NCBI GenBank assembly: GCA_028715175.1
Contig: JAQUSJ010000001.1
Span: 71,760 to 135,759, forward strand
Length of the DNA: 64,000 nt
Origin: Candidatus Daviesbacteria bacterium
Lineage (GTDB): Bacteria; Patescibacteriota; Microgenomatia; Daviesbacterales; UBA10151
Direction of reading: 5' to 3'
In this document: positions 1 through 64,000 of the stretch, piece by piece
How positions within the stretch are numbered: the first letter of the stretch is position 1
How the letters are laid out: every line of letters starts with the position of its first letter
Position numbers and translations under genes: made by a program
The notes under the pieces: model-generated
What the model was told of the DNA's origin: nothing
The model's input: only the letters and a program-made list of their open reading frames with translations
The model's database searches: none

Positions 1-363
1 TTAGTTGATAGCGCATGGCAGATATTTTTGAAATCTCCGCTTTATGGTGTTGGTTTGAATAATTTTATTCCGGTGCAAGCTTCCGATTTAATTGCAGGTC
101 CAAACAGGTTTTTGCAACCAGTCCATAATATTTTTCTGCTGGCTTTGTCTGAAACAGGCATAATTGGTCTGATTGGACTAATAAGTCTAATTGGATTTCC
201 CTTTTTGTCATCCCGACGAATGTCGGGATCCATAAATAAAATGACAATTTTGTGGCTTCTTATTCTTTTTCTGGGTATGTTTGATCATTATTTTTTGACT
301 CTGCCGCAAGGATACAGGATATTATTTTTAATATGGGGATTATCATTCTCCATGGTAAAATAA
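1..363 (+). CDS. O-antigen ligase (Wzy_C) family protein, C-terminal part; the gene continues upstream of the window
   Basis: The open frame runs from position 1 with no stop. It has a hydrophobic TM-rich C-terminus and an 'SPLYGVGLNNF' motif typical of Wzy/O-antigen polymerase family proteins. Confidence 0.5.
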   Translation, partial: LVDSAWQIFLKSPLYGVGLNNFIPVQASDLIAGPNRFLQPVHNIFLLALSETGIIGLIGLISLIGFPFLSSRRMSGSINKMTILWLLILFLGMFDHYFLTLPQGYRILFLIWGLSFSMVK

Positions 364-367
364 TCCG

Positions 368-1582
368 GTGAACAGTATCTTTAAGACAATTCTTAAACAA
401 ACTTTTTGGCAGCTGCTGGGTAAGATTATCACTTCCCTTTCCACTTTTATAATTCTGGGACTGGTTGCGAGAAGTTACGGAAAAGAAGGAACAGGAACTT
501 TTACACTTGCTTTAACGTACCTCGCGATATTTTACCTTATATCTGATTTTGGATTTAATGCCCATGTTTTATCCAGCGCGCATGGTATAGAGCACAGGGT
601 ACAAAAAGAATGGAATAAATTACTGGGAACAAGAATTATCTGGTCCGGGATTCTGGTAATTCTGGCAGTCGGACTCTTGCCGTTTTGGCCATTTAGCACT
701 CCCCAATTTACTCAAGCTGTGTCTTTTGGCAGTTTTGCAATCATTGCTTTTGCAATATTTACTACGTGTAATTTAATTTTTCAAAATAAATTAAGATATG
801 ATCTTTCTGTTTTGGCGTCGATTTCGGGAACATTATTTAGCCTGGTAATTTTTATTGTGCTTATTTTTAATAAATTTTCGGTCCCTTTTTTGCTGATTGC
901 TCACCTGGCCGGCTGGATTGTTATTTCGCTGTCCGCGCTTCTCGTAATGAGGAAATTTTTGCATCATTTAACACCCCTTTTTAACTTTGAATATGCCTTG
1001 TTGCTGTTTAAAAAAAGCTGGCCAATCGGCGCGACGCTGACTTTAAACGTGTTATATTTCAGGGCCGATTCATTTATGATTGCTTATTTCAAATCTGTTG
1101 CAGATGTAGGAATTTATAACATTGCATATTCTATTTTTCAGACGGCGCTTGTTTTGCCGACTTTTGTTATGAATTCATATTATCCAATAATGCTCAAGTC
1201 TTTAGGCGGCGCTAAATCAGTTGCATTGAGTTTTTTGGGGTTTTCTCTCGCCGGCACTGTCTTGACGATTGTTTTATCACCCTTTGTAATATGGGCATTA
1301 ACAGGTGGTGGTTTTTCAGAGTCAATTAAATCTTTACAGATTTTGTCGTTTGGCTTTCCGGCGTACTTTCTTTCTTCTCTGTGTATGTGGATTTTGATTG
1401 CCAAAGGCAACTATAAAAAGACGTTTTTCATTTACACGTCTGGGCTGATTTTGAATTTAATTTTAAATTTTATTTATATACCTCAATACTCATACATTGC
1501 ATCTTCCTGGATAACGGTAATTTCAGAATACGCAATTTTGGGAATGCAAGTTATGGTATTATGGTTCGGAAAGAAAGTTTGA
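368..1582 (+). CDS. Polysaccharide biosynthesis protein / MOP-superfamily flippase (Wzx-like)
   Basis: 404-aa polytopic membrane protein with about 12 hydrophobic segments. It sits 5 nt after the ligase-like gene. Confidence 0.5.
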   Translation: MNSIFKTILKQTFWQLLGKIITSLSTFIILGLVARSYGKEGTGTFTLALTYLAIFYLISDFGFNAHVLSSAHGIEHRVQKEWNKLLGTRIIWSGILVILAVGLLPFWPFSTPQFTQAVSFGSFAIIAFAIFTTCNLIFQNKLRYDLSVLASISGTLFSLVIFIVLIFNKFSVPFLLIAHLAGWIVISLSALLVMRKFLHHLTPLFNFEYALLLFKKSWPIGATLTLNVLYFRADSFMIAYFKSVADVGIYNIAYSIFQTALVLPTFVMNSYYPIMLKSLGGAKSVALSFLGFSLAGTVLTIVLSPFVIWALTGGGFSESIKSLQILSFGFPAYFLSSLCMWILIAKGNYKKTFFIYTSGLILNLILNFIYIPQYSYIASSWITVISEYAILGMQVMVLWFGKKV

Positions 1583-1583
1583 T

Positions 1584-1643
1584 ACTAGACTCTAGAAACT
1601 AGATGATAGAATTTGAAGCTAGAGAATTGGAGATAGAAAATTT
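1584..1643. repeat. Intergenic array with strict 7-nt periodicity (ACTAGAC TCTAGAA ACTAGAT GATAGAA TTTGAAG CTAGAGA ATTGGAG ATAGAAA)
   Basis: Read directly between the flippase-like gene and rnhA. Confidence 0.7.
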
Positions 1644-1652
1644 CAAAATATT

Positions 1653-2060
1653 ATGAAGTTAATAATTTATACAGATGGAGCAGCCCGTGGTAATCCCGGA
1701 CCTGCCAGCTATGGTTTTACTATAGCTGATAGGAGAGGAAAACTCCTTTACCAAGAAGGTAAATATATTGGTGTTGCTACAAATAATGTGGCCGAATATA
1801 CTGCAGTGCTACAAGCGCTTGAATACATCAAGAAACAATATAAAGGTAAGAAGCTGGAAATTGAATTTTATGCTGACTCAAGGCTGGTAGTGGAACAGTT
1901 GTCAGGGAGGTATAAAGTTAAAAGTAAACATCTTAAGCCTATTACTCAGCAGATAAAGATTTTAGCAATTGAACTAGGCGGGGTATTATACAGTCACATA
2001 CCAAGATTCAAAAACTTTGAAGCAGACAGGTTAGCGAATTTAGCCCTCGATTCCCGTTAA
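1653..2060 (+). CDS. rnhA: Ribonuclease HI
   Basis: N-terminus 'IYTDGAARGNPGPASYG' and later 'YADSRLVVEQ' match RNase H type 1 catalytic motifs. Confidence 0.75.
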   Translation: MKLIIYTDGAARGNPGPASYGFTIADRRGKLLYQEGKYIGVATNNVAEYTAVLQALEYIKKQYKGKKLEIEFYADSRLVVEQLSGRYKVKSKHLKPITQQIKILAIELGGVLYSHIPRFKNFEADRLANLALDSR

Positions 2061-2062
2061 AA

Positions 2063-2084
2063 TGACATAGAATGTCACCTTTTA
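2063..2084 (+). terminator. Intrinsic terminator after rnhA (perfect 6-bp stem TGACAT/ATGTCA, loop AGA, then CCTTTTAT)
   Basis: A hairpin followed by a T-run is seen 3 nt after the rnhA stop. It could also act as an operator for the downstream gene. Confidence 0.45.
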
Positions 2085-2118
2085 TCTATATTGAAATTAT
2101 CAAGGATAGTGTTACGAT

Positions 2119-4998
2119 TTGCGCGTGGACGAAAAAGATAAATCTATCAATAGAAAAACTAGCATTTCGCTTTCGCGAAATAGCCCCGTGGCCTTAATTG
2201 TGGGCGCGGGAAGCTTTTTGGGATCTAGCTTATCAGATAAGCTGTTGGATAAAGGAATACAGGTTGTCGGGTTGGATGATTTAGAAAATGGCGAAAAGCG
2301 CAATTTAAGAAAGGCGGTTGAGAATAGAAATTTTCACCTGGTAATAGAATCTCCTGATAAGGTTAATCTGGATTTACCGCGACTCGATTATTTATTTATT
2401 ATCCCTTCAGACAAATGGAACCTTCAAAAGGTTTTAGAGCTATTTAAGGAAACTAAATGTAGATGCTTGCTGGTTTCGTCAATCCTGCTTTATGAAAAAG
2501 AACACGAAGATCAAGAAACGAAATTATTAAAGGAGCTGGAAACAAAAATTGCAAAGCATGCCAGCGAATATAAACTAAACGCAAGAATTTTAAGACTGGG
2601 TCCTGTTTATGGTCCAAGGATGAATTTTAAAACCAGGGATCCTTTGATAAAGTTAATTCAACAGAGTTTAACAGGGGAGTTACAAAAACAGGTTTCACTG
2701 GAATTTTCCTCAAGGGCGCTTTTTATTTCCGATGCAGTTGATTTGGCAGTCAAGACTATTTTTTCCGGCGCCACTTCACAAAAAATCTTTGACGGAGTAC
2801 TGCCCACTCCGATCAAGATTTCGGAAGCAAAACAAGTGCTGCTGGACCCCGTTTGGCATGAAAGTCGCGGGTTTAGCCTTTCTGAGCTTCCGCCCTGGCC
2901 AACGCCTAATTTGGATAAAACTATTAAACTTTTAAACTGGAACCCCCGAGCGAAACTGGTGACAAGCTTAAAAGAGACCTTAAAGTTTTTTAAGGATAAC
3001 GAGATTCAAGTACCAAAATTGGAAGATGGAGGATTGAAACTTGAAGATGAAAGAGAAGAGGATAAATGGCGGGAAGAAAAACAGGAGGATTTGACGGCGT
3101 TCAAACAAACAACCGGGACATCCGGTGAAAAATCAAAAAAGGGAATACGTCTATTTAAATATCTATTTCCTTTATCAAAAATATACTTATTTTTAGTGAT
3201 CGCTCTGGTGACATATGCGATTTTGTGGCCCGGTTTAATTTTCGGGTGGGGTATTTTTACTTTCAGCAGTCAATTAAATGAGGGCTTTAAGAATTTGCAA
3301 AAAGGGGATTTTGAAAAAAGTCTTATGAATGTTCATATAGCCAACAGCCGGGTAAAGGCGGCAAAATCAATATTCGACAGTCTGGAACCGGTCAAAAAAA
3401 CAGGCTGGTTTGATAGCGGGTTTGCGACGGGTGAAAATTTATTTGATTTATCATTTCTGTCAGCTGATGCAGCTAAAAATACAATCTTAGGGGTCCAATC
3501 GCTTTTGCAAAGTTTAAAGGCGGTAACAGGCGAAAAGACAGAGTCTCCTTCGGAATATTTTGATTCTGCGCAAATCGCGCTAAACTTGGCAGCGGAGGAT
3601 CTTGCAAAAGCAAATGCGCTTTTGAAAGAAAAAAACTTCAGGCAACAACTGCCAAAGATTTTTTCCCCGCGAATCGAAAATATGGCAAGGGAAATTTCAC
3701 TTTATACAAACTTAGTAGGTAAGGCTCAGGCAATGAGCATCCTTCTTCCGAAGTTGACAGGGTTGGATGGCAGTAAAGCTTATTTAATACTGCTGCAAAA
3801 TAATATGGAGCTTCGCCCGGGCGGGGGATTCATCGGGTCTTTCGCCAAAGTTTCCTTTGAGGGAGGCAAGCTAAAAAATTTAGATGTTAATGATATCTAC
3901 GCAATAGACGGACTTTTGAGTATTCATGTTGAACCGCCAAAAGAAATCAAGGAAGATTTGGGTCAAAAAGACTGGTTTTTGCGAGACTGCAACTGGGAAC
4001 CGGATTTTCCTACCAGCGCCCGGCAAGCCGAGTGGTTTTATACCAAAGAAACAGGGGAGAGGGTTGAGGGTGTGGTGGCCTTGGATGTTTCGGCAATTGA
4101 GGGATTATTAGATATTGTCGGACCGCTGGATTTACCGGATTACAACGAAAAAATTACAGCCGATAACCTGTTTGAAAGAGCGATATCTCATTCGGAACTC
4201 AGTTTTTTCCCTGGATCACAGGCCAAAAAAAGCTTTCTAACGGCCCTAGCAAATCAACTGTTTAATAAAATATTCTTTTTACCTCAAAACAACTGGCCCG
4301 GGATTATCTCGGCACTGGGTAAAGGTTTGGACGAAAAACATATCAGTATTTATTTAAACGATACAAAGCTGTTTTCGTATTTGGCAGCGCAGCGCTGGAT
4401 ACATGATCTACCGCGACAATCAACCCGGGAAAATGATTTTTTGAGCGTAGTTGAAGCAAATTTGGGGGCAAATAAAGCCAATTATTATCTTGATAAAAAC
4501 TACAAGCTGGAAACCGTTGTCGGCAAAGATGGGGAAATTCAACACCGGTTGCGTATAAATTATATTAACAGGAGTCCTTCGGATGCTTTCCCGGGTGGAA
4601 AATATAAAAACAGGATGCGTATTTATCTGCCGTTTGGCAGCAAGCTAACAAGGGCTTTATGGGGCGAAGGGGATATTACCAAAGATGTAACTGGTTTTGT
4701 AGATTACGGCAGGTCAGGCTATTCTATGCTTTTGGAGCTTTTGCCTAAAGAACAAAAGACTCTTGTGTTGGACTACTCGGTGCCTGTGAAATTAGAGTTT
4801 CAGGATGGGAAAACAAATTACAGGTTGGATATTATTAAACAGGCAGGCACATTGAAAGATCCATTGCAGTGGACCATCACTTATCCGATTAACTATCAAC
4901 TAGTGTCATCCCAAGTGAGTAAAATCGGCCCACAGGAACAAATCATTCAAACAGATCTATCCAAAGATCGAAGTTTTGAGGTAGAATTTAAAAAATGA
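2119..4998 (+). CDS. Fusion protein: N-terminal NAD-dependent epimerase/dehydratase-like Rossmann domain plus C-terminal DUF4012 domain
   Basis: 'LIVGAGSFLGSSL' is a glycine-rich Rossmann motif. Mid-protein TM segment. The motif 'LRPGGGFIGSFAKVSFEGGKL' is characteristic of DUF4012. TTG start. Confidence 0.6.
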   Translation: MRVDEKDKSINRKTSISLSRNSPVALIVGAGSFLGSSLSDKLLDKGIQVVGLDDLENGEKRNLRKAVENRNFHLVIESPDKVNLDLPRLDYLFIIPSDKWNLQKVLELFKETKCRCLLVSSILLYEKEHEDQETKLLKELETKIAKHASEYKLNARILRLGPVYGPRMNFKTRDPLIKLIQQSLTGELQKQVSLEFSSRALFISDAVDLAVKTIFSGATSQKIFDGVLPTPIKISEAKQVLLDPVWHESRGFSLSELPPWPTPNLDKTIKLLNWNPRAKLVTSLKETLKFFKDNEIQVPKLEDGGLKLEDEREEDKWREEKQEDLTAFKQTTGTSGEKSKKGIRLFKYLFPLSKIYLFLVIALVTYAILWPGLIFGWGIFTFSSQLNEGFKNLQKGDFEKSLMNVHIANSRVKAAKSIFDSLEPVKKTGWFDSGFATGENLFDLSFLSADAAKNTILGVQSLLQSLKAVTGEKTESPSEYFDSAQIALNLAAEDLAKANALLKEKNFRQQLPKIFSPRIENMAREISLYTNLVGKAQAMSILLPKLTGLDGSKAYLILLQNNMELRPGGGFIGSFAKVSFEGGKLKNLDVNDIYAIDGLLSIHVEPPKEIKEDLGQKDWFLRDCNWEPDFPTSARQAEWFYTKETGERVEGVVALDVSAIEGLLDIVGPLDLPDYNEKITADNLFERAISHSELSFFPGSQAKKSFLTALANQLFNKIFFLPQNNWPGIISALGKGLDEKHISIYLNDTKLFSYLAAQRWIHDLPRQSTRENDFLSVVEANLGANKANYYLDKNYKLETVVGKDGEIQHRLRINYINRSPSDAFPGGKYKNRMRIYLPFGSKLTRALWGEGDITKDVTGFVDYGRSGYSMLLELLPKEQKTLVLDYSVPVKLEFQDGKTNYRLDIIKQAGTLKDPLQWTITYPINYQLVSSQVSKIGPQEQIIQTDLSKDRSFEVEFKK

Positions 4999-5255
4999 AT
5001 AATATTCCTACTGAAACTTTGGGGTTAATTGCAGGAGGGTTTGTGGTTTTTGCCTCATTGCCTCAGATTTTAAAAATTATTAAAACTAAAAGAACAACCG
5101 ATATTTCGCTTCCCATGTATATTGCTTTAAATATAGGCACGTTTCTGTGGTTAGTGTATGGTTTTTTGACACAACAGATGGCATTAATCATTACAAATGT
5201 TATCTTTCAAATTTTTAACCTGACAATTCTATTTCTTAAGATTAAACACGGATAA
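4995..5255 (+). CDS. SemiSWEET / PQ-loop sugar transporter family protein
   Basis: 86 aa with three TM helices and the 'SLPQILKIIKTK' PQ-loop motif. ATGA overlap with the upstream gene. Confidence 0.6.
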   Translation: MNNIPTETLGLIAGGFVVFASLPQILKIIKTKRTTDISLPMYIALNIGTFLWLVYGFLTQQMALIITNVIFQIFNLTILFLKIKHG

Positions 5256-5304
5256 TCAAGCGACCCTTGCCGGGCAAGCTCAAATATGGTAAATTACCAA
5301 GATT

Positions 5305-6057
5305 ATGGATAGATTAAGTTTGAAAGCCGAAGAAAGAAAAATTTTAGGCAAAAAAGTTAAAAAACTACGTCAAGACGGCCAACTCCCGGGTCATGTCTTT
5401 GGCAAGGGAGTGGAAAGCGAATCAGTTTGCGTTGATGGAAAAACATTCTTAAAAACTTTCAAAGAAGCAGGGGAAACCGGTTTAATTGATTTGAAGATTG
5501 GGGCTGAGAAGGTCAGGCCGGTAATGGTGCGGGGAGTGCAATATGATCCTGTTTCAGGTGAGCCCATACATATTGATTTTTATCAAGTCAATTTAAGCGA
5601 AAAAGTTAAGGTCCCGGTGCCCTTAGTTTTAATTGGGGAACAGCCGGAATCGGTTAAATTAGGAGAGACCATTGTTCTGCAAACCTTAAACGAGATTGAG
5701 GTGGAAGCTTTACCAACAGATCTGGTGGAGAAAATTGAGGTAGATATTTCTTCTTTGCAAAATATTGATGATGCCATAACTGTTGGGCAGCTGCAATTTG
5801 ATAAAGATAAGTTAACAATTCAGGTTCCGGGAGAAGAGATTGTGGTAAAACTGGCTCCTGCTGTGACAGCAGAGATGGAGAAACTCTTGGAAGAGCAAGC
5901 TGCGGAAGCTGCGGCTGTGGCTGCTGAAACAGGAGCAGAAGAAACTGAAGCAGGAGCTGTGCCTGCGGAAGGCGAAGTTCCGGTTGAAGGAGAAGTAGCT
6001 GAACAAAAAACTGAAGCTGGAGAGCAGGAATCAACCGAAGAATCTTCAGCAGAATAA
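5305..6057 (+). CDS. rplY: 50S ribosomal protein L25 / general stress protein Ctc, with a long acidic C-terminal tail
   Basis: 'KAEERKILGKKVKKLRQDGQLPGHVFGKG' and 'IHIDFYQV' are typical of bL25/Ctc. The E/A-rich tail is low complexity. Confidence 0.8.
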   Translation: MDRLSLKAEERKILGKKVKKLRQDGQLPGHVFGKGVESESVCVDGKTFLKTFKEAGETGLIDLKIGAEKVRPVMVRGVQYDPVSGEPIHIDFYQVNLSEKVKVPVPLVLIGEQPESVKLGETIVLQTLNEIEVEALPTDLVEKIEVDISSLQNIDDAITVGQLQFDKDKLTIQVPGEEIVVKLAPAVTAEMEKLLEEQAAEAAAVAAETGAEETEAGAVPAEGEVPVEGEVAEQKTEAGEQESTEESSAE

Positions 6058-6070
6058 TCTACACACTTGT

Positions 6071-6508
6071 ATGCATCACGTAGAGCAAGGAAATCCATTT
6101 TATATCTTTCATTGTCCTCGCGCGGCGTTCACTCTAGCAGATATTGGTGGAACTCCATTTGGCGATGAATCAGAGAGGTCAAGCGTTTTCTCGGCTTTAA
6201 TCCAACCTGGAGTTGTAGTTATCGCCACGATAGATACGAATAATGATGTTGAGCAGCTTGCCCCAGATACATATGTCCGGTGTATAAGCACAGGCTACTA
6301 TTTATTAGGCTGTTGGCATCGCAGATTGGATGGTAATGGTTCTTATCTTTTCTATCCAGATGTTACTGAGTTTAGACCTGAGATGATATTAACTGGTTCT
6401 GATATGGTAATGTTTACCAGAAGACATCAAAAATTTAATGATAAAAGTATACCTTATCATAGAATATATCAATTATATTGTGTTTTTGATGCGGCTAATC
6501 TGCGTTAA
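6071..6508 (+). CDS. Hypothetical protein
   Basis: 145-aa ORF with no recognisable motif and no ribosome-binding site. It is convergent with the four-helix-bundle gene. Confidence 0.25.
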   Translation: MHHVEQGNPFYIFHCPRAAFTLADIGGTPFGDESERSSVFSALIQPGVVVIATIDTNNDVEQLAPDTYVRCISTGYYLLGCWHRRLDGNGSYLFYPDVTEFRPEMILTGSDMVMFTRRHQKFNDKSIPYHRIYQLYCVFDAANLR

Positions 6509-6527
6509 TTTTGCGGGAATTGGATCC

Positions 6528-6562
6528 AAAAAGTAACAAGTAACAGGTTTTTAAGTAACAAG
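6528..6562. repeat. Heptamer array (GTAACAA-like units); inverted partner of 6826-6860
   Basis: 'agtaacaagtaacaggtttttaagtaacaagtt' is read directly. Its reverse complement recurs at 6826-6860, so the pair flanks the four-helix-bundle gene. Confidence 0.6.
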
Positions 6563-6841
6563 TTATTTTTGAGAGAGAAAAAGCTTCCAGATGATACGAC
6601 CGGTTTCTTCACGAAGCAACATTATTTCATTATACCGATCTTGTCGTATAAATTTCCTTTTAAAAGCAAAATCCAATAAGTATTCTGTTTCTGCTAAAGA
6701 ACCTAAAGCAATAGATAAGAAACGATGGAATTCCTTCCTATTGTTTCTAGCATGGCCTTCGACTATATTCGTAGGTACAGAAAGAGCAGCTCTTTGTAAC
6801 TGTGACACCAGTCCAAATAATTCCTTATTATTACTTGTCAC
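6563..6841 (-). CDS. Four-helix-bundle protein (23S rRNA intervening-sequence protein family, PF05635-like; Avd-like fold)
   Basis: 'VPTNIVEGHARNNRKEFHRFLSIALGSLAETEYLLDFA' is the signature of this family. Confidence 0.75.
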   Translation of the reverse strand: MTSNNKELFGLVSQLQRAALSVPTNIVEGHARNNRKEFHRFLSIALGSLAETEYLLDFAFKRKFIRQDRYNEIMLLREETGRIIWKLFLSQK

Positions 6842-6860
6842 TTTTGTACTTGTTACTCAG
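6826..6860. repeat. Heptamer array (TTGTTAC-like units); inverted partner of 6528-6562
   Basis: 'ttattacttgtcacttttgtacttgttactcag'. Confidence 0.55.
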
Positions 6861-9006
6861 TGGCTTTTGGCCACGATGTTACCATAATAGACTTGCCTTG
6901 ATGAGGCAATCTCTGCCAGAGCTCTTCTGTGATAAAGGGCATAAATGGATGTAAAAGCTCTAAACAAGTCCTGAAAACATATTCCAAAACAGGTTGAGCT
7001 TCGGCTCGTCGGTCTTTGGTGGATTCAATATACTTGTCTGCAAACTCATGCCAGATGAATTCATAAAGGGTATCTGCTGCATCATGAAACCGGTAAGAAT
7101 TGATAGCTTTTGAGGTGACTTCTATAGTTTTGGATAATTTTTCCAGGATATCCTCATCGTCCGGATTTATATTGTCATTCTGGGGAGCGTTAGCGACTCT
7201 AGAATCTGATTCTGGACAAGCCAGAATGACAGAGGGGTTTAGATGTTTTGCGTCATCCGGAGCAAAGTCAACGATAAATCTGCCGATATTCCAAAGTTTA
7301 TTGGTAAAGTTTCTCATGGCTTGCAGTTTAGGGTGCGAGAGGGATTGATCATGGCCAAAAGCAGTGCCATATACTAAAGCTAATCTGGCAGCATCTGCCC
7401 CGTATTGATCGGCAATATCCATAGGTGAAACCACATTATTTTTGGATTTGCTCATTTTTTTACCCAACGGATCAAGGACCATACCATGCAAAACAATATC
7501 CTCAAATGGAATTTTGCCTGTTGCATAAATTCCCATCATGACCATCCTGGCCACCCAGAAAAATAAAATATCACGGCCGGTTTCCATGATTGTAGTGGGA
7601 TAAAATTTTTCAAAATCCCCTGGGCGTGTGGTTTGTAAAGTAGCGAAGGGCCACTGACCGGATGAAAACCAGGTATCAAAAACATCTGGGTCTCTTTCCA
7701 ATAATTTACTGTTACAGTTAGGACATTTTGGCGGAGTTTCCCCTTCAGTGACTATCCATTGGTCGCAACCGTTGCAAAACCAGGCCGGGATTTGTATGCC
7801 CCAGACAATTTGGCGGGAGATATTCCAGTCTTTGATATTTTTTAACCAGTTAAAGTAAGTCTTTTCAAAATTCTTGGGGTAGATTTTAATTTCACCTTTT
7901 TTAATAACCTCGATGGCCGCTTTAGCCAGCTCTGCCGTTTTAATAAACCATTGCTCCGAGGGCAGTGGTTCTATTTCAGTGCCGCATTTATAACAAACAC
8001 CGACCCGGTTTTTATAATTTTCATCTATTTTTTCAATTAAGTTCTTTTCCAGCATTTCTTTGGCAATGGCTGCTCGAGCCTCTTTTACAGTCATGCCGGA
8101 AAATTTGCCGGTTTTCTCATTTAACCTGCCGTCATAGCCAATCACTTGCCGGATTTCTAAATTATGCCGTTGTCCTATTTCAAAATCCAACATAGAATGA
8201 GCAGGGGTGACTTTGATAACTCCGGTTCCAAATTCCGGATCAACTGCGCTGTCAGCAATAACTTTGATTTTGGCGGGTCCCAGGACTGTTTCTATATCAA
8301 TTATTTTGCCAATGTATTTTTGGTAGCGGGAATCATCAGGGTGTACTGCCACGGCAGTATCACCGAATTTGGTTTCCAGCCTGGTGGTAGCCAGTGTCAG
8401 TGGTCCGTATTTAATGTAGTAAAGTGGGCTAATTCGGTCTTCGTATAGAACTTCCAGGTCAGAAAAGCTGGTGCCGTGTTTGGTGCAGAAGTTGACAATC
8501 CGGTTCCCCCGATAAACCAAACCGTCGTCAAACATTTTTTTAAAAGTCTTGTAAACAATTTTGATAATGTCCGGATCAAGGGTAAATTTCTCTCTTGACC
8601 AATCCAGGGAAAAGCCTAATCTACGCAGTTGTCCCTCCATTTCGCCTTTATTGTTTTGGACAAAATCCCAAATCATTTGGTAAAGCGTTTCTCGGTCAAA
8701 ATCAAAACGGGATTTGCCCTTTTTTTCCAGCTCTTTTTCAAAAACCACTTGAGTTTCAAATCCGGCATGGTCTGAACCAGGTAACCAGAGAGCTGAATCA
8801 CCCAACATGCGGTGAAATCTTATTAAAATATCCTCTACCACATACATGGCATGGCCAAAATGCAAGGGAGCATTGGCATTGGGAGGGGGAAGGATGATAG
8901 TGTAAGGTCTGCCTTTAGGGTGTATTTCAGGTTTAAAAAACCCCAGACCTTCCCAAAATTTATACCATTTAGATTCTACTTTTGTTTGGTCATAAGTTTT
9001 ATCCAT
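6853..9006 (-). CDS. valS: Valine--tRNA ligase (class I aaRS, compact form without a long C-terminal coiled coil)
   Basis: HIGH-type motif 'PPPNANAPLHFGHA', 'KMSKSKNNVV', an editing-domain-sized insertion and the anticodon-binding region. Confidence 0.7.
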   Translation of the reverse strand: MDKTYDQTKVESKWYKFWEGLGFFKPEIHPKGRPYTIILPPPNANAPLHFGHAMYVVEDILIRFHRMLGDSALWLPGSDHAGFETQVVFEKELEKKGKSRFDFDRETLYQMIWDFVQNNKGEMEGQLRRLGFSLDWSREKFTLDPDIIKIVYKTFKKMFDDGLVYRGNRIVNFCTKHGTSFSDLEVLYEDRISPLYYIKYGPLTLATTRLETKFGDTAVAVHPDDSRYQKYIGKIIDIETVLGPAKIKVIADSAVDPEFGTGVIKVTPAHSMLDFEIGQRHNLEIRQVIGYDGRLNEKTGKFSGMTVKEARAAIAKEMLEKNLIEKIDENYKNRVGVCYKCGTEIEPLPSEQWFIKTAELAKAAIEVIKKGEIKIYPKNFEKTYFNWLKNIKDWNISRQIVWGIQIPAWFCNGCDQWIVTEGETPPKCPNCNSKLLERDPDVFDTWFSSGQWPFATLQTTRPGDFEKFYPTTIMETGRDILFFWVARMVMMGIYATGKIPFEDIVLHGMVLDPLGKKMSKSKNNVVSPMDIADQYGADAARLALVYGTAFGHDQSLSHPKLQAMRNFTNKLWNIGRFIVDFAPDDAKHLNPSVILACPESDSRVANAPQNDNINPDDEDILEKLSKTIEVTSKAINSYRFHDAADTLYEFIWHEFADKYIESTKDRRAEAQPVLEYVFRTCLELLHPFMPFITEELWQRLPHQGKSIMVTSWPKATE

Positions 9007-9027
9007 GGAGTAAGTATAGAGGTAAGC

Positions 9028-9381
9028 CTAGTTTTGGTCAATTAGAGAGTAGGGATAAGGGAGTTTTTCAAGTTTCACCCATTCCCATTGGTCCATAAGA
9101 TGAGCAGGACTAGAGATAAGCGGGTCAACTAGAGTATCAGGAAAAAAGCAGAAGCGGCGTCGGGCAAGGTAATTACAGGAAACAGGGATTTCATCCAAAT
9201 CAAAAGTTTCACGACGCCCATTTAGTAAACGAACTACCATGAAACGGTTACCATCATTGTCGGTCAATATCCAATAGCGACTACAATAAATGTGATTTCG
9301 GCCTAAAATGTCGGTCGAGATATGATCTTCGCTCCCTACTAAATGTTCTTGAGATTCTTCTCCGATGTTTTCTATCCCCAT
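9028..9381 (-). CDS. Hypothetical protein (orphan ORF in a compositionally atypical segment)
   Basis: 117-aa ORF; local GC is higher than the flanks; no motif recognised. Confidence 0.2.
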   Translation of the reverse strand: MGIENIGEESQEHLVGSEDHISTDILGRNHIYCSRYWILTDNDGNRFMVVRLLNGRRETFDLDEIPVSCNYLARRRFCFFPDTLVDPLISSPAHLMDQWEWVKLEKLPYPYSLIDQN

Positions 9382-9411
9382 AAAATAGGCCCAAGGAGCA
9401 GTAAGGGAATT

Positions 9412-9696
9412 TTAAAAATTGATTGAGGTCATGTCAAGTTTAGTATTGTAAAGTCTAGTCAATGTTGGTTCGCGTCGACTACCGCCACAAGCGTAGGCGT
9501 CTTGTTGTATTGTAGCTCTCTTCCCAGAAGAAAATCCGTATCTTATTAAGATTCGGTCTCCTGGATCAAGTTGGACACAAGCCCCGGGGGTTCTTAAAAA
9601 TGCATTATTCTTGCCTCTAATAACAGAAGCGTTTGGTATTTTAGACCAGTTGTTAGGCGGACGATAAAATACTACATCAGACAACTCTTTCTCCAT
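9412..9696 (-). CDS. Hypothetical protein (orphan ORF)
   Basis: 94-aa ORF whose start abuts the tsaD terminator, with no ribosome-binding site. It may be non-coding. Confidence 0.15.
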   Translation of the reverse strand: MEKELSDVVFYRPPNNWSKIPNASVIRGKNNAFLRTPGACVQLDPGDRILIRYGFSSGKRATIQQDAYACGGSRREPTLTRLYNTKLDMTSINF

Positions 9697-9720
9697 AAAA
9701 ATAGGCCCTTATGGGGCTTT
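9697..9720 (-). terminator. Putative intrinsic terminator of tsaD (GCCCC-ATAA-GGGC hairpin plus T-run on the minus strand)
   Basis: Reverse complement 'aaagccccataagggcctattttta' lies about 40 nt after the tsaD stop. Confidence 0.35.
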
Positions 9721-9758
9721 ATGAATAAAGTATAGCATTGTGTTTTAAGAGATTCAAG

Positions 9759-10934
9759 TTAGGATAAGGATAAATTGGGGTTGGCTTGGAGTTTTAAGGG
9801 GTTAATGGGATGGAAGTTATAAAAGACAGCAGCGGCAATCATGGCTGCATTATCAGTGCAGAGCTCTGGTGGTGGTACAGAGAGTCTGATAGCTGAAGAC
9901 TGACATCTGATAGCTAATTCTGAGACCAGTTTCTGGTTAGCGGCTACACCGCCAGCGATCATTATTTGGTTGACTTTGTAAGTTTGAACGGCTTTGATAG
10001 TTTTGGCAACTAAAACATCAACAATAGCAGCTTCTATGGAAGCACAAAAATTAGCCAGCTCGGGGTCCTGCCGGCTCGATATCCCGTCGTACATCCTCAC
10101 TCGACTTCGCTCGCTGCGGCTACGCGCCGGGATGCCCTTCTTGCCGTCACCCCTCACCTCCTTTAGCAGATTTGCCACCGCTGTTTTTAAGCCGGAAAAG
10201 GAGAAATCAAAATCTTTGGAATCTATCATCGGTCTAGGGAGACTAAACCTCAAGGCGTCCCCTTGCGAGGCTAAATTGGCAATGGCCGGTCCTCCCGGGT
10301 ATGGCAGTCCCAGGAGTCTGGCGCATTTATCAAAACACTCTCCGGCTGCATCATCTCTGGTTCCGCCTAAATACTCATATTTGCCATGATCTTTAAATAA
10401 AATCAGATCTGTGTGCCCACCGGACACAAGCAGGCCAATGCAGGGGAATTGAGGGTAGCTTTCAGTCTTCAGTATCGCTTCGTCCGCCTTTGGCGTGGCT
10501 TCGCTGTCAGCTTTCAGACTTGTTTTGTCTGACGACTGACGACTGACGACTGACGACTGAGCACCCCAATTTGCATAAAAGTGTCCGAGCAGGTGATTTA
10601 CAGGAATAAGAGGTTTATTCCATAAAAAAGCTAGTGTTTTGGCAGTTTCTACGCCAATCAGAAGTGAGCCAATTAGTCCGGGTCCTTGTGTGATTGCAAT
10701 TGCATTTAACTTGTTACTTGTTACTTGTGCCTTATTCAAACCTTCCTCAATTACCGGTATAATGCTTCTTAATTGTTCTCTGGCAGCTTGCTCAGGTATC
10801 ACGCCTCCATATTTTGCCTGGATAGAAGCTGATGATGCCACAACATTGGATAAAATTTTTATCCGATTTCCGGTCTTTTGTACTACTGCAGCCGCAGTTT
10901 CATCACAGGAGGTTTCGATACCAAGAATTATCAT
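9759..10934 (-). CDS. tsaD: tRNA N6-adenosine threonylcarbamoyltransferase TsaD (Kae1/YgjD family), carrying several in-frame repeat-derived insertions
   Basis: 'MIILGIETSCDETAAAVV', 'GGVAAN' and 'CTDNAAMIA' motifs. At 391 aa it is about 50 aa longer than typical TsaD. The extra segments coincide with the repeats at 9886-9924, 10075-10165, 10480-10560 and 10708-10728. Confidence 0.85.
   Translation of the reverse strand: MIILGIETSCDETAAAVVQKTGNRIKILSNVVASSASIQAKYGGVIPEQAAREQLRSIIPVIEEGLNKAQVTSNKLNAIAITQGPGLIGSLLIGVETAKTLAFLWNKPLIPVNHLLGHFYANWGAQSSVVSRQSSDKTSLKADSEATPKADEAILKTESYPQFPCIGLLVSGGHTDLILFKDHGKYEYLGGTRDDAAGECFDKCARLLGLPYPGGPAIANLASQGDALRFSLPRPMIDSKDFDFSFSGLKTAVANLLKEVRGDGKKGIPARSRSERSRVRMYDGISSRQDPELANFCASIEAAIVDVLVAKTIKAVQTYKVNQIMIAGGVAANQKLVSELAIRCQSSAIRLSVPPPELCTDNAAMIAAAVFYNFHPINPLKLQANPNLSLS
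9886..9924. repeat. Repeat 'ctgatagctgaagactgacatctgatagctaat' (same family as 17474-17498 and 41398-41409)
   Basis: The 18-mer 'ctgatagctgaagactga' is shared with 17474-17491, and 'ctgatagctaat' with 41398-41409. It is translated in frame in tsaD as 'ELAIRCQSSAIRLS'. Confidence 0.7.
10530..10560. repeat. Tandem heptamer (TGACGAC)x4, in frame in tsaD
   Basis: Read directly. It encodes 'VVSRQSSDK' on the coding strand. Confidence 0.85.
10708..10728. repeat. Tandem heptamer (ACTTGTT)x3, in frame in tsaD (encodes 'KAQVTSNKLN')
   Basis: Read directly. It is the same unit as the arrays flanking the four-helix-bundle gene. Confidence 0.75.
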
Positions 10935-10971
10935 GGTGGTATTGTAACAAATTTAGAGGTAAAATTCGGGA

Positions 10972-11814
10972 GTGATTCCTAAACAAGAGTATAAATTTAT
11001 CAAAGACGCTTTGTGGGTTTCTTATACGGCTTTAAAGGATTTTTTAAAGTGTCCCAATGCCTATTATTTAAAAAATATCTATAAAGATCCGAAAACCGGT
11101 TTTAGGTTGCAAATCGCTTCACCATATTTGAGTCTAGGATCTGTGGTGCATGATAGCGCCAGGTGGCTGCTGGACTTGCAAGGTCAGGTTACCAAAGATC
11201 AGTTAGAGCAAAAGTTCAGGAATTTATGGCTGAAATATCGGGGCAAAAGAGGCGGATTTTCTTCAAAGAAGGAGGAAGGAGATTTTGGCAGGCGTGGTTT
11301 GGAAATGATAGGAAATTTTTATAAAAACTGGAAAGTTTTGGGAAAGGCCGCTCCTCAAGTTGCTTTTCCGAAATACCAGCTTACGGATAATGTGATTTTA
11401 ATTGGTAACTTTGATTTTGTGGAAGAGCGGCCTGATGGATCTTTGCATATTGTGGATTTTAAAACCGGAGCTACAGATGAAGATGACAGCTTACAGCTTT
11501 ACATTTATGCCATACTGGCTGAAGCAAATTTTGGGAAACCGGTTACCAGAGCTTCTTTTTGGTATTTGGATAGGGAAGATACACCAAGGGAGATTGTCTT
11601 GGATCCGCTAGAACCCAAACTGGATTGGTTAAAAGGAAAAGTTTTAGAGCTTAAAAAAGCTATTGAAAAGGGCAACTGGGTTTGTATTAAAAAGGAACTT
11701 TGTCGTGATTGCCGGGATTATCAAGCTATAATTAACGGTAAAGGTGAATTCCAATTCTCAGATTTTAGGTATAAAAAGGATATTTACTATCTACCTAAAA
11801 TCAACCACAGTTAA
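10972..11814 (+). CDS. PD-(D/E)XK nuclease, Cas4/RecB-like with Fe-S cysteine cluster (orphan, no CRISPR nearby)
   Basis: N-terminal Cys in 'FLKCPNAYYL'; 'IGNFDFVEE'; 'IVDFKTG' (D-x-K); 'LQLYIYAIL' (QhxxY); C-terminal 'CIKKELCRDCRDY' (C-x6-C-x2-C). Confidence 0.7.
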   Translation: MIPKQEYKFIKDALWVSYTALKDFLKCPNAYYLKNIYKDPKTGFRLQIASPYLSLGSVVHDSARWLLDLQGQVTKDQLEQKFRNLWLKYRGKRGGFSSKKEEGDFGRRGLEMIGNFYKNWKVLGKAAPQVAFPKYQLTDNVILIGNFDFVEERPDGSLHIVDFKTGATDEDDSLQLYIYAILAEANFGKPVTRASFWYLDREDTPREIVLDPLEPKLDWLKGKVLELKKAIEKGNWVCIKKELCRDCRDYQAIINGKGEFQFSDFRYKKDIYYLPKINHS

Positions 11815-11968
11815 TTTTATTTGAGGAATTAATGTCTGCAAATTTGCCTGAATAGCTTGAAATGACACTAAATTCTCTCTCGGAATTTCAAGAGCTATAA
11901 AATCTCATAAACCTATAACTTGACAAAACCTCTTGAAAAGCCTCAAGATATTATTTAGCCCATAAAAT

Positions 11969-12904
11969 ATGGCAGCAGCCGCGAACAAAGAAAGTATTTT
12001 TGAGTCAGAGCAGGGACTACCAGCAGATAATATAATAGGAATCGGGACAGCTCGTGCTCCTGGTTCGTGCGGTGACCTAGTTCTAAGCAAAAAAGACCGT
12101 TTTTCTATTCCTTGTTCCATAAATCGTTTTGTAGACGCAACAGTTACTCTTTATGAGGGGAACGGAGCGCATATTTATGGTCCACAAAATCGTCGTAGAG
12201 CATTAAGAGCAGTTCGTGAAACGCTATCTTATTCAAATAAAAGCGAGTTCAGCGCTCGGGTTCATATTGACAATGATATTCCAAGGGGTATGGCGAGTAG
12301 TGCAGCTAGTGTTGTAGCAGCTATTGGAGCAACAGTTAAAGCCTTAGGTAGAGAAGGGTTATCTCCAGCAGAAGTTGCCTTTCTTGCCTCTAAGGTTGGG
12401 GTAAAGGATGCTATTATGTTTCCGGAGCTCACTCGACTTAGATTTAATCGTGGAGAATTATCTTGTGAGGAGTTGGGACCACCTCCATCAATCGATGTTC
12501 TTGCTCTTGTTTTTTGGGGTAAGATAGGACGGAGGAATAATCGATCCCCTTCTAGAGATGCAATCGACAACGCCTTATACTTTATAAGGACAGGTGCTGT
12601 CAGAGACAAACCCTCATTGGTTGGTAGTGGTGCAACTATGAGCACAAAAGCTCAGCAATATTGTGATCCTGAAACAGTTAGACCAGTTTTTTCTTTTGCT
12701 GAGAGAATTGGGGCTATTGGTGTTACGGCACCCAAAGGATCTGTAATTGGTATTCTTCTAAGTAAAAATTCACTCCCGCCGACAGAGGCTTTAGTGAAGG
12801 CACGAGATGCTTTTCCTATAATTAAAGTGGGCTATTGTCTTAAGATAATTAAGGGTGGTGTGAGATTTAAAGAGGATGATTTAGGAGAGGATTCACCAGC
12901 TTGA
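11969..12904 (+). CDS. GHMP kinase family protein, compositionally atypical (GC-richer than its surroundings)
   Basis: 'IPRGMASSAASVVAAIGA' matches the GHMP kinase phosphate-binding loop (PxGxGLGSSAA). Subfamily not assignable by eye. Confidence 0.5.
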   Translation: MAAAANKESIFESEQGLPADNIIGIGTARAPGSCGDLVLSKKDRFSIPCSINRFVDATVTLYEGNGAHIYGPQNRRRALRAVRETLSYSNKSEFSARVHIDNDIPRGMASSAASVVAAIGATVKALGREGLSPAEVAFLASKVGVKDAIMFPELTRLRFNRGELSCEELGPPPSIDVLALVFWGKIGRRNNRSPSRDAIDNALYFIRTGAVRDKPSLVGSGATMSTKAQQYCDPETVRPVFSFAERIGAIGVTAPKGSVIGILLSKNSLPPTEALVKARDAFPIIKVGYCLKIIKGGVRFKEDDLGEDSPA

Positions 12905-12912
12905 TTTATATT

Positions 12913-12947
12913 GACAAAAAACTTGGTTTATTTTACTATTAAATTAC
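12913..12947 (+). promoter_or_regulatory. Sigma70-like promoter (TTGACA, 17 nt spacer, TACTAT/TATTAAAT)
   Basis: 'ttgacaaaaaacttggtttattttactattaaat' lies immediately after the GHMP-kinase stop. Confidence 0.35.
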
Positions 12948-12949
12948 AA

Positions 12950-13111
12950 TTTAATATTTAATCAAGAGCGATGGGGAGAGTTTTGGCTCAATGATCCATC
13001 CAGCAACCGATCCAAAAGACACGGTGCTAAACCCAAGCCCGTAAGGGAAGGATTAGTCCTGAGTGCAATTGAAGGAAAACACATTTAACCTCTCTTTACG
13101 GGAGGTTTTTT
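12950..13111 (+). ncRNA. Candidate small structured RNA or leader (about 160 nt), bounded by a promoter and a strong intrinsic terminator
   Basis: There is no ORF. The segment ends in the hairpin CCTCTC-TTTAC-GGGAGG followed by TTTTTT at 13089-13111. Its class was not recognised. Confidence 0.3.
13089..13111 (+). terminator. Intrinsic terminator (6-bp stem including one G-U pair, then T6)
   Basis: Read directly. Confidence 0.6.
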
Positions 13112-13159
13112 AATGGTTTGATTGTACTTACTATAAAGTAGAAGGGAGGTTGAGATTAC

Positions 13160-13432
13160 GTGTTAGTAGAATTTGAAAATTCAAGTATCAGACTGAAGAT
13201 TCCTGTAGGTACAGGAAAAGATTCTGAGCAACATATTATAGAAAGGGATAAGCCTTTTGATCCGGCAATATTTGGGCTCGCACATAGATGTCCGGGAGCT
13301 CTGTCAGCAGCAATAGATCAGTTAAGGCTTCGAGCTGAAATATTAAATAATGGAGACAGAAGATTTGTCAGTCACGTGGCTGATAATTTATATGCAGCCA
13401 TTGTGGCTATTAGAAACAGTGAAGAAATATAG
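13160..13432 (+). CDS. Hypothetical protein (90 aa)
   Basis: GTG start preceded by a strong SD 'AAGGGAGG' at -8. Convergent and abutting ahcY. Confidence 0.4.
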   Translation: MLVEFENSSIRLKIPVGTGKDSEQHIIERDKPFDPAIFGLAHRCPGALSAAIDQLRLRAEILNNGDRRFVSHVADNLYAAIVAIRNSEEI

Positions 13433-13433
13433 T

Positions 13434-14690
13434 TTAAGTTCCTTCAGTCCAGGAGGTTAGGTATTTTTTTTGTTCTTCTGTTAAAGAGTCAATTTTAATG
13501 CCTAATGATTCCAGTTTTAATTTGGCAATCATCTCATCCAGCTCTTTTGGCACAGTATAAACATCTGCCTTAAGTTTGCCGCGGTTTTGTACCAGGTACT
13601 CCGCTGCCAATGCTTGATTGGCAAAGGACATATCCATTACATCAGGCGGATGGCCTTCTGCCGAGGCTAAATTAATCAGTCTGCCTTCTGCAAGTACAAA
13701 AATCTTTTTATCTCCCTCCAAAGTAATTTCTTCCAAATTATCCCGGAGTATCCTTCTGTTTTTGGCCGCTTTGACTAAGCCTTCATAATCAAACTCCACA
13801 TTAAAGTGTCCGGTATTGGCTACAATGGCGCCGTCTTTCATTTTTTTAAAATGTTCCACCGAGAGGACTGTTTTATTACCGGTGGCCGTACAAATAATGT
13901 CCGCAATTTTGATGGCTTGATCCATCGGCATTACCTCATACCCATCCATGGTAGCCTCCAGTGCCTTGAGCGGATCAACTTCTGTGATTATTACCAGCGA
14001 CCCCATGCCTCTGGCCCGTTGCGCCAAACCTCTGCCGCACCAGCCGTAACCGCAAACCACAAAGCGTTTTCCGGCCAAAAGCACATTGGTGGCCCGGATC
14101 ACTCCATCAATAGTTGACTGGCCTGTGCCATAACGGTTATCAAACATGTGTTTGGTGCTAGAGTCGTTTACCGCCATCACCGGTATTTTTAGCGTGCCGT
14201 CTTTCAGCATGGCCCGGAGTCTAATGACCCCTGTGGTTGTTTCCTCAGATGAGCCGATGACATCTTTAAGCTGGGATTTTCTTTCTGTGTGGAGCAAAGT
14301 TACCAAATCCGCTCCGTCATCCATGGTAATTTGCGGATTAAAGTCCAAAACAACGTTTAGATGTTTATAATAGGTATCTTTATCCTCGCCTTTTATGGCA
14401 AAAGTAGGGATTTGGTAATCTTCTACCAAAGATGCAGCCACCTCATCCTGGGTAGACAGGGGATTTGAGGCACAAAGAGCCAAATTCGCTCCACCCATCT
14501 TTAAAGCAATCATTAAATTGGCGGTTTCTGAGGTGACATGCAGACAAGCTCCCAAAGTAATACCTTTAAGCGGTTTTTCCTTGGCAAACCTGTCTTTGAT
14601 CAAATTTAAGACTTTCATTTGGGATCTGGCCCATTCAATTTTCAGTTTGCCTTTGGCAGCCAAATTTTTATCTTTAATATCAGACTTCAT
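13434..14690 (-). CDS. ahcY: Adenosylhomocysteinase
   Basis: Conserved N-terminus '[19 protein letters not shown]' and an NAD-binding '[11 protein letters not shown]'-type region. Confidence 0.9.
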
Positions 14691-15618
14691 ATTTCAATTC
14701 TTCTCCAAAATTCTCCTGATATCTTTTTTTAAACTCTTCCAGTGTAAATGTATGTGTAGTTGTACCATATTTTTCTACTGTGTAACAAGCGGCAACTGCT
14801 CCCATTTGTCCGCAAATTTGTAGATCCAAGTTTTTTAAATAGCCTGCCAAAAATCCGGCCCGGTAGGCGTCACCTGCGCCTGTGGGATCAACAGTTGTTT
14901 TGGGTTTTGCAGCTGGGATGGAATAAGTTTTTTGACTAGTTTGTACTATTGACCCTTTTTCTCCTAAAGTAGTGATTAAAATTTTAACTTGTGTCAGCAA
15001 TTGTTGTTCATCCAGTGAGACTTTTTCTTTTAATAGGCTGATTTCGTAATCATTCCCAATCAAGATAGTTGCGTTAGCTATCATCATTTTTAGGTCTTCC
15101 GGGTTCAGCGCCGGAAGTTGCATTCCCGGGTCCAGCATATAGTCAATACCTAAGTTTTGGCATTCTTTGGCAAACTTCACCATCGCTTTCGGGTTATTTG
15201 GTGAAATCACCACCAGATCAGTTTTGGTGTTGTTTAGAGAAAGTGTCTCGGCATCATTCATAGCTCCGGGATAAAAGGCGGTGATTTGGTTATCAGCAAT
15301 ATCAGTCATAATAAATGCGGAAGAGGTGGGTTCGTTTTCGACTATCTTGATTTTTGATACATCAATACTTGCTCGTTCTAAAAATTCAGAATACTCTGCA
15401 AAATCTGAACCTGCTGATCCAACTATGGAAACCGGACATCCTAACAAAGCTAGGTTATAGGCAATGTTTCCGGCAGTGCCGCCTTTTTGTTTTTTTAAAG
15501 TGGTGACTAAAAAAGATAAATTGATCTGGTGAATTTTATCCGGCATGATATGGTCGGAAAATCTGCCTGGATAATCCATAATATGATCAAAAGCCAAAGA
15601 ACCGGTAACTGTTATCAT
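14680..15618 (-). CDS. PfkB-family carbohydrate/nucleoside kinase (adenosine kinase-like)
   Basis: '[17 protein letters not shown]' is the PfkB signature. Its position next to ahcY suggests adenosine salvage. Confidence 0.7.
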
Positions 15619-17382
15619 TTAATCTTTTGTCCCTATTAAGTATACAGCTTGCCAGGGTTTGAAGGAAGATTTCCAGGTTTCGCTGATTAAAGTTTGCCCA
15701 TTTCTGACCACGGTTCTTTTAAAAGATACATTGGCTCCCCAGGCCGACCAGTCTACTTGTTTGACAGTGCCTCGGGGTAATGTCGGATCATCCTGCCGAA
15801 GCTCCGGAGGTGGTGGGGTTTGGTTGGTTACAACTGGGGTGGAGATGCTTACAATTCTGCCATCTGGGGTTCCGTACAAATCAATATACAAAGTTAAACC
15901 CGAAGTATATGCCTGTATTAAAACATGGGCCGGAGTATCATTTTTAAATTGAAAATCAACAGACGGGTAAAAAACCGTGGCATCCAGGCCCGGAGGGAAA
16001 CCCTGCTCATAGTATCCCACCCTGTATGCATGGGCAGTTCTTTTAACTACCGGCAGTCCGGCATTTAAAACAGCCCTAAAAAGGGTGGTTGAATCCTGAC
16101 AAACTCCGCCTCCATCGTCTAAAACAGTCCTGCCTTCTTTAATTACATAGGCCTGTTTAAACCCGGTGGCAGCAGTAATATCTCCGACAGTGGCGTTAAA
16201 AGAAAAAGTTTCTCCGGGAGGAACCAGCACCCCATTTAATTTTGAGGCGGTTAAGTTAATGTTATAAATTCTATTCTGGATAGAACCGGCAAAGCGGGAA
16301 ATGCCCTCTCCCAAGAGCTCTTTGATACCTAAACTATTCACATCCTGGGTTTGGATTTTGGGTTTGATAGTGTCAACCGGCAATTGAATGGTTTTTGGTT
16401 CGTTTCCTGTCGGATTACTTAAAGCATCAGTTATCATCTGGTATGTTTTTTCTTGATCAAGCTTTTGACCTTGCCGGGACGGACGGAAAGCCACCACCCT
16501 TTTTGTATTTGGATTAAATTCAAACAAGCCTTCCTGGACTTGTTGGTCAATGTCCCGGGCAATTGTATCAAGGTAAAGGGAAGCTTTGTCCTTATCCAAA
16601 AGCAAATCACCTGTTTGAAGGTCCAATAAAGTTAAAAGCTGTTTGGTATCTAATATCCAGACGTTGCTATTAAAAACTAATTTGATAGGTTCTTTCATGG
16701 TAGCTTCCAAAATTTCTTTGGCGCGAATTACATGACCTGTGGTAATTTTTGGGGGGACAACCTGAATAGGCAATTGAGGTTCATATTTTCCGTTTAATAG
16801 AAAATTCTGTACTTCTTGCAGGATTTTACCTTTGTCCAGTTCCATGCCATTTCCAGATTCTTTGATTTGAATGCGAGCAGAAGGGCTTCCTTCCGGATTT
16901 AATATCTCATCAAAGACGAGCTCTGCGTTTTGGGGTTTTTGATAAACGGCGTTGGCGATATTATCCAGCTGTTTATCTAAAGATAAGGTAATTTTGGGGA
17001 ACATCTTTGACGAAGTAAAAAAAATCAATGAATTTTTGTGACTGTTTTTGAAATTTTCATCCAGTACGGAATAGTCTATACTGGCAGATGCGGTTGCAAG
17101 ATCGACAGTAAACGAACCCCGGGCGAAAGAAAATTGCAGCTTTTGGTTAGTTCTTTTCTGGAAAACGGACTGCACTTTTCTGATAGCCTGGCCTTTTGTT
17201 AACAGGGAAATATTAGTATCTCCAACGAAAGTCAACGGAAAAAATTTATCTGCCAAACTAACCTGGTAGGCTACAAGGATTAAGAACAATAGGATAATGG
17301 AAAGAAAAACAGGCAATAGATTTGTCTTTATAAGACGGAATTTTGCAAAACAGAAGTGAGAATTTTTTTTAGGCTTGCCCAC
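15619..17382 (-). CDS. VanW family protein (membrane-anchored)
   Basis: 'DDGGGVCQDSTTLFRAVLNAGLPVVKRTAHAY' VanW domain. N-terminal TM. Confidence 0.65.
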   Translation of the reverse strand: MGKPKKNSHFCFAKFRLIKTNLLPVFLSIILLFLILVAYQVSLADKFFPLTFVGDTNISLLTKGQAIRKVQSVFQKRTNQKLQFSFARGSFTVDLATASASIDYSVLDENFKNSHKNSLIFFTSSKMFPKITLSLDKQLDNIANAVYQKPQNAELVFDEILNPEGSPSARIQIKESGNGMELDKGKILQEVQNFLLNGKYEPQLPIQVVPPKITTGHVIRAKEILEATMKEPIKLVFNSNVWILDTKQLLTLLDLQTGDLLLDKDKASLYLDTIARDIDQQVQEGLFEFNPNTKRVVAFRPSRQGQKLDQEKTYQMITDALSNPTGNEPKTIQLPVDTIKPKIQTQDVNSLGIKELLGEGISRFAGSIQNRIYNINLTASKLNGVLVPPGETFSFNATVGDITAATGFKQAYVIKEGRTVLDDGGGVCQDSTTLFRAVLNAGLPVVKRTAHAYRVGYYEQGFPPGLDATVFYPSVDFQFKNDTPAHVLIQAYTSGLTLYIDLYGTPDGRIVSISTPVVTNQTPPPPELRQDDPTLPRGTVKQVDWSAWGANVSFKRTVVRNGQTLISETWKSSFKPWQAVYLIGTKD

Positions 17383-17420
17383 CCCGCTATTGTATCGTTT
17401 TAGGGTATAATTGAAAAGGA

Positions 17421-17498
17421 GCTGTCAGCTCTCAGTCGTCAGTCGTCAGACTTGTAATTTTCTTAGTCTGAAGGCTGATAGCTGAAGACTGATGACTA
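17421..17498. repeat. Palindromic element built from heptamer units: 'tcagtcgtcagtcgtcagac', a 14-nt spacer, then 'gtctgaaggctgatagctgaagactga'
   Basis: Read directly. It sits between a -10/SD-like 'gggtataattgaaaaggag' and the ATG at 17502. Confidence 0.7.
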
Positions 17499-17501
17499 CT
17501 A

Positions 17502-18812
17502 ATGAAGCGAATTATAATTATTGTCTTAAGTTTAAGTATAGTTTTAGGGTTTTTATTTTGGAAATTCGGGCCGAGCATCACACTTTTTAACAAACCCAAA
17601 ACCCAAGGTCCAATTACACTTACCTTTTGGGGGCTTTGGGAAGACGAGAGTCTGATTAAACCGTTGATTGCCGAATATCAAAAACAACACCCGAATGTTT
17701 CTGTCCGCTACGAACGGGAATCATCGATAAATTATAGAACCAGGGTCCAGACGCAAATCAGGGAAGGCGTCGGACCGGACGTTTTTATGATCCACAACTC
17801 CTGGCTGCCGATGTTTGAGAGCGATCTAGCTCCGGTTCCCGCAGATCTGCTGACCTTTGCGGATTATAAAAACATGTTTTATCCGGTTAATGCTGATAGT
17901 TTTGTGAAGAATAATCAAATTTATGGCGCGCCTATGGGAATAGACGGATTGGCTCTTTTTTATAATGAAGATATATTAAACGGAGTGGGAGGTAAGCCTC
18001 CAAAAAACTGGCAGGAATTTATAGATTCCGCAACCAAAATGACGGTGAAGGATGCAAGCGGTATACAAACTGCCGGTGCAGCCATAGGGACAGCAGGTAA
18101 TGTTGATCATTGGTCTGATATTTTGGGGCTTTTACTTATGCAGCAACCAGCTGTTGATTTAAACAACCTGGTAACGCCTCAGGCGACAGAAGTATTGCGG
18201 TTTTACACCAGTTTTGTAACCGATCCGAGAAGAAAGACATGGGATGTGAATTTGCCGAGATCCACGGATATGTTTGCCCAAGGCAGGTTAGGTTTTTACT
18301 TTGCGCCTTCCTGGAGGGCGCATGAGTTAAGAGTAGCAAATCCAAACTTAAAATTTAAAGTTGCCCCTGTACCGCAGCTGTCCGGAAAAGTTGTATCCTG
18401 GGCTACATTTTGGGGCGTTGTAGTATCTGCCAAATCCAAAAACACATCCGAGGCTTGGAAATTTGTTAAGTATTTAACTTCTGCGGAAGCTGAAAAGTTG
18501 GCTTACCAGGAAGCTGCAAAGGTAAGATTATTTGGTGAGCCGTATTCGCAAGTGAGTTTGTCGGCAGAATTGTCTCAAGATCCGATAGTTGGAGCTTTTG
18601 TTTCTCAAGGTCCAAGTTATAAATTCTGGTATCTTGCTTCAAACACCTTTGACAATGGGATTAATGATGAGATGATTAAATACTTTGAAGATGGAATCAA
18701 TGCTACTTTGGCAGGGATTAATCCTCAGACAGCTTTACAAACAGTCGATAAGGGCGTAAAGCAAGTATTGGATAAATATACAAAACCGCCACCTGCTCCG
18801 AGCGGAAGATAA
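17502..18812 (+). CDS. ABC transporter extracellular solute-binding protein (family 1, sugar-type)
   Basis: Signal/TM N-terminus and SBP_bac_1-like sequence. There are no adjacent permease genes. Confidence 0.65.
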   Translation: MKRIIIIVLSLSIVLGFLFWKFGPSITLFNKPKTQGPITLTFWGLWEDESLIKPLIAEYQKQHPNVSVRYERESSINYRTRVQTQIREGVGPDVFMIHNSWLPMFESDLAPVPADLLTFADYKNMFYPVNADSFVKNNQIYGAPMGIDGLALFYNEDILNGVGGKPPKNWQEFIDSATKMTVKDASGIQTAGAAIGTAGNVDHWSDILGLLLMQQPAVDLNNLVTPQATEVLRFYTSFVTDPRRKTWDVNLPRSTDMFAQGRLGFYFAPSWRAHELRVANPNLKFKVAPVPQLSGKVVSWATFWGVVVSAKSKNTSEAWKFVKYLTSAEAEKLAYQEAAKVRLFGEPYSQVSLSAELSQDPIVGAFVSQGPSYKFWYLASNTFDNGINDEMIKYFEDGINATLAGINPQTALQTVDKGVKQVLDKYTKPPPAPSGR

Positions 18813-18869
18813 TGATAAAACTTGTAGTTGCCTCAGATGAAGAAGGCTTAAATGAAGCTCATAAATTAG

Positions 18870-19418
18870 ATGAATAAAAGAGTAATTATTGTTCATGGTT
18901 GGGGTGGTAGTTCTCAAAACGGCTGGATCTCGTGGGCAAGGAAAAAGCTTGAGAAGAGATATGAAGTTTTGGTGCCGGATTTACCTGATACAAATTATCC
19001 GAAAATCGAGAAATGGGTTCCATATCTGGCGCAATTGATGAGTGAGGTTCGGGAAAGCGATATCTTGATTGGCCATAGTATGGGGTGCCAGACAATCATG
19101 CGTTTCCTGCAGGATTTACCAGAAGGCCAAAAGGTTGGAAGAGTAATATTAGTCGCAGGATTTGGCTCATTTCTTAAAGGATTAACTGAAGCAGAATGGC
19201 AGGTTGCTCGGTCTTGGATAGATACACCTCTCGATTTAAACAAAGTGAGAGATAAAGCAGATTCTTTTGTAGCTGTTTTCTCCGATAACGACCCATTTGT
19301 GCCGCTTGAAGAAAACAGAAAGATTTTTGAAACAAAATTAGGAGCCAGAATAATTATAGAAAAAGGACAAGGCCATTTTAATAAAAATACATTACCTATA
19401 CTTTTAGATTTAATTTAG
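18870..19418 (+). CDS. Alpha/beta hydrolase (RBBP9/YdeN-like serine hydrolase)
   Basis: 'ILIGHSMGC' nucleophile elbow (GxSxG) in a 182-aa protein. Confidence 0.55.
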   Translation: MNKRVIIVHGWGGSSQNGWISWARKKLEKRYEVLVPDLPDTNYPKIEKWVPYLAQLMSEVRESDILIGHSMGCQTIMRFLQDLPEGQKVGRVILVAGFGSFLKGLTEAEWQVARSWIDTPLDLNKVRDKADSFVAVFSDNDPFVPLEENRKIFETKLGARIIIEKGQGHFNKNTLPILLDLI

Positions 19419-20378
19419 AAGCGGTAGATTAATTAGCTGGACTTCGGGTTCTAAGGTGATGCCGAATTTTTCTTTGACTTTTTGGGCATATTGTTTTGCC
19501 AATTCACAGAAAGCTTTGGCAGTGCCGCCGCCTGTATTTATAAACAAATTAGCATGGTTCGGTGAAATTTCTATTCCGTCTAATAATTTCCCTTTAGCTC
19601 TGACTGCTTCAAGTAGTACTCCGGCTGGCAGTTTCCCGTAAACTATTTTTTCTGGCTGGATCCTATCCAAAATATCTTTTGGTAAAGTTTCTGCCACAAT
19701 ATTTTTGAAAAAAGACCCAGGGCATTTTATGCCGGGAGGGTATTTAACCAGCCTTTTTGCAAGGATCTCTTTAACTTCCTGTTGCAAGGCTTCCGGATCG
19801 CCACTTTCCAGCTTGAAAGTAACTTCCAGAATAATGTCATGGTTTTGTTTGAAGATACTATCCCGATAATTAAACTGACATTCTTCTTTTGAAAGAGTAG
19901 TTATATTCTTCGCTTCACTCAGAATGACAACAGAGATAATATGATCGGAAATTGTTTGGCCATAAGCTCCGGCATTTCCATAAACTGCTCCGCCAACAGT
20001 ACCCGGAATCCCGGTGAGTTTTTGCAGTCCAGAAAACTCATTTTCGATGGTGTAATCAACAAAATCCTGCAAAAGAGTGCCACTTTTAACACTCAACATC
20101 ACACCTCCGAGGTGTAACAGCATTTCTTCACCTCGGAGGTGAGTTTCTTCTATGCCGGAAACCTCATTTTTAATAACCAAACAATCTATTCCTTCATCAG
20201 AAACTAATAAGTTGCTGCCGCCGCCAATTATCAGATAAGACATTAATTGATCTTTGGCATATTTTATGGCTTCTATTAATTCTTCCTCTGTTTTAACCTT
20301 GACAAATTTTTTGGCAGGGCCACCAATTTGTAAGGTGGTTATTTGACTCATTGGATAGTTATCCTTAAATTTAAGCAT
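19410..20378 (-). CDS. murB: UDP-N-acetylenolpyruvoylglucosamine reductase
   Basis: FAD-binding 'LQIGGPAKKF...IIGGGSNLL' N-terminus and the MurB C-terminal domain. Confidence 0.85.
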   Translation of the reverse strand: MLKFKDNYPMSQITTLQIGGPAKKFVKVKTEEELIEAIKYAKDQLMSYLIIGGGSNLLVSDEGIDCLVIKNEVSGIEETHLRGEEMLLHLGGVMLSVKSGTLLQDFVDYTIENEFSGLQKLTGIPGTVGGAVYGNAGAYGQTISDHIISVVILSEAKNITTLSKEECQFNYRDSIFKQNHDIILEVTFKLESGDPEALQQEVKEILAKRLVKYPPGIKCPGSFFKNIVAETLPKDILDRIQPEKIVYGKLPAGVLLEAVRAKGKLLDGIEISPNHANLFINTGGGTAKAFCELAKQYAQKVKEKFGITLEPEVQLINLPLLN

Positions 20379-20414
20379 AGGGCAATATTATACATTTTGT
20401 GATAAATTAGCACC

Positions 20415-21374
20415 ATGGAAAAGGCTATTCTAAAAACCCTCGCTTATGCGGATATTTTTGATTATCCGCTAAACACATATGAGCTTCATAAATGGTTAAT
20501 TGGCAAAAAATTGACATTAAGACAGGTAGAAAAAGCGCTGAAGAAATTGTATCAAGTATCTGGTATCAAGTATAAAGGAGAGTACTATTTTTTACCCCGA
20601 AGAAATAAATTAACGGCGAAAAGACGGCGAAGAGAAAAACAGTCTGCTATTTATTTCAGAAAGGCAAAAATTCTTTCTCAGGCTTTAAAGCTTATTCCTT
20701 GGATCAAGCTGGTAGGTGTATCCGGGGCTTTGGCTGTGGGAAACGCCGGAAAGAGCGACGATATAGATTTGTTAATTATTACAAGTAAAAATCGGTTATG
20801 GATTAGTAGGTTACTAGCATTAGGACTGCTGTCTTTGATAGGACGACGGAGAAAAGTTGGGGAAAAAGGCAGAAAAATTGCCGGAAAACTTTGTATTAAC
20901 ATTTTACTCGAAGAGGATAGATTGGAGCAACAAAGTAAAGATATCTTTGTCGCACATGAAGTATTACAAATGAAGGTTTTATGGCAAAGGGATGGAGTAT
21001 ATTCTAAATATCTAGAGGATAATGAATGGGCTTTTAAATTTTTACCAAACTGGATTGGTGTTATGGTAGCTCGTCGCGGCGCAAAAAAACGTTCGCACGG
21101 TAGAGACTTGCTCACTTGTGAGAATTTTGTGGAAGACCGTTATCTTCAGTCATTAAGAAAATCAGCCCAAAATCTTCAACATTTTTTGACTGCTCGTGAC
21201 TTCGCTACCCTTATTGTTAATTATTTGGAAGATTTTGCGAAAAGATGGCAGCTTAAGATTATGAAACAGCCGCAGGGTATGGAGCGGATAGAAGATGGGG
21301 CGCTATATTTTCATCCCAACGATTGCAGGTTAAAAATTTTATCTAAATATAAATTAAAAGTAAGAGATCTTTAG
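20415..21374 (+). CDS. Nucleotidyltransferase-domain protein (Pol-beta-like NTase superfamily)
   Basis: 'GVSGALAVGNAGKSDDIDLLII' matches the minimal NTase motif G[SG]x9-13DxD. Confidence 0.4.
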   Translation: MEKAILKTLAYADIFDYPLNTYELHKWLIGKKLTLRQVEKALKKLYQVSGIKYKGEYYFLPRRNKLTAKRRRREKQSAIYFRKAKILSQALKLIPWIKLVGVSGALAVGNAGKSDDIDLLIITSKNRLWISRLLALGLLSLIGRRRKVGEKGRKIAGKLCINILLEEDRLEQQSKDIFVAHEVLQMKVLWQRDGVYSKYLEDNEWAFKFLPNWIGVMVARRGAKKRSHGRDLLTCENFVEDRYLQSLRKSAQNLQHFLTARDFATLIVNYLEDFAKRWQLKIMKQPQGMERIEDGALYFHPNDCRLKILSKYKLKVRDL

Positions 21375-21397
21375 CAACTCTTGACAAGTAGTGCTAG
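21371..21397 (+). promoter_or_regulatory. CIRCE-like inverted repeat (TTAGCAaCTC-N8-tAGTGCTAg) overlapping a TTGACA -35 box upstream of groES
   Basis: The TAGCA/TGCTA arms are read directly. The HrcA repressor gene is present in the window. Confidence 0.4.
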
Positions 21398-21478
21398 TTT
21401 TTGGTATAAACTTCTTTCAGAAGACTATAATCTAATCGATTAGAACTCTTTTCTAGTCTGCCCTCATTAAGATTTCAT

Positions 21479-21799
21479 ATGCCAAAATTAAAAAAGAGCA
21501 TGAGCGACAAAGTACGTATAAAACCATTAATGGGTTATTGTTTAGTTGAACCCAGTGAAGCAGAAATTAAAACCGCTTCCGGTATAATTCTTCCGGAGAG
21601 TGCCCAGGAAAAACCGGCCCAAGGGGTAGTTCTGTCTTGCGGGGATGAAATGATACTGGAAAACGGAAAAACCCTGAAGTGCCCGGTAAAAGTGGGGAAT
21701 AAAGTAGTTTATAAAAAATGGGGCGGAGATGAAATTAAAGTTGATGGTAAAGAGTTAAAACTAGTAAAATTCGACGACCTGATGGCAATTTTGGAATAA
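21479..21799 (+). CDS. groES: Co-chaperonin GroES
   Basis: 'IKPLMGYCLVEP...SGIILPESAQEKPAQGVV' Cpn10 signature. Confidence 0.85.
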   Translation: MPKLKKSMSDKVRIKPLMGYCLVEPSEAEIKTASGIILPESAQEKPAQGVVLSCGDEMILENGKTLKCPVKVGNKVVYKKWGGDEIKVDGKELKLVKFDDLMAILE

Positions 21800-21802
21800 A
21801 CT

Positions 21803-22306
21803 ATGGCAAATATAGCAGTAGAAACTAGAATAGAATTTGGAATTGATCCAACATCGGTTGCGCCTGGTTGTGTAACAACAGCCCCAGTTGAAGTCTGGAG
21901 GTATCATACGCCCTTGGCACGTTCAACAGATGGTGGGGTTTATTATTTACACAGATTAGCCGAAAACCTCCACGGTAGATATATTGGAGGATTCGAGGCA
22001 TATGAGCGACTGGTAAAAAGAGGTATAAAAAGAGATAGCAAGGATGGACTTGACGAGTATGTTCGAGAAGTGGGCAGGGCTTTTGTGAAATGGCAAGGGA
22101 TTTCAGACGACAGTATAGGATTGACAGATAGTTCAAAAGCTGCTTGCGTTCTGGGATTGGCAGCCGAAGTAGTTGATCCAGATGGAACTCCAACAATCAG
22201 GTATCTTAATCGATCAATTGGTGTTTGGAGCAGATTAAAACCGGAAGATACTGCGTTAGAATATAACAAGATAACACATAATTGGGAACCAGTAGCGATT
22301 GAGTAA
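21803..22306 (+). CDS. Hypothetical protein inserted between groES and groEL
   Basis: 167-aa ORF starting 4 nt after the groES stop and ending 11 nt before the groEL start. GC-richer composition. No motif recognised. Confidence 0.45.
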
Positions 22307-22317
22307 AAGGTAAATTT

Positions 22318-23958
22318 ATGGCTAAGATTTTAAAATTTAATTCAGAAGCAAGAGAAAAATTATTAAAGGGTATTAATACCTTAACTGAAGCTGTGGCTAC
22401 TACTTTAGGGCCTAAAGGTAGAAATGTGGCTTTGGATAAAAAATGGGGTGCTCCTAATGTGGTTCACGACGGAGTGACTGTGGCCAAAGAGATCGAGCTG
22501 GAGGATCCGTTTGAAAATATGGGAGCCCAGCTTATTAAAGAAGCAGCCAGCAAAACTTCCGATGTGGCTGGTGATGGTACTACCACTGCTACGATTTTGG
22601 CAAAAGCTATAGTCACTGAGGGTTTAAAAAATATCCAAGCAGGTTCAAATCCCATGATTTTAAAGCGCGGAGTTGAAAAAGCAGTTGTCACCTTAGTTGA
22701 GGAGCTTAAAAAAATGAGCAAGAAAATTTCCACCCAAGAAGAAGTTGCTCAAGTGGCTACGATTTCTGCCTCAGATACTCAAATAGGCAATCTTATAGCA
22801 GAAGCTCTGCAAAAAGTCGGCAAAGACGGGGTGGTGACGGTTGAGGAAGGTAAAACCATGGAAATGAATGTGGATTATAAAGAAGGAATGGAATTTGATA
22901 AAGGTTTTGTTTCCCCTTATTTTGTGACAGATACGGACAAAATGGAGTCATCCATCGAAGATGCCTATATTTTGATCACCGATAAAAAGATTTCTTCCGC
23001 ACAAGATTTGGTACCATTCCTGGAAAAATTTGTGGCTGTTTCCAAGAATCTGGTAATTATTGCTGATGAGGTAGAAGGTGAAGCTTTGGCCCTTTTGGTA
23101 GTTAATAAACTGCGCGGTACTTTCAATGTTTTGGCGGTGAAAGCCCCTGGTTTTGGCGACCGAAGAAAAGAAATGCTGGAAGATATAGCTATTTTAACAG
23201 GTGGAATGGTAATTTCTGAAGATACCGGCAAAAAGTTTGAATCAGTGGAGATTGATGAGCTAGGTCGGGCAGGCAGAGTGACCTCTGATAAAGACAATAC
23301 ATTGATTGTTGATGGTAAAGGGGCCAAGACCAAAATCGAAGCCAGAATCGCTGCTATCAGAAGAGAGCTTGCTGCCTCTGATTCGGAATTTGATAAAGAA
23401 AAACTGCAAGAAAGACTGGCTAAGCTAACAGGTGGGGTGGCAGTGATTAATGTGGGGGCTGCCACAGAAATTGAACTGAAAGAGAAAAAAGAAAGAGTGA
23501 TTGATGCAGTGGCAGCCACAAAGGCGGCAATTGAGGAAGGGATTGTGGCCGGAGGAGAGGTGGCGCTGCTTCGGGCTGGTAAAGCTTTGGACGAGATAAA
23601 TGTTGACGACTCTTCGGCAAGCTCAGGGCAAGAGGAAAAAGTCGGAGTGGCAATTGTCCGCAAAGCCCTGGAACAGCCATTCAGGATGTTAGTTAAAAAT
23701 GCCGGTATGGATGATGGAATAGCATTATCTAAAGTAGTTAGTGAAACCGGTAATATGGGTGTTGATGTTTTAGACGGGGAAATTAAAGATTTAGTGAAGG
23801 CTGGAATTATAGATCCTGTGAAAGTAACCCGCTCTGCCTTGCAGAATGCTGCATCTGTGGCAGTGATGGTCATGACCACTAATTGCCTTATCAGCGATAA
23901 ACCGGAGCCTCCAGTTCCAACTCCTCCAATGCCCCCCGGCGGGATGGGAGAATACTAA
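22318..23958 (+). CDS. groEL: Chaperonin GroEL
   Basis: '[22 protein letters not shown]', '[12 protein letters not shown]' and the C-terminal GGM tail. Confidence 0.95.
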
Positions 23959-24001
23959 AAACTCTTCCAGTTAGACGAACATATCAAGCAGATGTATTTC
24001 T

Positions 24002-24997
24002 TTACTGCATGGTTGGGGGTCGATGCATGTTATCTATACCTGAAGCAAAGTTCTGAAAGTTTTGGCTAGAGGATCTATCAAATAACCTATCATTTCTTAT
24101 TGCCCTTGCTTCCTCTGGATCTTTACCGTCGTAAATGCTAAATGGTAAATATTCTACTTCTGGATAAGGAAATTGGCCTTCTGCGATGACCCGTAGCTGT
24201 TCTGGACTAACTGAGTTAACAGAAATATATCTACCTCCCCAAACTAAATCTTTCCATTTTGCAACATTTCCATCTAAATAATAGCCCTTTTCGTACCTGA
24301 AAACTCTGTCGCCTAATCCTTGAGGAAAAAGTCTTATTCGGACAATTCCGGGAATGGTGTGTTCTTGCTGCGACAAATCTGTAGCTAATAATGAAGCTTG
24401 TCTTTGTAATTCTGGTGTAGCGAACTCTGCTTGGACAGGATAAGGTTCTTCAAAAGTTATTGATCCGAACTGTACTTTTGTCTCTCTGAAACTGACAGTG
24501 GGGGTAAACGGAGTTACAGCCCAAGAGACATCTGCAAAGATTTCTGGGCGGAACATTGTTTTAAGAATTAGATTATACGCATCTGCAAATTGTTCTAGAG
24601 CTTTGAACAAACCTGGTCTTAGATAAGCTCTTTCCCAAGCTGCAGCATTAAGTAAATCTACTACCTCATGGTCTTCAGGGGGTTCAACTATAAGAGCAGC
24701 TGCTGGCTCAACGAAAAAATCACGTATACTTACAAATCTTTGGAATTCTATTCCGGGTTGAAGAAGGGTAAATTGACCAACTACTATGATACTGGGATTC
24801 TTTTTTAGTTCAGTCTCTATTCTGTCACCTAGAAATCTTCGTGGTAAACTTTCAAAGCTAAAACTTGTTGGATTTTGTGGGTTATCTTCTTTTCCTGTCA
24901 TAAATGATTTAGATAGCAGGGATATTATAGTGTTTTCAAGATAAAAGCAACTAATTTTGCTGTCAAAGGGTAGTTTTGATTGAATTTGATGGGCCAA
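24002..24997 (-). CDS. Hypothetical protein (331 aa), mildly GC-atypical
   Basis: Long ORF without recognisable motifs. Confidence 0.35.
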   Translation of the reverse strand: MAHQIQSKLPFDSKISCFYLENTIISLLSKSFMTGKEDNPQNPTSFSFESLPRRFLGDRIETELKKNPSIIVVGQFTLLQPGIEFQRFVSIRDFFVEPAAALIVEPPEDHEVVDLLNAAAWERAYLRPGLFKALEQFADAYNLILKTMFRPEIFADVSWAVTPFTPTVSFRETKVQFGSITFEEPYPVQAEFATPELQRQASLLATDLSQQEHTIPGIVRIRLFPQGLGDRVFRYEKGYYLDGNVAKWKDLVWGGRYISVNSVSPEQLRVIAEGQFPYPEVEYLPFSIYDGKDPEEARAIRNDRLFDRSSSQNFQNFASGIDNMHRPPTMQ

Positions 24998-25028
24998 TAG
25001 AAAGGCAAGTTGTGCTAAACTTTACTTA

Positions 25029-25622
25029 ATGGTTAAGTTTCATTACCGCGAGTCTCCTACCGAAAAGCAAAAAAAGGCTTTCAGAAAATATTTATCTGAA
25101 GATGAAGAATTGGTTTTGGTAACCAGTCTATCTAAAGCTTATATAAGATCTAAGTTTATACTTAACTTACTTTTCCCGGGAATGCTATTTTTGGGGCTTG
25201 GTTTAGGGGTAGGATGGTTTTTTAATATTGGCAGAATTTGGGCCCTTGTTTTGGGATTAGGATTTATGTTTTTATCAGCCATACTTAAAACGATGCATGT
25301 TTATCATGCCAACAGATATTTGTTAACCACCAGAAGAGTCATTATTAAAAAAGGGTTATTCTCTGTTAAGCTGACTGCCGCACTTTTTGATAAAATTACC
25401 AATCTAGTGGTAGACCAATCGATTATTGACAGGTTGCTTTTACATCACGGTACCATTGTTGTAAATACAGCCGGAGTCAGCAAAGGAGAAATAATATTGA
25501 AATATGTGGATTCGCCTATGGAACTCAAAAATTTACTTGAAAGGTTAATTAACCGTGAAAGGGAACAATTTGGACTAAGGGGAGCTAGCTTAACAGAAGT
25601 GGAAGGAGAGATTATTACGTAG
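25029..25622 (+). CDS. Bacterial PH-domain (YdbS/YdbT-like) membrane protein
   Basis: Two TM helices followed by a bPH_2-like domain ('LLTTRRVIIKKGLFS'). Its last 26 codons lie in direct repeat A. Confidence 0.5.
   Translation: MVKFHYRESPTEKQKKAFRKYLSEDEELVLVTSLSKAYIRSKFILNLLFPGMLFLGLGLGVGWFFNIGRIWALVLGLGFMFLSAILKTMHVYHANRYLLTTRRVIIKKGLFSVKLTAALFDKITNLVVDQSIIDRLLLHHGTIVVNTAGVSKGEIILKYVDSPMELKNLLERLINREREQFGLRGASLTEVEGEIIT
25539..25616. repeat. Direct repeat A (the actual 3' end of the PH-domain gene)
   Basis: Aligned by eye with 30223-30300. Confidence 0.85.
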
Positions 25623-26472
25623 TATTAGTTTTATTTTTCTGTGCTGTAAGTATGTAATATCCCGCTTTTCCTTTTCTAAGTAACCTTTGTAAGCCAGCAA
25701 GCAGTGTTTCTATGTCTTGATGCGAACTTTCTGCATCTAAACTTTGTCCATTGGGTGAGGAATCATGATAATCTACTGGAGAGACAACATTTTCAGTTAT
25801 ATTTCTAGGATTTATACATGAAAAGCCATTTGCTAATAGAAGAGCAACTAATTCTTGTATATGAGTAATATTAGGAATATGCATGTGTGTTTTGAGCTCT
25901 GCTATGATGTCGACTTCTTCTTTTGTTAATGTATGTGGATGCATAAATATATCTGCTATTGTTATTATGCCTTTAGATTTCAAGATTCTACTTGATTCTT
26001 GTATTAAGCCTGTTTTGTCTTGAGAGTGAATAAAACTCTCACAAAAAATTATTCTATCGAAAGTTCCACTTCGAAAAGCAAGATGTTCATAGTCTTGGAT
26101 AGAGAATATAGGGCAAAACGAGTCATCTCGATCTTCATATTGACTTGCGAGATGGATATGATTTCTTGATATGTCTATCCCGTATACCCCTGCTTTTGGC
26201 TCAATGTGTTTAATTTCGAATGCTAAGGTCCCTACGCCACATCCTGCATCTAAGATGACTTGTCCAGATTTTATTTCGCTTAGTTCAATAATTCTCCGAG
26301 ACATTTGTAAAGCTGAAATGGAGTTATCTAAAGGTTCACCCCAGTCTTGTTGGTAGCCGATATGCATAGCATAAAGTCCTATTCTCTTTGGATCAGGTGA
26401 CCACTTTAAAAAAATAGGGGCTGTTTGTCTATAGAAAGTTTCTATCTCTTGACGCCTTTCATTATTAGCCAT
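25615..26472 (-). CDS. Class I SAM-dependent methyltransferase (candidate tailoring enzyme of the RiPP cluster)
   Basis: 'VILDAGCGVGTLA' motif I. Its stop overlaps the PH-domain gene stop by 8 nt. Confidence 0.7.
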   Translation of the reverse strand: MANNERRQEIETFYRQTAPIFLKWSPDPKRIGLYAMHIGYQQDWGEPLDNSISALQMSRRIIELSEIKSGQVILDAGCGVGTLAFEIKHIEPKAGVYGIDISRNHIHLASQYEDRDDSFCPIFSIQDYEHLAFRSGTFDRIIFCESFIHSQDKTGLIQESSRILKSKGIITIADIFMHPHTLTKEEVDIIAELKTHMHIPNITHIQELVALLLANGFSCINPRNITENVVSPVDYHDSSPNGQSLDAESSHQDIETLLAGLQRLLRKGKAGYYILTAQKNKTNTT

Positions 26473-26602
26473 AACTCAGACAGTATTTTATCACAGATAA
26501 TATTTACTATGGGCGATATTAATATCTTGTTTTGATAATCAGATTATGGTATAGACTTAGTAATGAATAGATTAATTCTTTTACGAAAGGAGGTGAAATA
26601 AT

Positions 26603-26788
26603 ATGAGTCATCATCCAGAACAATCAGAACAGTTGAGACGCAGTATGGCAGATGCAAAAGAATTTCGGGCTACTCAAGGCGTCAAAGGGACAAGAGCTTT
26701 TTTGTGTATGCCTCAACCTTGCGCACCGCCGCCACATCCACCGCCTTGTAAACCACCATGCTCTCCTTGCGTGGGACAGATTAAGTAG
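26603..26788 (+). CDS. RiPP precursor peptide (TOMM/LAP-like): leader plus a Cys/Pro-rich core 'FLCMPQPCAPPPHPPPCKPPCSPCVGQIK'
   Basis: 61 aa. Strong SD 'AAAGGAGGTGA' 7 nt upstream. It lies directly upstream of the YcaO gene. The C-terminal 28 residues carry six Cys. Confidence 0.65.
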   Translation: MSHHPEQSEQLRRSMADAKEFRATQGVKGTRAFLCMPQPCAPPPHPPPCKPPCSPCVGQIK

Positions 26789-26856
26789 TAAAAGGTTTTT
26801 GCAAGAAGGGGCTGAAACATATTTTGTATAATTAATTATCCTGCCGAGTGTAGAAT

Positions 26857-28161
26857 ATGAATATAAATGGTTTCTTTCAGAGGATAAGTAGGTTTGTATT
26901 GAATAATCCTAAAATTGTAAAGAGTTTCTACAAGACGCCGAATTATAATGATGAGCCTCAGCTGTATCAGTATTCTTCGCAATTTATAGATGGTAATTCG
27001 TTAAGAGTGTCAATGGATTCGATAGCTTCGGGAACATCATTTGACAAGAATAGCGCATTATTGAAACTATTGGGAGAAACAGTAGAAAGATATTCTCTTA
27101 GTATATACGATAATAGTAAATTAATTTATAGAAGTTTCCGTGAGCTAGTTTGTAAAAATAAAAATGCTTTAAATCCAACTGGACTAGCATTACTACCTCA
27201 ATTCTTCAAAGAGAACAAGAAAGAAGCCCTCTATGATATCAAATTTTACTGGGTTATAGGTAAGTCTTTAGTTACTAATAAGAATATATTGGTTCCTGCT
27301 CAACTTATTTTTGTTCCATATTCCCATTCTAAATCTGAGCCTATTCTTCAAACGCCGATATCAACAGGAGCTGCAGCAGGAGAGGCGATTTACGATGCGC
27401 TCTATAGAGGTATTTGTGAAGTTATAGAACGGGATTCTTTTATGATCCATTATTACAATAAAATAAGCTCTCCTAGAATTAATCCTTACTCTTTAAGAAG
27501 TAAGAAAATCTCAAAAATAATCAGAATATTTGAAAGGTATAATTTAGAATTATGTGTTAACGATATAACAACTGATATTGGTGTTCCTGCTGTTATAGCT
27601 ACTGTTATCGATAAAACTGGTCTGGGACCTGCTATTTGTGTTGGACTTAAGGCGGGATTTGATATGAACCAAAATGTGATTGGTGCTACTGAGGAGACTC
27701 TTATGGTTCGTTCATGGATTCGGGATGAATATATGTATTTGAAGCCTAAACATAGTTCTCCTAGGATAATTAGTACTATAGAAGAAAGAGCAAATTTCTG
27801 GTGTCCTACAAGTACAATTCATTATTTGGATTTCTGGTTAAGCACGAGAAATAACGGAGGTTCTTATAAATTATGCAAATTTAGGCGAAGTTCTTACAAA
27901 GAAAAGGTTATGGAATTGATAAGAATATTGAAATCGAAAGGGCTTGACATTATTTATATTGATATAACTGCTCCCGAAATACGTAAGTATAATGTAAAGG
28001 TGGTTAAAGTGATAATACCTCAGTTGCAGCCGGTACATTTAGATGAAAGATATCCATATCTTACTTTTCAAAGATTGTATAATGCGCCCGTAAATATGGG
28101 AATTTTAGGAAGACCTAAGACATTTGAAGAACTTAATAGTATTCCTCATCCATTTTTATGA
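26857..28161 (+). CDS. YcaO-domain cyclodehydratase
   Basis: 'SGTSFDKNSALLKLLGETVERYS' is the YcaO ATP-binding motif. 'STGAAAGEAIYDALYRGICEVIERDS' is the second conserved YcaO block. Confidence 0.8.
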   Translation: MNINGFFQRISRFVLNNPKIVKSFYKTPNYNDEPQLYQYSSQFIDGNSLRVSMDSIASGTSFDKNSALLKLLGETVERYSLSIYDNSKLIYRSFRELVCKNKNALNPTGLALLPQFFKENKKEALYDIKFYWVIGKSLVTNKNILVPAQLIFVPYSHSKSEPILQTPISTGAAAGEAIYDALYRGICEVIERDSFMIHYYNKISSPRINPYSLRSKKISKIIRIFERYNLELCVNDITTDIGVPAVIATVIDKTGLGPAICVGLKAGFDMNQNVIGATEETLMVRSWIRDEYMYLKPKHSSPRIISTIEERANFWCPTSTIHYLDFWLSTRNNGGSYKLCKFRRSSYKEKVMELIRILKSKGLDIIYIDITAPEIRKYNVKVVKVIIPQLQPVHLDERYPYLTFQRLYNAPVNMGILGRPKTFEELNSIPHPFL

Positions 28162-28940
28162 AAAAAGATTATAGAAAGAGATTATTGAGCATAATTGACG
28201 GAAAGGAGTATTTGTCGGATAAATTTAATCGAGCCACAAATAATAAAAACATTAGCGCTTGGGGTCGCAAAAAGAGCCCTGAGGCATGGATCAAGATTCA
28301 TTTTAAAACCTACCCACGCCTAAATAGAATAAAATTAGTAAAAGTTTTCCAAAATAGGAAGATATCTTTAGTAGATGTGCTAAAAAATAGGCGTTCGAGT
28401 AGGACTTTTTCAGGTAAACCTATTTCCATAAAAGATTTATCTTACTTATTATTATATTCAAGTGGTATTATCGATCATGGGTTTGCACCGGATAAGAGTA
28501 GAAGGGTATATCCCTCAGCTGGAGCACGCTATCCGTTAGAAGTATATCCACTCATTCTTAGCGATGGTGATGGAGTGAAAGCTGGTTTGTATCATTATAA
28601 TGTGAAAGAGCATATTTTAGAAGTTATCCTAAAGGAAGATTTAAAACACTGGTTGCTTGAGTCTACTGGTAATTTCAAACCAATAATTAAAGCAAGTGTG
28701 GTGTTTATTGTTACAGGAGTTCTTGATCGAACTAGAGTAAAATATGGAGATAGAGGGTATAGATACGTACTAATGGAAGCAGGGCATATGGCCCAAAATT
28801 TATTACTTCTTGCAACCGGTTTAGGAATGGCTAATTTGGCGATTGGAGGGTATACAGATTCTAAGGTTACAGAGTTGTTGAATTTGGAATTAGTGAAAGA
28901 GGTATCATTGTATATGATTGCTGTAGGTGGATATGTCTAA
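28158..28940 (+). CDS. SagB-type (McbC-like) FMN-dependent dehydrogenase
   Basis: 'RRSSRTF', 'PSAGARYPLEVYPLIL' and 'GLYHYN' are characteristic of SagB/nitroreductase-fold azoline dehydrogenases. ATGA overlap with the YcaO gene. Confidence 0.8.
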   Translation: MKKDYRKRLLSIIDGKEYLSDKFNRATNNKNISAWGRKKSPEAWIKIHFKTYPRLNRIKLVKVFQNRKISLVDVLKNRRSSRTFSGKPISIKDLSYLLLYSSGIIDHGFAPDKSRRVYPSAGARYPLEVYPLILSDGDGVKAGLYHYNVKEHILEVILKEDLKHWLLESTGNFKPIIKASVVFIVTGVLDRTRVKYGDRGYRYVLMEAGHMAQNLLLLATGLGMANLAIGGYTDSKVTELLNLELVKEVSLYMIAVGGYV

Positions 28941-30216
28941 ACATAGTTTAATTAGATTAGAAAATGGCTTGACGCTATTTTTACAGCGTATTCCGAGGGT
29001 GCGTTCTGTTTCTGTTTCCATCGGTGTTAGGGCAGGTTCTAGGTATGAGACGAAAGAAACGGCTGGATTGGCACATTTTCTGGAACATATGTTATTTGAG
29101 GGTACCAAACAATATCCAACAGCCAAAAAATTAGCAGAGCAAATAGAAAGAGTTGGTGGACACTCCGGTGCATATACCAATAGAGAATATGTAATTTATA
29201 ATGTTAAAGTTTTTGAAAAGTATCTAGAGATAGCTTTTAAGTATCTTTCTCAAATTATTTTTGATTCAAGTTTGGAATTGAGTAATATTGAGAAGGAGAA
29301 AAGTATTGTTCTGGAGGAGATAAAACGAGTAGCAGATAATCCTGAACAAGTAATTTGGGAAGAATGGATGAAATGGGTATGGGATACTGATCAGCCACTT
29401 GGTCGTTCGATTCTGGGAGACAAAGAAACAGTTCAAAAAATTACTAAATCAAAACTGCAGGCATACTTGCAAAATTTATATGTACCCCAAAATATGATAC
29501 TTACAGTGGTAGGAAATTTTTCATTGTTAGAGGTAGAAAAATATGTTCGAAAATACTTTGATGTAAAAATGACTGGGAAGATTCCAGTATTACAAAAATC
29601 AGAATTGCCCGAGCACAAAAGTAAAACTAAAGTCATGCAGTTAGATACACAGCAAGTTCAACTACTCTGTGGTTTTGTGACTGGTGTTTCGTATTTCCAC
29701 AAAGATCGATTCATAATGTGGTTACTGGCTGAACTCTTAAGTGGAGGAGTAAGTGCGAGGATATTTCAAAAGCTTATTTACGAACTGGGAATTGCTTATT
29801 CTGCCGGAACATATGATATGGAATTCAAGGATACGGGAATATTCTTTATTTATGGTGGATTTGCTAAAGAAAATATTGAGAAAGCCATAACGACTATTTT
29901 TGACGAACTAAGAGAACTTCAAATGAAAAGCGTCATTCCTGATGAATTGGCTAGCGCAAAAGAGAGAAGTATAGCCAGATTATATTTTTCTGCAGAAAAA
30001 CCAGATTATCTTGCTGGTTTACATGCGACACAATTTATTACAGAGGGGAAAATAATGACGATAGAGACACTATCAGAGGAAATAAATCAGGTAAGTTCAG
30101 CTGATGTTAAGAGAGTTGCGCAAAAATATTTTAATAATTCAGATGTATATATTATGTTGCGTGGTCCAGTAAGACAAGATCAAGTAAAAATAATTGATGA
30201 AATAATTGATAGGTAA
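28927..30216 (+). CDS. M16-family (pitrilysin-like) zinc peptidase; candidate leader peptidase
   Basis: Inverzincin motif 'HFLEHMLFEGT' (HxxEH). Overlaps the dehydrogenase gene by 14 nt. Confidence 0.8.
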   Translation: MDMSKHSLIRLENGLTLFLQRIPRVRSVSVSIGVRAGSRYETKETAGLAHFLEHMLFEGTKQYPTAKKLAEQIERVGGHSGAYTNREYVIYNVKVFEKYLEIAFKYLSQIIFDSSLELSNIEKEKSIVLEEIKRVADNPEQVIWEEWMKWVWDTDQPLGRSILGDKETVQKITKSKLQAYLQNLYVPQNMILTVVGNFSLLEVEKYVRKYFDVKMTGKIPVLQKSELPEHKSKTKVMQLDTQQVQLLCGFVTGVSYFHKDRFIMWLLAELLSGGVSARIFQKLIYELGIAYSAGTYDMEFKDTGIFFIYGGFAKENIEKAITTIFDELRELQMKSVIPDELASAKERSIARLYFSAEKPDYLAGLHATQFITEGKIMTIETLSEEINQVSSADVKRVAQKYFNNSDVYIMLRGPVRQDQVKIIDEIIDR

Positions 30217-30222
30217 TTTTTG

Positions 30223-30300
30223 GAAAGGTTAATTAATCGCGAAAGAGAACAATTTGGACTAAGGGGAGCTAGCTTAACAGAAGTGGAAGGAGAGATTATT
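30223..30300. repeat. Direct repeat B (a non-coding duplicate of the PH-domain gene 3' end, att-like)
   Basis: It starts 7 nt after the M16 peptidase stop. It would encode 'FLERLINREREQFGLRGASLTEVEGEIIS*'. Confidence 0.85.
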
Positions 30301-30332
30301 TCCTGAAAGGAAATAGTCCCACGGTTTATTTC

Positions 30333-31046
30333 TTAGTCTTGCGCTATCGGGCGGGGCATATCCGGAATTTCCGGAAGTAGAGCCTGCGGATTAACATAAC
30401 TATCATTGCGGGTAATTTCCAGATGCGTATGAGGACCGGAAGTATGGCCTGTTAAGCCTACCTCTCCTAAAATATTTTCCGGAGCAACCTCGTCCTTAAC
30501 TTTAACGTAGATTTTTCCCATGTGAGCATACTTTGATTTAAATCCGTTCTCGTGAGTCACTACCACATAATTTCCCAAACCCCAAAAATCTCTTCCAACC
30601 TCAAAAACTTTACCATTGATGATCGGACGGACAGGCATACCCAATCCTGTGGCAATATCTATGCCCGGATGCCATGTTGAGAATCTGGTTGTTAGATAAC
30701 CAGGGTGCGGTAAGACTAGAGGTTTAGAAAATGATTCGGCGATGACTTCTTCTTTTTGTTCCTGCCCGGCCGCCTTGTATGAAGCTAAAGCCAGCGATTT
30801 TTTAACAGGAGGGATAGAAAGTGTTGGGTAGTATCCTGTCAGGGAAAAGAAAATAAAACCAATAATGGCAAGCTTTGTAAACCTCTTAAGGAACCTTAGC
30901 TTGATTTTAGATAATTTCCGAGTGAGGGCAACCCTTTCAGAAATTACCATAGACAGAAGGTTTATGTTTTGATATTTCAAAACAAATCCCATACTGGATA
31001 GTATGGGATGAATGCGAATAGTATCACTTTCGAGCTCAAATGTCAA
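30333..31046 (-). CDS. M23-family peptidoglycan metalloendopeptidase
   Basis: 'GIDIATGLGMPV' and 'GLTGHTSGPHTHLEI' (HxH) motifs. N-terminal TM. Confidence 0.8.
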   Translation of the reverse strand: MTFELESDTIRIHPILSSMGFVLKYQNINLLSMVISERVALTRKLSKIKLRFLKRFTKLAIIGFIFFSLTGYYPTLSIPPVKKSLALASYKAAGQEQKEEVIAESFSKPLVLPHPGYLTTRFSTWHPGIDIATGLGMPVRPIINGKVFEVGRDFWGLGNYVVVTHENGFKSKYAHMGKIYVKVKDEVAPENILGEVGLTGHTSGPHTHLEITRNDSYVNPQALLPEIPDMPRPIAQD

Positions 31047-31878
31047 TGAAAATGGAGTGGAGTATAATGTATCGATGAAAAAATTCTTGGTTTGGTTTTT
31101 AATTCTTTTGAGTTTGATAGCTTTACTGCTTCGTTTCAGTAATCAATTGGCTGAAACTTTTTTTGGAGTCAAACAAACAAGCGGTATTTCTATTTTATCT
31201 GATCCGATAGAAGCAACCGTTTTCTTAGACGGTAAAGAAACCGGAAAGACGCCTTTTGACAGCAAAGATTTAGACGTTAAAGAATATCTAGTCAGACTGG
31301 AAAAAAATAAAGCCTTTTGGCAAGGTAAAGTTAAATTAAATGCCGGTACAATAGTGGTTATTATAAGAGATATAGCTAGCGATTCCGCATCTTCTGCCGG
31401 GGAAATTTTAACGCTAGACCGGGGAAAAGGGATAACTATAATTTCCAATCCGTCTGATGCAGGAGTAGAAATTGATGGTCGCATCATTGGAAAGACACCA
31501 ATCACGGCTGATGTGAATACAGGGGAGCATACTATTTTAGTAAGCCATACAAATTATTTGAATAGAAGCATCAAGGTTGATTTGCCTGTAAACTTTAATC
31601 TTACGGTTTCGGTAGATCTAGCGCTTTCCGAAGCTGATTTGGAGGCAATAGAGACCCCAGTCATAACTCAAACACCTGAAGTTATCGTTAAGCAAACTCC
31701 GACAGGATTTTTAAGGGTTAGAGATAAGGCGTCGCTTAGCGGGAAAGAAATTGCACAAGTCAAACCAGGAGATAACCTTATTCTTTTGGAAGAGCAAGGA
31801 TCCTGGGATAGGATAAGATTGTCTAACGGGACTGAGGGATTTGTTTCATCTTCCTATGTTGAAAAGAAAAGTCCTTAG
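31012..31878 (+). CDS. PEGA-domain plus SH3b-domain protein
   Basis: Two 'ISxPxxAxVxLDGxxxGKTP' PEGA repeats and a C-terminal bacterial SH3-like segment. Confidence 0.55.
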   Translation: MRIVSLSSSNVNENGVEYNVSMKKFLVWFLILLSLIALLLRFSNQLAETFFGVKQTSGISILSDPIEATVFLDGKETGKTPFDSKDLDVKEYLVRLEKNKAFWQGKVKLNAGTIVVIIRDIASDSASSAGEILTLDRGKGITIISNPSDAGVEIDGRIIGKTPITADVNTGEHTILVSHTNYLNRSIKVDLPVNFNLTVSVDLALSEADLEAIETPVITQTPEVIVKQTPTGFLRVRDKASLSGKEIAQVKPGDNLILLEEQGSWDRIRLSNGTEGFVSSSYVEKKSP

Positions 31879-32807
31879 GCTCCCAAAAAGTAAATAATTC
31901 CTACCACCATTACTATCCAGATGATGACTGTTACGAGTAAAGGTTTATCGGTTAAGATTACACGCTCCGGAGATTCGCCTTCTTTTTTCTCATAAATTAT
32001 ATAGAGATATCTCATGACGGCATATAACACAACCGGAACTGTTGCCATTAAATATTTTGCTTCTGTGATTGGTATTTCAAAACCGCCAAAGAAAGTTGAC
32101 AATATCCGGCCTGCTTGAATCGGTGGTTGTAAGAATGCAAAAAAAGCATATGTTAACCAGGTGGAGTTGGCAAACATGGAGGTTAAAATGTCCAGTAAAT
32201 TTTCCGGATAATGAAGCAATGTTTCTCTGTGTCCGAATGCCTGAGATTCCATTAATGTCCGCTCCGATCTTCTTTTTCCAATAGCCAAAAAGAGAGCAGA
32301 GCTTGTGACACACAGCAAAAACCAGACGTTTAAATGAGCATCAATTACCCAGACCCCACTATAAACTCGAAGGACAAAGCCGGCTGCAATCACTAAAACA
32401 TCAATTAAAATTATTTGTTTTAAGTAAGCAGAATAAAGTAGCTGCATTATTAGATAAGTTAGTGCAGCAAAGAAAAAACCGGGAGAAAGCGCATATGACA
32501 GCGGTAAAAAAATTACAATTGAGACAAGAGCCAAAGTTACGGCTAAAGGGACGGGAATAAGTCCGGATGCTATTGGACGCTTTTTTTTAAAAGGGTGGAG
32601 TTTATCTCTTTCAATATCAAATACATCATTTAGTAAGTAAGTGGTTGAAGAAAAGATGCAAAAGAGAAGAAATGCTTCGCCCGTTTTTATTTGATTTACT
32701 CTGTCGAAAAGCATGCCGGAAAAGATTAAACCGGCGAAAACTGCGAAGTTTTTTATCCACTGTCTGGGCCGCGCTGCCCTGAATAATCCCCAAAAAAGTT
32801 TAACCAT
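31875..32807 (-). CDS. UbiA-family prenyltransferase (decaprenyl-phosphate phosphoribosyltransferase-like)
   Basis: 'NDVFDIERDKLHP' (NDxxDxxxD). Polytopic. Confidence 0.6.
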   Translation of the reverse strand: MVKLFWGLFRAARPRQWIKNFAVFAGLIFSGMLFDRVNQIKTGEAFLLFCIFSSTTYLLNDVFDIERDKLHPFKKKRPIASGLIPVPLAVTLALVSIVIFLPLSYALSPGFFFAALTYLIMQLLYSAYLKQIILIDVLVIAAGFVLRVYSGVWVIDAHLNVWFLLCVTSSALFLAIGKRRSERTLMESQAFGHRETLLHYPENLLDILTSMFANSTWLTYAFFAFLQPPIQAGRILSTFFGGFEIPITEAKYLMATVPVVLYAVMRYLYIIYEKKEGESPERVILTDKPLLVTVIIWIVMVVGIIYFLGA

Positions 32808-33811
32808 AAAATGGCTCCTAAAATAATTGTCCCGATAAGTGCTGCCGCAAATAGTTTGCCGCTGGAGGACAAACTTAGAGCTGCTGCACCAAGAATAGCA
32901 CTTCCTAATATGTAAAACAAGGCAATTTGTTCATGCGAAAATCCTTGTTCAAGGAGTTTATGATGCAGATGACCACGGTCGCCCCAGACAGGCGATTTAC
33001 CCTCCAGAATTCGTCTGAAGAATGTGTATGCAAAATCGGTTGCCGGAATTAAAAGCACAAGCCCTGCGGTTGCTAATTTTCCTCCGGATAAAATAGCCAA
33101 AACCGCAATCATAAATCCTAAAACTCCTGATCCGGAAAACCCCGGGAAAAGTTTGGCCGGATGCCAATTAAAAAGCAAAAGAGCGAAACCAGCTCCCGCA
33201 GTGATAAATGAAAGTTTTGCCAAATTGACTTGCGTGGGATCATGAAACACATTTAGCTTTAAGGATAACAGCCCTAAAATTATCGCTGCAATCGTAATCA
33301 CACCCGGCATTTGACCATCCACACCTTTTGACCAGTTCATCATATTAATTACCCAAACGATCCAAATTACCGCCAAAAAATCGGCAAGCAGCATTAATTG
33401 AGGGTTTGTATCAAAGCGGATGATTCCACCCAATGGGTTAGTGATAAAGGAAATGCCTATTCCCATACAAACTACGATACCTGCTGCAAGAAATTGGGTT
33501 AAGAGCCGCAAATATGGCGAAAGATTCTGGTAACGGTCGTCTAAAAGTCCTATCACGAGCAAAATGATAAGCCCTGCCAGGATTCCGATTGTATATTTTT
33601 CAAACGGGATAAATAGTACCATTGTCAGCGCAATTCCGATAAAGACAGGTAATCCTCCTGCTCTTGGAACAATCCTTTGTTGGGTATGAGCAGGGTGCGG
33701 TCTTGTCTTAGGGTTATCAAGCATTTTAAATTTTTTTGCAAAAGTAATAGTGAGAGGTACGGAAATTATAGTCAGCATAAAAGAAATTATTGGAGGTAAC
33801 AAAAAATCCAT
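32753..33811 (-). CDS. Glycosyltransferase family 4 polyprenyl-phosphate sugar-1-phosphate transferase (MraY/WecA-like)
   Basis: 'GLLDDRYQNLSPYLRL' and polytopic topology. The true start is probably internal, given a 55-nt overlap with the downstream gene. Confidence 0.65.
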   Translation of the reverse strand: MDFLLPPIISFMLTIISVPLTITFAKKFKMLDNPKTRPHPAHTQQRIVPRAGGLPVFIGIALTMVLFIPFEKYTIGILAGLIILLVIGLLDDRYQNLSPYLRLLTQFLAAGIVVCMGIGISFITNPLGGIIRFDTNPQLMLLADFLAVIWIVWVINMMNWSKGVDGQMPGVITIAAIILGLLSLKLNVFHDPTQVNLAKLSFITAGAGFALLLFNWHPAKLFPGFSGSGVLGFMIAVLAILSGGKLATAGLVLLIPATDFAYTFFRRILEGKSPVWGDRGHLHHKLLEQGFSHEQIALFYILGSAILGAAALSLSSSGKLFAAALIGTIILGAILWLNFFGDYSGQRGPDSG

Positions 33812-33813
33812 AT

Positions 33814-34179
33814 TTAAATAAAATTAAAGACTATTTTTATAAATGTGACTGTTAATAATAGACTTATTACAAGTGGAGAAAAAAGCAGCATTTTTTTGAA
33901 AAAGGATTGGGATGGATGCAACTGCCAGGAAATCCCCGAATTCAAGAGGGTAATTACCATGATAATTGCCGGAATTAACAGAAACTCCTGGCGAGAGGCG
34001 AGTCGATCGTTGCCCCAAAGGAGTGAATAAAAAAGCGGTAATTTAGGCGGTAATGACCGTAAGCCCAAAAGTATAGTTACTGCGAGAATCAGACCTATGA
34101 TAACAGGAAATAGGGTTATCCATAAAACCAACTTGTTTGAAATGACAAAATCTTCGGATCCTTTTTTTAATTTAAACAT
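33814..34179 (-). CDS. Small membrane protein
   Basis: 121 aa with 3-4 TM segments. Confidence 0.3.
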   Translation of the reverse strand: MFKLKKGSEDFVISNKLVLWITLFPVIIGLILAVTILLGLRSLPPKLPLFYSLLWGNDRLASRQEFLLIPAIIMVITLLNSGISWQLHPSQSFFKKMLLFSPLVISLLLTVTFIKIVFNFI

Positions 34180-34186
34180 AAATTTT

Positions 34187-36004
34187 TTATACTTTTTCTA
34201 GTAACCTTGCCTTATTAGTTACCCTAAATTCCAATTTTTTGCCAAACATCAGAGAAGTTTGGGCATCAATTGCAGGCAAGGAAGAAATAGTTATAAGGAT
34301 TAGAGGTAGTAAAAGCCATTGAGCATATGACCAGATTCTTTTAAATAGCGACCAATCAGCCGGTCTTTTCGGCACTACTTTTTCATGGACGTAAATGGTG
34401 CCAAATAGCCCAAAAAAAGTGATTGTTAAAATCCACGAAGAAACAATCGGTAAATTTACAGACAATACGGAGGTTTTAAAACTGGGATTTACAAAAGATA
34501 TCAATAAGCTTCCAAAGGTGACGAAAATTGCCAAAAACCCCCATTTCAGATCCCCCCAAATTTTAAAAAGTACCCGATCGGTTTTATCCCAAAAATCAAT
34601 TTCTTTGGTAAAATACTGCTTAACAATGAAGGGAATATGTTCCACCCCATAAGCCCATCTCTTGATTTGTAAATACTGGTTTTGGAAGGTTTTGAAAAGA
34701 GTAACATCCTGGACGGCGTCTCCGGAAATAGGCAAAAAATGAGGGACAACTCTGTAATCGCCGTTAAAATGAAAATAAGCTTTCCAGTAGAAACCATTGT
34801 CGTCGTTTACTTTATCGGGTATCCAGAGACCGATATCAAGTAGTGCTTTTAGAGAAATCGACATTGAAGAATAGTTCATATATTTGTCTGATCCTACCAT
34901 TTCCGCCATCTGCCAAAAGCTGGTACCGGTTGCCATGAGTCTCATCGGGGTTGGGGTTTGCCAATAATTATTGTGGTATAGAAAAACACCGGTAAAGGTT
35001 CGTTTATCTCTGACGGAGCCGGGTAGCGATAAATACTTATACAGTGCTCCGGCAAGGAATTGTTGGTGAATGACAAAATCAGCATCCAGGGTTGTGACAA
35101 AAACATCCTCAATTTGAATTCCTGCTTTTTGAAGCTGTGGAAGGATATGTTTTATCATCCAATTTTTATTTGATCCTTGACCGGCGACTTCTCCCTCTAA
35201 GCCATAGGGATGGATTGTTGTGAATACACCCCCAATTTTTCTTTCGATCTTTTTTAGATACTCTTTAGTTTCACGAATTTTTTCCGGGTCATCTCTTTCC
35301 TCAAATCCCACAGCAATCAAGATTTTATTTTTTGGATAACTGCAGTTGGCAATGGCATTAAAAGTAGGCTTGAGGATATATAATGCTTCTTTGTAAGTGG
35401 GAATCAAAATTAATTGGTAATATTTCTCCCATTCTTTTGGAAAATCCTTTCGTAGTAACTTTTGCCAATCCTGATGTTTTGCCCATTCCATTTTGCGGTA
35501 GCCAATGATTATTAGGACAGCAATTCTAAAAGCAGTTAATAACCAGTAAACGTCGGCAATTAAAATAAGATATGCGACTGCATAAGGAAGAGTAAACGAT
35601 AACCAGATCGGAGAAGTTAGCGCCAGCCAGGTTAAGCTCCCCGGTAGAATTTCCAGAAATCTTTCAAATCCATTCGCGTGTTTTAAAACAAATTCCTGCT
35701 CCGACCTTTCAAAAAGGATAAATCGTTGGGATAGCAGATGGTGTATTATAAGACCGAGGCCTGATCCAATCAGAAAAAGACCGGTCAGAATATTAACTCC
35801 ACCGGTAAGCATAGATTGTCCCCAAAAGCTAACCAAAAACCCCAACAGCACAAAGAAGAGTCCAAGGAAACTATAACGGATTCCTTTAACTACTCTATTT
35901 AAGATTTCCGAAAAATAGAAAAAGGATAAAAAACCAATAAAAAAGACCAGTAAAATACGCATGTGTATGTCCCTAAGTTTACCTACTTGAGCCTCAGAAA
36001 GCAA
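34187..36004 (-). CDS. Processive family-2 glycosyltransferase (membrane-embedded, QxxRW type)
   Basis: 'TTLDADFV' (DxD) and 'LQIKRWAYG' (QxxRW), with TM bundles at both termini. Confidence 0.6.
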   Translation of the reverse strand: MLSEAQVGKLRDIHMRILLVFFIGFLSFFYFSEILNRVVKGIRYSFLGLFFVLLGFLVSFWGQSMLTGGVNILTGLFLIGSGLGLIIHHLLSQRFILFERSEQEFVLKHANGFERFLEILPGSLTWLALTSPIWLSFTLPYAVAYLILIADVYWLLTAFRIAVLIIIGYRKMEWAKHQDWQKLLRKDFPKEWEKYYQLILIPTYKEALYILKPTFNAIANCSYPKNKILIAVGFEERDDPEKIRETKEYLKKIERKIGGVFTTIHPYGLEGEVAGQGSNKNWMIKHILPQLQKAGIQIEDVFVTTLDADFVIHQQFLAGALYKYLSLPGSVRDKRTFTGVFLYHNNYWQTPTPMRLMATGTSFWQMAEMVGSDKYMNYSSMSISLKALLDIGLWIPDKVNDDNGFYWKAYFHFNGDYRVVPHFLPISGDAVQDVTLFKTFQNQYLQIKRWAYGVEHIPFIVKQYFTKEIDFWDKTDRVLFKIWGDLKWGFLAIFVTFGSLLISFVNPSFKTSVLSVNLPIVSSWILTITFFGLFGTIYVHEKVVPKRPADWSLFKRIWSYAQWLLLPLILITISSLPAIDAQTSLMFGKKLEFRVTNKARLLEKV

Positions 36005-36018
36005 ATGATCCGCAGGAT

Positions 36019-36906
36019 CTAAATCTTAAATATCTTTTTAGCATTCTCCGTAGTTTGATTAGAAACCGTTTCAAATGTGATTCCTTTGAGATTAGCGATC
36101 AGACGGGCAATTTCTTTGACGCTAGAGGGTTCATTCCTTTGGCCACGTTTACTTTGGGGAGCGAGAAACGGGGAATCGGTTTCTAAAAGGATCCGTTCTA
36201 AAGGGATAATTTTGGCGGCTTCCCTTAAGTATTCATTTTTGGGGTAAGTGATATTAGCTGCAAAAGCCACTAAAAAGTTAGTAGTCTGTAGTAGGTAGTT
36301 GGTAGTTTGGGGAAGACCGGAATAGCAGTGATAAACTCCAAAATGATCTTTGGTCATATCAATAGCAGTTTGCCAGCATTCGGAATTTTCAGGATTTTTT
36401 GAGCGGTCATCACGGCAATGAACAACTAAAGGCAGATTTAATTTTTTGGCCAAATCAATTTGGGCCTGAAAAAGTTTTTTCTGGAGAATTTTAATCTGGT
36501 CTGGTGGAATAGATGGAGGAGTGAAACCAGGATTGCTGTTAAAGAAAAAATCCAGCCCACATTCTCCAATCCCAGCGACCTTTTCTGAATTACTTCTATA
36601 AATCTCTTCTAATTGGGTTATATCGTTTACCAAATCCTTTTGTACGTTTGTACCACGATCGGAGGATGTTTATGATTGTTGGTATTTAATTGCTTCGTGC
36701 GGATGGATGCCGATAGTGGAATATACTGATAAACCTTTAGGCCATTTAGTATTTTTAGCCTGATTCAAAGCTTCCTTGCTTTTTTCAATATCTACTCCAA
36801 TGTTGATGATTGCAGAAATTCCGCTATCTAAAGCTCTTTGGATTACTTCATCAAAATCTTCTTTATATGATTCCCAGTAAAGATGGGCATGTGTATCAAT
36901 TAACAT
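36019..36906 (-). pseudogene. tatD: TatD-family hydrolase interrupted by a single in-frame TAA (fragments 36670-36906 and 36019-36633)
   Basis: N-terminal fragment 'MLIDTHAHLY...IGIHPHEA' and C-terminal fragment '...AGIGECGLDFF...ETDSPFLAP' are in the same frame, separated by TAA plus 12 codons. The C-terminal fragment also contains heptamer repeat 36280-36310. Confidence 0.55.
36280..36310. repeat. Heptamer array (GGTAGTT-like), in frame in tatD (encodes 'PQTTNYLLQTTNFL')
   Basis: 'gtagtctgtagtaggtagttggtagtttgg'. Confidence 0.7.
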
Positions 36907-36926
36907 ATACGAGCGTTATTCTTTCC

Positions 36927-36988
36927 TGTCATCCTGAGGCGATTAGCCGAAGGATATGATTATATTCTTCACTTCGTTCAGAATGACG
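36927..36988. repeat. Palindromic repeat element, GTCATCCTGAGCG family (intergenic tatD/metG)
   Basis: 'tgtcatcctgaggcgattagccgaagga...cttcgttcagaatgacg' imperfect inverted repeat. Confidence 0.75.
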
Positions 36989-36998
36989 ATTCTCTTCA

Positions 36999-38420
36999 TT
37001 AAATCCTTGGAAATAGAGGAGGTTGCGATTTAATAGCTCCGGAAAATTGTTTTAAAATTTTTTCGGAAGTTTCGGGTAAAAAAGGTTGTAATTTTAGGTT
37101 TAGATATCTAATTGCGTCTACTACAACTTGCATAACATTGATTAAATTTTGTCCTTTGAGTTTCCATGGTTGTTGATTATTTATATAATGGTCAATGATT
37201 CTTATTTCATCCCATATTAATTTTAGCGCTTCATCAAATCTGTAATTTTCCAAAGCCTTTGCATATAGAGTTGTTATATCTCCTGACGTTGTCGGTATAC
37301 TTGTTACAAGTTTGTTTATTGAGGGATTATTGTCCGAAATTGTTATGTTTTCGCAGAGTTTGGCAACTCTTGCCACTAAGTTCCCTAATCCATTTGCTAA
37401 GTCTGCATTATATAAGCGATCAAGAGCATCCCATGAAAAATCGCCATCTTCACCAAATGGAAATGCAGCCAGCAAAACATATCTAGTTCCATCTACACCG
37501 TATTTTTCTACTAATTGATCTGGACTAATTACATTTCCTAAAGTCTTAGACATCTTTTGTCCATTAACAGTAAAAAACCCATGTGCGAAAATTTGTTTTG
37601 GTAGTTTTTCGTCAATTGCCAGAAGCATTGCCGGCCAAATTATTGCATGAAACCAAAGAATATCTTTGCCTACCAAGTGAAGATCTGCCGGCCAAAAATT
37701 ATTTTGCGATCCATAAGTATAGTAATTAATTAAAGCTTCTATCCAAACATAAGCTGTGTGAGAGCAGTCAAAAGGTAGTGGAATTCCCCATTCAAGATTC
37801 GCTCTTGAAATAGAGATATCCTCCAAACCCTGTTTGATTTTACCCAGTATTTCGTTTTTCCTTGATTGCGGACTAATTTTAATTGTGTCAGAAGTGATTA
37901 GTTGTTCTAACTGTTTTTGATAAGCTGTTAGTTTAAAGTAGTAATTCTCTTCTGAGTGTTCGATTGGTTTGGTTTGGTGATCAGGACACAAACCGTTGAC
38001 TAATTCTTCCGGCGACATAAATTTTTCATGCCCTACACAATACAATCCCTTATAAAGTCGGGGTTTAGCATCAATTGCGCCCTTATCGTAAAGTTTCTGT
38101 AAAAATTTCTGTGCCATTTTTATGTGATCTTCATCAGTAGTTCTAATAAATCTAACAAAATCAATATCTAATTTCTCCCAAGCTTGTTTGAATTCTTCTG
38201 AAATCTTATCAGCATAGTCCTTAGGTTGTTGATTATGTTTTTTGGCTGCTTCAGCTATTTTTGCACCATGTTCATCAGTGCCAACTAATAATCTGGCATC
38301 GTAACCTTTGCATTTCCAGTAACGGGTTAAAACATCAGCTGCTACTGTAGGATACGCATGGCCGATGTGGGGGACATCATTAACATAATAAATTGGAGTT
38401 GTAATAAAAAATTTATTCAT
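36999..38420 (-). CDS. metG: Methionine--tRNA ligase (compact form)
   Basis: 'PIYYVNDVPHIGHAY' (HIGH) and 'KMSKTLGNVISP' (KMSKS). Confidence 0.85.
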   Translation of the reverse strand: MNKFFITTPIYYVNDVPHIGHAYPTVAADVLTRYWKCKGYDARLLVGTDEHGAKIAEAAKKHNQQPKDYADKISEEFKQAWEKLDIDFVRFIRTTDEDHIKMAQKFLQKLYDKGAIDAKPRLYKGLYCVGHEKFMSPEELVNGLCPDHQTKPIEHSEENYYFKLTAYQKQLEQLITSDTIKISPQSRKNEILGKIKQGLEDISISRANLEWGIPLPFDCSHTAYVWIEALINYYTYGSQNNFWPADLHLVGKDILWFHAIIWPAMLLAIDEKLPKQIFAHGFFTVNGQKMSKTLGNVISPDQLVEKYGVDGTRYVLLAAFPFGEDGDFSWDALDRLYNADLANGLGNLVARVAKLCENITISDNNPSINKLVTSIPTTSGDITTLYAKALENYRFDEALKLIWDEIRIIDHYINNQQPWKLKGQNLINVMQVVVDAIRYLNLKLQPFLPETSEKILKQFSGAIKSQPPLFPRI

Positions 38421-38788
38421 AGTTTCTTCGTCAGTTTAGGGATTTTTGATAATTTAGTCAATTTATGTTTTTTAATTTTCCTAAAATAACTGAAAAGTAA
38501 ATAAGTGGCAGCAACAGTTAATAGAGCAGTTACAATATTTAAAGTATCCAAAGCTTTAAGGATGAGTAGAAAAATGAGACCTAAAGAGAAAGAACAAGAA
38601 GAAAGAATATTTCTTAAAAAGATATTAAGAGTAAATATTAATGCCAAATATAAAGGAGTCAAAAATAGAATCAGCTGAGTATAATTTGCCTGGGTTAGAC
38701 TTTCAGGGTATGGTACTTGTAAAACCACAAATATAAAAATCCCCCAAAAAAACAAAACAGAAATAATTTTTGGAAAAACTTCAGGCAT
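38417..38788 (-). CDS. Hypothetical membrane protein
   Basis: 123 aa with 3-4 TM segments. ATGA overlap with metG. Confidence 0.3.
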   Translation of the reverse strand: MPEVFPKIISVLFFWGIFIFVVLQVPYPESLTQANYTQLILFLTPLYLALIFTLNIFLRNILSSCSFSLGLIFLLILKALDTLNIVTALLTVAATYLLFSYFRKIKKHKLTKLSKIPKLTKKL

Positions 38789-38802
38789 ATATCAATTGTA
38801 AA

Positions 38803-40974
38803 CTAAACTCCCGCCATTTCAAAAGTGGATCCCATGGAATTTTTGGAAACTTCGATCCGGACTGGGAATTCTTCTTTTAACTCTTCAATATGGGTGATAA
38901 CTAAAATTTTTTCAAAATCCCCTTTAATTGCATCAATTGCCTCAACCAGCTTAGCTCTTCCCGGTGCATCTTGAGAACCAAAACCTTCATCGATAACTAA
39001 AAATTGTAGTTTTGCTCCGGCCCGATGGGTAAGCAGTTTTGAAATAGCCAGTCGGACGGCAAAATTAACCCTAAAGGCTTCACCACCCGAATACATCTCA
39101 TAAGGTCTTTCACCCATTTCATCCGAAATAATAATATCCAATGTTTCTATGATGCCTTTTTCTCCGCTATCTAATTTAGTTTTTGTTTCCCGCTGGGTCA
39201 AAAGAGTAATCTTCATTCTTCCTTCTGTAAGTTTTTCTAAAAGTTTATTTGCCTCATCCTCAATTTCCGGAATGGCTCCCTCAATAATCATTGCCTGAAT
39301 CCCTTTTTTACCAAAAGCTAAAGCCAGTTCCTCAAAAGTTCCTTTTTCTTTTGCAAGTTTAGATTTTTCATCTGATTTTTGTTTTTTTAAGTTTTCCATC
39401 TGAGCAGTCCGGGAGATAAGTTCATTAATTTGCCCCAGCATTCCTTGAGCCTCTTTTTCTTCTGTTCGTAATTTTGCCATTTCCTGTTCTGCTTCATTGA
39501 TTTCAAGGTTAACTTTGGATAGTTTTTCAGGTAAATCAGATGGAAGTGCTACAATTTCTCTTTTCAGAGTATCGACCTGGGCTTTTTTATTTACAAACAT
39601 TGCCCGCATTTCCGAAACTACCTTTTCTTCGCTTGCAAGGGTGGCCTGAATTTTTAACATTTGTTCTTTGTCGGCTTGGGCCTTTTCCAAACCCTCAAGC
39701 TTTGTACAAATATCAAGATATTTACTTTGGTCGAAGACAAAATTTTTTAATGTGCTTTCTATTTTTTTGATTCTTTCTTCTTCAATAGCAAAATCTATTT
39801 CTTTTAAACTTTTTTGTAAAACTTGGATCTGGTCTGTTATGTTTTTGTGGACATGTTCCTTTTCGGTTTTGCCGATTTCCTGTCCGCAAGTAGGACACTT
39901 GGCCCCGGATATTTTAGTTTCTTTCAACTGGCTGTTTAATTTTTCTATTTCATTTTTAAACTGCTCTGATTTTTGTTTTTTCAAATTAATTTGTCCTAAA
40001 ATATCTGAAAGCTCTTTTTCTAACTCCATCCTTTTTTGTTTTATTTCATCCAGTTTATTCTTCTCACCTTGTAAATCTTTTAATTCTGAAAGTTCCGCGG
40101 TTACTTTATTTAACTTACTCAACTCTTCTTTTAAGGATTCAATTTTAAATTTGCGGTTTTTACCCTGGAAAATGATTTCTTCCAGCTCTTTTTTATTTTG
40201 CAGGAAATTTTGTTCTAATTTTGTTTTTTGTTCATTTGCTATTTTTAGAGTTTCGCGTTTATCTTGTAAATTTTTAATTTTTTCTTGCAGAGTTTTTATT
40301 TTTTCTTCAACTTGAACAATAGTTTCTTCTGCCACTCTTTTCTTCTCACTCCTTTCTTCTTTTTGGGAAAGCTCTGCTTCTATTTCTAAAGTCTGGTATT
40401 CCAAAAGTTGGAGTTTGCTTTGGATCTCTTTTATTTTTTCTTTGGCTTTCTCTTCCAGTAAGTCATAATGGGACAACCCTAAAATATCTGCCAGGATTCT
40501 TTTTCTATCGGTCGGGCCTTTGGTGGTAAATTCATCCGCATGACCCTGGCGGAGGTATGAAGAGTTGGTAAAGGTTTCAAAAGTTAAATGCAAACAGTTG
40601 ATAATTTTTTCTTGGGTGGCTTTTATTGTCCCCTCTGTTAGGTTATGTGATCCGGCTGCGCCGGACCAAAATTCCAAAGTAGTGGAACCGCCACCTTTTT
40701 TGACACGTTTTCTTTCCAGTCTATAAATATTTCCATCTAATTCAAAAGAAAATTCAACACTCATCTCATTAGCGCCTGAGTGGATTAAAGAATCGGCAGA
40801 ATCACCTGCCCGCGATACTCCCCAGATGCACCAGGTGATGGCATCCAAAAGCGATGATTTGCCGGCTCCGTTTAAGCCGGATATAGCAGCCAGTTTAAAT
40901 TTGGTAAAGTCCAACTCAGGCGGATTATCAGCATAACTGGTGAAATTTGATAATTTTAATTTTACCGGTATCAT
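38803..40974 (-). CDS. sbcC: SbcC/Rad50-like ATPase with zinc hook
   Basis: Walker A 'GLNGAGKSSLLDAITW', a long coiled coil with 'CPTCGQ' hook, and the C-terminal signature/Walker B 'LQFLVIDEGFGSQD'. Confidence 0.8.
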   Translation of the reverse strand: MIPVKLKLSNFTSYADNPPELDFTKFKLAAISGLNGAGKSSLLDAITWCIWGVSRAGDSADSLIHSGANEMSVEFSFELDGNIYRLERKRVKKGGGSTTLEFWSGAAGSHNLTEGTIKATQEKIINCLHLTFETFTNSSYLRQGHADEFTTKGPTDRKRILADILGLSHYDLLEEKAKEKIKEIQSKLQLLEYQTLEIEAELSQKEERSEKKRVAEETIVQVEEKIKTLQEKIKNLQDKRETLKIANEQKTKLEQNFLQNKKELEEIIFQGKNRKFKIESLKEELSKLNKVTAELSELKDLQGEKNKLDEIKQKRMELEKELSDILGQINLKKQKSEQFKNEIEKLNSQLKETKISGAKCPTCGQEIGKTEKEHVHKNITDQIQVLQKSLKEIDFAIEEERIKKIESTLKNFVFDQSKYLDICTKLEGLEKAQADKEQMLKIQATLASEEKVVSEMRAMFVNKKAQVDTLKREIVALPSDLPEKLSKVNLEINEAEQEMAKLRTEEKEAQGMLGQINELISRTAQMENLKKQKSDEKSKLAKEKGTFEELALAFGKKGIQAMIIEGAIPEIEDEANKLLEKLTEGRMKITLLTQRETKTKLDSGEKGIIETLDIIISDEMGERPYEMYSGGEAFRVNFAVRLAISKLLTHRAGAKLQFLVIDEGFGSQDAPGRAKLVEAIDAIKGDFEKILVITHIEELKEEFPVRIEVSKNSMGSTFEMAGV

Positions 40975-40975
40975 A

Positions 40976-42169
40976 TTAGTTTTCTAAAAGCGCTGCGGCG
41001 TAATTTTCCAGTTCCTTTTGTTTGCCAGGGGAATATTTTTTTGCTTCAAAGTATTTTTTTAAAGCAGCAATAGGAGTTAAACTTTCTACATCTTTTCCTA
41101 AATCGATTTTTTCCCTTTCAACTTTTTCAATGTTTCGGGAAATTCCAGCTAAAATATGAGCGGAAGATAGTGCTTTTTTAATTTTGTCCATCTCAATATC
41201 TTTATCCAACTCTGCCGGTATATTTATTACCAGCCGGATAATTTTATCAGCAAGAGCGCACTTTTTAATTTCATCTAATACTATTTGGGTTGGGTCAAGA
41301 TCTGTAGTTTTTAAATTAACAGTAACTGTTAAAAATTTTCTTGCTCCTGAGGGAATAAATTTATAGCTTGTTTCAAATTTATCTGACGACTGACGACTGA
41401 TAGCTAATATCTCGACTATTATAAAACCTTTTTCTTCTTTCTCTTCGCCGAAATCTATCCGCTCTGGAGAACCGGAGTAAACAATTAGTGGTCCGGCACC
41501 TGCCGGACTAGAAAGAACTTGATGTTTGTGAATATGGCCTAAAGCCACATAAGAGATCCTTTTATCTTGAAGAAGCGGCAGAGGAATTGTGATATCGTTT
41601 CCGATAGCCAGTCCCTTTTCCGACCCAAAAACTGAACCTTCAATTTCGGCATGCGAGGCCAGTATTGCAGGTCCGCCAGCTGGCGGAGGCTTAATTTTTT
41701 CATACATAAGTTTTAATTTTTCGGCAACTTGCTTGTAGTCATTTTTATGGAGCCAGGGAAGAGTAATAACTTGTAAATTGCCGGATTTGGTCTTAATTTG
41801 CAAAAGTTCCGGAAATCTTGAAACCCAGACATTTTCTATCTCCAGGGCAGAGTAGATATCCAAAGTATTGGCTTTGCCTTCTGCATTTGGAGTGTCATGG
41901 TTTCCCACCACCAGCACAACAGGGATTTTTTTGGCCAGTATCTTAATTCTTTCTCCAAATCCCCGCTGTTGGGTGGGGTTTGGATCTCTGGTTTTATAGG
42001 CATCTCCTGCAAAAATGACTGCGTCAACCTGCTCTTCAAAAGCTTTTTCCACTATAAAATCAAAAGTCTTAAAAAAGTCGAGTAATCTGGTAGAAAGTCC
42101 GGTTTCCGGATCCAACCTGGTATAATTTTCCATACCAATATGCAGGTCGGAAAAATGAAGTAGTTTCAT
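40976..42169 (-). CDS. sbcD: SbcD/Mre11-like nuclease
   Basis: 'LLHFSDLHIG', 'GDAYKTRDP' and 'GNHD' calcineurin-like phosphoesterase motifs. It contains the in-frame repeat at 41383-41409. Confidence 0.85.
   Translation of the reverse strand: MKLLHFSDLHIGMENYTRLDPETGLSTRLLDFFKTFDFIVEKAFEEQVDAVIFAGDAYKTRDPNPTQQRGFGERIKILAKKIPVVLVVGNHDTPNAEGKANTLDIYSALEIENVWVSRFPELLQIKTKSGNLQVITLPWLHKNDYKQVAEKLKLMYEKIKPPPAGGPAILASHAEIEGSVFGSEKGLAIGNDITIPLPLLQDKRISYVALGHIHKHQVLSSPAGAGPLIVYSGSPERIDFGEEKEEKGFIIVEILAISRQSSDKFETSYKFIPSGARKFLTVTVNLKTTDLDPTQIVLDEIKKCALADKIIRLVINIPAELDKDIEMDKIKKALSSAHILAGISRNIEKVEREKIDLGKDVESLTPIAALKKYFEAKKYSPGKQKELENYAAALLEN
41383..41409. repeat. Repeat 'ctgacgactgacgactgatagctaat', in frame in sbcD (encodes 'ILAISRQSSDK')
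   Basis: Same family as 10530-10560 and 9886-9924. Confidence 0.8.
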
Positions 42170-42189
42170 CGGGGAGATTATATCATTGC

Positions 42190-43353
42190 TTGGTCAGGTA
42201 TAATATCCACATGTTCAGATGCCGTATAGATAAAGTTAGATCACACCTTAAAAAACAAAACCTAGATGCAGTTTTGATTTCTGCTGTATCCAATATTTGT
42301 TATCTTACTGGCTATGCTAATTTTTCTCAAAATGAGCGAGAAGCATATTTAATTATTACAAAAAATGAACAATTCATCATTACCGATGGTAGGTATTCGG
42401 GTGTAATAAAAAGACAAGTCCCCTATTTTAAATTACTGGAACTAACTGGTGAAAATTCTCTTAAAAATATTTTTGCAAAGTTTGCCCGTCTTAAAGTTTT
42501 GGGGATAGAAGAAGACGAAATAACTGTTTCAGAACATAAGATGTTAAAAAAACATTTTAAGAAAATGAAGCATCTGGATATTAAATCTCACAGATCAGTT
42601 AAAACTGATGATGAGATTAGAAAAATAGAGGAAGCTGCAAAATTAGGAGATAAAGCATTTAAGTATATTTTAGGGAAAATAAAAGAAGGTATTAGCGAAA
42701 AAGAATTGGCATATGAATTGGAATTATTTATCAAGAAAAATGGAGGAGAGTTGTCTTTTCCTCCGATTATTGCTTTTGGTCGAAACTCTGCCATACCACA
42801 TCATCAAACAGGAGAAACTAAATTGGATAAAAAAGAAGGACAGTTTATCCTCCTTGATTTCGGGGTGAAACTTGAAAATTATTGTTCAGATATGACAAGG
42901 ACCATAATTTTTGGAAAACCAACTAATAAACAAAAAAGAATATACGAAACAGTACTAAAAGCCCAGCAAAAAGCGATAGATTTTATAAATTCAAAAATTA
43001 AATCAGGTAAAAAAGTTAAGGCTTCTGATGCAGATAAAACTGCCAGAGATTTTATTATTTCCCAAAAATATCCAAATATTCCTCATTCTTTGGGACACGG
43101 CATCGGTTTACAAGTGCACGAACATCCCTCTCTTTCTTCCAAAAGCCGCGATATTTTAAAGACAGGGATGGTTTTTTCGATAGAGCCGGGGATATATTTA
43201 CCTGATTTCGGCGGGGTAAGAACTGAGGATCTATTTTGCATCAGCAAAATAGTCCCGAGCGAAACGAAGGGTTTATTTGTTTTGGGAAAAAATGACTTAA
43301 AGCAGTTAACTAATTCACCGAAATCAATCATTTCCATTCAAGCGTTAAGTTGA
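42190..43353 (+). CDS. M24-family Xaa-Pro aminopeptidase
   Basis: 'HSLGHGIGLQVHEHP' and the pita-bread metal ligand pattern. Confidence 0.8.
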   Translation: MVRYNIHMFRCRIDKVRSHLKKQNLDAVLISAVSNICYLTGYANFSQNEREAYLIITKNEQFIITDGRYSGVIKRQVPYFKLLELTGENSLKNIFAKFARLKVLGIEEDEITVSEHKMLKKHFKKMKHLDIKSHRSVKTDDEIRKIEEAAKLGDKAFKYILGKIKEGISEKELAYELELFIKKNGGELSFPPIIAFGRNSAIPHHQTGETKLDKKEGQFILLDFGVKLENYCSDMTRTIIFGKPTNKQKRIYETVLKAQQKAIDFINSKIKSGKKVKASDADKTARDFIISQKYPNIPHSLGHGIGLQVHEHPSLSSKSRDILKTGMVFSIEPGIYLPDFGGVRTEDLFCISKIVPSETKGLFVLGKNDLKQLTNSPKSIISIQALS

Positions 43354-43388
43354 CATTAATATTACGACCGTAGCATTAATGTTAACCA

Positions 43389-43904
43389 TTATTGCGAATA
43401 AAACCAGAAACTATCTATTTTTTTATATGGTTTCCAGTTTGGAAAATGGTAAGTTTGGGTAATGATTACTGTTTTCTTTTTTAATTCTTTTTTCAATTTT
43501 TCTTCTAATTTTTTAACACCTTTTGGTAAAAGATAAATATAGATTACATCAGCGTCAGCATAATTTTTTGAAAAAAGATTGCCATGATAAAATTTTACGT
43601 TCCCAGGCGTGGTCTGGGAAGCTGATTTTATGCGAGAATAAAGAACGCGCAGCCATGATTGTTCAATGCCCACTGAATGCGCTCCTAAGCTGGCTGCTGC
43701 AAAAACAACCCTGCCATCCCCGGATCCTAATTCATAAAACTTTTTTCCTCTTTTTACGCCAGCTAATTTCAAAATCTTTTTTATTTGATCCATTTTAGTG
43801 GGAACAAACGGTGCGTCAGTTCCGGCAAACCAGGATAGGGCTATAACGCAACCTATTAAGATGCCTCCGGAGATAATGAGTGATATATCCATATTTTGTG
43901 TCAT
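43389..43904 (-). CDS. Class I SAM-dependent methyltransferase (small)
   Basis: 'FYELGSGDGRVV' motif I. The annotated ATG lies inside repeat 43898-43968, so the true start may be Met5. Confidence 0.5.
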   Translation of the reverse strand: MTQNMDISLIISGGILIGCVIALSWFAGTDAPFVPTKMDQIKKILKLAGVKRGKKFYELGSGDGRVVFAAASLGAHSVGIEQSWLRVLYSRIKSASQTTPGNVKFYHGNLFSKNYADADVIYIYLLPKGVKKLEEKLKKELKKKTVIITQTYHFPNWKPYKKIDSFWFYSQ

Positions 43905-43968
43905 CCTGAACGTAGCGAAAGATCTTCCGTGGTCGCGGAAGATTGCCCGCTAATCGCTCGCAATGACG
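43898..43968. repeat. Palindromic repeat element, GTCATCCTGA family (intergenic MTase/femAB-like)
   Basis: 'tgtcatcctgaacgtagcgaaagatcttccg...cggaagattgcccgctaatcgctcgcaatgacgg'. Confidence 0.7.
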
Positions 43969-43972
43969 GGAA

Positions 43973-45040
43973 TTATTTCCCAATCAATTTTAGCAAAAAA
44001 ATTTTGAGTGGAGTTAAGCGGTCTACAGCAGTAAACAGCCAATATACCGGCCAGTTAAATACCAAATCATAAGTCCCGATATATTCTGTTAATTGTCCTC
44101 CATATCCCTGTTTAAACTTATGAAAGCCAAACCAGGGATCTTTTGGATTTGCATCAGGACCCAGGGCTCCCCACATGTCAAACTTTTTAAAACCCATTTT
44201 TTTACCTAATTTTATAGCTTCCCAGGCCACTAAATTATTTGCCATTACCTCCGGGTGGATTTTGGAAGAACCGCCGTAAGGGTAATAAAGAGTACCTTTA
44301 AAATTTAACAGCATCCAGGCAGTTAAGGGTAGTTGGTAGTAAGCAATAAGTAAACGAGCCATGCCGGCATTTTTCAGGGTTTGCCAGACTTTGCGGTGAT
44401 AGTTTTTATTATGTCCATGATAACCTTGTCTTTTGGTAGTTTCAAAATATAATTTTAAATAAATTTCAAAAGCCTCATCGTCCCTTCTTTCTTCCACTCT
44501 TACTCGATGTTTTTGGGCAACCTTGATGTTGTATCTGGTTTTCGGGTGCATTTTTTTTAAAAGTTCTTCTTCTGATTTTGTTAAATCAACAATAAAATTA
44601 TATTTAGTAAATAACGGTTTAGGGGATTTGATAAAATTCGTATCAACGCTGTCATTCTGAGCGATTAGCGAAGAATATAATTCTGGGTTTATATCCTTCG
44701 TTTCACTCAGGACGACAGGATGAATGTTAGCGATGACATCAGGCTCTATTTTTATGAAAGCGCAATTATTTTCCTGGCCGATTTTTTTTAAAGCTTTTGC
44801 TAATTCTTTGTTAGGGAATGGACCTTTTGGGAGGTAGCCGACGTATTGGTTTGTAAAGGGAATCTTATGTAAAGTTAGCTGGAAGGCTTTGGATAATTTG
44901 TTTCCGTGGTATATGCCGTAGCGCAGAAGCGGAATTTGTAGAGATTTTCTAAACTCTCCCCATTCGTATGACTGGATGACATGAGTAACTAATTTGTTGT
45001 ACTGTGATTTTTGTTTGTCGCCGATTGGTCGTAAATCCAT
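43973..45040 (-). CDS. FemAB-family peptidoglycan bridge-formation (aminoacyltransferase) protein
   Basis: FemABX-like length and the 'KTRYNIK' motif. It contains an in-frame palindromic element at 44650-44717. Confidence 0.6.
   Translation of the reverse strand: MDLRPIGDKQKSQYNKLVTHVIQSYEWGEFRKSLQIPLLRYGIYHGNKLSKAFQLTLHKIPFTNQYVGYLPKGPFPNKELAKALKKIGQENNCAFIKIEPDVIANIHPVVLSETKDINPELYSSLIAQNDSVDTNFIKSPKPLFTKYNFIVDLTKSEEELLKKMHPKTRYNIKVAQKHRVRVEERRDDEAFEIYLKLYFETTKRQGYHGHNKNYHRKVWQTLKNAGMARLLIAYYQLPLTAWMLLNFKGTLYYPYGGSSKIHPEVMANNLVAWEAIKLGKKMGFKKFDMWGALGPDANPKDPWFGFHKFKQGYGGQLTEYIGTYDLVFNWPVYWLFTAVDRLTPLKIFLLKLIGK
44650..44717. repeat. Palindromic repeat element, GTCATTCTGAGCG family, in frame in the FemAB-family gene (encodes 'VVLSETKDINPELYSSLIAQND')
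   Basis: 'gtcattctgagcgattagcgaagaatata...tatatccttcgtttcactcaggacgac'. Confidence 0.8.
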
Positions 45041-45130
45041 GCGACAAGTATATAAGGACCTGCTTCGTACTTCAATATGAATATTTTATTTCGTGCTCGC
45101 AGAACCTTGCCTTTTCGCTACGCGAAAACG

Positions 45131-45823
45131 TCAGAAGATTTGGATTTTGGCTTTTGTTTTAAGTTCCTGGAATTTTTCTGAAAAGATTTGAGTTAATTTT
45201 TGGTTTTTGAGATTATCGTAAGCTTCTTTTTCCTGTCCTGCAGAATCTGTTGCACGCAGCTGATCTTGATTTTGTTCTATAAATTTTGTGACTTCTTCCG
45301 CGGAAACTGTCGCATCGTTTGCGTAGAGTTTTTCAATTGTTAATTGCAATTTAATTTGATTTCTGATGCTTATCTTTGTTTGTCCCTGTTGAGCAAGCAT
45401 GGCGTCCAGAGTTTGCGCTCCGCCCAAACTTGTTTCTATTTCCGAGATTTTTTTATCAACATCCGCCTCTGATACTACCGCATGATTTTTTGCAGCTTCG
45501 TCCAAAATTATTTTCTCATTTATCATTTGAGTTAAGGTTTGAGAGCGGAAATCCCGATTAAGGCGCATCTGCAGCTCTAGATTATTGATAGGTGAGCCAT
45601 TTACTGTTGCAGCAACAAACCAATTCTTTTTGAATATTACCAAAAGCAGCAATCCTGTGATTATCAGGATAATATAAAATTTCTTTGAGGATCGGAAGTT
45701 TTTTAAAGAAGATAATTTATCCAGTAAATTATTAACTGTACTAAATGGATAATTCGGTTTTTGTTTAACAAGAGACTGTTTAGCCATTGACCGATAATAA
45801 CAGAAATAATTGTATTTTGGCAA
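45131..45823 (-). CDS. SurA N-terminal-domain-like periplasmic chaperone protein (real start probably near 45787)
   Basis: TM anchor followed by a SurA_N-like helical domain. No PPIase domain. Confidence 0.35.
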   Translation of the reverse strand: MPKYNYFCYYRSMAKQSLVKQKPNYPFSTVNNLLDKLSSLKNFRSSKKFYIILIITGLLLLVIFKKNWFVAATVNGSPINNLELQMRLNRDFRSQTLTQMINEKIILDEAAKNHAVVSEADVDKKISEIETSLGGAQTLDAMLAQQGQTKISIRNQIKLQLTIEKLYANDATVSAEEVTKFIEQNQDQLRATDSAGQEKEAYDNLKNQKLTQIFSEKFQELKTKAKIQIF

Positions 45824-45844
45824 GAGCTAATCTATGATGATTAT

Positions 45845-46486
45845 ATGCAAAGAGGTTCTGCCCAACTTCTAGTGGTTTTTATTGCTGTAACTGCTCTTGC
45901 GGCAGGTGGTTATTATTACTTAAGCGCTAAAGGCAAAAATCCTTTGCCAGCTATTAATGCAAATGTTGCTCCTTTAAAAACTCTTCAGTCCAGTGATTAT
46001 GCAAATCAAAGTTTGGGTTTTGGTTTTACATACCCGAAGAGGTTTTTCGCAAAAGATGATTCCGAAGATGAATTTAATAAGCGGGGCAATGGTGATTTCA
46101 GGAAGAATTTTAAAGGTTATGTTGGATATGAGCCGGGAAAATTTTTAGGAGCAGCGGTGGTGTTGGATAAAAATAACGATTACGAGCAAAACCCTTTTAC
46201 TGTTTGGGTTTTTAATAACCCGCAAAATTTAAGTATTGATAACTGGTATAAAAATTATTGGTATTATCCATTTGTCTGGGGAGATTTTACATATTCTGGA
46301 AAAGTTGTCTTAGCTCCAAAAGAAGAAGCCACAATTTCAGGGCAGCCGGCCAAATCCGGAGTTATTGATTATCAACCCGGAAAACCAAAATTTATTTATG
46401 TGGCAAAAGATGGGAAAATGTATTTATTCAGGGTGATTGGGGAAACTGGTAATCAGATTCTTTCCACTTTTAAATTCCTAAAGTAA
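45845..46486 (+). CDS. Hypothetical secreted or membrane-anchored protein
   Basis: N-terminal signal/TM, then an aromatic-rich domain. Confidence 0.3.
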   Translation: MQRGSAQLLVVFIAVTALAAGGYYYLSAKGKNPLPAINANVAPLKTLQSSDYANQSLGFGFTYPKRFFAKDDSEDEFNKRGNGDFRKNFKGYVGYEPGKFLGAAVVLDKNNDYEQNPFTVWVFNNPQNLSIDNWYKNYWYYPFVWGDFTYSGKVVLAPKEEATISGQPAKSGVIDYQPGKPKFIYVAKDGKMYLFRVIGETGNQILSTFKFLK

Positions 46487-46524
46487 GTAAATATCTACTC
46501 TTCGATTTCATTCAGGGTGAACAA

Positions 46525-47220
46525 TTATAAAAGATAGATATCCACAAATCTTGCAGTCCAGCCGGCAGTGCGAGTATCATCAAAGCCTAAATCAATGATA
46601 TTGCCTTTAATTGCCCCACCAGTATCACCGGCTATGGCCATGCCGTATCCTGGAACATAAGCCTTGCTTCGAAGTTTTATTACCTGGGGATCCACGGCAA
46701 TTACCCCTTTGCCGGCCCTCATGCCTATGGCTGTCCATTCGTTGCAACCCGGGCATCTAGAATCATAATGAGTGGCATAAACCCGCATTTTTTTCCAATA
46801 TTTAATTTCTCCATCCGGAGTCTGTAAAGTTTTCCAGACTATTTTGGTACCCCGCAAAATTTTTTTATCTTCGGCAGGTATTGTTTCAACAGAAATCAGT
46901 TCTCTTTCATATTCTTCCCCCTCTTTTGAATAAGTAATTTTATATATTTTTGTTTTTTTACCATCTGCTCCTTCTTCCAAGACTTTTTCTTCACCTGCTT
47001 CGGTTTCCGGATCATCTTGATAAACTGTTTTCTTAGCTAGAACTTCAGTTTCTTCCTGCAGTTTTTCTGTAAAAGAGGATTCGGTATGAACAGGTTGATT
47101 AACCGGCAAACTGTTGATTGGAGATCCCGTAGATTGTCCCAAAATAGCAGGGGGTTGCCAGAAAGTTTTGGCAAAGGTAGTCAGCGCAAATATTAAAATA
47201 ATTCCTAAATATTTTTCCAT
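46525..47220 (-). CDS. 3D-domain (MltA/RlpA-like) cell-wall-associated protein
   Basis: C-terminal 'YATHYDSRCPGCNEWTAIGMRAG...GDTGGAIKGNIIDL' 3D domain. Confidence 0.55.
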   Translation of the reverse strand: MEKYLGIILIFALTTFAKTFWQPPAILGQSTGSPINSLPVNQPVHTESSFTEKLQEETEVLAKKTVYQDDPETEAGEEKVLEEGADGKKTKIYKITYSKEGEEYERELISVETIPAEDKKILRGTKIVWKTLQTPDGEIKYWKKMRVYATHYDSRCPGCNEWTAIGMRAGKGVIAVDPQVIKLRSKAYVPGYGMAIAGDTGGAIKGNIIDLGFDDTRTAGWTARFVDIYLL

Positions 47221-47223
47221 TGT

Positions 47224-47265
47224 ATAGATCCTTCGACTCTCCGGCTTCCGCCGGATCGCTCAGGA
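47224..47265. repeat. Half palindromic element, identical over 42 bp to 60813-60854
   Basis: 'atagatccttcgactctccggcttccgccggatcgctcagga' is read at both loci. Confidence 0.85.
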
Positions 47266-47271
47266 CGCCTT

Positions 47272-49257
47272 TCAGGCGTTTAACCAGTCATCTTCGTCAA
47301 TTGAGTTTGATATATCACTTGCTGTATTGGGTTGATCTTTGTCTCTGTAATTTGTATTACTACTGATCAAGTTTTCCGGAATGTCTATTAAGAATCTGGA
47401 AACCAGGTTGTTGCTTCGTGTACCAAAGTACAATCTTTGCCCGGTATAAGTTAAATAAAGTTTTTCTTTGGCGCGGGTGATGCCGACATACATAAGTCTT
47501 CTTTCTTCTTCCAGTTCCCGGACATCCAGCATGGATCTGGAGTGAGGGAATAAACCTTCTTCCATGCCAACCATGAAAACAATTGGGAATTCCAATCCTT
47601 TGGCGCTATGGAGAGTCATTAAAGTTACGGCATCAACCGGCTGTTTGCTGTTAGTTTTTCGCTTTTGACCAGGTATGTTGCCGTTTTCCACCAGAGCCAC
47701 TTTTTCTAAAAACTCTGTTAAATCAGAGAACTGTTCCGCAACCGAGCGAAGCTCTTTAACATTTTCCGCGCGCATTTTGCCTTCTTCGCTGCTGTCATCA
47801 AGATATGCCAAATACCCTGTTGCCTGTAGGATTTTGTCTAAAAGTTCTAAGGTAGTGTAAGGCAGATTGTCATTCTGAGGCGGAGCCGAAGAATATAAAT
47901 TAGATCCTTCGTTGTCGCTCAGGATGACAGAGCGAAGCTCTATCGCTTTTGATAATCTGCCTTTACCAATTTTTTCGGCTCTCTTTAAAGAAATAGAATC
48001 TTCGGGATTTTGGAGTAAACGGAGATAGGCGAGAATATCCTTAATTTCTTTTCTGGCATAGAAGCTGACCCCGCCTACTAATTTATAAGGTATGCCGACT
48101 TTCAGGAATTGTTCCTCCAGAGCCCGGGATTGGGCATTAGTTCTGTAAAGAATAGCATATGAGTTTAGAGTTCGTAGTTCGTAGTTCGTAGTTTTTTTGT
48201 CTTTACTATGAACTAATAACTCTGAACTATGAACTATTTTGTCTACGACAAAATTAGCTTCTTCAACCTCATTTCTTGTTTCAACTACCTCTATTTTTTC
48301 TCCTCCATCTTTCTTGGTCCAGAGTTTTAAGATGGGATGAGATTTATTTTTGGAGATGACAGCAAAGGCAGCATCCAGGATATTTTGAGTGGAACGGTAG
48401 TTTTGTTCCAGATTAAAGATCGCTACATTCGGATAATCCTTTTGGAAATTAACAATATTGCGAAAATCTGCTCCTCTAAACGAGTACACACTTTGGCTTG
48501 CGTCCCCCACAACACAAATATTTTTATGGCGGTTACTCAAGTATTTTGAAATCAGATATTGAGCAGGATTAGTATCCTGGTATTCATCAATTAAAATATA
48601 CTTAAATTGAATTTGGTATCTGGTTAAAATTGCTGGTTCGGCTTGGAATAATTTAATTACATATAATAATAAATCATCAAAATCCAGAGCATGGTTTCTT
48701 TCCAGAATTTTTTGATATTCCAAATAAATTTTCGCTACAATTTCCTGAAAATAACCCCGGGCATATTGAGGGTATTCTAAAGAAGAAATTAATTCATTTT
48801 TTGCCCCTGATATAGTGGATCTAACAGAAAAAGGAGAAGTTTTTTGAAGCGGGATATTTAAATTACCCATAGCTTCTTTGACAGCATCCAAAGCATCACC
48901 TTCATCATAGATAGCAAAACCGGGAGGCAACTTCAAGACTTTGCCGTCCCGGCGCAAAACCCTGGCGCAAAAACTATGAAATGTTCCCATCATTGGTTCG
49001 TGGTTTGCTGCCAGCGGTTCATTGGCCAAAAGTTTCCTGATACGTTCCATCATCTCGCCGGCCGCTTTATTAGTGAAAGTCAAAACCAGGATATTTTCCG
49101 GAGGAATTTTCTTTTCGGAAATTAAATAAGCCACCCGGTAGGTTAAAACTCTGGTTTTGCCTGAACCGGCTCCGGCCAAAATAAGAGTCGGACCCTCAGT
49201 TGCTTTAACAGCTTTCTGTTGTGCGGGATTTAGATCATTTAAAAGAGAATTGGGCAT
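47272..49257 (-). CDS. pcrA: UvrD/PcrA-family ATP-dependent DNA helicase, carrying three in-frame repeat insertions
   Basis: 'LILAGAGSGKTRVLTYRVAYLI' Walker A plus helicase motifs. It contains repeats at 47866-47930 and 48163-48240. Confidence 0.85.
   Translation of the reverse strand: MPNSLLNDLNPAQQKAVKATEGPTLILAGAGSGKTRVLTYRVAYLISEKKIPPENILVLTFTNKAAGEMMERIRKLLANEPLAANHEPMMGTFHSFCARVLRRDGKVLKLPPGFAIYDEGDALDAVKEAMGNLNIPLQKTSPFSVRSTISGAKNELISSLEYPQYARGYFQEIVAKIYLEYQKILERNHALDFDDLLLYVIKLFQAEPAILTRYQIQFKYILIDEYQDTNPAQYLISKYLSNRHKNICVVGDASQSVYSFRGADFRNIVNFQKDYPNVAIFNLEQNYRSTQNILDAAFAVISKNKSHPILKLWTKKDGGEKIEVVETRNEVEEANFVVDKIVHSSELLVHSKDKKTTNYELRTLNSYAILYRTNAQSRALEEQFLKVGIPYKLVGGVSFYARKEIKDILAYLRLLQNPEDSISLKRAEKIGKGRLSKAIELRSVILSDNEGSNLYSSAPPQNDNLPYTTLELLDKILQATGYLAYLDDSSEEGKMRAENVKELRSVAEQFSDLTEFLEKVALVENGNIPGQKRKTNSKQPVDAVTLMTLHSAKGLEFPIVFMVGMEEGLFPHSRSMLDVRELEEERRLMYVGITRAKEKLYLTYTGQRLYFGTRSNNLVSRFLIDIPENLISSNTNYRDKDQPNTASDISNSIDEDDWLNA
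47866..47930. repeat. Palindromic repeat element, GTCATTCTGAGGCG...CGCTCAGGATGAC, in frame in the helicase gene (encodes 'SVILSDNEGSNLYSSAPPQNDN')
   Basis: Read directly. Confidence 0.85.
48163..48240. repeat. Two adjacent heptamer arrays, (GTTCGTA)x3 and (TATGAAC)-like x4, in frame in the helicase gene (encode 'IVHSSELLVHSKDKKTTNYELRTLNS')
   Basis: Read directly. Confidence 0.8.
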
Positions 49258-49319
49258 AGATGGAGTCAGTATAACACCCCTTTTACTTTTTTAAAAAGCA
49301 TGTTATTATTTTTACCCTT

Positions 49320-49577
49320 ATGATTAAGCTTTTAGATTTTTGGGCTCCCTGGTGCGGACCATGCCAAATAATGACACCTGTCATTGAAGAATTGGACAAG
49401 GAATTTAAAGGCAAAGTAGAGATAGAGAAAATCAATGTTGATGAGAATCAAAGTAAAGCTAGCGAATATGGAGTAATGAGTATTCCTACCTATGTTGTTT
49501 TAAAAGATGGAAAAGAAGTTGGTCGAAAGATTGGTGTTACTTCAAAAGCAGATCTTTTAGCTCTATTTAAAAGTTGA
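49320..49577 (+). CDS. trxA: Thioredoxin
   Basis: 'WAPWCGPCQ' active site. Confidence 0.85.
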   Translation: MIKLLDFWAPWCGPCQIMTPVIEELDKEFKGKVEIEKINVDENQSKASEYGVMSIPTYVVLKDGKEVGRKIGVTSKADLLALFKS

Positions 49578-49873
49578 ACTTCAAAAATCGTGTTATTGAA
49601 ATCGTTAATAAGATTCCTTATGGTAAAGTTACCACTTATGGTACTGTGGCCACTTTGGCAGGAATTCCGAGAGGCGGAAGGCTGGTGGGTGGGATTTTGC
49701 ATTTTAATATTGATAGCTCTCCTTGGCATAGAGTAGTCAATAGACACGGGTTTATTTCTACTAAATGTCTGGATCATCCAAAAGAATTACAGAAAGCACT
49801 TTTGGAACAAGAAGGCATAGAAGTGAGTAATGATTTCATGATAAACTTACAAAAGTATGGCTGGTGGGGTTAA
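49574..49873 (+). CDS. Alkyltransferase-like protein (MGMT-family DNA-binding domain with Trp replacing the acceptor Cys)
   Basis: 'PWHRVVN' instead of PCHRV. Its size and the helix-turn-helix 'TYGTVATLAG' match ATL proteins. ATGA overlap with trxA. Confidence 0.65.
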   Translation: MNFKNRVIEIVNKIPYGKVTTYGTVATLAGIPRGGRLVGGILHFNIDSSPWHRVVNRHGFISTKCLDHPKELQKALLEQEGIEVSNDFMINLQKYGWWG

Positions 49874-49904
49874 TGTTAACCAGCTTGTCAGTGCACAAAA
49901 AACC

Positions 49905-49950
49905 GCTCGCGCGACCAAGTCGCTCGCTTGGGATTTGTTTCGCGCCAAGC
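49905..49950. repeat. GC-rich nested hairpin element 'gcgcgaccaagtcgctcgcttgggatttgtttcgcgc', related to the GC-rich insert in tsaD (10095-10130, 'gacttcgctcgctgcgg')
   Basis: Stems gcgcga/tcgcgc and ccaag/cttgg are read directly. Confidence 0.5.
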
Positions 49951-50005
49951 AATAACTTAAAGACATGTATTTCGGTGGTGCGCTCAACTGCATCACATTT
50001 TTTGA

Positions 50006-50716
50006 TTGCTACTGACTTCGCTGGTTTTTTCTTATATGAAAAATATTTGGATCATAGCTAATTGGAAATCTAACAAAAATATTGCTGAGGCACTTGATTG
50101 GATTTCAAAAGTGGGGCCAAATCTACCCAAAAGAGAAAATTTTAAAGTAGTAGTTTGTCCCAGCTTTAGCGCTCTATCAGAAGTGAAAAAAGCCATCACT
50201 GTAGGTAATTTTCCTCTTATAGTTGGAGCGCAGGATTTATCGCCTCTTGGTGCAGGTGCCTATACAGGAGAAGAGAGTGCAGAACTTCTAAAAGAGTTAA
50301 TTGATTTGGCAATCTTGGGCCATTCTGAAAGAAGACAAAATTTTGGGGAAACAGACGAAATGTTGGCCAAAAAAGTTGCTCAGGCAAATGCATACAGCAT
50401 TATTCCTGTAGTTTGTGTTCAAAGCTCAGATACTCCGGTGCCGGAGGGATGTAAATTGATTGCTTATGAACCGATCTTCGCTATTGGTACAGGTAATCCG
50501 GATACCCCGGAAAACGCCAATCAGGTGGCAGGGGTTTTGAAAGAAAAACATGGTCCGGCACCTGCCGGATTAGAGGTATTGTATGGCGGAAGCGTTACCA
50601 GTGAAAATGCCAAAGCTTTCATATTTCAATCTAACATTAACGGACTGCTAATCGGTAAAGCCTCTTTAGATGCGGAGGAGTTTATCAAAATATGTAAAGT
50701 TATGGAGCTGATTTAA
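50006..50716 (+). CDS. tpiA: Triosephosphate isomerase (probable true start at ATG 50039)
   Basis: 'IIANWKSNKN', 'GHSERR' and 'AYEPIFAIGTG'. Confidence 0.85.
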   Translation: MLLTSLVFSYMKNIWIIANWKSNKNIAEALDWISKVGPNLPKRENFKVVVCPSFSALSEVKKAITVGNFPLIVGAQDLSPLGAGAYTGEESAELLKELIDLAILGHSERRQNFGETDEMLAKKVAQANAYSIIPVVCVQSSDTPVPEGCKLIAYEPIFAIGTGNPDTPENANQVAGVLKEKHGPAPAGLEVLYGGSVTSENAKAFIFQSNINGLLIGKASLDAEEFIKICKVMELI

Positions 50717-51964
50717 GTGGATAATTTAAGGCCCTTAAGGTTAGGCAAAAGCGAAAAAGATAATCCCTTGAAGGTTAGAAGAGTAAGGCAGGCGATTAAA
50801 AAATTATTGCCGGTACTAATCGTAGTAGGAATTTTAATATCACTTGCCATTTTTCTAACGACTTTGTCGGGAACCAATTCCTATGTTTCTTCCATTATTT
50901 CTGGTACCGCACTCAAAAGTACTGATGGCAGGGTTAATATTTTACTGTTGGGAATAGCCGGCGGGACCCATGAGGGACCAACTTTAACAGATACGATTAT
51001 GGTTGCCTCATATAATCTTAAAACCGATCAGGTTTATCTTTTTTCTATTCCCAGGGATTTATGGCTGCCTTCTTTTAAAAGCAAAGTAAATGCAGTGTAT
51101 GAAATTGGTCTTTCGCAAAATAATGGTTTGGGGCTTTCTAAAACTGTCATGGGTAATATTTTAGGTTTGCCTATTCACTACTCTTTAAGAGTAGATTTTA
51201 GGGGTTTTGTACAAGCAATTGACACAATAGACGGAATAGATGTAGCAGTTGAAAAGTCTTTTGATGATTATCTATACCCGATTCAAGGGAAAGAAGATGA
51301 CCTTTGTGGAAATAGCGAGAAAGAGATGGAATTTAGTGAAGAAGAAGCAAAAAAATTAAATATTGATCCTGGTAAAAGAAAAGTTCTAATCAATCCTGAA
51401 GGACAAATCGCCACAGATGCGGCAGAAGAAGATAAAGGAATTAAATATTTTAGTTGTAGATATGAACATATTAGTTTTAGTCAGGGTAAGATGCATATGA
51501 ATGGGGCAGTGGCCTTGGCTTTTGTCAGGTCAAGACATGGTACAAACGGTGAGGCATCAGATTTTGCCAGGTCAAAAAGACAGCAAAAAGTGATTGAGGC
51601 AGTCAGGAGTCGATTGCTATCTTTAGAAACTCTCTCAAGCCCTCAGAAAGTTTCGGATTTAGTTAAAACATTAGGTAAAAGCATAGACACCGACATTTCT
51701 ATAAAAGATGCACTTGAATTCTATAAATTGTCTCGCAAAATCGGCAAAATTCACAGTTTTATTTTAGATGCTTCTCCAAAATCAGGTTTATCAGACAATG
51801 TAACTTCTTTGTTGATTAATCCTCCGCGTGATGAGTATGGAGGCGCTTATGTTTTGATATCTCAAGATGATGACTTTTCTATTATACAAGGATATGTTAA
51901 AAAGATACTCGAAGGGCAAATAACAGAATATGAAGCTACTGGTGCTGCACGGACCGGCAATTGA
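50717..51964 (+). CDS. LytR-CpsA-Psr (LCP) family cell-wall glycopolymer transferase
   Basis: TM anchor, 'NILLLGIAGG', 'DTIMVASYN' and 'FSIPRDLW'. Confidence 0.8.
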   Translation: MDNLRPLRLGKSEKDNPLKVRRVRQAIKKLLPVLIVVGILISLAIFLTTLSGTNSYVSSIISGTALKSTDGRVNILLLGIAGGTHEGPTLTDTIMVASYNLKTDQVYLFSIPRDLWLPSFKSKVNAVYEIGLSQNNGLGLSKTVMGNILGLPIHYSLRVDFRGFVQAIDTIDGIDVAVEKSFDDYLYPIQGKEDDLCGNSEKEMEFSEEEAKKLNIDPGKRKVLINPEGQIATDAAEEDKGIKYFSCRYEHISFSQGKMHMNGAVALAFVRSRHGTNGEASDFARSKRQQKVIEAVRSRLLSLETLSSPQKVSDLVKTLGKSIDTDISIKDALEFYKLSRKIGKIHSFILDASPKSGLSDNVTSLLINPPRDEYGGAYVLISQDDDFSIIQGYVKKILEGQITEYEATGAARTGN

Positions 51965-52580
51965 AGCTTCCAGAAGGAAATTAGGAGAACTGCGCAAGAA
52001 ATTTGATCCTGATAATGTTGTAGTTTTTGATGCTCAAGCAAGTTCAGGACAAGTAATTGCCAATTTAATGACGGTTCCTATGTTTTCCGAGGAAAGGTTG
52101 ATTATCTGGGAAAACCCAATTGATGTTTTTGAACCACCAACTACCAACTACCAACTACCAACTACTCTAATCCTATGGTTTGATCATATTATAGATACAA
52201 AAAAATGGCCGGGGTTTGAATACCTGTTTTTCCCGGAAAGTAAAGAAATTTCCGTATTTCCATTTTTGGATTATTTGGCAGCTCATGATAAAAAAGCTTT
52301 CTTAGAAGTGGAGAAATTAAAAAAAGCAAATTTCGATGTCCACTATCTCATAACTATGGTTTTTTATCTGTTGCGGAATTTGGTAGTTACTCCTAAAACC
52401 GCGCCTCCCTTTGTTAAGCAAAAACTTGCCAAACAAAGAAGTAATTTTAGCAAAGAAAGATTAATAAATCTTTACAGGGATATTTTAGAAATTGAATTTA
52501 AAATTAAGTCAGGTTTATTGGAAAAAGACCAGGCAGAATTTTTACTGGTTAATAAATTCATTGGGAGCCTAATGATTTGA
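51930..52580 (+). CDS. holA: DNA polymerase III delta subunit-like protein
   Basis: 'LLVLHGPAIEASRRKL...LMTVPMFSEERLII' resembles the HolA N-terminus. It contains heptamer array 52133-52170. Confidence 0.4.
   Translation: MKLLVLHGPAIEASRRKLGELRKKFDPDNVVVFDAQASSGQVIANLMTVPMFSEERLIIWENPIDVFEPPTTNYQLPTTLILWFDHIIDTKKWPGFEYLFFPESKEISVFPFLDYLAAHDKKAFLEVEKLKKANFDVHYLITMVFYLLRNLVVTPKTAPPFVKQKLAKQRSNFSKERLINLYRDILEIEFKIKSGLLEKDQAEFLLVNKFIGSLMI
52133..52170. repeat. Tandem heptamer (ACTACCA)x4, in frame in the holA-like gene (encodes 'PPTTNYQLPTTL')
   Basis: Read directly. Confidence 0.85.
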
Positions 52581-53538
52581 GTTTTTGAGACATCAAATCC
52601 AGATCTTTTTGATTAATTACCCCATCTGTATTAATATCTGTTTTTGCACACGATCTATTCCCTGGTAAAGCAGTATTTGGTTGTTTGCCGAAACATGAAG
52701 ACAGTATTGCATAATCGGTTGAATTTATTTTTCCGTCACTATTTAAATCATATTTATCTAAATCCTTGATGGCTGAAGGCAGCGGTGTTTCAGTAAGTAT
52801 AGTCAGATCAAGATCTTGACCTAGTTTAACGGGAGGAAGAGAAGATGAATTAGTTTGTAACTTGAAGAGGATACTTGCGTTTCCTTTGTCGGAGTTGATA
52901 GTCAATTTAGCAATTGTTTCTTCTGTTAATGGAAATACATCAGAAAGGTCTGTTTTGCGGATTTGGGCGATAGGGATCAAAAAATTGCCGCCAGACTTGA
53001 TTAAAGAAGACTGGGTTGCAGCATCCTGGATTGATAAATAAACAACGCCATCATTTAGCGGGTTATTGCCGTCTATTACAGAACCTATGACTGGTGTAAA
53101 TCCAGCCTGATTAATTAGAGGGTTTGCAGTGTCAAATTTCATTACTTCTGATATGAACTTGCCGGATGTAATTTTAAATAAATAGTTAGTGTTAGGAAGC
53201 AGGTTTTTTAGTGTCACATAATGGATTAAACGGGGTTTGGGCCTCGCACCAGACGGTGTGGGATTAGCATCCCTATCGTCTAGCACTGTTTGTTCTCCGG
53301 GATTTTTTTGGCCATAGGTGATAAAAGATTTAGTGGCAGTATTTGTTTGCCAGGAAATTACTGCCGAATCATCCGTGATGTTCGTAATAGCAACATCTCG
53401 TGGAGTCAAATCAGGTGCGGCTTGTGACAAAAAAACTTGCTCTCTTAAAACTAAATAAAGCCCGCTTATTATTCCTAGAATGATTATACTTAAACCAAGA
53501 AGCGTTGGTATTTTAAATTTGTTGAAGAAATTTGTCAT
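52558..53538 (-). CDS. Secreted protein with FN3/purple-acid-phosphatase-N-like domain and C-terminal dockerin-type repeats
   Basis: N-terminal TM. 'DLNSDGKINSTDYAIL' and 'DINTDGVINQKDLDLM' are dockerin/EF-hand-like pairs. Confidence 0.5.
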   Translation of the reverse strand: MTNFFNKFKIPTLLGLSIIILGIISGLYLVLREQVFLSQAAPDLTPRDVAITNITDDSAVISWQTNTATKSFITYGQKNPGEQTVLDDRDANPTPSGARPKPRLIHYVTLKNLLPNTNYLFKITSGKFISEVMKFDTANPLINQAGFTPVIGSVIDGNNPLNDGVVYLSIQDAATQSSLIKSGGNFLIPIAQIRKTDLSDVFPLTEETIAKLTINSDKGNASILFKLQTNSSSLPPVKLGQDLDLTILTETPLPSAIKDLDKYDLNSDGKINSTDYAILSSCFGKQPNTALPGNRSCAKTDINTDGVINQKDLDLMSQKLKSLGSQ

Positions 53539-53709
53539 GGTGATTCTACGCTGCTGGTATCCAAGTCTGGACTAATTGGTACGATAATTTCTTGCAGCTT
53601 TTGAGGTATTTCCACCTGGGAGCGCGTATGAAAAATATCGAATATAACCCATGCGCTAATCGTAATAAAAGTTATTATAACAGCTATCAGCCACTCTTTG
53701 CGTAACATA
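53536..53709 (-). CDS. Small single-TM protein (57 aa), translationally coupled (ATGA) to the dockerin protein
   Basis: Manual translation of the minus strand: 'MLRKEWLIAVIITFITISAWVIFDIFHTRSQVEIPQKLQEIIVPISPDLDTSSVESP'. Confidence 0.3.
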
Positions 53710-54417
53710 TTATTTTAGATAGAATGCTTTTCCTGATAAAGATAAAATTAATGATTTGCTGTCGCTGGTTTTCGATAAAGATAAACTGTCAATAGAGATT
53801 AACCGGTTACTCGTTTTCAAGTCCTGCAAGAGCGCGGTTAAGTTGTTATAATTACCTTCCGCGTTAAAAGTAAATTTCGCTTCAGCCAATACACCCAATT
53901 TATCTGTGATTTTAGTTTCTATCGCAAACGGCTGGATTTGTAATGCCGATACCGACGCCTCGTGATTCTTAGTTGTTTGTTCAAGGGTTTGTGATATTGA
54001 TTTTAAATTGATTGAGTCGGGAATTGCAGCAGAAATTTTGTCTTTAATTTTCTGATCTAAATTATCATAATTTTTTTTGCCTAAAGAGAGATTATTTGCT
54101 TTTTGAGTGACTTTTTGTAAAATCGCATCTGCATCCGCTATCTTTTTCTGTAAGACAAGAATAGTTTCTACAGTTGGTTTGATCGCAAAATATATGAGTA
54201 TTGTGATAACTAAAAGACTTAATATTGTTGATCCGTAATTTTTAACAATAGGGAGTTTAGTAATTGGCTTAATATATGTAAAATACCGCGAATAGAGAGT
54301 AGATCTATTGTGCATACGATTACAATTTACTTCCTCCTGAAGCTGTCGGTTTAGCCGAGGCATCAATAGCAAATTTGATAGTGTCTTGTTCCATGCTAAT
54401 GCTTGAAAGGTTGACAT
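53710..54417 (-). CDS. PilO-like pilus assembly protein (single TM plus periplasmic domain)
   Basis: Topology and its position downstream of the PilN-like gene. Weak sequence evidence. Confidence 0.3.
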   Translation of the reverse strand: MSTFQALAWNKTLSNLLLMPRLNRQLQEEVNCNRMHNRSTLYSRYFTYIKPITKLPIVKNYGSTILSLLVITILIYFAIKPTVETILVLQKKIADADAILQKVTQKANNLSLGKKNYDNLDQKIKDKISAAIPDSINLKSISQTLEQTTKNHEASVSALQIQPFAIETKITDKLGVLAEAKFTFNAEGNYNNLTALLQDLKTSNRLISIDSLSLSKTSDSKSLILSLSGKAFYLK

Positions 54418-54904
54418 CGCTAAAAGCGTTGTCCATTTTTAAGCCGGCAATAAAGTTGGCAATATCGCTGTTAAATGACGTCTGGCCGGAGATATGGATA
54501 TTGGCACTGCCAAGGTTTGTATCAATGTTAATACTTGATAAAGTAATACTTGTAGGAATTTGGTCGGCAATTTTTTTCAAAAGTAATTGCCAATCGAGCG
54601 TATTTGTTTTTATTGTATTTATTGTTAATAATTTAAGTTGAGTATCTCTGATTAAAAGCTCATAAGACTTTAAGCTTTCGATGTAAGGAATTTGTTCTGC
54701 GATAGCTTCATTTTTTGCTGCTAAGTCTGCATCGAATTTAAATCTTGCAACAAGAGCAATTAAAACCAGCGCATTAACAGCAATAAAGATGTAGCGTCCG
54801 CTGGAAAATAACCAGCTAATAAGCTTAACCGGAAGTTTTTCAGGATTACTTTGTGGTTTAAGCAGGTTTAGATTAAGAGTCAGAACGGGTTTAGATTTGG
54901 GCAT
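54320..54904 (-). CDS. PilN-like (fimbrial assembly) protein
   Basis: N-terminal cytoplasmic segment, one TM, then a periplasmic coiled coil. Weak. Confidence 0.3.
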   Translation of the reverse strand: MPKSKPVLTLNLNLLKPQSNPEKLPVKLISWLFSSGRYIFIAVNALVLIALVARFKFDADLAAKNEAIAEQIPYIESLKSYELLIRDTQLKLLTINTIKTNTLDWQLLLKKIADQIPTSITLSSINIDTNLGSANIHISGQTSFNSDIANFIAGLKMDNAFSDVNLSSISMEQDTIKFAIDASAKPTASGGSKL

Positions 54905-54939
54905 GACTTCATTATACTAGGATAATACACGATTGAAAA

Positions 54940-55269
54940 CTACTTAGCTTTTTTAACAGGAGTTTTTTTGACGGACTTTTTAGGAGCGATATTTACTCCT
55001 TGCGAGATTAGTTTTGATAGTCGTGACTTTAATCGGGCAGACTTATTTGGATGAATTAAGTGTACCTTGGCGGCTTTATCCAAGGCAGAAAAGGTGGCCT
55101 GTAAATCTTTGGCTGTTTTGCTTGTTCTTACTTTTTTTATTAAAGCTTTTAAGGCGGCCTCCCGCTTTTTGTTACGGGCTGTTCTTGTCTTATCTTTGCG
55201 CACCTTTTTAATTGCTGATTTTATAATTGGCATAAATTTATTTATGACGATTATATCAGAGGAGCGCAA
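54940..55269 (-). CDS. rpsT: 30S ribosomal protein S20
   Basis: 'SAIKKVRKDKTRTARNKKRE...' basic helical protein of the right size. Confidence 0.8.
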   Translation of the reverse strand: MRSSDIIVINKFMPIIKSAIKKVRKDKTRTARNKKREAALKALIKKVRTSKTAKDLQATFSALDKAAKVHLIHPNKSARLKSRLSKLISQGVNIAPKKSVKKTPVKKAK

Positions 55270-55367
55270 TTCGCCTTAGCGAAAGCGACCTGCTGATCTA
55301 ATTGGCATGAGGGGAATAGTAACACAGCTTCTTTCTTTGCACAAGCCAGAATGCTAAAATCTTATTT

Positions 55368-57002
55368 ATGGTAAAAAATCTTTTTTCGCTTCTTTATTCC
55401 AGACAAACATCAATTTTATCGGCAGCTTCAATAATCATGACAACGATGATATTATCCAAAGTCTTAGGTTTAATCCGTGATCGTTTACTGGCACATGTGT
55501 TTTTGCCGGAAAAAATAGATATTTTTTGGGCGGCATTTAGATTACCGGACTTAATATTTCAGATAATTATTCTTGGTGCACTATCAGTAGCTTTTATACC
55601 GGTATTTACTGAACATCTGGAGAATAAAGGTAAAGAGGATGCTTTTGAGATGGCAAGGGCAGTTTTAAATGTGTCTTTAGTTATATTTATTTTTACAACA
55701 ATCTTAATTTATTTTTTTGCCCAACCTATCATTGCCAGCTTTATTGCGCCGGGGTTTACTGCTTCAAGGCAAATACAAGTTGTGCAGTTAACACGGGTTA
55801 TTTTATTTGGTCAGGTTATTTTAGTGCTGGGATCTTTTTTTATTGGCATTTCGCAATCTTTTCAAAGATTTATTATTCCATCCCTGTCACCTGTCTTTTA
55901 TAACTTTGGAATTATTTTAGGTATTGTTTTTTTGTCCAAGCAGATGGGTATTATGGGTGCGGCTTATGGTGTAGTAATAGGTGCATTCTTGCATGCCGCA
56001 GTACAAATACCATTAGTTTGGTCTATGGGTTTCAGGTTTAAATTCCCTCTCAAATTTTTTAATCCGGGAGTAAAAGAAATAATGAGACTGATGAGCGTTA
56101 GGACGATTGGACTCTCTGCCGAACAAATTAATGAAACAGTAGGACTAGCTTTGGCTTCAGTTGCTTCTGTGGGGTCTGTGACATATCTGACTTTTGCACA
56201 ACATTTACAAGTTGTACCAATAGGTCTTTTCGGGGCAACGCTGGCTCAAGCTGCTTTGCCTGTTCTCTCTTCAGAAAGAGCTAGAGGAAGAATTGAAGAA
56301 TTTAAAATAACTATTCTTACAACTTTACACCAAATTCTTTTCCTGACGCTGCCGGCAACAGCAATTCTGATTGTAATTAGAATTCCGGTTGTCAGGCTTG
56401 TTTTTGGCGCTTCTCAATTTAACTGGGAAGCCACGGTTTTAACCGGCGCAACATTAGCTTTTCTTTCAATCGGCCTCTCTGCCCAAGCTATCTCTTTGCT
56501 TTTGGTAAGAGGTTTTTATGCCTTAAAAGACACGAAAACGCCGGTTATTGTTTCTCTTGCGGTAGTGACAGTCAATATTGTACTGAGTTTATATGCTATT
56601 GTTATTTTAAAGTTTGATGTTTGGAGTATAGGATTTGCCAATTCTGTTTCTGCGGTACTCTCGGCAATCCTGCTTTTTGGGACACTTCATTTTAAGGTAG
56701 GAAAATTTAATTTAAAAATGGTGTTAATTCCTCTTTTGAAAATGCTTATGGCAACTGTAGTTATGGGTGTTTCTTTGTATATTCCAGTAAAGCTTTTAGA
56801 TGCTGTAATTTTCGATACCACCAAAACTGTCAATCTTTTGGCTTTGACCGGGATTTCTTCCTTATTTGCTTTATCTATATATGTAGCATTGGTTAGATTT
56901 TTGAAGGTGCGGGAATTGGATACATATGTTGAACTTATTAAAAGATTTGGGAGACTGCAAAGTAAGTTGAAGTCTAAAGAAATTCTGTCTGAGACTGTTT
57001 AG
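55368..57002 (+). CDS. murJ: Lipid II flippase MurJ (MviN)
   Basis: 544-aa MOP-family protein with N-terminal 'ILSKVLGLIRDRLLAHVF' and the conserved Arg/Asp pattern. Confidence 0.85.
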   Translation: MVKNLFSLLYSRQTSILSAASIIMTTMILSKVLGLIRDRLLAHVFLPEKIDIFWAAFRLPDLIFQIIILGALSVAFIPVFTEHLENKGKEDAFEMARAVLNVSLVIFIFTTILIYFFAQPIIASFIAPGFTASRQIQVVQLTRVILFGQVILVLGSFFIGISQSFQRFIIPSLSPVFYNFGIILGIVFLSKQMGIMGAAYGVVIGAFLHAAVQIPLVWSMGFRFKFPLKFFNPGVKEIMRLMSVRTIGLSAEQINETVGLALASVASVGSVTYLTFAQHLQVVPIGLFGATLAQAALPVLSSERARGRIEEFKITILTTLHQILFLTLPATAILIVIRIPVVRLVFGASQFNWEATVLTGATLAFLSIGLSAQAISLLLVRGFYALKDTKTPVIVSLAVVTVNIVLSLYAIVILKFDVWSIGFANSVSAVLSAILLFGTLHFKVGKFNLKMVLIPLLKMLMATVVMGVSLYIPVKLLDAVIFDTTKTVNLLALTGISSLFALSIYVALVRFLKVRELDTYVELIKRFGRLQSKLKSKEILSETV

Positions 57003-57026
57003 GTTGAATTTGCTACAATACCCTCT

Positions 57027-58862
57027 GTGAATATCAGAAATTTCTCAATTATTGCTCATATTGACCACGGTAAATCTACTTTGGCAGACAGGCTGCTGGA
57101 GATTTGCCATACGGTTCCACCGGATAAAATGAAGCCGCAGCTTTTAGATTCTTTGGCGCTGGAGCGTGAACGTGGTATTACTATAAAACTTGCTCCTGTA
57201 AGATTGAAATACAATTTAGACGGTGTGGAATATGTCCTAAACCTGATTGATACACCGGGACATGTTGATTTTTCTTATGAGGTTTCCAGAGCTCTGGCAG
57301 CAGTTGAAGGCGCAATACTTTTAGTAGATGCAACCCAGGGTATTCAAGCGCAAACTTTGGCACACGGTTTGGCAGCTCTAGAGCAAAATTTAACGTTAAT
57401 TCCGGTAATAAATAAAATTGATTTACCGAATGCGGATATTGAATCAACAAAAAAACAACTTATAGAAACATTCGGATTTGCAGCAGAGGAGATATTGCTA
57501 GTGTCAGGCAAGACTGGTCAGGGTGTGCAGAAGCTTTTGGAAATAATAATTGAAAAAGTGCCTCCGCCTAAAATAGATCTTTTGTCACAAAGCTTCTCAG
57601 GACTGCAAGTCCTTCGGGCTCTTGTTTTTGATTCGTTTTTTGACAGCTTTAAAGGGGTGGTTGCCCAGGTACGAATTGTTGAAGGCCAGACACCAAAAAC
57701 TCAAGCCCCGATTATTTTTCTGGGGACTAAAGCTTCGGGCCATATCCTGGAAACCGGATTTTTTGCTCCTCAGCTTATTCCAAATAACGGTCTAAAAGCA
57801 GGAGAGATAGGTTATATTGCCACAGGCATTAAAGAGCCGGATTTAGTCAGAGTTGGTGATACAATAACAAGTTTATCGAATATCGAATATGGTACATCGG
57901 AAGACAAAAACGATAACCGATTAACGATAAACGATATACAACCTTTGCCAGGTTATAAGCAGGTTAAACCAATGGTTTTTGTGGGACTTTTTCCCATAGA
58001 CGCTGACGAGTATTTTGAATTGAAAGAAGCTTTGGCTAAATTTAGATTAACTGATCCTGCTTTTTCTTATACTCCGGAGCAATCACGAGCTTTAGGAGCC
58101 GGTTTTCGATGCGGGTTTTTAGGGTTACTTCATGCAGAGGTGGTACAGGAGAGGTTACTAAAAGAATTTAATGTCGATCTTTTGGCGACTGCTCCGTCAG
58201 TTGAATATTTGCTGGATAGAAAACCTATTATTTCACCAAGCGATTTGCCGCAAGGAACCAATATCAAGAATTTAGAAGAACCATGGGTAAATTTAAGGAT
58301 TTTTGTACCACAAACTTATATCGGTTCGGTTATGGAATTAGTACAAGATAAGAGGGGTAAGTTTTTAAACATGCAGCACTTTGGGATCCAAGTTGAACTG
58401 TTGTATGAGATGCCGCTTTCTGAGATGGTGACTAACTTTTATGATAAATTAAAATCAGTTTCTTCCGGTTTTGCTTCCCTGGACTGGGAGTTTTTGGATT
58501 TTCGGGAAGCGGATGCGGTCAGGGTAGATATTTTGGTTTCCGGGGAAAAAGTAGATGCTCTCTCAACTATTGTTTTTAGACCTAAGGCGGAAAGTTTTGG
58601 CAGGAGGATGGTGGAAAAATTAAAAGAAGTGCTGCCTCGGCAAAATTTTACTATTGCAATTCAAGCTGCTATTGGCGGGACTATTATTGCCAGGGAAACA
58701 GTCAGTCCTTTCAGAAAAGATGTTACAGCTAAACTTTATGGAGGAGATAGGACCAGAAAAGACAAACTTTTGGAAAAACAGAAAAAGGGTAAAAAGAAAA
58801 TGAAGACGATCGGTAGGGTACAGATACCGCAGGAAGCATTTTTAAGCGTTTTAAAATCTTAA
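57027..58862 (+). CDS. lepA: Elongation factor 4 (LepA)
   Basis: 'IRNFSIIAHIDHGKSTLADRLL', 'DTPGHVDF' and 'NKIDL' G-domain motifs, plus the LepA C-terminal domain. Confidence 0.95.
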   Translation: MNIRNFSIIAHIDHGKSTLADRLLEICHTVPPDKMKPQLLDSLALERERGITIKLAPVRLKYNLDGVEYVLNLIDTPGHVDFSYEVSRALAAVEGAILLVDATQGIQAQTLAHGLAALEQNLTLIPVINKIDLPNADIESTKKQLIETFGFAAEEILLVSGKTGQGVQKLLEIIIEKVPPPKIDLLSQSFSGLQVLRALVFDSFFDSFKGVVAQVRIVEGQTPKTQAPIIFLGTKASGHILETGFFAPQLIPNNGLKAGEIGYIATGIKEPDLVRVGDTITSLSNIEYGTSEDKNDNRLTINDIQPLPGYKQVKPMVFVGLFPIDADEYFELKEALAKFRLTDPAFSYTPEQSRALGAGFRCGFLGLLHAEVVQERLLKEFNVDLLATAPSVEYLLDRKPIISPSDLPQGTNIKNLEEPWVNLRIFVPQTYIGSVMELVQDKRGKFLNMQHFGIQVELLYEMPLSEMVTNFYDKLKSVSSGFASLDWEFLDFREADAVRVDILVSGEKVDALSTIVFRPKAESFGRRMVEKLKEVLPRQNFTIAIQAAIGGTIIARETVSPFRKDVTAKLYGGDRTRKDKLLEKQKKGKKKMKTIGRVQIPQEAFLSVLKS

Positions 58863-58865
58863 TTT

Positions 58866-59837
58866 ATGAAAATAATAAAACCTGCAAAACTTTGTCTAGG
58901 AGATACCATTGGGATTGTGGCTTCATCTTTGCCAGTCCTTGATACCCATAAAGAGAAATATCAAAAAGGGAAAAAGTTGATTCAGGAAATGGGTTTTAAG
59001 ATTAAAGAAGGGAAAACTATTGGCCAGAAGAGATGGTGGATGGCAGGAACCCCTAAAGAGGTAGCCCAAGATATAAATTCCATGTTCTTAGATAAACAGA
59101 TTAGGGCAATTATGGCTCATACTGGAGGATATTCTGCAATCTCGGTGATAGAACATTTAGATTATGGTTTGATAGTCCAAAATCCAAAACCATTTATTGG
59201 GATGTCTGATACGACTATTTATCATCTGGCGATTTTTGAAAGATGCGGTATGGTGGGATTCCATATGGATGATTTAAGTTATGGATTCGGCAGGGAATTG
59301 AAGGAAGGAATGGAAAACTGGCCTAAGCTAAACCAAGAACTATTTTTGAAGTTTCTAACCAAAACTCAAGCTCCCGGAATAATAAAACCAATCACTGAAT
59401 GGGAAGAATGGAAAAAAGGGCAAGCTTCTGGCCATTTGATGGGAGGAATTTTAGAAAGAATTTCTACATTATCCGGTACAAAATATTTTCCTAATTTGGA
59501 TTTGTTTGAAGGTGGTGTGTTATTTTGGGAAGAAATTGGTAAAGATTTATCAGAAATCTACCAATATCTTTATCAGCTAAAAAATATGGGGATTTTTGAA
59601 AAAATAAACGGGATGTTGATTGGAAAAATTAAATATTCCAAACCGCTGAGACAACAAGTAGTAGAACCTACCCTAAAAGAAATGGTCTTGGAAATTTTGA
59701 AAGATTATAATTTTCCTATCATGGCTAATATGGATTTTGGCCATTTTACCGTCAATATCCCCATGCCAATTGGTATCAAAGTTTCTTTTGATACTGCCAA
59801 AAAAGAATTAAAATTTTTAGAAGGAGCAGTTGTTTAA
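58866..59837 (+). CDS. ldcA: LD-carboxypeptidase (S66 family, muramoyltetrapeptide carboxypeptidase-like)
   Basis: 'LCLGDTIGIVASS' and 'IRAIMAHTGGYS' Ser/His-containing blocks. Confidence 0.75.
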   Translation: MKIIKPAKLCLGDTIGIVASSLPVLDTHKEKYQKGKKLIQEMGFKIKEGKTIGQKRWWMAGTPKEVAQDINSMFLDKQIRAIMAHTGGYSAISVIEHLDYGLIVQNPKPFIGMSDTTIYHLAIFERCGMVGFHMDDLSYGFGRELKEGMENWPKLNQELFLKFLTKTQAPGIIKPITEWEEWKKGQASGHLMGGILERISTLSGTKYFPNLDLFEGGVLFWEEIGKDLSEIYQYLYQLKNMGIFEKINGMLIGKIKYSKPLRQQVVEPTLKEMVLEILKDYNFPIMANMDFGHFTVNIPMPIGIKVSFDTAKKELKFLEGAVV

Positions 59838-60486
59838 TATGAATAAAATTAAAGCAGTGCTTTTTGATATGGATGGACTGATGGTGGACACTGAACCTAT
59901 ACACCTTCGGGCTTTTAATTATGCACTGGGGAAATATGGCAAACATTTAACAGAGGAGGGAAATACCAGAAGGTATATTGGAACTCCTGATATTGATGGA
60001 GCAAAGGATATGGTGTTGAGATTTAGTTTACCTATATCTGCTCAAGAGCTTGTTATGGTTAAGAAAGCAAGGGTTAAAGAACTGCTGACAAGTCTAGAAC
60101 CAGAACCAGGTCTAATTGAACTGCTGGCAAACTTGAAGCAAAACGATTACAAAGTTGCAATTGCTTCCAGTTCTTACTTAGAAACGATAAGAAAAATTAT
60201 TCAAGATCTGGGAGTTGCTAAGATGATTGATAAATTAGCTTCTGCTGAAGAAGTCAAACAAGGTAAACCAGCACCTGATGTGTATTTACTAGCTGCAGAA
60301 AAATTAGGGGTAAGCCCTAGTGAATGTTTAGTGCTAGAAGATGCACCAAAAGGAGTTCAAGCAGGCAAGTTAGCTGGAATGAAAGTTTTTGCAATTCCCA
60401 GTCAGTACACAAAAGATGGGGATTTTAGTTTGGCAGATAAAGTATTGAGCAGTTTGTCTGAGGTGTTTGATTTAATTAACCTCTGA
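59830..60486 (+). CDS. HAD-superfamily hydrolase (beta-phosphoglucomutase-like subfamily IA)
   Basis: 'AVLFDMDGLMVDTE' motif I and 'VLEDAPKGVQAG' motif IV. Confidence 0.75.
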   Translation: MFNMNKIKAVLFDMDGLMVDTEPIHLRAFNYALGKYGKHLTEEGNTRRYIGTPDIDGAKDMVLRFSLPISAQELVMVKKARVKELLTSLEPEPGLIELLANLKQNDYKVAIASSSYLETIRKIIQDLGVAKMIDKLASAEEVKQGKPAPDVYLLAAEKLGVSPSECLVLEDAPKGVQAGKLAGMKVFAIPSQYTKDGDFSLADKVLSSLSEVFDLINL

Positions 60487-61231
60487 TAATTTTACAACTG
60501 GGACATCTTAGGGATTCTGCCTCATAAATTTTGGCGACTTGGTTTGATAATTTAAAGATTAATTCTGATCCCTCGTCAACTTTAAAAATATCAGGATTAT
60601 TGTCAAAAGACAGAGTGGCAGCTCCCCTAACCAATTTAAAAGTAGCTGTATCCTCATCCTTGAAAAAAACAGCTGGAATTTTTTCAGTAGTATTGTTAAA
60701 AGCTAACCCCCAACCTTTTTTAAAAGTTTGTCCGGTGATGCTTTTAAAATAACCGGTGGAGCCAAAAGGAGTAGATAAAACTATTCCGTCTCCAATGAAA
60801 AGCTGATTATTTATAGATCCTTCGACTCTCCGGCTTCCGCCGGATCGCTCAGGATGACTCGTTTCGCTCGTCACCTGGAAACGGATAGTATGTATAGGTT
60901 GGGCATTCCTGATGACAAAATCATTTAATGCTGTAAATGTCTGATATAAAATTGTAGTTTCCAGCTTTTTATACTCTTTTGTTTTTAACCCTCCTTCAAG
61001 CAGGCGCTTTAATAGAGTTTTTTCATCATGTTCGGGACATTTTTTACAAACGGAACTGGCCCTAATAGGTAATTTGGGAATTCCCGGATAAATTCTTTCT
61101 GAATACAAAAGAGTACCGTCTCCACCATAACTTATGATTACGTCAGGATTGGAATGAACTATTTCAAAACCGAAGCTTTTTACAAGCCCTATTATGTTTT
61201 TTGCATTTTTACCAATTAGTAATGTTTTCAT
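60476..61231 (-). CDS. nadK: NAD kinase, with an in-frame palindromic-element insertion
   Basis: 'GGDGTLL' and 'GSTGY' motifs. The inserted element is translated as 'ETSHPERSGGSRRVEGSINN'. Confidence 0.8.
   Translation of the reverse strand: MKTLLIGKNAKNIIGLVKSFGFEIVHSNPDVIISYGGDGTLLYSERIYPGIPKLPIRASSVCKKCPEHDEKTLLKRLLEGGLKTKEYKKLETTILYQTFTALNDFVIRNAQPIHTIRFQVTSETSHPERSGGSRRVEGSINNQLFIGDGIVLSTPFGSTGYFKSITGQTFKKGWGLAFNNTTEKIPAVFFKDEDTATFKLVRGAATLSFDNNPDIFKVDEGSELIFKLSNQVAKIYEAESLRCPSCKIIRG
60813..60860. repeat. Half palindromic element (GATCCTTCG...CGCTCAGGATGAC) in frame in nadK; 42 bp identical to 47224-47265
   Basis: Read directly. Confidence 0.85.
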
Positions 61232-61290
61232 AGGCTCATGATACTACAATTTCTATAAATATTTCAGGTATACTAAAATATTAAGTTTCT

Positions 61291-62529
61291 ATGGCACCTA
61301 AAATTTCACCATTTATAACCCTTAAAATTCCGGTTTTTAGGAATTTTTTATTCGGAACATTTATTTCGGAGATTGGCAATCAGATGCAAATAGTGGCGGT
61401 AGCATGGCAAGTCTATGAGTTGACCCGGAATCCCGCTTCGTTAGGTTTAATCGGTCTTGCGAATTTTTTGCCGGTGCTTGCCTTTTCTTTAATTGGAGGT
61501 TTGGTTGCAGATAAAGCAGACAGGAAAAAACTTTTAATTTTGAGCCAAAGCACTTTATCTCTGATCGCATTTATTTTGTTTTTTTTAACTGCAACTCATT
61601 TTATTAATCCATTGATAATTTATTTTATGCTGATGCTGAATTCAATTGCAGCTTCGTTTTCACTCCCCGCCAGACAGGCAGTTTTACCGAACCTGTTGCC
61701 TAAAAAGTTATTTATGAATGCTGTTTCCATACATACTCTGCAATTTCAATCCGCTGTTTTGATCGGTCCCGCTATAGCAGGGTTTTTGATAGGAGGATTT
61801 GGAGTAGCATCGGTTTATCTTTTGAATGCCGTTTCGTTTTTAATTTTTACTGGCAGCATCCTTACGATTAAGGTGCCGCTGAATTTAAAAACTGAAGCAG
61901 TTGAGTTTAACTTAAACTCGATTCTGGACGGGATTAAGTTTGTTGTATCCACCCCGATTCTATATTCAACAATGATATTGGATTTTCTGGCAACATTTTT
62001 TGGGACAGCAAATATTTTAATGCCTATCTTTGCAAAAGAGATTTTGCGTGTTGGTCCTGAAGGGTTGGGACTCTTGTATTCTGCGCCTGCAGTAGGAGCT
62101 GTTGTTGCGGGATTGTTACTATCTTTTTTCCACTACCACCGGCTTAAAAATCAAGGCAAGATGATTATTATTTCCATTATTCTCTATGGCGCGGCAACGA
62201 TCGGTTTTGGTTTGTCCAAAAATTTACCATTGTCTCTGTTTTTCTTAAGTCTGGCGGGATTCGGAGATATGATTTCTTCGGTTATCAGGAACACTATTAG
62301 ACAGCTTATAACACCGGATCATTTGCGGGGGAGGATGGTTTCGATTATGAGGATTTTCTTCCAGGGTGGGCCCCAACTGGGGGAAATTGAAGCAGGGTTT
62401 TTAGCAAAAGTCATCGGCGGGCCTGCATCGGTTGTGATTGGGGGAGTTGGGGTAATACTCATTACCTCCTTGATTGCCTGGCGGAATAAAAGTTTGAGAA
62501 ATTATCAGGGAAAAGAATTGGCGGTTTAG
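61291..62529 (+). CDS. MFS transporter
   Basis: 12-TM topology and 'GGLVADKADRKKLL' MFS loop motif. Confidence 0.7.
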   Translation: MAPKISPFITLKIPVFRNFLFGTFISEIGNQMQIVAVAWQVYELTRNPASLGLIGLANFLPVLAFSLIGGLVADKADRKKLLILSQSTLSLIAFILFFLTATHFINPLIIYFMLMLNSIAASFSLPARQAVLPNLLPKKLFMNAVSIHTLQFQSAVLIGPAIAGFLIGGFGVASVYLLNAVSFLIFTGSILTIKVPLNLKTEAVEFNLNSILDGIKFVVSTPILYSTMILDFLATFFGTANILMPIFAKEILRVGPEGLGLLYSAPAVGAVVAGLLLSFFHYHRLKNQGKMIIISIILYGAATIGFGLSKNLPLSLFFLSLAGFGDMISSVIRNTIRQLITPDHLRGRMVSIMRIFFQGGPQLGEIEAGFLAKVIGGPASVVIGGVGVILITSLIAWRNKSLRNYQGKELAV

Positions 62530-62567
62530 ACTCTTTAACCCGGACTAAATCAGAGTCTTGACAAGAA

Positions 62568-62594
62568 CTAGCAGTCGATGTAAACTACTGCTAG
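62568..62594 (+). promoter_or_regulatory. CIRCE-like HrcA operator (CTAGCAGTC-N9-TACTGCTAG), overlapping the promoter of hrcA (TTGACA at 62558)
   Basis: 8 of 9 positions form an inverted repeat with a 9-nt spacer. The core TAGCA..TGCTA matches CIRCE TTAGCACTC-N9-GAGTGCTAA. Confidence 0.55.
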
Positions 62595-62603
62595 TTTATT
62601 AGT

Positions 62604-63332
62604 ATGGCTGAACTTTCAGATCGACAACGAGCACTTTTAAAAGCAATAATAGAAGAATATATCGAGTTTGCCGAGCCGGTTGGATCTGAGATTATTGAAA
62701 GAAAATATAATCTGGGGGTTTCCCCTGCCACTATTAGAATTGAAATGGGACGTTTAACAGACAGCGGGTATCTCCGTCAGCCCCATACGTCTGCCGGAAG
62801 GGCGCCAACATCAACAGGGATGAGATTTTATATTGCTGAGCTGATGAACGAAAAACAGCTTCCAATTGCGGCTGAAGTTTCGATTAAAGAGAAACTGATG
62901 TCGCAAAGATATAAACAAGAGAGGCTTTTGAAAGAGGCTGTTTTATCGCTGGCCCAAAGGCTTGATATGTTAGGTTTGGTAATTGATGATGAAGGTCAAA
63001 TATTCTATGCCGGTGCGGCAAACATTTTGGATTGGCCGGAATTTTATGATATTGATGTGACCAGATTTGTTCTGTCGCTTTTTGATGAAAACCCCAGGTT
63101 ACAGGAAATTATCGGGAGGGCTGTCGGATCTGATCCGGTGCATATCTTGTTTGGCGAAGATATGGAATTTGAATATTTGCGGCCGACAAGCTTTGTTTTT
63201 ACAAAATATGATGCGAATGAAGGTAAAACCGGAGTGGTTGGGGTGATAGGTCCAGCCAGGATGAATTTCCCGCTGGTTTTGCCTTATGTAAAATATGTCA
63301 GAAATATGTTAACTGAAGCAATGAGAATTTAG
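62604..63332 (+). CDS. hrcA: Heat-inducible transcription repressor HrcA
   Basis: 'LSDRQRALLKAIIEEYIEFAEPVGSEII' winged-helix N-terminus. The operon continues into grpE-dnaK. Confidence 0.9.
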   Translation: MAELSDRQRALLKAIIEEYIEFAEPVGSEIIERKYNLGVSPATIRIEMGRLTDSGYLRQPHTSAGRAPTSTGMRFYIAELMNEKQLPIAAEVSIKEKLMSQRYKQERLLKEAVLSLAQRLDMLGLVIDDEGQIFYAGAANILDWPEFYDIDVTRFVLSLFDENPRLQEIIGRAVGSDPVHILFGEDMEFEYLRPTSFVFTKYDANEGKTGVVGVIGPARMNFPLVLPYVKYVRNMLTEAMRI

Positions 63333-63357
63333 TAGTATGTAGAATGTAGTAAGTAGT

Positions 63358-63360
<3 letters not shown>
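63330..63360. repeat. Heptamer array (GTAGTAT / GTAGAAT / GTAGTAA / GTAGTAT) between hrcA and grpE; the last unit supplies the grpE ATG
   Basis: 'tagtagtatgtagaatgtagtaagtagtatggg'. Confidence 0.7.

Positions 63361-64000
<640 letters not shown>

Follow-up and report, generated by a model that had tools for sequence, protein, structure and literature searches.

A probable horizontally acquired LAP/TOMM-type RiPP cassette at the 3' end of a PH-domain gene in a Candidatus Daviesbacteria bacterium

A 64-kb stretch of DNA (64,000 nucleotides, hereafter the window) from a Ca. Daviesbacteria contig contains five intact genes between two 78-nt direct repeats (Table 1). They code for a SAM methyltransferase, a 61-aa Cys/Pro-rich precursor peptide, a SagD-type YcaO, a SagB dehydrogenase, and an M16 peptidase, the gene content that an earlier note on this DNA had read from the sequence. 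On balance, we favor the view that positions 25617–30222 represent an intact, horizontally acquired five-gene LAP/TOMM-type RiPP cassette, which entered by homologous single crossover at the tail of a PH-domain gene. As judged from sequence comparison, the cassette measures ~4.6 kb, and its apparent insertion target is the 3' end of this conserved membrane-protein gene.

Table 1. Coordinates of the repeats, cassette genes, and neighboring host genes in the window
Feature	Position	Strand	Remarks
PH-domain (bPH_2) membrane protein, 197 aa	25029..25622	+	Host gene; Pfam PF03703, E = 6e-12
Repeat copy A (attL-like)	25539..25616	+	Recipient-type on the left; donor-type ACG TAG follows on the right
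Class I SAM-dependent methyltransferase, 285 aa	25615..26472	-	Tailoring candidate; Pfam Methyltransf_31/11/25
Precursor peptide, 61 aa	26603..26788	+	Homologous small ORFs directly upstream of YcaO elsewhere
Single-domain YcaO cyclodehydratase, 434 aa	26857..28161	+	SagD/TOMM type; PF02624, E = 2e-52; TIGR03604
SagB/McbC-type FMN dehydrogenase, 260 aa	28158..28940	+	TIGR03605
M16B zinc peptidase, 427 aa from ATG at 28933	28933..30216	+	Presumed leader peptidase; Peptidase_M16 and Peptidase_M16_C
Repeat copy B (attR-like)	30223..30300	+	Displaced non-coding remnant of the PH tail
M23 peptidase	30333..31046	-	Native convergent neighbor of PH; PF01551

A repeat search of the window recovered both repeat copies at the positions given in the earlier note. 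The copies are 96% identical, are spaced 4684 nt start to start, and constitute the longest direct repeat of the window. They differ at three positions (15, 18, and 24 of the repeat; AAC/AAT, CGT/CGC, and AGG/AGA) and not at four as first counted, but all differences are indeed synonymous third positions in the PH frame. The final 54 nt of the two copies are identical, which corrects the earlier figure of 58 bp; this 54-mer occurs exactly twice in the window, versus no matches in 100 shuffles. Reading of the sequence also bore out that copy A forms the true C-terminus of the bPH_2 protein (ending EGEIIT, then stop), and that copy B, a remnant, would if translated give these 26 residues again, then Ser and a stop codon. 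Weak similarity extends ~10 nt further to the left of the repeats, given a 2-nt indel (AAATTTACTTG versus AATTTTTGG; read by eye).

The sequences that follow the two copies reveal a hybrid tail. Copy A, which supplies the last 26 PH codons, continues as ACGTAGTA, the native “T-type” PH end of the empty-site locus L172 (ACG TAG TA), so that the final codon and stop of the gene (ACG TAG) come from the inserted DNA. Copy B continues as TCC TGA, as in “S-type” relatives; its left part is cassette-borne, and its right side leads into the recipient's native S-type end and the 3' region of the M23 gene. Collinearity with the related contig L002 restarts exactly at position 30223, and 4 of 54 positions differ between L002 and the window in the 54-nt block. 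The presence of both types of end, together with the synonymous-only differences, implies that DNA of two lineages was joined, and a T-type end on copy A with an S-type end on copy B is consistent with one crossover that joined DNA carrying such a tail to the 3' end of PH. The att-like logic proposed earlier is supported by these sequences: the PH gene appears to have been rebuilt by cassette-borne sequence, with the recipient's own tail shifted to the opposite end of the insert. One would not quite expect two alleles that differ on either side to match perfectly over 54 nt, and a later gene conversion may be needed to account for this.

The host, as the earlier note had supposed, is a CPR bacterium, and the 977 homologues found for its PH protein come, according to their sources, from Ca. 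Daviesbacteria. Conservation within this protein is highest over the C-terminal ~34 aa. In the four closest related contigs (L002–L005), the M23 gene directly abuts or overlaps the PH gene, and the PH–M23 site is empty in 68 of 72 metagenome loci. The contigs with empty sites include ones whose PH proteins are 97%, 93%, and 88% identical to that of the window, and two of the contigs, L002 and L003, share 90–93% nucleotide identity with the window. These comparisons support the interpretation of the cassette as an insertion. Its composition was described earlier as AT-richer than the flanks, and is in fact the most deviant in the window. The GC content is 0.348, compared to 0.388 for the rest of the window, and falls below that of all 251 same-size segments outside the cassette, while the tetranucleotide distance is 0.288 versus 0.149 ± 0.020 in other segments (largest other value 0.205). 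A foreign origin is supported by these values.

The same site has been used repeatedly. Three distinct cargoes occupy the four filled metagenome loci: a toxin-antitoxin pair together with a decayed sister cassette in L098/L099, a toxin-antitoxin pair bounded by a 33-nt duplication of the PH tail in L121, and a toxin-antitoxin pair in L142/L143. No tail duplication was detectable in L098 and L142. Conversely, the five-gene unit resides at a different locus in GCA_018816815.1, where the PH–M23 site is empty, as well as beside a radical SAM gene (L169) or an HMG-CoA-reductase-like gene (L008 and L170). As the earlier note had stated, no E1-like partner, exporter, or integrase is present among the cassette genes (gene content, family models, and the YcaO model). 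No integrase or recombinase was found among the ~20 of ~68 window ORFs put through family models (the contig is 744 kb long), no integrase-bearing element at ~76 PH–M23 loci, including all four occupied metagenome loci, and no viral contig carrying the PH tail or the YcaO family of the cassette.

Based on these sequence comparisons, we infer that the incoming DNA, most simply a circle, bore in addition to the cassette approximately the last 90 nt of a PH gene, in the allele of another Daviesbacteria lineage (ending in EIIT and stop). One Campbell-type crossover within the 54 nt shared with the PH 3' end of the recipient would rebuild an intact PH gene with a donor-derived last codon and stop (copy A), and would leave the recipient tail (ending in EIIS and stop) as a remnant beyond the cassette (copy B). 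We take RecA-type homologous recombination by the host, following DNA uptake, to be the most likely catalyst, and a recombinase that acts in trans to be the main alternative. Homologous recombination fits the data at least as well as integrase-driven integration. Of the site-specific integration proposed in the earlier note, the insertion and its att-like logic are thus retained, while integrase action finds no counterpart in an integrase-bearing element at the ~76 loci.

Alternatively, an integrase of the tyrosine or serine type, encoded on another element or elsewhere in the chromosome, could have inserted the cassette and be able to excise it, in trans or in cis, with the two tail copies as its genuine attL and attR sites. 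Streptococcal cis-mobilizable elements (CIMEs) are 1.2–13 kb in size and reside at 3' ends of fda, rpsI, rpmG, or tRNA-Lys genes (PMC7563491, PMC6323972). The cassette resembles them as a small cargo insertion at a reused site, without integrase or transfer genes and with flanking direct repeats in which the 3' end of a conserved gene is duplicated. These features, including the rebuilt target gene, match the published definition of such elements; the use of one site by three cargoes and the location of the target in the most conserved part of the PH gene also speak for a CIME-like element. However, streptococcal CIMEs co-occur with integrative conjugative or mobilizable elements at the same site, whereas no cognate integrase-bearing element was seen at ~76 PH–M23 loci of this CPR host group and the window ORFs checked encode no recombinase. 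The length of the duplication varies with cargo (78 versus 33 nt), the PH tail has no hairpin and no palindromic core that its relatives share, and no viral contig was found to carry the tail or the YcaO family. At 78 nt, with 54 nt identical, the repeats of the cassette are long, and they represent two target alleles, which is equally compatible with plain homologous recombination. We regard a CIME-like origin as unlikely.

The polarity of the event could also be the reverse, with the cassette an old Daviesbacteria resident of the PH–M23 site and the empty sites resulting from precise deletion between the repeats, a recombination that would leave a clean site. Consistent with this, the decayed cassette in L098 lies at the PH–M23 site and its proteins are 71–82% identical in amino-acid sequence to those of the window cassette, close to the values for flanking host genes (64–88%), so part of the pattern could reflect old vertical inheritance followed by loss. 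Yet with the four closest contigs and 68 of 72 loci empty, many independent precise losses would be needed, and such residence does not explain why no other part of the 64 kb deviates as strongly in composition as the cassette, why the tail copies hold different PH alleles, or why the five-gene unit is found at other loci of other genomes. Long residence is, in our estimate, distinctly improbable. Duplication in situ, in which repair or replication, for example through staggered breaks or template switching, copied ~80 nt of the recipient PH tail and the copies then drifted, would accommodate the lack of a recombinase, the differing duplication lengths, and an insertion junction at groES-groEL that also shows short sequence similarity, but it is very hard to credit, since drift of a non-coding copy is not expected to hit synonymous third positions only (3 of 3 mismatches) and would not yield another allele's end on copy A (ACG TAG TA, as in L172) with TCC TGA on copy B.

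The cassette sequence was also recovered in an independent assembly: Logan contig L001 (run SRR22315506) matches window positions 25587–30276 exactly. Both of its ends lie 30 nt inside the 54-nt identical blocks, where a break of a k=31 graph is expected, and they therefore give no evidence for a circular form. There is scarcely any chance that the assembly took a wrong path through the repeat and joined an empty chromosome to a separate 4.68-kb molecule or to the cassette of a co-occurring strain: for de Bruijn graphs with k of 55 or less a 54-nt exact repeat is ambiguous, the Logan contig ends precisely at the repeat, and the composition of the cassette is unlike that of the contig, but the methyltransferase frame reads through the junction and, converging on the PH gene, overlaps its stop by 8 nt, independent JGI contigs have matching architecture (the tail duplication in L121 and a cassette at the site in L098/L099), and no replication gene for episomal persistence was found among cassette ORFs with family models.

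The enzyme assignments of the earlier note were upheld by profile HMMs for YcaO and SagB, and by Pfam for the M16 peptidase. YcaO scored 247.8 bits against TIGR03604 (cut-off 219.25) and ends in PHPFL. Its AlphaFold2 model (pLDDT 88) consists of one YcaO domain resembling LynD, MusD, and TruD, with TM values of 0.76–0.79 to LynD over approximately the whole chain; no E1-like or RRE partner is fused to it in this model or encoded by an adjacent gene. SagB, whose first 4 nt are also the last 4 nt of YcaO, scored 134.7 bits against TIGR03605 (cut-off 78.4), and its Lys195-Tyr196 align to the catalytic Lys201-Tyr202 of McbC. The peptidase has an HFLEH motif (HxxEH) at residue 48 and matches PDB 3hdi with E = 2e-55. 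Among ~80 related genome loci, the YcaO-SagB pair is present in nearly all, and the order YcaO-SagB-M16 in ~29.

The precursor gene is preceded by a strong AGGAGGTG ribosome-binding site and codes for a leader with the motif MADAKEF and a core, FLCMPQPCAPPPHPPPCKPPCSPCVGQIK, containing 5 Cys. Similar small ORFs lie directly upstream of YcaO at no fewer than 17 other loci; in an 18-sequence alignment Asp17 and Phe21 are invariant, and the cores are Cys-rich. The methyltransferase is 5 aa longer at its C-terminus than its closest relatives in L098 and L169. It is confined to the closest cassettes, where two types occur that are ~36% identical to each other, and most loci of the YcaO family lack it. 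The solved structures nearest to it are 3bus, phosphoethanolamine N-methyltransferase, and MitM. A SAM methyltransferase accompanies YcaO and dehydrogenase in the plantazolicin cluster too, but no plantazolicin-type enzyme (PznL) appeared at E <= 1e-5 among solved relatives, so the analogy drawn in the earlier note lacks support.

Taken together, family models, catalytic motifs, and a conserved precursor family support a TOMM/LAP-type RiPP identity. From knowledge of these families, the precursor would be recognized through the conserved D-A-K-E-F leader motif, and the partner-less YcaO would use ATP to convert up to five X-Cys amides to thiazolines, which the translationally coupled SagB would oxidize to thiazoles. 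The leader would be removed by the M16 peptidase, and the methyltransferase would add a methyl group at an undefined position. The most likely product, as predicted from sequence, is a linear azole-containing peptide. Microcin B17 (McbBCD) and streptolysin S (SagBCD) share with the cassette a SagD-family YcaO (TIGR03604), a SagB/McbC enzyme with the Lys-Tyr pair, and a Cys-rich core. Unlike them, the cassette has no E1-like/Ocin-ThiF partner (McbB/SagC), whether encoded by its own gene or fused to another protein, has a peptidase of the M16 and not the TldD/E or CAAX type, and lacks an exporter or immunity gene. Azoline-forming YcaOs of bottromycin function without a partner protein (PMC8442711), and gene content and the single-domain model suggest that the cassette YcaO does the same, without an E1-like or RRE partner. 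The comparison is one of gene content and domain make-up, and the bottromycin cluster differs in having two YcaOs and other tailoring enzymes.

Sharrar et al. (2020, mBio, PMC7298704) described 110 YcaO-nitroreductase-peptidase clusters, with the nitroreductase next to YcaO in most, from 93 CPR genomes, 31 of which are Microgenomates. Because of these clusters and the ~80 related loci found here, the earlier view that a complete RiPP pathway is unusual in a CPR genome no longer holds; the gene set is already known in CPR and hence not unusual in itself. The cassette resembles those clusters in gene set, order, and kind of host, and differs by its additional divergent methyltransferase and by being a discrete insertion that is flanked by a duplicated tail of its target and whose site is empty in relatives. 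Its Pro/Cys-rich core and DAKEF leader motif are not mentioned in the text of that paper. The precursor family with the DAKEF motif and the integrase-less mobility at the PH 3' site both look new, and a gene set known from CPR bacteria acts here as a small movable cassette without an integrase of its own.

The RiPP genes lie between two 78-nt direct repeats of the 3′ end (tail) of a gene coding for a bPH_2 membrane protein (PH). A repeat search of the window located the left (copy A) and right (copy B) repeats exactly where the earlier note had placed them, with their starts 4684 nt apart. The repeats differ at three positions (AAC/AAT, CGT/CGC, and AGG/AGA) and not at four, as had been claimed, and all three differences occur at third codon positions and are, as expected from the same claim, synonymous in the PH frame. 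The perfectly identical block comprises the last 54 nt rather than 58. This 54-mer occurs exactly twice in the window, compared with no occurrences in 100 shuffled sequences, and is the longest direct repeat of the 64 kb; the two copies are therefore not ordinary dispersed repeats. As stated previously, copy A forms the true C-terminus of the 197-aa PH protein (...EGEIIT*), and copy B would still encode the same 26 residues, followed by S*. A Logan contig assembled independently from run SRR22315506 (4690 nt) matches window positions 25587–30276 exactly and shows that the cassette sequence is present in a second assembly. Since its ends lie exactly k−1 = 30 nt inside the identical blocks, as expected from a k = 31 graph break at a repeat, the contig was not taken as evidence of a circular form.

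Positions of the features discussed in the text (window coordinates)
Feature	Position	Strand	Basis or remark
SAM riboswitch RF00162	12956-13058	+	49.7 bits, above gathering score
167-aa ORF	21803-22306		no Pfam family
331-aa ORF	24002-24997	-	no Pfam/NCBIfam family
PH (bPH_2) gene	25029-25622	+	
Copy A	25539-25616		78 nt
Class I SAM methyltransferase	25615-26472	-	family models
61-aa peptide	26603-26788	+	canonical AGGAGGTG ribosome-binding site upstream
YcaO, 434 aa	26857-28161	+	TIGR03604 247.8 bits, cut-off 219.25; PF02624
YcaO motif YNDEPxLYxY	26944-26973	+	YcaO residues 30-39
SagB dehydrogenase	28158-28940	+	TIGR03605 134.7 bits, cut-off 78.4
M16B peptidase	28933-30216	+	HFLEH motif at residue 48
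Copy B	30223-30300		78 nt
M23 peptidase gene	30333-31046	-	convergent with PH
48-nt repeat, first copy	47223-47270		
NAD-kinase-like ORF	60476-61231	-	contains a copy of the 48-nt repeat
48-nt repeat, second copy	60812-60859		

Around the closest PH proteins, the gene order is groES-groEL-PH-M23(−)-PEGA/SH3-UbiA-GT4, with PH abutting or overlapping M23. The comparison with related genomes that had been proposed as a check revealed such empty sites in the closest PH relatives, whose PH proteins are 97% (L002, GCA_028712705.1, and L003), 93% (L004), and 88% (L005, GCA_018816815.1) identical to that of the window. L002 is 90–93% identical to the window at the nucleotide level and is collinear with positions 25026–25626 and again from 30223 on; the 88-nt overlap of the two alignments in L002 corresponds to the duplicated segment. 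A metagenome scan with the PH alignment yielded 80 more loci; of the 72 that showed both genes, 68 had no more than 70 nt between PH and M23. The cassette also stands out by its composition. It was said to be AT-richer than its flanks, and its GC content (0.348) is indeed the lowest of all segments of the same size (mean 0.387, sd 0.020), while its tetranucleotide distance is 0.288 vs. 0.149 ± 0.020 (largest other value, 0.205).

The left side of PH varies as well. The groEL–PH spacer ranges from −25 nt (overlap) to 3005 nt among Daviesbacteria loci and contains PIN genes in L005, making it a second variable spot beside PH–M23; in the window, it contains the 331-aa ORF, which is absent from L002–L004. 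The 167-aa ORF lies between groES and groEL, which are adjacent in L002, and the sequence around its start (TATGGCAAATAT) is similar to that around the groEL start (TATGGCTAAGAT). Elsewhere in the window, a GC-rich 48-nt repeat with a CTCCGGC-TTCC-GCCGGA hairpin is present in two copies (46/48 identical), one intergenic and the other in frame in the NAD-kinase-like ORF, where it encodes ...SHPERSGGSRRVEGSI...; it is reminiscent of palindromic elements whose insertion into genes preserves the reading frame. The SAM riboswitch is located upstream of a small ORF and adjoins a convergent gene taken, from its N-terminal sequence only, as that of S-adenosylhomocysteine hydrolase.

The two junctions of the cassette correspond to two PH-tail alleles. 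At empty sites, PH ends with GAG ATT ATT TC(T/C) TA(G/A), i.e., ...EIIS*, followed by the 3′ end of M23, and copy B is likewise followed by such a sequence (TCC TGA and the 3′ region of M23). Copy A continues with ACG TAG TA and then the 3′ end of the methyltransferase gene. Endings of the ...EIIT type (T-type) were found in 6 of 120 listed PH proteins, vs. 100 of 120 for ...EIIS (S-type). In L172, a contig with an empty site, the native PH end (GAGATTATTACGTAGTA) is identical to the copy A junction of the window, which implies that the inserted DNA brought in a complete T-type PH 3′ end, including the stop codon; the S-type tail of the recipient would by the same token have been displaced to the far side of the cassette. 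The three mismatches, being synonymous only, appear to fit two functional alleles better than a decayed fresh duplicate formed in situ. The same L172 site argued against using non-Ser PH C-termini as markers of occupied sites, since it ends in EIIT and is empty.

At both ends, the boundary of the cassette proper lies close to a stop codon, and homology to sister cassettes extends from the methyltransferase stop region to the M16 stop plus TAATTTT. A single crossover within the 54-nt identity between a circle (M16 stop-TTTTT-T-type tail-methyltransferase end...) and the recipient tail would reproduce both junctions, although perfect 54-nt identity of alleles that differ on both sides may require later gene conversion. 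We also considered that the cassette had been opened inside the M16 terminus, as the copy A junction shares 10 identical nt (ATTACGTAGT) with the region around the M16 stop in the sister cassette of L006. This reading was dropped because the M16 protein of another relative, L169, ends with ...GR* TAATTTT like that of the window, and because ACGTAGTA is the native PH end in L172.

The earlier proposal of site-specific integration holds with respect to insertion into the PH 3′ end, whereas an integrase-driven mechanism is unproven. As had been noted, an integrase is absent: all five cassette genes were assigned other functions, and the family models applied to other ORFs of the window revealed neither an integrase nor a transposase. 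RecA-type homologous recombination of tail-carrying DNA after uptake would be our favored catalyst; CPR bacteria carry competence genes. The main rival is a site-specific recombinase acting in trans. The layout of the locus, with direct repeats duplicating the target 3′ end at both ends of the cassette and the PH gene reconstituted, is that of an att-like duplication. No recombinase-like ORF was detected in the cargoes of the other occupied PH–M23 sites (L098/L099, L121, and L142/L143), and only four metagenome loci (three cargoes) were occupied at all.

An integrase of its own is required for an island, IME, ICE, or prophage, and is absent by definition from a cis-mobilizable element (CIME). 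The CIME is the closest described concept to our cassette, with which it shares the repeats, the empty site, and the lack of integrase. Known CIMEs are cargo elements of 1.2–13 kb that adjoin the 3′ ends of fda, rpsI, or rpmG; they have retained attL and attR but carry no genes for recombination (PMC7563491, PMC6323972). They coexist with integrase-bearing elements at the same site; no cognate element of this kind was found in ~76 PH–M23 loci, few of them occupied, or in viral contigs.

Some vertical history of the unit, with loss from the empty sites, is possible: in L098, a metagenome contig with a related unit at PH–M23, divergence from the window is similar to that of the host genes. A phage or viral carrier was rejected, because no contig of a viral collection carried the degenerate tail pattern or a member of this YcaO family. 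An integron gene cassette would end in an attC site, an imperfect palindrome forming a hairpin, and would have IntI and attI in its vicinity. On either strand of either tail copy, folding was not superior to that of shuffled sequence (z from −0.5 to +1.0), and no integrase was found, so this option was also rejected; a palindrome within the tail core (AGCTAGCT) is not conserved in relatives. No tRNA or tmRNA target is present within the window.

The five-gene unit was seen in at least four genomic contexts. In GCA_018816815.1 (L006, L007, and L009), whose YcaO is 73% identical to that of the window, the unit is bordered by another methyltransferase gene on one side and by Trp-repressor and SNase genes on the other, with no flanking repeats of 25 nt or longer and no PH-tail fragment in L006; the PH–M23 site of this genome is itself empty. 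The L169 unit adjoins a B12-binding radical SAM gene, and those of L008 and L170 adjoin a gene with an HMG-CoA-reductase-like N-terminus (by eye). At PH–M23, the unit is found in the window and in L098.

Besides the window, three distinct metagenome contigs have an occupied PH–M23 junction. The L098 cargo array (3641–9202) consists of a 141-aa toxin-like ORF (PIN-like N-terminal motif, by eye), a 127-aa antitoxin-like ORF, a decayed sister cassette, and a 490-aa putative ATPase (by eye). The decayed cassette has lost the precursor, and deletions have truncated both the methyltransferase and YcaO at the N-terminus: what remains of the methyltransferase directly adjoins the last 204 aa of YcaO. 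Its SagB and M16 are still intact, with 71–82% identity to those of the window. In L121 (1778–2644), PH is followed by two inserted ORFs that were recognized by eye as antitoxin-like (86 aa) and PIN-like (129 aa). This pair is flanked by a 33-nt PH-tail duplication (31/33 identical), with both copies encoding LTEVEGEIIS* and weaker similarity extending to ~50 nt. Another PIN-like pair occupies PH–M23 in L142/L143, where no tail duplication was detected. When tail duplicates were sought in PH loci using the tail of each locus, only L121 was positive.

The five genes claimed to lie between the repeats were verified by ORF and family-model checks, and all are intact. The start of SagB overlaps the YcaO stop, and M16B overlaps the SagB stop. 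The proposed YcaO and SagB assignments withstood the HMM searches, both proteins scoring above the family cut-offs, with positions 2–324 of 325 of PF02624 matched by YcaO. Lys195-Tyr196 of SagB align with McbC Lys201-Tyr202, a catalytic pair (PMC6395948). Among solved structures, the YcaO domains of MusD, TruD, and LynD are the closest to this YcaO. An AlphaFold2 model built with 27 homologues (pLDDT 88, pTM 0.91) superimposes on LynD with a TM-score of 0.76–0.79, and because the alignment spans approximately the whole 434-residue chain, the protein is predicted to be a single YcaO domain without a fused E1-like or RRE module. The model is thus consistent with the reported lack of an E1-like/Ocin-ThiF partner, none of which was found among the ORFs of the 4.6 kb. 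The cassette leaves no space for a further gene, and the exporter is missing from it, as was noted before. A scan of the cassette for σ70 promoters and terminators was uninformative, the sites being no more numerous than in shuffled sequence.

The suggested likeness of the methyltransferase to PznL found no support. PznL-family structures are present in the PDB, and a PDB sequence search returned 10 methyltransferases at E ≤ 1e-5, none of them plantazolicin-related; the nearest solved relatives are 3bus, phosphoethanolamine N-methyltransferases, and MitM. No relative of the PznL/BamL type was found at this threshold, and a plantazolicin-type pathway is thus not supported.

A SagD/TOMM YcaO, a SagB/McbC dehydrogenase with the Lys-Tyr pair, and an adjacent precursor place the cassette among TOMM/LAP clusters. 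While an E1-like/Ocin-ThiF protein or a fused RRE is typical of such clusters, the cassette has neither, as is the case for known partner-independent YcaOs; bottromycin YcaOs provide a precedent for partner-free action (PMC8442711). The 61-aa peptide contains five Cys within its last 27 residues (core, FLCMPQPCAPPPHPPPCKPPCSPCVGQIK), and at least 17 further loci have a 50–75-aa peptide with a Cys-rich C-terminus directly upstream of YcaO; the C-termini are Pro-rich in the closest relatives. In an alignment of 18 precursor sequences, a D-A-K-E-F motif is seen, with Asp17 and Phe21 invariant. Judging from this conservation, the 61-aa peptide is most probably a genuine RiPP precursor, and we infer that the motif may be the element recognized by the partner-less YcaO. 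By analogy with characterized families, the product would be a proline-rich penta-thiazole peptide, presumably trimmed by the M16 peptidase and methylated by the methyltransferase. The N-terminal YNDEPxLYxY motif of YcaO is conserved across the partner-less family, with Tyr30, Asn31, Asp32, and Pro34 invariant in 27 sequences, and is a candidate leader-binding element.

The host is CPR-like, as was supposed: the sources of the 100%-identical entry of the PH protein and of its 977 homologues assign them to Candidatus Daviesbacteria or Patescibacteria. The source contig measures 743,708 bp. A separate look-up of the exact PH sequence gave no record. The view that a complete RiPP pathway is unusual in such a genome is contradicted both by the literature and by our search. 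Sharrar et al. (2020) described YcaO, nitroreductase, and peptidase genes with an adjacent precursor in a Microgenomates genome, and 110 such clusters in 93 further CPR genomes (PMC7298704); the cassette brings together the same four components in a CPR genome. Scanning one genome per species with the YcaO alignment yielded 80 loci, and we searched the six-frame ORFs of these with the window proteins. YcaO and SagB are adjacent in nearly all of the loci, YcaO-SagB-M16 is present in about 29, and the methyltransferase is confined to the closest relatives. The titles of the loci are mainly those of CPR (Roizman-, Levy-, Gottesman-, Shapiro-, Woese-, and Giovannonibacteria, Saccharibacteria), but DPANN, Bathyarchaeota, and haloarchaeal records are also found. 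Many operon-bearing contigs from binchicken assemblies (L010, L012–L014, L019, and others) are titled “uncultured Gammaproteobacteria bacterium”, which, on CPR-type operon contigs, looks like placeholder or wrong taxonomy. In seven contigs (L081 and L083–L088; e.g., L081 6687–8888), ~730-aa single ORFs match both the SagB and YcaO queries, which suggests fused dehydrogenase-cyclodehydratase proteins in Saccharibacteria and Paceibacterota genomes. A Saccharibacteria-labelled contig (L029, 2833–8672) carries two YcaO-SagB pairs in tandem.

The description of the locus as a LAP/TOMM cassette inserted into the PH 3′ end, without integrase, E1-like partner, or exporter, is thus largely right. The cluster type is already known. 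Three aspects look new: a cassette-like insertion is documented down to both of its junctions, the PH tail recurs as the place where RiPP and toxin-antitoxin cargo is inserted, and a family of Cys-rich precursors with a DAKEF leader is served by a single-domain YcaO. Tentatively, and with more doubt than confidence, we propose that Daviesbacteria, and perhaps other CPR, exchange RiPP and toxin-antitoxin modules as integrase-less, tail-carrying cassettes that insert by recombination in the 3′ ends of conserved genes. The bPH_2 tail would then be a dedicated acquisition site, used by host recombination or an enzyme acting in trans and comparable in function to the platform of an integron or to a tRNA attachment site, and the cargo an uncharacterized RiPP subfamily in which a partner-less YcaO reads the DAKEF leader to make poly-thiazole proline-rich peptides. 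If the mechanism is only homologous recombination, the locus is a useful example of CPR gene flow and not a new kind of element.

The genomes of CPR bacteria are very small and, to our knowledge, almost no mobile elements have been described in these organisms, so how they gain accessory functions is poorly understood. The locus shows an antibiotic-type pathway arriving as a 4.6-kb unit, with readable junctions and both empty and occupied sites in relatives, and suggests that the end of a conserved gene serves as a reusable insertion site, which takes up toxin-antitoxin modules as well. The precursor, partner-less YcaO, SagB, M16, and methyltransferase form a minimal, cloneable pathway, in which substrate recognition by YcaO without an E1-like or RRE partner can be tested directly via the invariant Asp and Phe. 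The predicted Pro/Cys-rich poly-thiazole peptide may have biological activity.

Follow-up and report, generated by a model that had tools for sequence, protein, structure and literature searches.

A conserved proline- and cysteine-rich peptide gene beside a YcaO-SagB cassette of Daviesbacteria, a probable precursor of a linear azole-containing peptide

In a 64-kb stretch (64,000 nucleotides, hereafter the window) of a contig of approximately 744 kb from the MAG of a Candidatus Daviesbacteria bacterium, an ultra-small organism of the CPR (Patescibacteria, Microgenomates group), a small open reading frame of unusual composition lies directly in front of a gene for a YcaO enzyme. The question raised by this locus is whether the small frame encodes the substrate of the enzymes encoded behind it and, if so, what product would be made. 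An earlier note, made from the nucleotide sequence alone, had proposed that it was a RiPP precursor with a charged leader and a Pro/Cys-rich core. From the analysis described here we conclude that the product of the gene is very probably a precursor which is modified to a thiazole-containing peptide, and we consider it likely that this peptide is a linear azole-containing peptide (a RiPP of the LAP/TOMM type) which is made by the pathway proposed below. The features of the locus are presented in Table 1.

Table 1. Features of the precursor locus, given in positions of the window
Feature	Position	Strand	Evidence
Class I SAM-dependent methyltransferase, divergent from the precursor gene	25615..26472	-	Methyltransf_31/11/25
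Shine-Dalgarno sequence AAGGAGGTGA, 6 nt 5' of the precursor ATG	26587..26596	+	Read directly; 10/10 match
Precursor peptide gene (61 aa and stop), MSHHPEQSEQLRRSMADAKEFRATQGVKGTRAFLCMPQPCAPPPHPPPCKPPCSPCVGQIK	26603..26788	+	Translation; homologues 5' of orthologous YcaO genes; profile searches; synonymous changes
Putative leader recognition motif M15-A-D-A-K-E-F21 (family consensus xDAKEF)	26645..26665	+	Conservation; M16 co-occurrence
Putative core, residues 34-61 (5 Cys, 11 Pro, one Ser, net charge ~+2)	26702..26785	+	Residue counts
YcaO cyclodehydratase, 434 aa, single-domain SagD-type	26857..28161	+	PF02624 E=2e-52; TIGR03604 247.8 bits
SagB-type FMN-dependent azoline dehydrogenase, 260 aa	28158..28940	+	TIGR03605 134.7 bits (cutoff 78.4)
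M16 metallopeptidase, 429 aa, HFLEH zinc motif, putative leader peptidase	28927..30216	+	Peptidase_M16 and M16_C

The 61-aa reading frame was recovered exactly as it had been quoted in the earlier note, and its position immediately 5' of the YcaO gene was confirmed, with 68 nt between the end of the one and the start of the other. Its Shine-Dalgarno sequence was the sole 10/10 match among the 57 ORF starts checked in the window. Since 44 of these starts were without a match of at least 4 nt and the second best match was 6 nt long, the remark that such a sequence is rare in this window was correct. The homologous genes at two related loci (L081 and L084) were also preceded by a strong, similar Shine-Dalgarno sequence. 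The spacer between the precursor gene and the YcaO gene was scanned for promoters and terminators and its RNA was folded, and as nothing above shuffled background was obtained, there is no support for attenuation between the precursor gene and those of the enzymes. An Rfam scan returned one unrelated SAM riboswitch and nothing else.

The composition of the peptide differed in part from what had been described. The six cysteines reported were a miscount, the peptide containing five (C35, C40, C49, C53 and C56), while the 11 prolines counted in the last 28 residues were all present, with 12 in the whole peptide. Pro precedes four of the five Cys and stands at position +2 of four of them, which gives a P-C-x-P pattern; the position right after a Cys is never taken by Pro. 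A stretch of 28 residues with at least four Cys and at least eight Pro occurred a single time in a six-frame translation of the window. The G+C content of the gene was 49%, compared with 38.5% for the window, and no Pfam or NCBIfam model matched the peptide. An overlapping ORF in an alternative frame (26652..26831) was considered and rejected, that frame carrying stops in both relatives checked.

As a search with the single peptide sequence retrieved only the peptide itself, the hunt for homologues was started from the YcaO enzyme. Approximately 300 YcaO homologues were obtained at E < 1e-20, the top named ones being from Patescibacteria. An alignment of 28 of these homologues served to retrieve 160 loci, 80 from genomes and 80 from metagenomes, in which the small ORFs ending just 5' of each YcaO gene were listed by script. 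Of the loci at which this could be assessed, about 60% had a small ORF directly 5' of the YcaO gene. At the closest loci, with YcaO 39-73% identical, the ORF in this position encoded the motif xDAKEF followed 10-20 residues on by a Pro/Cys-rich tail, as in the precursors of L081, MSRPEQRESNMADAKEFQVGRQGIKEARALLCTPQPPPPPRCRPGPPPLCSPCRLDK, and L084, MNRSEQFDPGMADAKEFQVPNNPKGAKAFLCSPQPCAKPCKCTPCKPAPCKPPCSPCVGLSRQ. These first scans of the loci gave 27 distinct precursors of the DAKEF plus Pro/Cys kind. A profile search with the precursor family then recovered 31 proteins from a collection of 5.8 billion sequences, and when 1.84 billion cluster representatives (clusters at 50% identity) were searched exhaustively with an HMM, 38 were recovered at E ≤ 0.001, all of them 58-95 aa in length. 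In total about 60 distinct homologues were found, directly 5' of orthologous YcaO genes in Patescibacteria of the Microgenomates group. The earlier note had suggested a search of metagenomes for homologues of the core, and had stated that a lack of conservation in related cassettes would speak against the proposal; dozens of loci with a homologue directly 5' of an orthologous YcaO gene were the outcome.

The nearest relatives of the window precursor were P0132, P0172 and P0173. The elements MS-PE, MADAKEF[QR], [KR]A[FY]LC and a C-terminal C[KR]PPC[SA]PCVG were common to P0132, P0172 and the window peptide, and the core blocks AFLCxPxPC and C[KR]PPC[SA]PCVG were common to the window peptide, L084, P0132 and P0172. 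When the window gene was compared with those of L084, L081 and L082, 31-36 aligned residues were identical and approximately half of the codons for these residues were synonymously changed; in L084 and L081 the other two forward frames were closed by stops. Taken together, the conservation, the synonymous changes and the stops in the other frames indicate that the ORF is a real gene under purifying selection at the protein level. There is good support for reading it as a genuine, conserved small gene which has the position of a RiPP precursor beside the YcaO gene.

The division into an N-terminal leader and a C-terminal core which had been proposed for the single peptide was borne out by the family, the N-terminal part containing the near-invariant DAKEF motif and the C-terminal part being variable and rich in Pro and Cys. 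D17 and F21 were invariant and K19 was at least 90% conserved in both precursor alignments, and E20 was invariant in alignment A3. The stretch from DAKEF to the first Cys has a length of 13 residues, and in the sub-clade to which the window belongs its end is conserved as [KR]-A-[FYL]-L-C. The 26 Pro-rich cores consisted of 35% Pro and 21% Cys, with Pro before 51% of the Cys residues and Arg or Lys after 39% of them. In contrast, 37 other precursors found beside more distant YcaO enzymes of the same family had cores rich in Cys, Gly and Ser (27, 19 and 13%), with Ser, Gly or Asn before the Cys and Gly after it, which is the classical TOMM pattern. The contrast with TOMM cores of the Gly/Ser type, to which the earlier note had drawn attention, is therefore real and can be seen within one YcaO family. 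On a neighbour-joining tree of the YcaO enzymes, the Pro-rich precursors fell, with one borderline exception, in a single clade, which also held three DAKEF precursors with shorter Pro runs, and the Gly-rich precursors went with sister clades, so that core type and enzyme have diverged together.

This distribution also bears on whether the small ORF is a substrate at all. It could encode an unmodified Cys/Pro-rich protein (metal-binding or disulfide-rich, for example) or some other non-substrate, with YcaO and SagB acting elsewhere, and there are sub-clades (L012, L098-L104) with YcaO, SagB and M16 genes and no Cys-rich small ORF upstream, as well as YcaO enzymes with non-RiPP substrates in archaea and Proteobacteria (PMC8442711). 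Against this, a small ORF whose leader is conserved and whose Cys-rich tail varies was found immediately 5' of the YcaO gene in loci with YcaO proteins of 100% to about 30% identity, its core type co-varied with the YcaO clade, and a conserved leader motif joined to a variable Cys-rich part is the pattern of a RiPP. We consider a non-substrate role for this ORF highly improbable.

The enzymes encoded behind the precursor are consistent with its being made into an azole-containing peptide. The YcaO score exceeded the curated cutoff of 219.25 of TIGR03604, the model of the SagD-family thiazole/oxazole maturases. The AF2 model of the YcaO protein (pLDDT 87.5, pTM 0.91) gave LynD, MusD and TruD as best PDB matches by Foldseek, with TMq 0.77-0.80 for LynD, and it also resembled archaeal YcaO proteins and McbD. 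Residues E74, E77, R78, E188, E191, R192 and D193 were invariant in the 28 homologues, and these we take to be the published ATP motif. The C-terminal IPHPF aligned with the Pro-rich C-terminal PTPMPF of TruD. The start of the SagB gene overlaps the YcaO stop and its end overlaps the start of the M16 gene, and a SagB gene stood beside the YcaO gene in nearly all of the 160 loci. The SagB protein aligned with McbC over residues 95-245 and had K195-Y196 opposite K201-Y202 of McbC, presumably the catalytic Lys-Tyr pair in both proteins. In dehydrogenases of the SagB/McbC type such a Lys-Tyr pair is catalytic (PMC8442711).

A different backbone chemistry can also be weighed, in which the YcaO would act on the peptide to give a thioamide, an amidine or azolines left unoxidized, and no polythiazole. 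Members of the YcaO superfamily do make thioamides and amidines (PMC7136475; PMC8442711), the second-best NCBIfam match of the window enzyme was the McrA thioamidation YcaO, far under its cutoff, and Pro-Cys is an unusual context for cyclodehydration. On the other hand the enzyme passes the curated SagD azole-maturase model, no TfuA was found in the window, a SagB with the McbC-like Lys-Tyr is translationally coupled to the YcaO and conserved along with it at nearly all loci, and Cys is the one residue which is enriched in every core of the family. In our estimation such a chemistry is quite improbable, and azole formation is the reading which we carry forward.

Characterized azole-forming YcaO enzymes of LAP pathways usually need an E1-like (C) or ThiF-like (F) protein which binds the leader (PMC7136475). 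No domain of an E1-like (C) or Ocin-ThiF-like (F) RRE partner was found in the ORFs of at least 158 aa across the 64-kb window, and tblastn and HMM searches started from the archaeal partners gave no match in the window. The Patescibacteria loci encoded no E1-like or ThiF-like leader-binding partner, and none flanked the YcaO gene at any locus with a Cys-rich small ORF directly 5' of it. In the model the YcaO fold covers all 434 aa, with no added RRE or E1-like domain, and a SagB of 260 aa, being about the size of McbC (272 aa), has no room for an added RRE. In 11 of the 160 loci (YcaO identity 30-39%), the gene directly 5' of YcaO matched TIGR03603 (SagC family), and in several of these the same gene passed the cutoff of TIGR03882 ("TOMM precursor leader peptide-binding protein"); the partnered loci with a named organism were from Bathyarchaeota, Aenigmatarchaeota and haloarchaea. 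The YcaO family thus spans partnered and partner-less cassettes, the archaeal ones being of the first kind and that of the window of the second. Since an E1-like or ThiF-like (RRE) partner is not locally encoded, we infer that the leader may be recognized directly, by YcaO and/or SagB, and this gene content suggests that the YcaO-SagB pair is partner-independent.

The same precursor and the same chemistry could also be served by a C/F-type RRE protein whose gene lies at another place in the genome and which would bind the DAKEF leader and switch on the YcaO in trans. The usual need of characterized enzymes for such a protein and its presence directly upstream of YcaO in the archaeal members of the same family both favour this, and the region inspected was 64 kb of the larger contig. 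The empty searches in the window and the lack of a partner beside YcaO at the related loci argue against it, and partners outside the operon are unusual for cassettes so compact. We regard a partner acting in trans as somewhat unlikely, and continue with direct recognition of the leader.

The other two genes of the cassette were examined in the same loci. The HFLEH motif of the M16 metallopeptidase is intact, at residue 50, and an M16 gene was found 3' of SagB in 21 of the 26 Pro-rich loci, its product being 42-81% identical to that of the window in most of the closest loci. A leader with the motif D-x-[KI]-E-F was accompanied by a downstream M16 gene in 26 of 29 assessable loci, compared with 4 of 19 loci without the motif (counts uncorrected for kinship). 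Homologues of the methyltransferase hold the same divergent position in L001/L081, L084, L086 and L090, and these loci belong to the sub-clade with cores beginning [FY]LC or FNC. It is probably an accessory tailoring gene of the sub-clade of the window, which we state with less confidence than the other parts of the assignment; its closest solved structures were generic class I small-molecule methyltransferases and no specific relative stood out. An exporter or immunity gene was not found in the cassette. A bPH_2 protein and an upstream ORF of 331 aa were considered as members of the cluster and rejected, as they were unconserved in every related locus. The remaining flanking genes were conserved at no related locus, and the other genes scanned in the window looked like ordinary cellular ones (groES/groEL, tRNA synthetases, cell-wall enzymes and the like).

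The pathway which we propose would begin with high translation of the 61-aa precursor from its strong Shine-Dalgarno sequence, after which the N-terminal leader with MADAKEF would direct the peptide to the YcaO enzyme. With ATP, the YcaO would cyclodehydrate the cysteines in the core, perhaps together with Ser54 of the CSPC motif, onto the preceding carbonyl. As that carbonyl belongs to Pro in four of five cases, the expected products are prolyl-thiazolines, which the FMN dehydrogenase of the SagB type would oxidize to thiazoles. The co-transcribed M16 peptidase would then cut off the leader at a point within the 13-residue stretch that separates DAKEF from the first Cys. Methylation by the divergently encoded SAM methyltransferase may follow. 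The chemistry on the precursor peptide, the cleavage site, export and any bioactivity are what we infer for this system, and for the M16 peptidase both the role and the site of cleavage which we give are guesses.

Studied cyclodehydratases such as BalhCD favour small residues, Gly for example, before the cyclized Cys, so that Pro at position -1 would be a new substrate context. A search of the literature on the tolerance of Pro before a cyclized Cys gave nothing for or against it. In its boldest form the proposal would be that of a minimal azole synthetase of the Microgenomates clade, consisting of a YcaO and a dehydrogenase only, which reads the DAKEF leader with no RRE or E1-like partner and converts repeated Pro-Cys into prolyl-thiazoles, to give rigid, cationic, polyproline-like polythiazoles which perhaps, in the manner of PrAMPs or phazolicin, hit the ribosomal exit tunnel of a host or competitor of the episymbiotic producers. 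Taken with all of its parts we hold this to be unlikely, and the ribosome as target is speculation, suggested by the PrAMP-like composition and by the exit-tunnel binding of klebsazolicin and phazolicin.

If the polythiazole reading is true, the product would be a LAP scaffold which is so far uncharacterized. Azoline-forming YcaO enzymes would then accept Pro at -1 and give a scaffold of Pro-thiazole repeats with constrained geometry, and the locus would provide a natural, compact and partner-less pair of YcaO and dehydrogenase for work on RRE-independent leader recognition and for peptide engineering. The peptide would also be one of few defined secondary metabolites of the CPR, from reduced genomes which keep the cassette across many lineages.

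Clusters of this type have been described before. Sharrar et al. 2020 (mBio) reported an LAP cluster from Microgenomates_ANG_785 with YcaO, nitroreductase, peptidase and an 84-aa precursor beside the YcaO, and counted 110 more across 93 other CPR genomes, the nitroreductase adjoining the YcaO in 89 of these clusters (PMC7298704). As far as the available part of that paper describes them, the set and order of genes, the taxon (Microgenomates/CPR) and the predicted function are the same as in the window (PMC7298704), which likewise has, in a CPR genome, YcaO, nitroreductase and peptidase genes with a precursor beside the YcaO. As a bioinformatic prediction the cluster type is thus known, and those clusters likewise have no characterized product in the available text (PMC7298704). 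The precursors differ, that of Sharrar et al. having 84 aa with only Ser and Cys highlighted and that of the window 61 aa with a Pro-Cys core; the two are set apart here by their descriptions, the earlier sequence being given in a figure only (PMC7298704). In the part of the paper available, the Pro-Cys composition, the DAKEF leader, the absent C/F partner and the methyltransferase go unmentioned (PMC7298704). Of the new RiPP scaffold which the earlier note had suggested, at most the Pro-Cys core family is left as new, the cluster type in CPR having been published in 2020 (PMC7298704).

Searches of the literature gave no description of a Pro-Cys core family, a DAKEF leader, a missing C/F partner or any product, and nothing on Pro-rich LAP cores or on experimental LAP work in CPR beyond Sharrar et al. 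2020. As the cluster type had already been published from bioinformatic analysis, the added value of the present work lies in having defined the precursor family and its motif and in the lack of a partner. On sequence grounds, the elements which appear to be new are a clade-restricted family of small Pro-Cys precursors with a DAKEF leader motif and a seemingly partner-less YcaO-SagB pair, together with the co-occurrence of M16 and leader motif and the conserved methyltransferase in the sub-clade of the window. A later survey took the CPR YcaO enzymes to be thioamidation enzymes for methyl-coenzyme M reductase (PMC12153355), a reading which misfits the cassette of the window given its SagB partner and the Cys-rich precursors.

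With the classical LAPs/TOMMs (microcin B17 with McbBCD, streptolysin S with SagBCD, plantazolicin, klebsazolicin and phazolicin) the window shares a YcaO (D) of SagD type, an FMN dehydrogenase (B) and an adjacent precursor with leader and core. Its SagB has the Lys-Tyr which matches McbC, and the Glu/Arg motifs of its YcaO (E74/E77/R78 and E188/E191/R192) are invariant. Unlike the classical systems, it has no C/F partner fused to or clustered with the YcaO, its peptidase is of the M16 type and the cassette is without an ABC exporter or immunity gene. Unlike the classical Gly/Ser-rich cores, those of its family have Pro as 35% of residues and before half of the Cys.

The cyanobactin heterocyclases LynD, TruD and MusD were the closest relatives of the window YcaO in both solved structure and sequence (E ~1e-18), but they have about 780 aa with a fused N-terminal E1-like/RRE half, whereas the window enzyme is the YcaO domain alone. 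No PatA/PatG and no S8 or DUF-type cyanobactin protease were found in the window, where M16 is the sole peptidase of the cluster, and no signals for macrocyclization are encoded there. Thioamitide pathways are a poor match, with no TfuA match in the window and a SagB dehydrogenase present instead, and so are those of the bottromycin type, in which a stand-alone, partner-independent YcaO reads a follower peptide at the C-terminus, the recognition-like motif of the family being N-terminal (DAKEF) and the C-terminal tails variable or absent. The archaeal relatives (Bathyarchaeota, Aenigmatarchaeota and the "haloazolisin"-like loci of haloarchaea) have a homologous YcaO-SagB pair, with YcaO 30-39% identical, and keep the gene matching SagC/TIGR03603 and TIGR03882 directly 5' of YcaO, which the window does not have. 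Haloazolisin cyclodehydratases have been described as divergent fused enzymes (Cox et al. 2015, PMC4603692).

The Pro-rich antimicrobial peptides (PrAMPs; oncocin, Bac7, apidaecin) are cationic and Pro-rich like the Pro-rich precursor family, in several members of which PRP-like stretches occur, a likeness in composition only. To our knowledge PrAMPs are unmodified and contain no Cys. They bind the ribosomal exit tunnel, as does the LAP phazolicin (PMC7136475), and klebsazolicin is also an exit-tunnel binder (PMC7136475). When set beside all of these systems, the one described here is a variant of the LAP/TOMM type, which brings no conceptual surprise and is a good candidate for heterologous expression.

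A gene for a leader-binding partner (SagC/TIGR03603 and TIGR03882) was observed immediately 5' of the YcaO gene in eleven of the loci fetched with the alignment of YcaO homologues (L018, L028, L040, L045, L058, L072, L115, L119, L120, L127, L157), and those which carry organism names are all archaeal. No such partner gene was found in the Patescibacteria cassettes having the Cys-rich ORF upstream. In the neighbour-joining tree some archaeal YcaO proteins with the partner nest among CPR YcaO proteins without it.

Shine-Dalgarno use is very weak in the window, where 44 of the 57 ORFs have no match of at least 4 nt within 20 nt of the start. Of all these ORF starts, only that of the precursor gene stands out by a strong match. 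At locus L082 an in-frame stop lies just 5' of the precursor start, and upstream the remnant still encodes SRPEQLAE. The leader is thereby cut to MGRGMTDAKEF, yet the conserved DAKEF motif and the Pro/Cys-rich core are intact, which suggests that the residues N-terminal to DAKEF are dispensable.

Two variant cassette architectures were observed. In a sub-clade formed by L012 and L098-L104, with YcaO proteins 40-43% identical to that of the window, the gene order is M16 peptidase, a 255-258-aa protein without NCBIfam match, YcaO and SagB, and the Cys-rich small ORF is absent upstream. In L073 and L075-L080 (records labelled Saccharibacteria, Paceibacterota or Gammaproteobacteria) one ORF of approximately 520-730 aa is matched by both SagB and YcaO, a sequence arrangement suggesting a fused dehydrogenase-cyclodehydratase.

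Many GTDB representative MAGs with the Patescibacteria-type cassette (L002, L004-L006, L011, L012, L014 and others) are titled 'uncultured Gammaproteobacteria' or 'Pseudomonadales'. These titles look like placeholders or errors rather than evidence of horizontal transfer; the MAGs which appear mislabelled stem from binchicken and SRP co-assemblies.

Coordinates of features in the window and of example features at YcaO loci
Feature	Sequence	Position	Strand	Remarks
SAM riboswitch	window	12956..13058	+	RF00162, 49.7 bits
90-aa ORF	window	13160..13432	+	GTG start; downstream of riboswitch
groES	window	21479..21799	+	
167-aa ORF	window	21803..22306	+	no Pfam match
groEL	window	22318..23958	+	
M24 peptidase	window	42190..43353	+	Creatinase_N + Peptidase_M24; Xaa-Pro aminopeptidase/prolidase type
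326-aa protein	window	52558..53538	-	purple-acid-phosphatase N, fn3, type I dockerin
Variant cassette	L012	2818-7054		
SagB/YcaO single ORF	L073	3687-5888		
Partner gene	L028	3865-4941		directly upstream of YcaO
Precursor, short leader	L082	241-399		

Elsewhere in the window, an S-adenosylhomocysteine hydrolase gene on the opposite strand converges on the SAM riboswitch and the 90-aa ORF. The M24 peptidase, 12 kb away from the cassette, is probably a housekeeping enzyme, and would matter if Pro-rich peptides require trimming. The domain combination of the 326-aa protein is unusual for a CPR genome, and the 167-aa ORF is an unusual insertion for the normally tight groES-groEL operon.

Follow-up and report, generated by a model that had tools for sequence, protein, structure and literature searches.

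Tandem heptanucleotide arrays pervade a 64-kb stretch (hereafter the window) of the tiny genome of a Candidatus Daviesbacteria member (CPR/Patescibacteria) that was assembled from a metagenome, and they represent the heptanucleotide-repeat phenomenon already described in cyanobacteria and elsewhere among bacteria, extended here to a new lineage and to arrays that are mostly intragenic. We consider them most likely SSRs of the heptanucleotide STRR type, i.e. 7 nt locally duplicated through a slippage or template-switching bias, filtered by selection and kept alike by concerted evolution.

Period-7 repetition is pervasive and non-random in the window. Seventeen of the 45 TRF rows have a period of 7, with 2.0-4.9 copies per array, and a scan with a uniform criterion returned 12 arrays at period 7 against one each at periods 6 and 8, bearing out the pervasive heptamer periodicity that the first-pass annotation had noted. 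Long exact period-7 runs number seven, where Markov shuffles predict 0.2. Both TRF and the independent scan find the 7-nt units arranged head to tail in at least two copies per array, as in heptanucleotide SSRs and STRRs, and the excess over adjacent periods and over chance, likewise typical of these, recurs in close relatives: the eight closest helicase loci hold 25 arrays at period 7, nine at period 6 and none at period 8. Conversely, no array occurred in about 60 further loci, both CPR and non-CPR, among them those of L006 and L056 as the nearest relatives devoid of arrays, showing that their occurrence is restricted by lineage. All four arrays on which the first-pass annotation centred (tatD, helicase, holA-like and hrcA-grpE) were found in place by TRF, the exactness ascribed to their periodicity holding for two of them and failing for the other two; the further arrays that it listed were recovered at 1593-1642, 6531-6565, 6831-6857, 10709-10728 and 48205-48237.

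Table 1. Heptanucleotide arrays of the window, with positions counted from its first letter.
Feature	Position	Strand	Units and remarks
Intergenic array, hrcA-grpE	63332..63360	+	TAGTATG TAGAATG TAGTAAG TAGTATG; 4.1 copies; 81% matches
tatD C-terminal ORF (36019-36633)	36276..36307	-	AACTACC/TACTACA/GACTACT; 4.6 copies; 80% matches
UvrD/PcrA helicase gene (47272-49257)	48169..48193	-	perfect (AACTACG)x3.6; 100% matches
Second helicase array	48205..48237	-	ATAGTTC type; encodes IVHSSELLVHS
Helicase loop 1, aa 78-90	48988..49026	-	ANEPLAANHEP; decayed array in the window
holA-like DNA polymerase III delta gene (51930-52580)	52132..52165	+	(AACTACC)x4.9; 96% matches
TsaD insertion, aa 118-160	10455..10583	-	lag-7 match 0.48 across 129 nt
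TsaD, second array	10709..10728	-	(AACAAGT)x2.9; encodes QVTSNKL
Metallophosphoesterase gene (40976-42169)	41383..41400	-	(TCAGTCG)x2.6
Two intergenic arrays between genes 15619-17382 and 17502-18812	17432..17497	.	TCAGTCG x2.6 and CTGAAGA-type x4.3
LepA/EF4, two arrays	57874..57936	+	TATCGAA x2.4 and AAACGAT x4.1
Left arm of inverted pair around 23S_rRNA_IVP gene	6531..6565	.	AAGTAAC
Right arm of inverted pair flanking 23S_rRNA_IVP gene	6828..6857	.	TTACTTG (AAGTAAC unit inverted)
Degenerate intergenic array	1593..1642	.	CTAGANN; TRF period 14, 70% matches
ORF 20415-21374	20549..20577	+	GTATCAA x4.1; 77% matches

Across the clade, 42 of 50 arrays (84%) lie inside ORFs, so that these repeats, in contrast to those of the STRR type, are not predominantly intergenic, while non-coding DNA carries them at 2.5 times the density of coding DNA (0.35 against 0.14 per kb). 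The hosts include holA, the pcrA/uvrD helicase, tsaD, lepA and tatD, many of them essential, and the coding arrays are translated in three successive frames. As 7 is not a multiple of 3, each following unit is read in another frame and the encoded peptides repeat every seven residues (e.g. NYQLPTT). The same arithmetic fixes the orientation, since any run of at least three units passes through all three frames and TAG is contained in the reverse units GGTAGTT and CGTAGTT. It is correct that all three coding arrays in question carry AACTAC(C/G) on the coding strand, but this conserved orientation needs no special mechanism: a stop-codon filter suffices, the stop-free strand being the coding strand in 19 of the 24 clade arrays that have exactly one stop-free orientation.

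In tatD the array (peptide GLPQTTNYLLQTTNFL; encoded segment LPQTTNYLLQTTNFL) takes the place of the helix that follows the HCxSG motif, at unchanged length. The perfect helicase array (peptide KKTTNYELRTLNS, encoding KTTNYELRT) belongs to an insertion of 12-19 aa relative to PcrA and most orthologues, and in the adjacent array a T>G exchange in unit 3 (AGAG for ATAG) abolishes a TAG that would otherwise be read in frame. The helicase arrays coincide with gaps in the alignment to PcrA 1pjr. Loop 1 is a clear heptamer array in eight relatives (L001, L003, L004, L005, L008, L010, L028 and L030), and loop 2 is an insertion common to the window and L001, with different units. The holA array encodes PPTTNYQLPTT; in the AlphaFold model residues 62-77 form a coil between strands 56-61 and 78-83, into the latter of which the final unit is predicted to extend. 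Within TsaD, a perfect (TCAGTCG)x4.6 run at 10529-10560 is followed by degenerate CTGA-type units, and QVTSNKL of the second array aligns without gaps to GLTASDI of a solved TsaD, while the two LepA/EF4 arrays make up a 16-aa insertion (aa 283-303). The right arm of the inverted pair reaches into the tRNA-synthetase gene 6853-9006 at its 3' end. In holA and the helicase the arrays occupy coil or surface loops, in TatD the position of a helix. True insertions are found in helicase loop 2, LepA and TsaD (aa 122-157), yet the notion that arrays are in general in-frame inserts of at least 21 nt had to be abandoned, as those of tatD, TsaD (10709) and holA occupy native segments of unaltered length.

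For the holA site, 120 orthologues were compared. Periodic units (within-array unit identity of at least 0.56) are present in 16 of the 18 ingroup orthologues, with a match of 0.68 at lag 7 that falls to 0.30 at lag 6 and 0.31 at lag 8. Units within an array are 0.66 identical, compared with 0.44 for the same positions between species, 0.75 for the flanks and 0.31 for shuffles. The segment peptides differ completely between species. In-register units share NNNNCTW and look related by descent. Segment length is 24-25 aa in 100 of the 120 orthologues, and length classes offset by 7 aa were not seen among them. The hypervariable copy number suggested earlier is hence not visible in this comparison, which is one between species, no genome of the same species having been found. 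Arrays persist at orthologous sites while their units turn over, and the finding of the same protein positions holding arrays of near-constant length and different units in many related species indicates that the units evolve in concert.

At the hrcA-grpE junction the origin of an array can be traced. The array occupies the entire spacer. Its first unit overlaps the TAG that ends hrcA (63330-63332), and its last, as the first-pass annotation had read it, supplies the grpE ATG at 63358, a start confirmed by the MGKKQ N-terminus that is conserved across 120 orthologues. One relative (L101) has a single AATTATG here, another (L099) AATTATG AATTAAG AATTATG, a third (L100) TATTATG-type units and the window TAGTATG-type units, whereas L102, at 94.5% DNA identity, lacks the array and has an 8-nt spacer with a Shine-Dalgarno-like AAGGA motif. 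The series shows that the grpE array grew from a local AATTATG that includes the start codon, a derivation by which we discard the idea of an imported family member. The junction unit also seems to have drifted toward the GTAGT core of the genome, and every ATG in the window's array other than the grpE start directly precedes TAG.

The heptanucleotides of heterocystous cyanobacteria reportedly entered the literature as STRR with Mazel et al. in 1990. As in STRRs, a few favoured 7-nt units occur in few to many tandem copies at many loci of a low-GC genome, and neither function nor mechanism is known for either; STRRs are, however, mainly intergenic and often longer, whereas the Daviesbacteria arrays, of other units and in a CPR host, are mostly translated and short (2-5 copies). 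The first-pass annotation had seen no described element class here, but one exists: over-represented heptanucleotide SSRs with lineage-specific units (STRR, TAACTGA, GGGAATC) occur in many bacteria (PMC4692102, PMC4679880), where they are often the most abundant long SSRs and polymerase slippage has been proposed (PMC4679880, PMC4692102); the cyanobacterial STRRs are cited in PMC4692102 as the Calothrix heptanucleotides. According to the summaries in PMC4679880 and PMC4692102, the survey of Mrazek, Guo and Shah (2007) found period 7 prominent among periods 5-11, conspicuous as it is here, and a footprint of polymerase slippage has been proposed as the cause. To the extent described there, it covered no CPR genomes and saw coding regions tolerate units in multiples of three, in contrast to the non-triplet unit in essential genes observed here. 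The TAACTGA direct repeats that MacGregor (2015, PMC4679880) described in marine Beggiatoaceae, cyanobacteria and some Bacteroidetes are alike in having one favoured heptamer per lineage, a patchy phylogeny and arrays directly upstream of start codons; stops in one orientation limit their coding placement, the reverse being translatable into a 7-aa repeat, but they are overwhelmingly intergenic with one dominant unit, unlike the many-unit, mostly coding arrays of Daviesbacteria. The GGGAATC/GGGGAYT repeats of Xanthomonas and Nostoc (Rehm et al. 2015, PMC4692102) also form heptamer arrays, with about four units preferred, and when related species were compared, 83% had stayed in the same gene context while varying in sequence and length. 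They are G-rich and form G-quadruplexes, and their intragenic share is 7-11% in Xanthomonas and 32% in Nostoc (PMC4692102), whereas the Daviesbacteria units are poor in G on the coding strand, devoid of G-quadruplex potential and far more often intragenic.

Several other classes were considered and rejected. Miniature mobile repeats (MITE, SDR, REPIN or RPE type) do not fit, as no conserved flank surrounds the four ACTAC-core arrays, copy number varies by locus and the grpE array is of local origin. Diversity-generating retroelement targets are at odds with housekeeping hosts and with between-species variation that is not confined to adenines; no reverse transcriptase was present among neighbouring genes in the precomputed annotation of syntenic relatives. 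Contingency-locus SSRs of Haemophilus and Neisseria, in which non-triplet repeats likewise lie within reading frames, switch surface or variable genes on and off, unlike the mid-gene arrays of essential housekeeping genes here (holA, UvrD/PcrA helicase, TsaD, LepA, TatD), for which all examined orthologues are in frame. The in-ORF tandem repeats of Borgs are said to have longer, fast-evolving units in multiples of 3 nt. There, too, tandem duplication of DNA creates new ORF segments, in Borgs disordered regions (PMC9879509), but the 7-nt unit, three-frame reading and stable length of the Daviesbacteria arrays speak against this type.

According to the explanation that we favour, whatever 7 nt lies at a site would be tandemly duplicated in place to yield a short array, the likely cause being a replication-slippage or template-switching bias toward a 7-nt register that would be at work in the present Daviesbacteria lineage and, patchily, elsewhere among bacteria. 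Which arrays survive would then be set by selection, confining them in a genome that is 93-96% coding to intergenic spacers and to protein segments unconstrained in sequence. The ribosome would read straight through coding arrays, only units free of stops in every frame could be coding, and orientation would thereby be fixed. Once established, an array would be long-lived, its uniformity kept by repeated misalignment and realignment of neighbouring units, and native sequence could become overwritten because selection holds protein length constant. We infer both the generator, slippage or template switching, and the near-neutrality of the arrays. The explanation has its difficulties: slips of one or two units would frameshift essential genes at a cost, yet near-perfect arrays persist; homogenisation at constant length is not directly observed; and the number 7 is not accounted for. 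Neither does purely local duplication account for the recurrence of the ACTAC core, which is common to the four arrays cited above, i.e. at four unrelated window loci, and appears at five or more loci in the clade.

This recurrence would agree with a sequence-specific writer that would install or overwrite sites with a few genome-preferred heptamers (ACTAC core, CTGACGA, GTAACAA), a possibility to which we assign a low probability; ectopic gene conversion could act as such, as could a mobile micro-element or an activity of the retroelement-like or primase/polymerase kind. Favoured units are dispersed in the window as among SSRs and STRRs (ACTAC core at four loci, CTGACGA/TCAGTCG at three and GTAACAA at three), identical units stand at unrelated loci while one locus has different units in different species, and the units are not abundant as single 7-mers (ACTAC types rank 266 and 839 of 1171 classes). 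The apparent drift of the grpE-junction unit, the constant-length replacement of native protein segments and a patchy phylogenetic distribution, as for TAACTGA repeats, would also agree with a writer. Opposed to this are the 28 unit families among 44 clade arrays, the grpE unit that clearly stems from its local start-codon context, the related look of in-register holA units, and annotated syntenic regions free of reverse transcriptase and transposase. Moreover, comparison of the flanks of the four ACTAC-core arrays revealed nothing shared and no defined ends. That a transferable, lineage-specific activity (a variant replication or repair enzyme, or an unrecognised element) overwrites, at constant length and from a small repertoire of preferred units, those parts of genes and spacers that are free of constraint is rather improbable.

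It is also unlikely that the arrays are functional DNA or RNA cis-elements, which could be sites for single-strand-binding or cold-shock-type proteins, or elements of translational coupling or spacing, for instance the AUG-UAG units of the hrcA-grpE spacer. Congruent with such a role, intergenic arrays are directly bracketed by a stop codon and the following start codon, the spare ATGs of the grpE array abut TAG, and for TAACTGA repeats translational regulation has been speculated upon and CspB binds heptamer repeats (PMC4679880). Unit diversity is nevertheless too great for one binding protein, most arrays are mid-gene in unrelated housekeeping genes, and the nearest relative, L102, manages with its normal 8-nt spacer and AAGGA motif. 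Selection at the protein level for flexible hydrophilic linkers (e.g. TTNYQLP), with the DNA periodicity as a by-product, is very improbable: coil and loop positions, the suitability of T, N, Y, Q, L, P and S for loops and the conserved segment length would suit it, but it is largely refuted because the periodicity is at the nucleotide level. Each 7-nt unit is read in another frame and most arrays span less than two peptide periods of 7 aa; units match base for base within an array without synonymous scatter, intergenic DNA has arrays of the same kind at a higher density, and one site encodes completely different peptides between species. Finally, an artefact of assembly or sequencing, or mere chance, raised in the first-pass annotation and conceivable for short repeats that are prone to mis-assembly in a metagenome-assembled genome, has next to no probability and, raw-read inspection aside, is already refuted by an independent Logan assembly (L104) with 100% identity to positions 34955-38415 including the tatD array, by arrays at equivalent, orthologous gene positions in more than 20 independent assemblies, by reading frames that all remain open through the arrays, and by the strong excess relative to shuffles and to periods 6 and 8.

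That bacteria have heptanucleotide repeats in excess was recognised in the 1990s, with a cross-genome survey in 2007, and we know of no explanation so far for the number 7 or for the patchy distribution among lineages. The 744-kb contig studied here belongs to a group in which some lineages have arrays and close relatives have none (L006 and L056; L102 at one site), a contrast that allows presence/absence comparison for the responsible factor, and such genomes may make the question testable. The arrays demonstrate that a non-triplet microsatellite can persist for long in essential genes, translated in three frames and replacing native protein segments, and mark heptamer arrays as an under-appreciated route for the origin and turnover of protein loops and insertions. 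In practice, heptamer tracts in CPR proteins will be a source of confusion for alignment, gene calling and annotation by homology. Should a writer activity prove true, it could underlie the patchy heptamer repeats of CPR bacteria, cyanobacteria, Beggiatoaceae and Xanthomonas, and would be a major source of lineage-specific protein segments in CPR bacteria.

Inspection of the sequence together with TRF located period-7 arrays in tatD, the UvrD/PcrA helicase gene, the holA-like gene and the hrcA-grpE spacer, all sharing an ACTAC core and lying where the first-pass annotation had placed them. Period 7 represents 17 of the 45 TRF rows in the window, and under a uniform criterion of at least 12/14 matches at lag p we recovered 12 arrays of this period, as compared with one of period 6, one of period 8 and none of periods 9-12. 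The proposed over-representation relative to neighboring periods thus holds within the window, and long exact period-7 runs are likewise in excess (7 observed versus 0.2 in Markov shuffles). The window has a G+C content of 38.5% and is ~96% coding. Pfam confirmed the cited host genes as TatD, UvrD/PcrA helicase, short DNA polymerase III delta (holA), HrcA and GrpE, with further arrays in the genes for TsaD, LepA and a metallophosphoesterase. The products of holA, grpE and the helicase gene are identical to proteins encoded on a 743,708-bp contig of a Candidatus Daviesbacteria MAG (CPR/Patescibacteria, Microgenomates). Counts of AAC, ACT and TAC in the array units at about twice background are no more than suggestive, given the non-independence of the unit families. 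Rfam and tRNA scans detected no RNA gene at any array. An assembly artefact can be dismissed, because the tatD array is 100% identical in an independent Logan assembly (run SRR22315506, window 34955-38415) and over 20 further assemblies have arrays where the window does in these genes.

Coordinates of the arrays and accompanying features (window, unless a compared locus is named)
Feature	Source	Position	Details
tatD array	window	36276-36307	period 7, 4.6 copies, 80% matches (TRF)
Helicase array	window	48169-48193	period 7, 3.6 copies, 100% matches (TRF)
holA array	window	52132-52165	period 7, 4.9 copies, 96% matches (TRF)
hrcA-grpE spacer array	window	63332-63360	period 7, 4.1 copies, 81% matches (TRF)
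tatD in-frame TAA	window	36670-36672	minus strand
tatD N-terminal ORF	window	36670-36906	78 aa
tatD C-terminal ORF	window	36019-36633	204 aa
TsaD non-periodic insertion	window	10050-10151	aa 262-295
Helicase non-periodic insertion	window	47863-47925	aa 445-465
PF05635 gene	window	6563-6841	minus strand, E=1.8e-26
GTAACAA arrays, inverted	window	6532-6561, 6828-6857	30-nt arms, 70% complementary
SAM riboswitch (RF00162)	window	12956-13058	plus strand, 49.7 bits
Peptidase_S66 orthologue	window	58866-59837	no GTGATTT/AGGATTT array
GTGATTT/AGGATTT array	L098	7613-7644	near Peptidase_S66 5' end
GTGATTT/AGGATTT array	L099	262-292	near Peptidase_S66 5' end
TGACCAA array	L019	12396-12428	
holA-interrupting element	L095	10231-10258	clear hairpin
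holA-interrupting element	L097	~10215-10248	
30-nt-period tandem array	L095	12970-13190	contains GCAAGCTYYGCT

The distribution of such arrays was assessed in 80 helicase-centred loci, one genome per species (handles beginning with L denote loci from other assemblies). The eight closest relatives (helicase identity 69-76%) hold 25 period-7, nine period-6 and no period-8 arrays, and 3-8 arrays each, with other units, are found in the Microgenomates L008, L016, L024, L068 and L071. L059, a MAG labelled Bacillota, falls in the same range with units unlike those of the window. Units in other lineages include AAATTTC, CAATTTT and CAGCTRT; the former two are favoured heptamers in several Microgenomates (L016, L024, L068 and L071), and L059 has seven occurrences of CAGCTRT within 22 kb. 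Arrays are absent from about 60 of the 80 loci, including all Saccharibacteria, the nearest array-free relatives being L006 and L056. Considering this patchy presence, the period-7 bias is a trait of particular lineages, neither CPR-wide nor due to low G+C. A single array of L019 has the unit TGACCAA, which is the reverse complement of TTGGTCA, the unit of the cyanobacterial STRR (short tandemly repeated repetitive) sequences. At Peptidase_S66, an array is present in L098 and L099 and not in the window. No same-species strain was recovered by a holA metagenome scan (14 loci, top identity 70%) or by protein searches, in which the nearest holA is 74% identical; a relative exceeding 90% identity was found for GrpE only, with a 2.4-kb overlap at 94.5% DNA identity.

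Arrays within ORFs are translated throughout, and consecutive units fall in three frames, yielding peptides with a 7-residue period, as in AAC TAC CAA CTA CCA ACT ACC = NYQLPTT. A run of at least three units is read in all frames. TAG is present in GGTAGTT and CGTAGTT, and TGA in CGACTGA. Across the clade, the stop-free orientation lies on the coding strand in 19 of the 24 coding arrays with exactly one such orientation, and at 48205 a T>G change occupies the sole unit that would otherwise be read as TAG. The conserved orientation noted in the first-pass annotation is a genuine coding-strand pattern, and it calls for no special mechanism, because arrays of three or more units are read in every frame and the reverse units contain stops. 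Array density per kb in non-coding DNA is 2.5 times that in coding DNA; nonetheless, 42 of the 50 arrays in the clade lie in ORFs, since the genomes are almost wholly coding.

Alignment and structural comparison show that both true insertions and constant-length replacements occur among the coding arrays. Relative to PcrA (1pjr), the helicase is longer by 4 aa in loop 1 and by 12 aa in loop 2; two arrays make up a 16-aa insertion in LepA, and aa 122-157 of TsaD form an insertion of ~32 aa, over the whole of which the lag-7 match is 0.48. By comparison, the tatD array aligns nearly gap-free to the native helix following the HCxSG motif of solved TatD structures, the TsaD array at 10709 pairs residue for residue with GLTASDI of a solved TsaD, and the holA array segment is no longer than in array-free outgroups. 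With these three arrays replacing at constant length, the earlier model, in which at least 21 nt are inserted, does not apply to every array. In an AlphaFold model of holA (120 orthologues, mean pLDDT 90.3), aa 62-77 are predicted as coil between strands 56-61 and 78-83, with the start of the second strand encoded by the last array unit.

The tatD gene is also split into two ORFs of the same frame by a stop inside an extra ~12-aa segment (QQS*TSSDRGTNVQKD), and the independent Logan assembly L104 has the same stop; tatD could be a pseudogene or a split gene, or the stop could be read through. Non-periodic insertions, G+C-rich or hairpin-forming, were observed in TsaD and the helicase, an example in a housekeeping protein being ATCCTGAGCGACAACGAAGGAT. 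Similar in-frame palindromic inserts are found in helicase loop 2 of L010 and L003 (CACCTCCGAGGTG...CACCTCGGAGGTG), in loop 1 of L011 and in loop 2 of L028. These look like a second, distinct class of small in-gene insertion.

At the holA site, periodic heptamer units (within-array unit identity of at least 0.56) are found in 16 of the 18 ingroup orthologues with DNA. The unit is AACTACC in the window and L002, ACCCTAW in L028 and L084-L087, CAACTGT in L083, CAATTGT in L091 and CCCTTGY in L001, with other units in the remaining ingroup loci; the arrays of L081 and L010 are mostly decayed, and periodicity is absent in the outgroups L006 and L056. Mean in-register unit identity within an array is 0.66, versus a positional identity between species of 0.44 (flanks 0.75, shuffles 0.31), and the lag-7 match is 0.68, as compared with 0.30 at lag 6 and 0.31 at lag 8. 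NNNNCTW is common to the holA units, and the last one encodes a conserved strand Leu; this unit could be a master copy maintained by selection. Peptides with a 7-aa period, LPTTNYQLPTT and NYTLYPIPYTL among them, are seen in the segment, which measures 24-25 aa in 100 of 120 orthologous proteins, among which no 7-aa-shifted length classes were found. In the helicase, loop 1 carries an array in eight relatives that is decayed in the window, and the loop 2 insertion is common to the window and L001 only, with the units AACTACG and ACTCTNN, respectively. Aggregated, the holA and helicase comparisons indicate that the arrays are old at their sites, internally homogenised and length-constrained.

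An element of ~25-28 nt breaks the holA array of L095, where it reads CCCCGACAAAGTCGGGGCAAGCTCTGCT, and of L097. Its GCAAGCTYYGCT motif occurs six times in 20 kb of L095, and ~13 of 120 holA orthologues have an extra 5-14 aa at the same spot, several with ...ASSAY. Small dispersed repeats of Nostoc insert into heptamer arrays, and the element resembles these.

The hrcA-grpE junction reads TAAAATTATG, with one AATTATG, in L101; AATTATG AATTAAG AATTATG in L099; TAGCAAG TATTATG TATTAAG TATTATG in L100; and TAGTATG TAGAATG TAGTAAG TAGTATG in the window, while hrcA and grpE overlap in L098. Judged from the series L101, L099, L100 and window, the grpE array is made of tandem copies of the resident heptamer that holds the start codon. 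L102, the nearest relative recovered (94.5% DNA identity over window 61452-63810), has an 8-nt spacer (TAAAGGAT) without an array, a 17-nt difference from the window, and the GrpE start MGKKQ is kept in 120 orthologues. The junction evidence argues for local duplication over import of an element. L102 also harbors a 28-nt insertion with inverted ends (TCCTCTTCCGCTAAAGCTTCGGAGGATA) just 5' of the grpE stop codon (window 63811), altering the GrpE C-terminus (167 versus 158 aa).

The arrays are probably the product of slippage or template switching biased toward a 7-nt register, combined with selective filtering. A lineage-specific bias in replication would then make and homogenise the arrays, and the sites where they persist would be set by selective constraints, namely stop codons, reading frame, segment length and structural tolerance; we infer both this generator and the near-neutrality of the arrays. 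That a sequence-preferring writer or ectopic conversion makes the arrays is improbable, yet it retains some weight because three observations fit poorly with slippage: gaining or losing one or two units would throw essential genes out of frame, homogenisation apparently proceeds without length change, and ACTAC-core units recur at unrelated loci although as single copies these 7-mers are not common (ranks 266 and 839 of 1171). A mobile element with defined ends was rejected, as the four ACTAC-core arrays have no shared flanking sequence, as was contingency-locus phase variation, from the Pfam identities of the host genes and the holA orthologue comparison. Selection for repeats at the protein level fails as the periodicity lies at the nucleotide level.

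Inverted GTAACAA arrays flank a free-standing gene whose product is a 23S rRNA intervening-sequence protein (PF05635), and gene and arrays may constitute a small cassette with an array-formed stem. In Coxiella, strain-variable GACAGAT heptamer repeats precede an ORF of the same kind within the 23S intervening sequence (PMC4990558). Elsewhere, a SAM riboswitch directly follows ORF 11969-12904, and the tRNA scan found no gene in the 64-kb window.

The first-pass annotation could attribute the heptamer periodicity to no described element class, but heptanucleotide repeats form one (PMC4692102, PMC4679880). These sources describe heptanucleotides as over-represented among long SSRs in many bacteria, with a polymerase-footprint hypothesis, and PMC4692102 includes the Calothrix/STRR heptamers among known repeats. 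Xanthomonas GGGAATC is 7-11% intragenic, with 83% in the same gene context across two species, and Nostoc GGGGAYT is 32% intragenic (PMC4692102). TAACTGA repeats occur in Beggiatoaceae, cyanobacteria and Bacteroidetes, and that work already relates orientation to stop codons and describes translation into a 7-aa repeat (PMC4679880). Literature searches for heptamer or heptanucleotide repeats in CPR or Patescibacteria returned nothing relevant. Unlike the known repeats, the window arrays belong to a different lineage, are mostly intragenic and translated in essential genes, replace native protein segments at constant length and show documented concerted evolution at orthologous sites. Thus, the first-pass observation stands, and its interpretation holds in part: stop codons account for the orientation, the insert model does not apply throughout, and the class is a known one. 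Phenomena of this kind have been seen before, but the in-gene behavior is surprising. The small array-bearing genomes offer a practical way into why bacteria favour 7-nt repeats.
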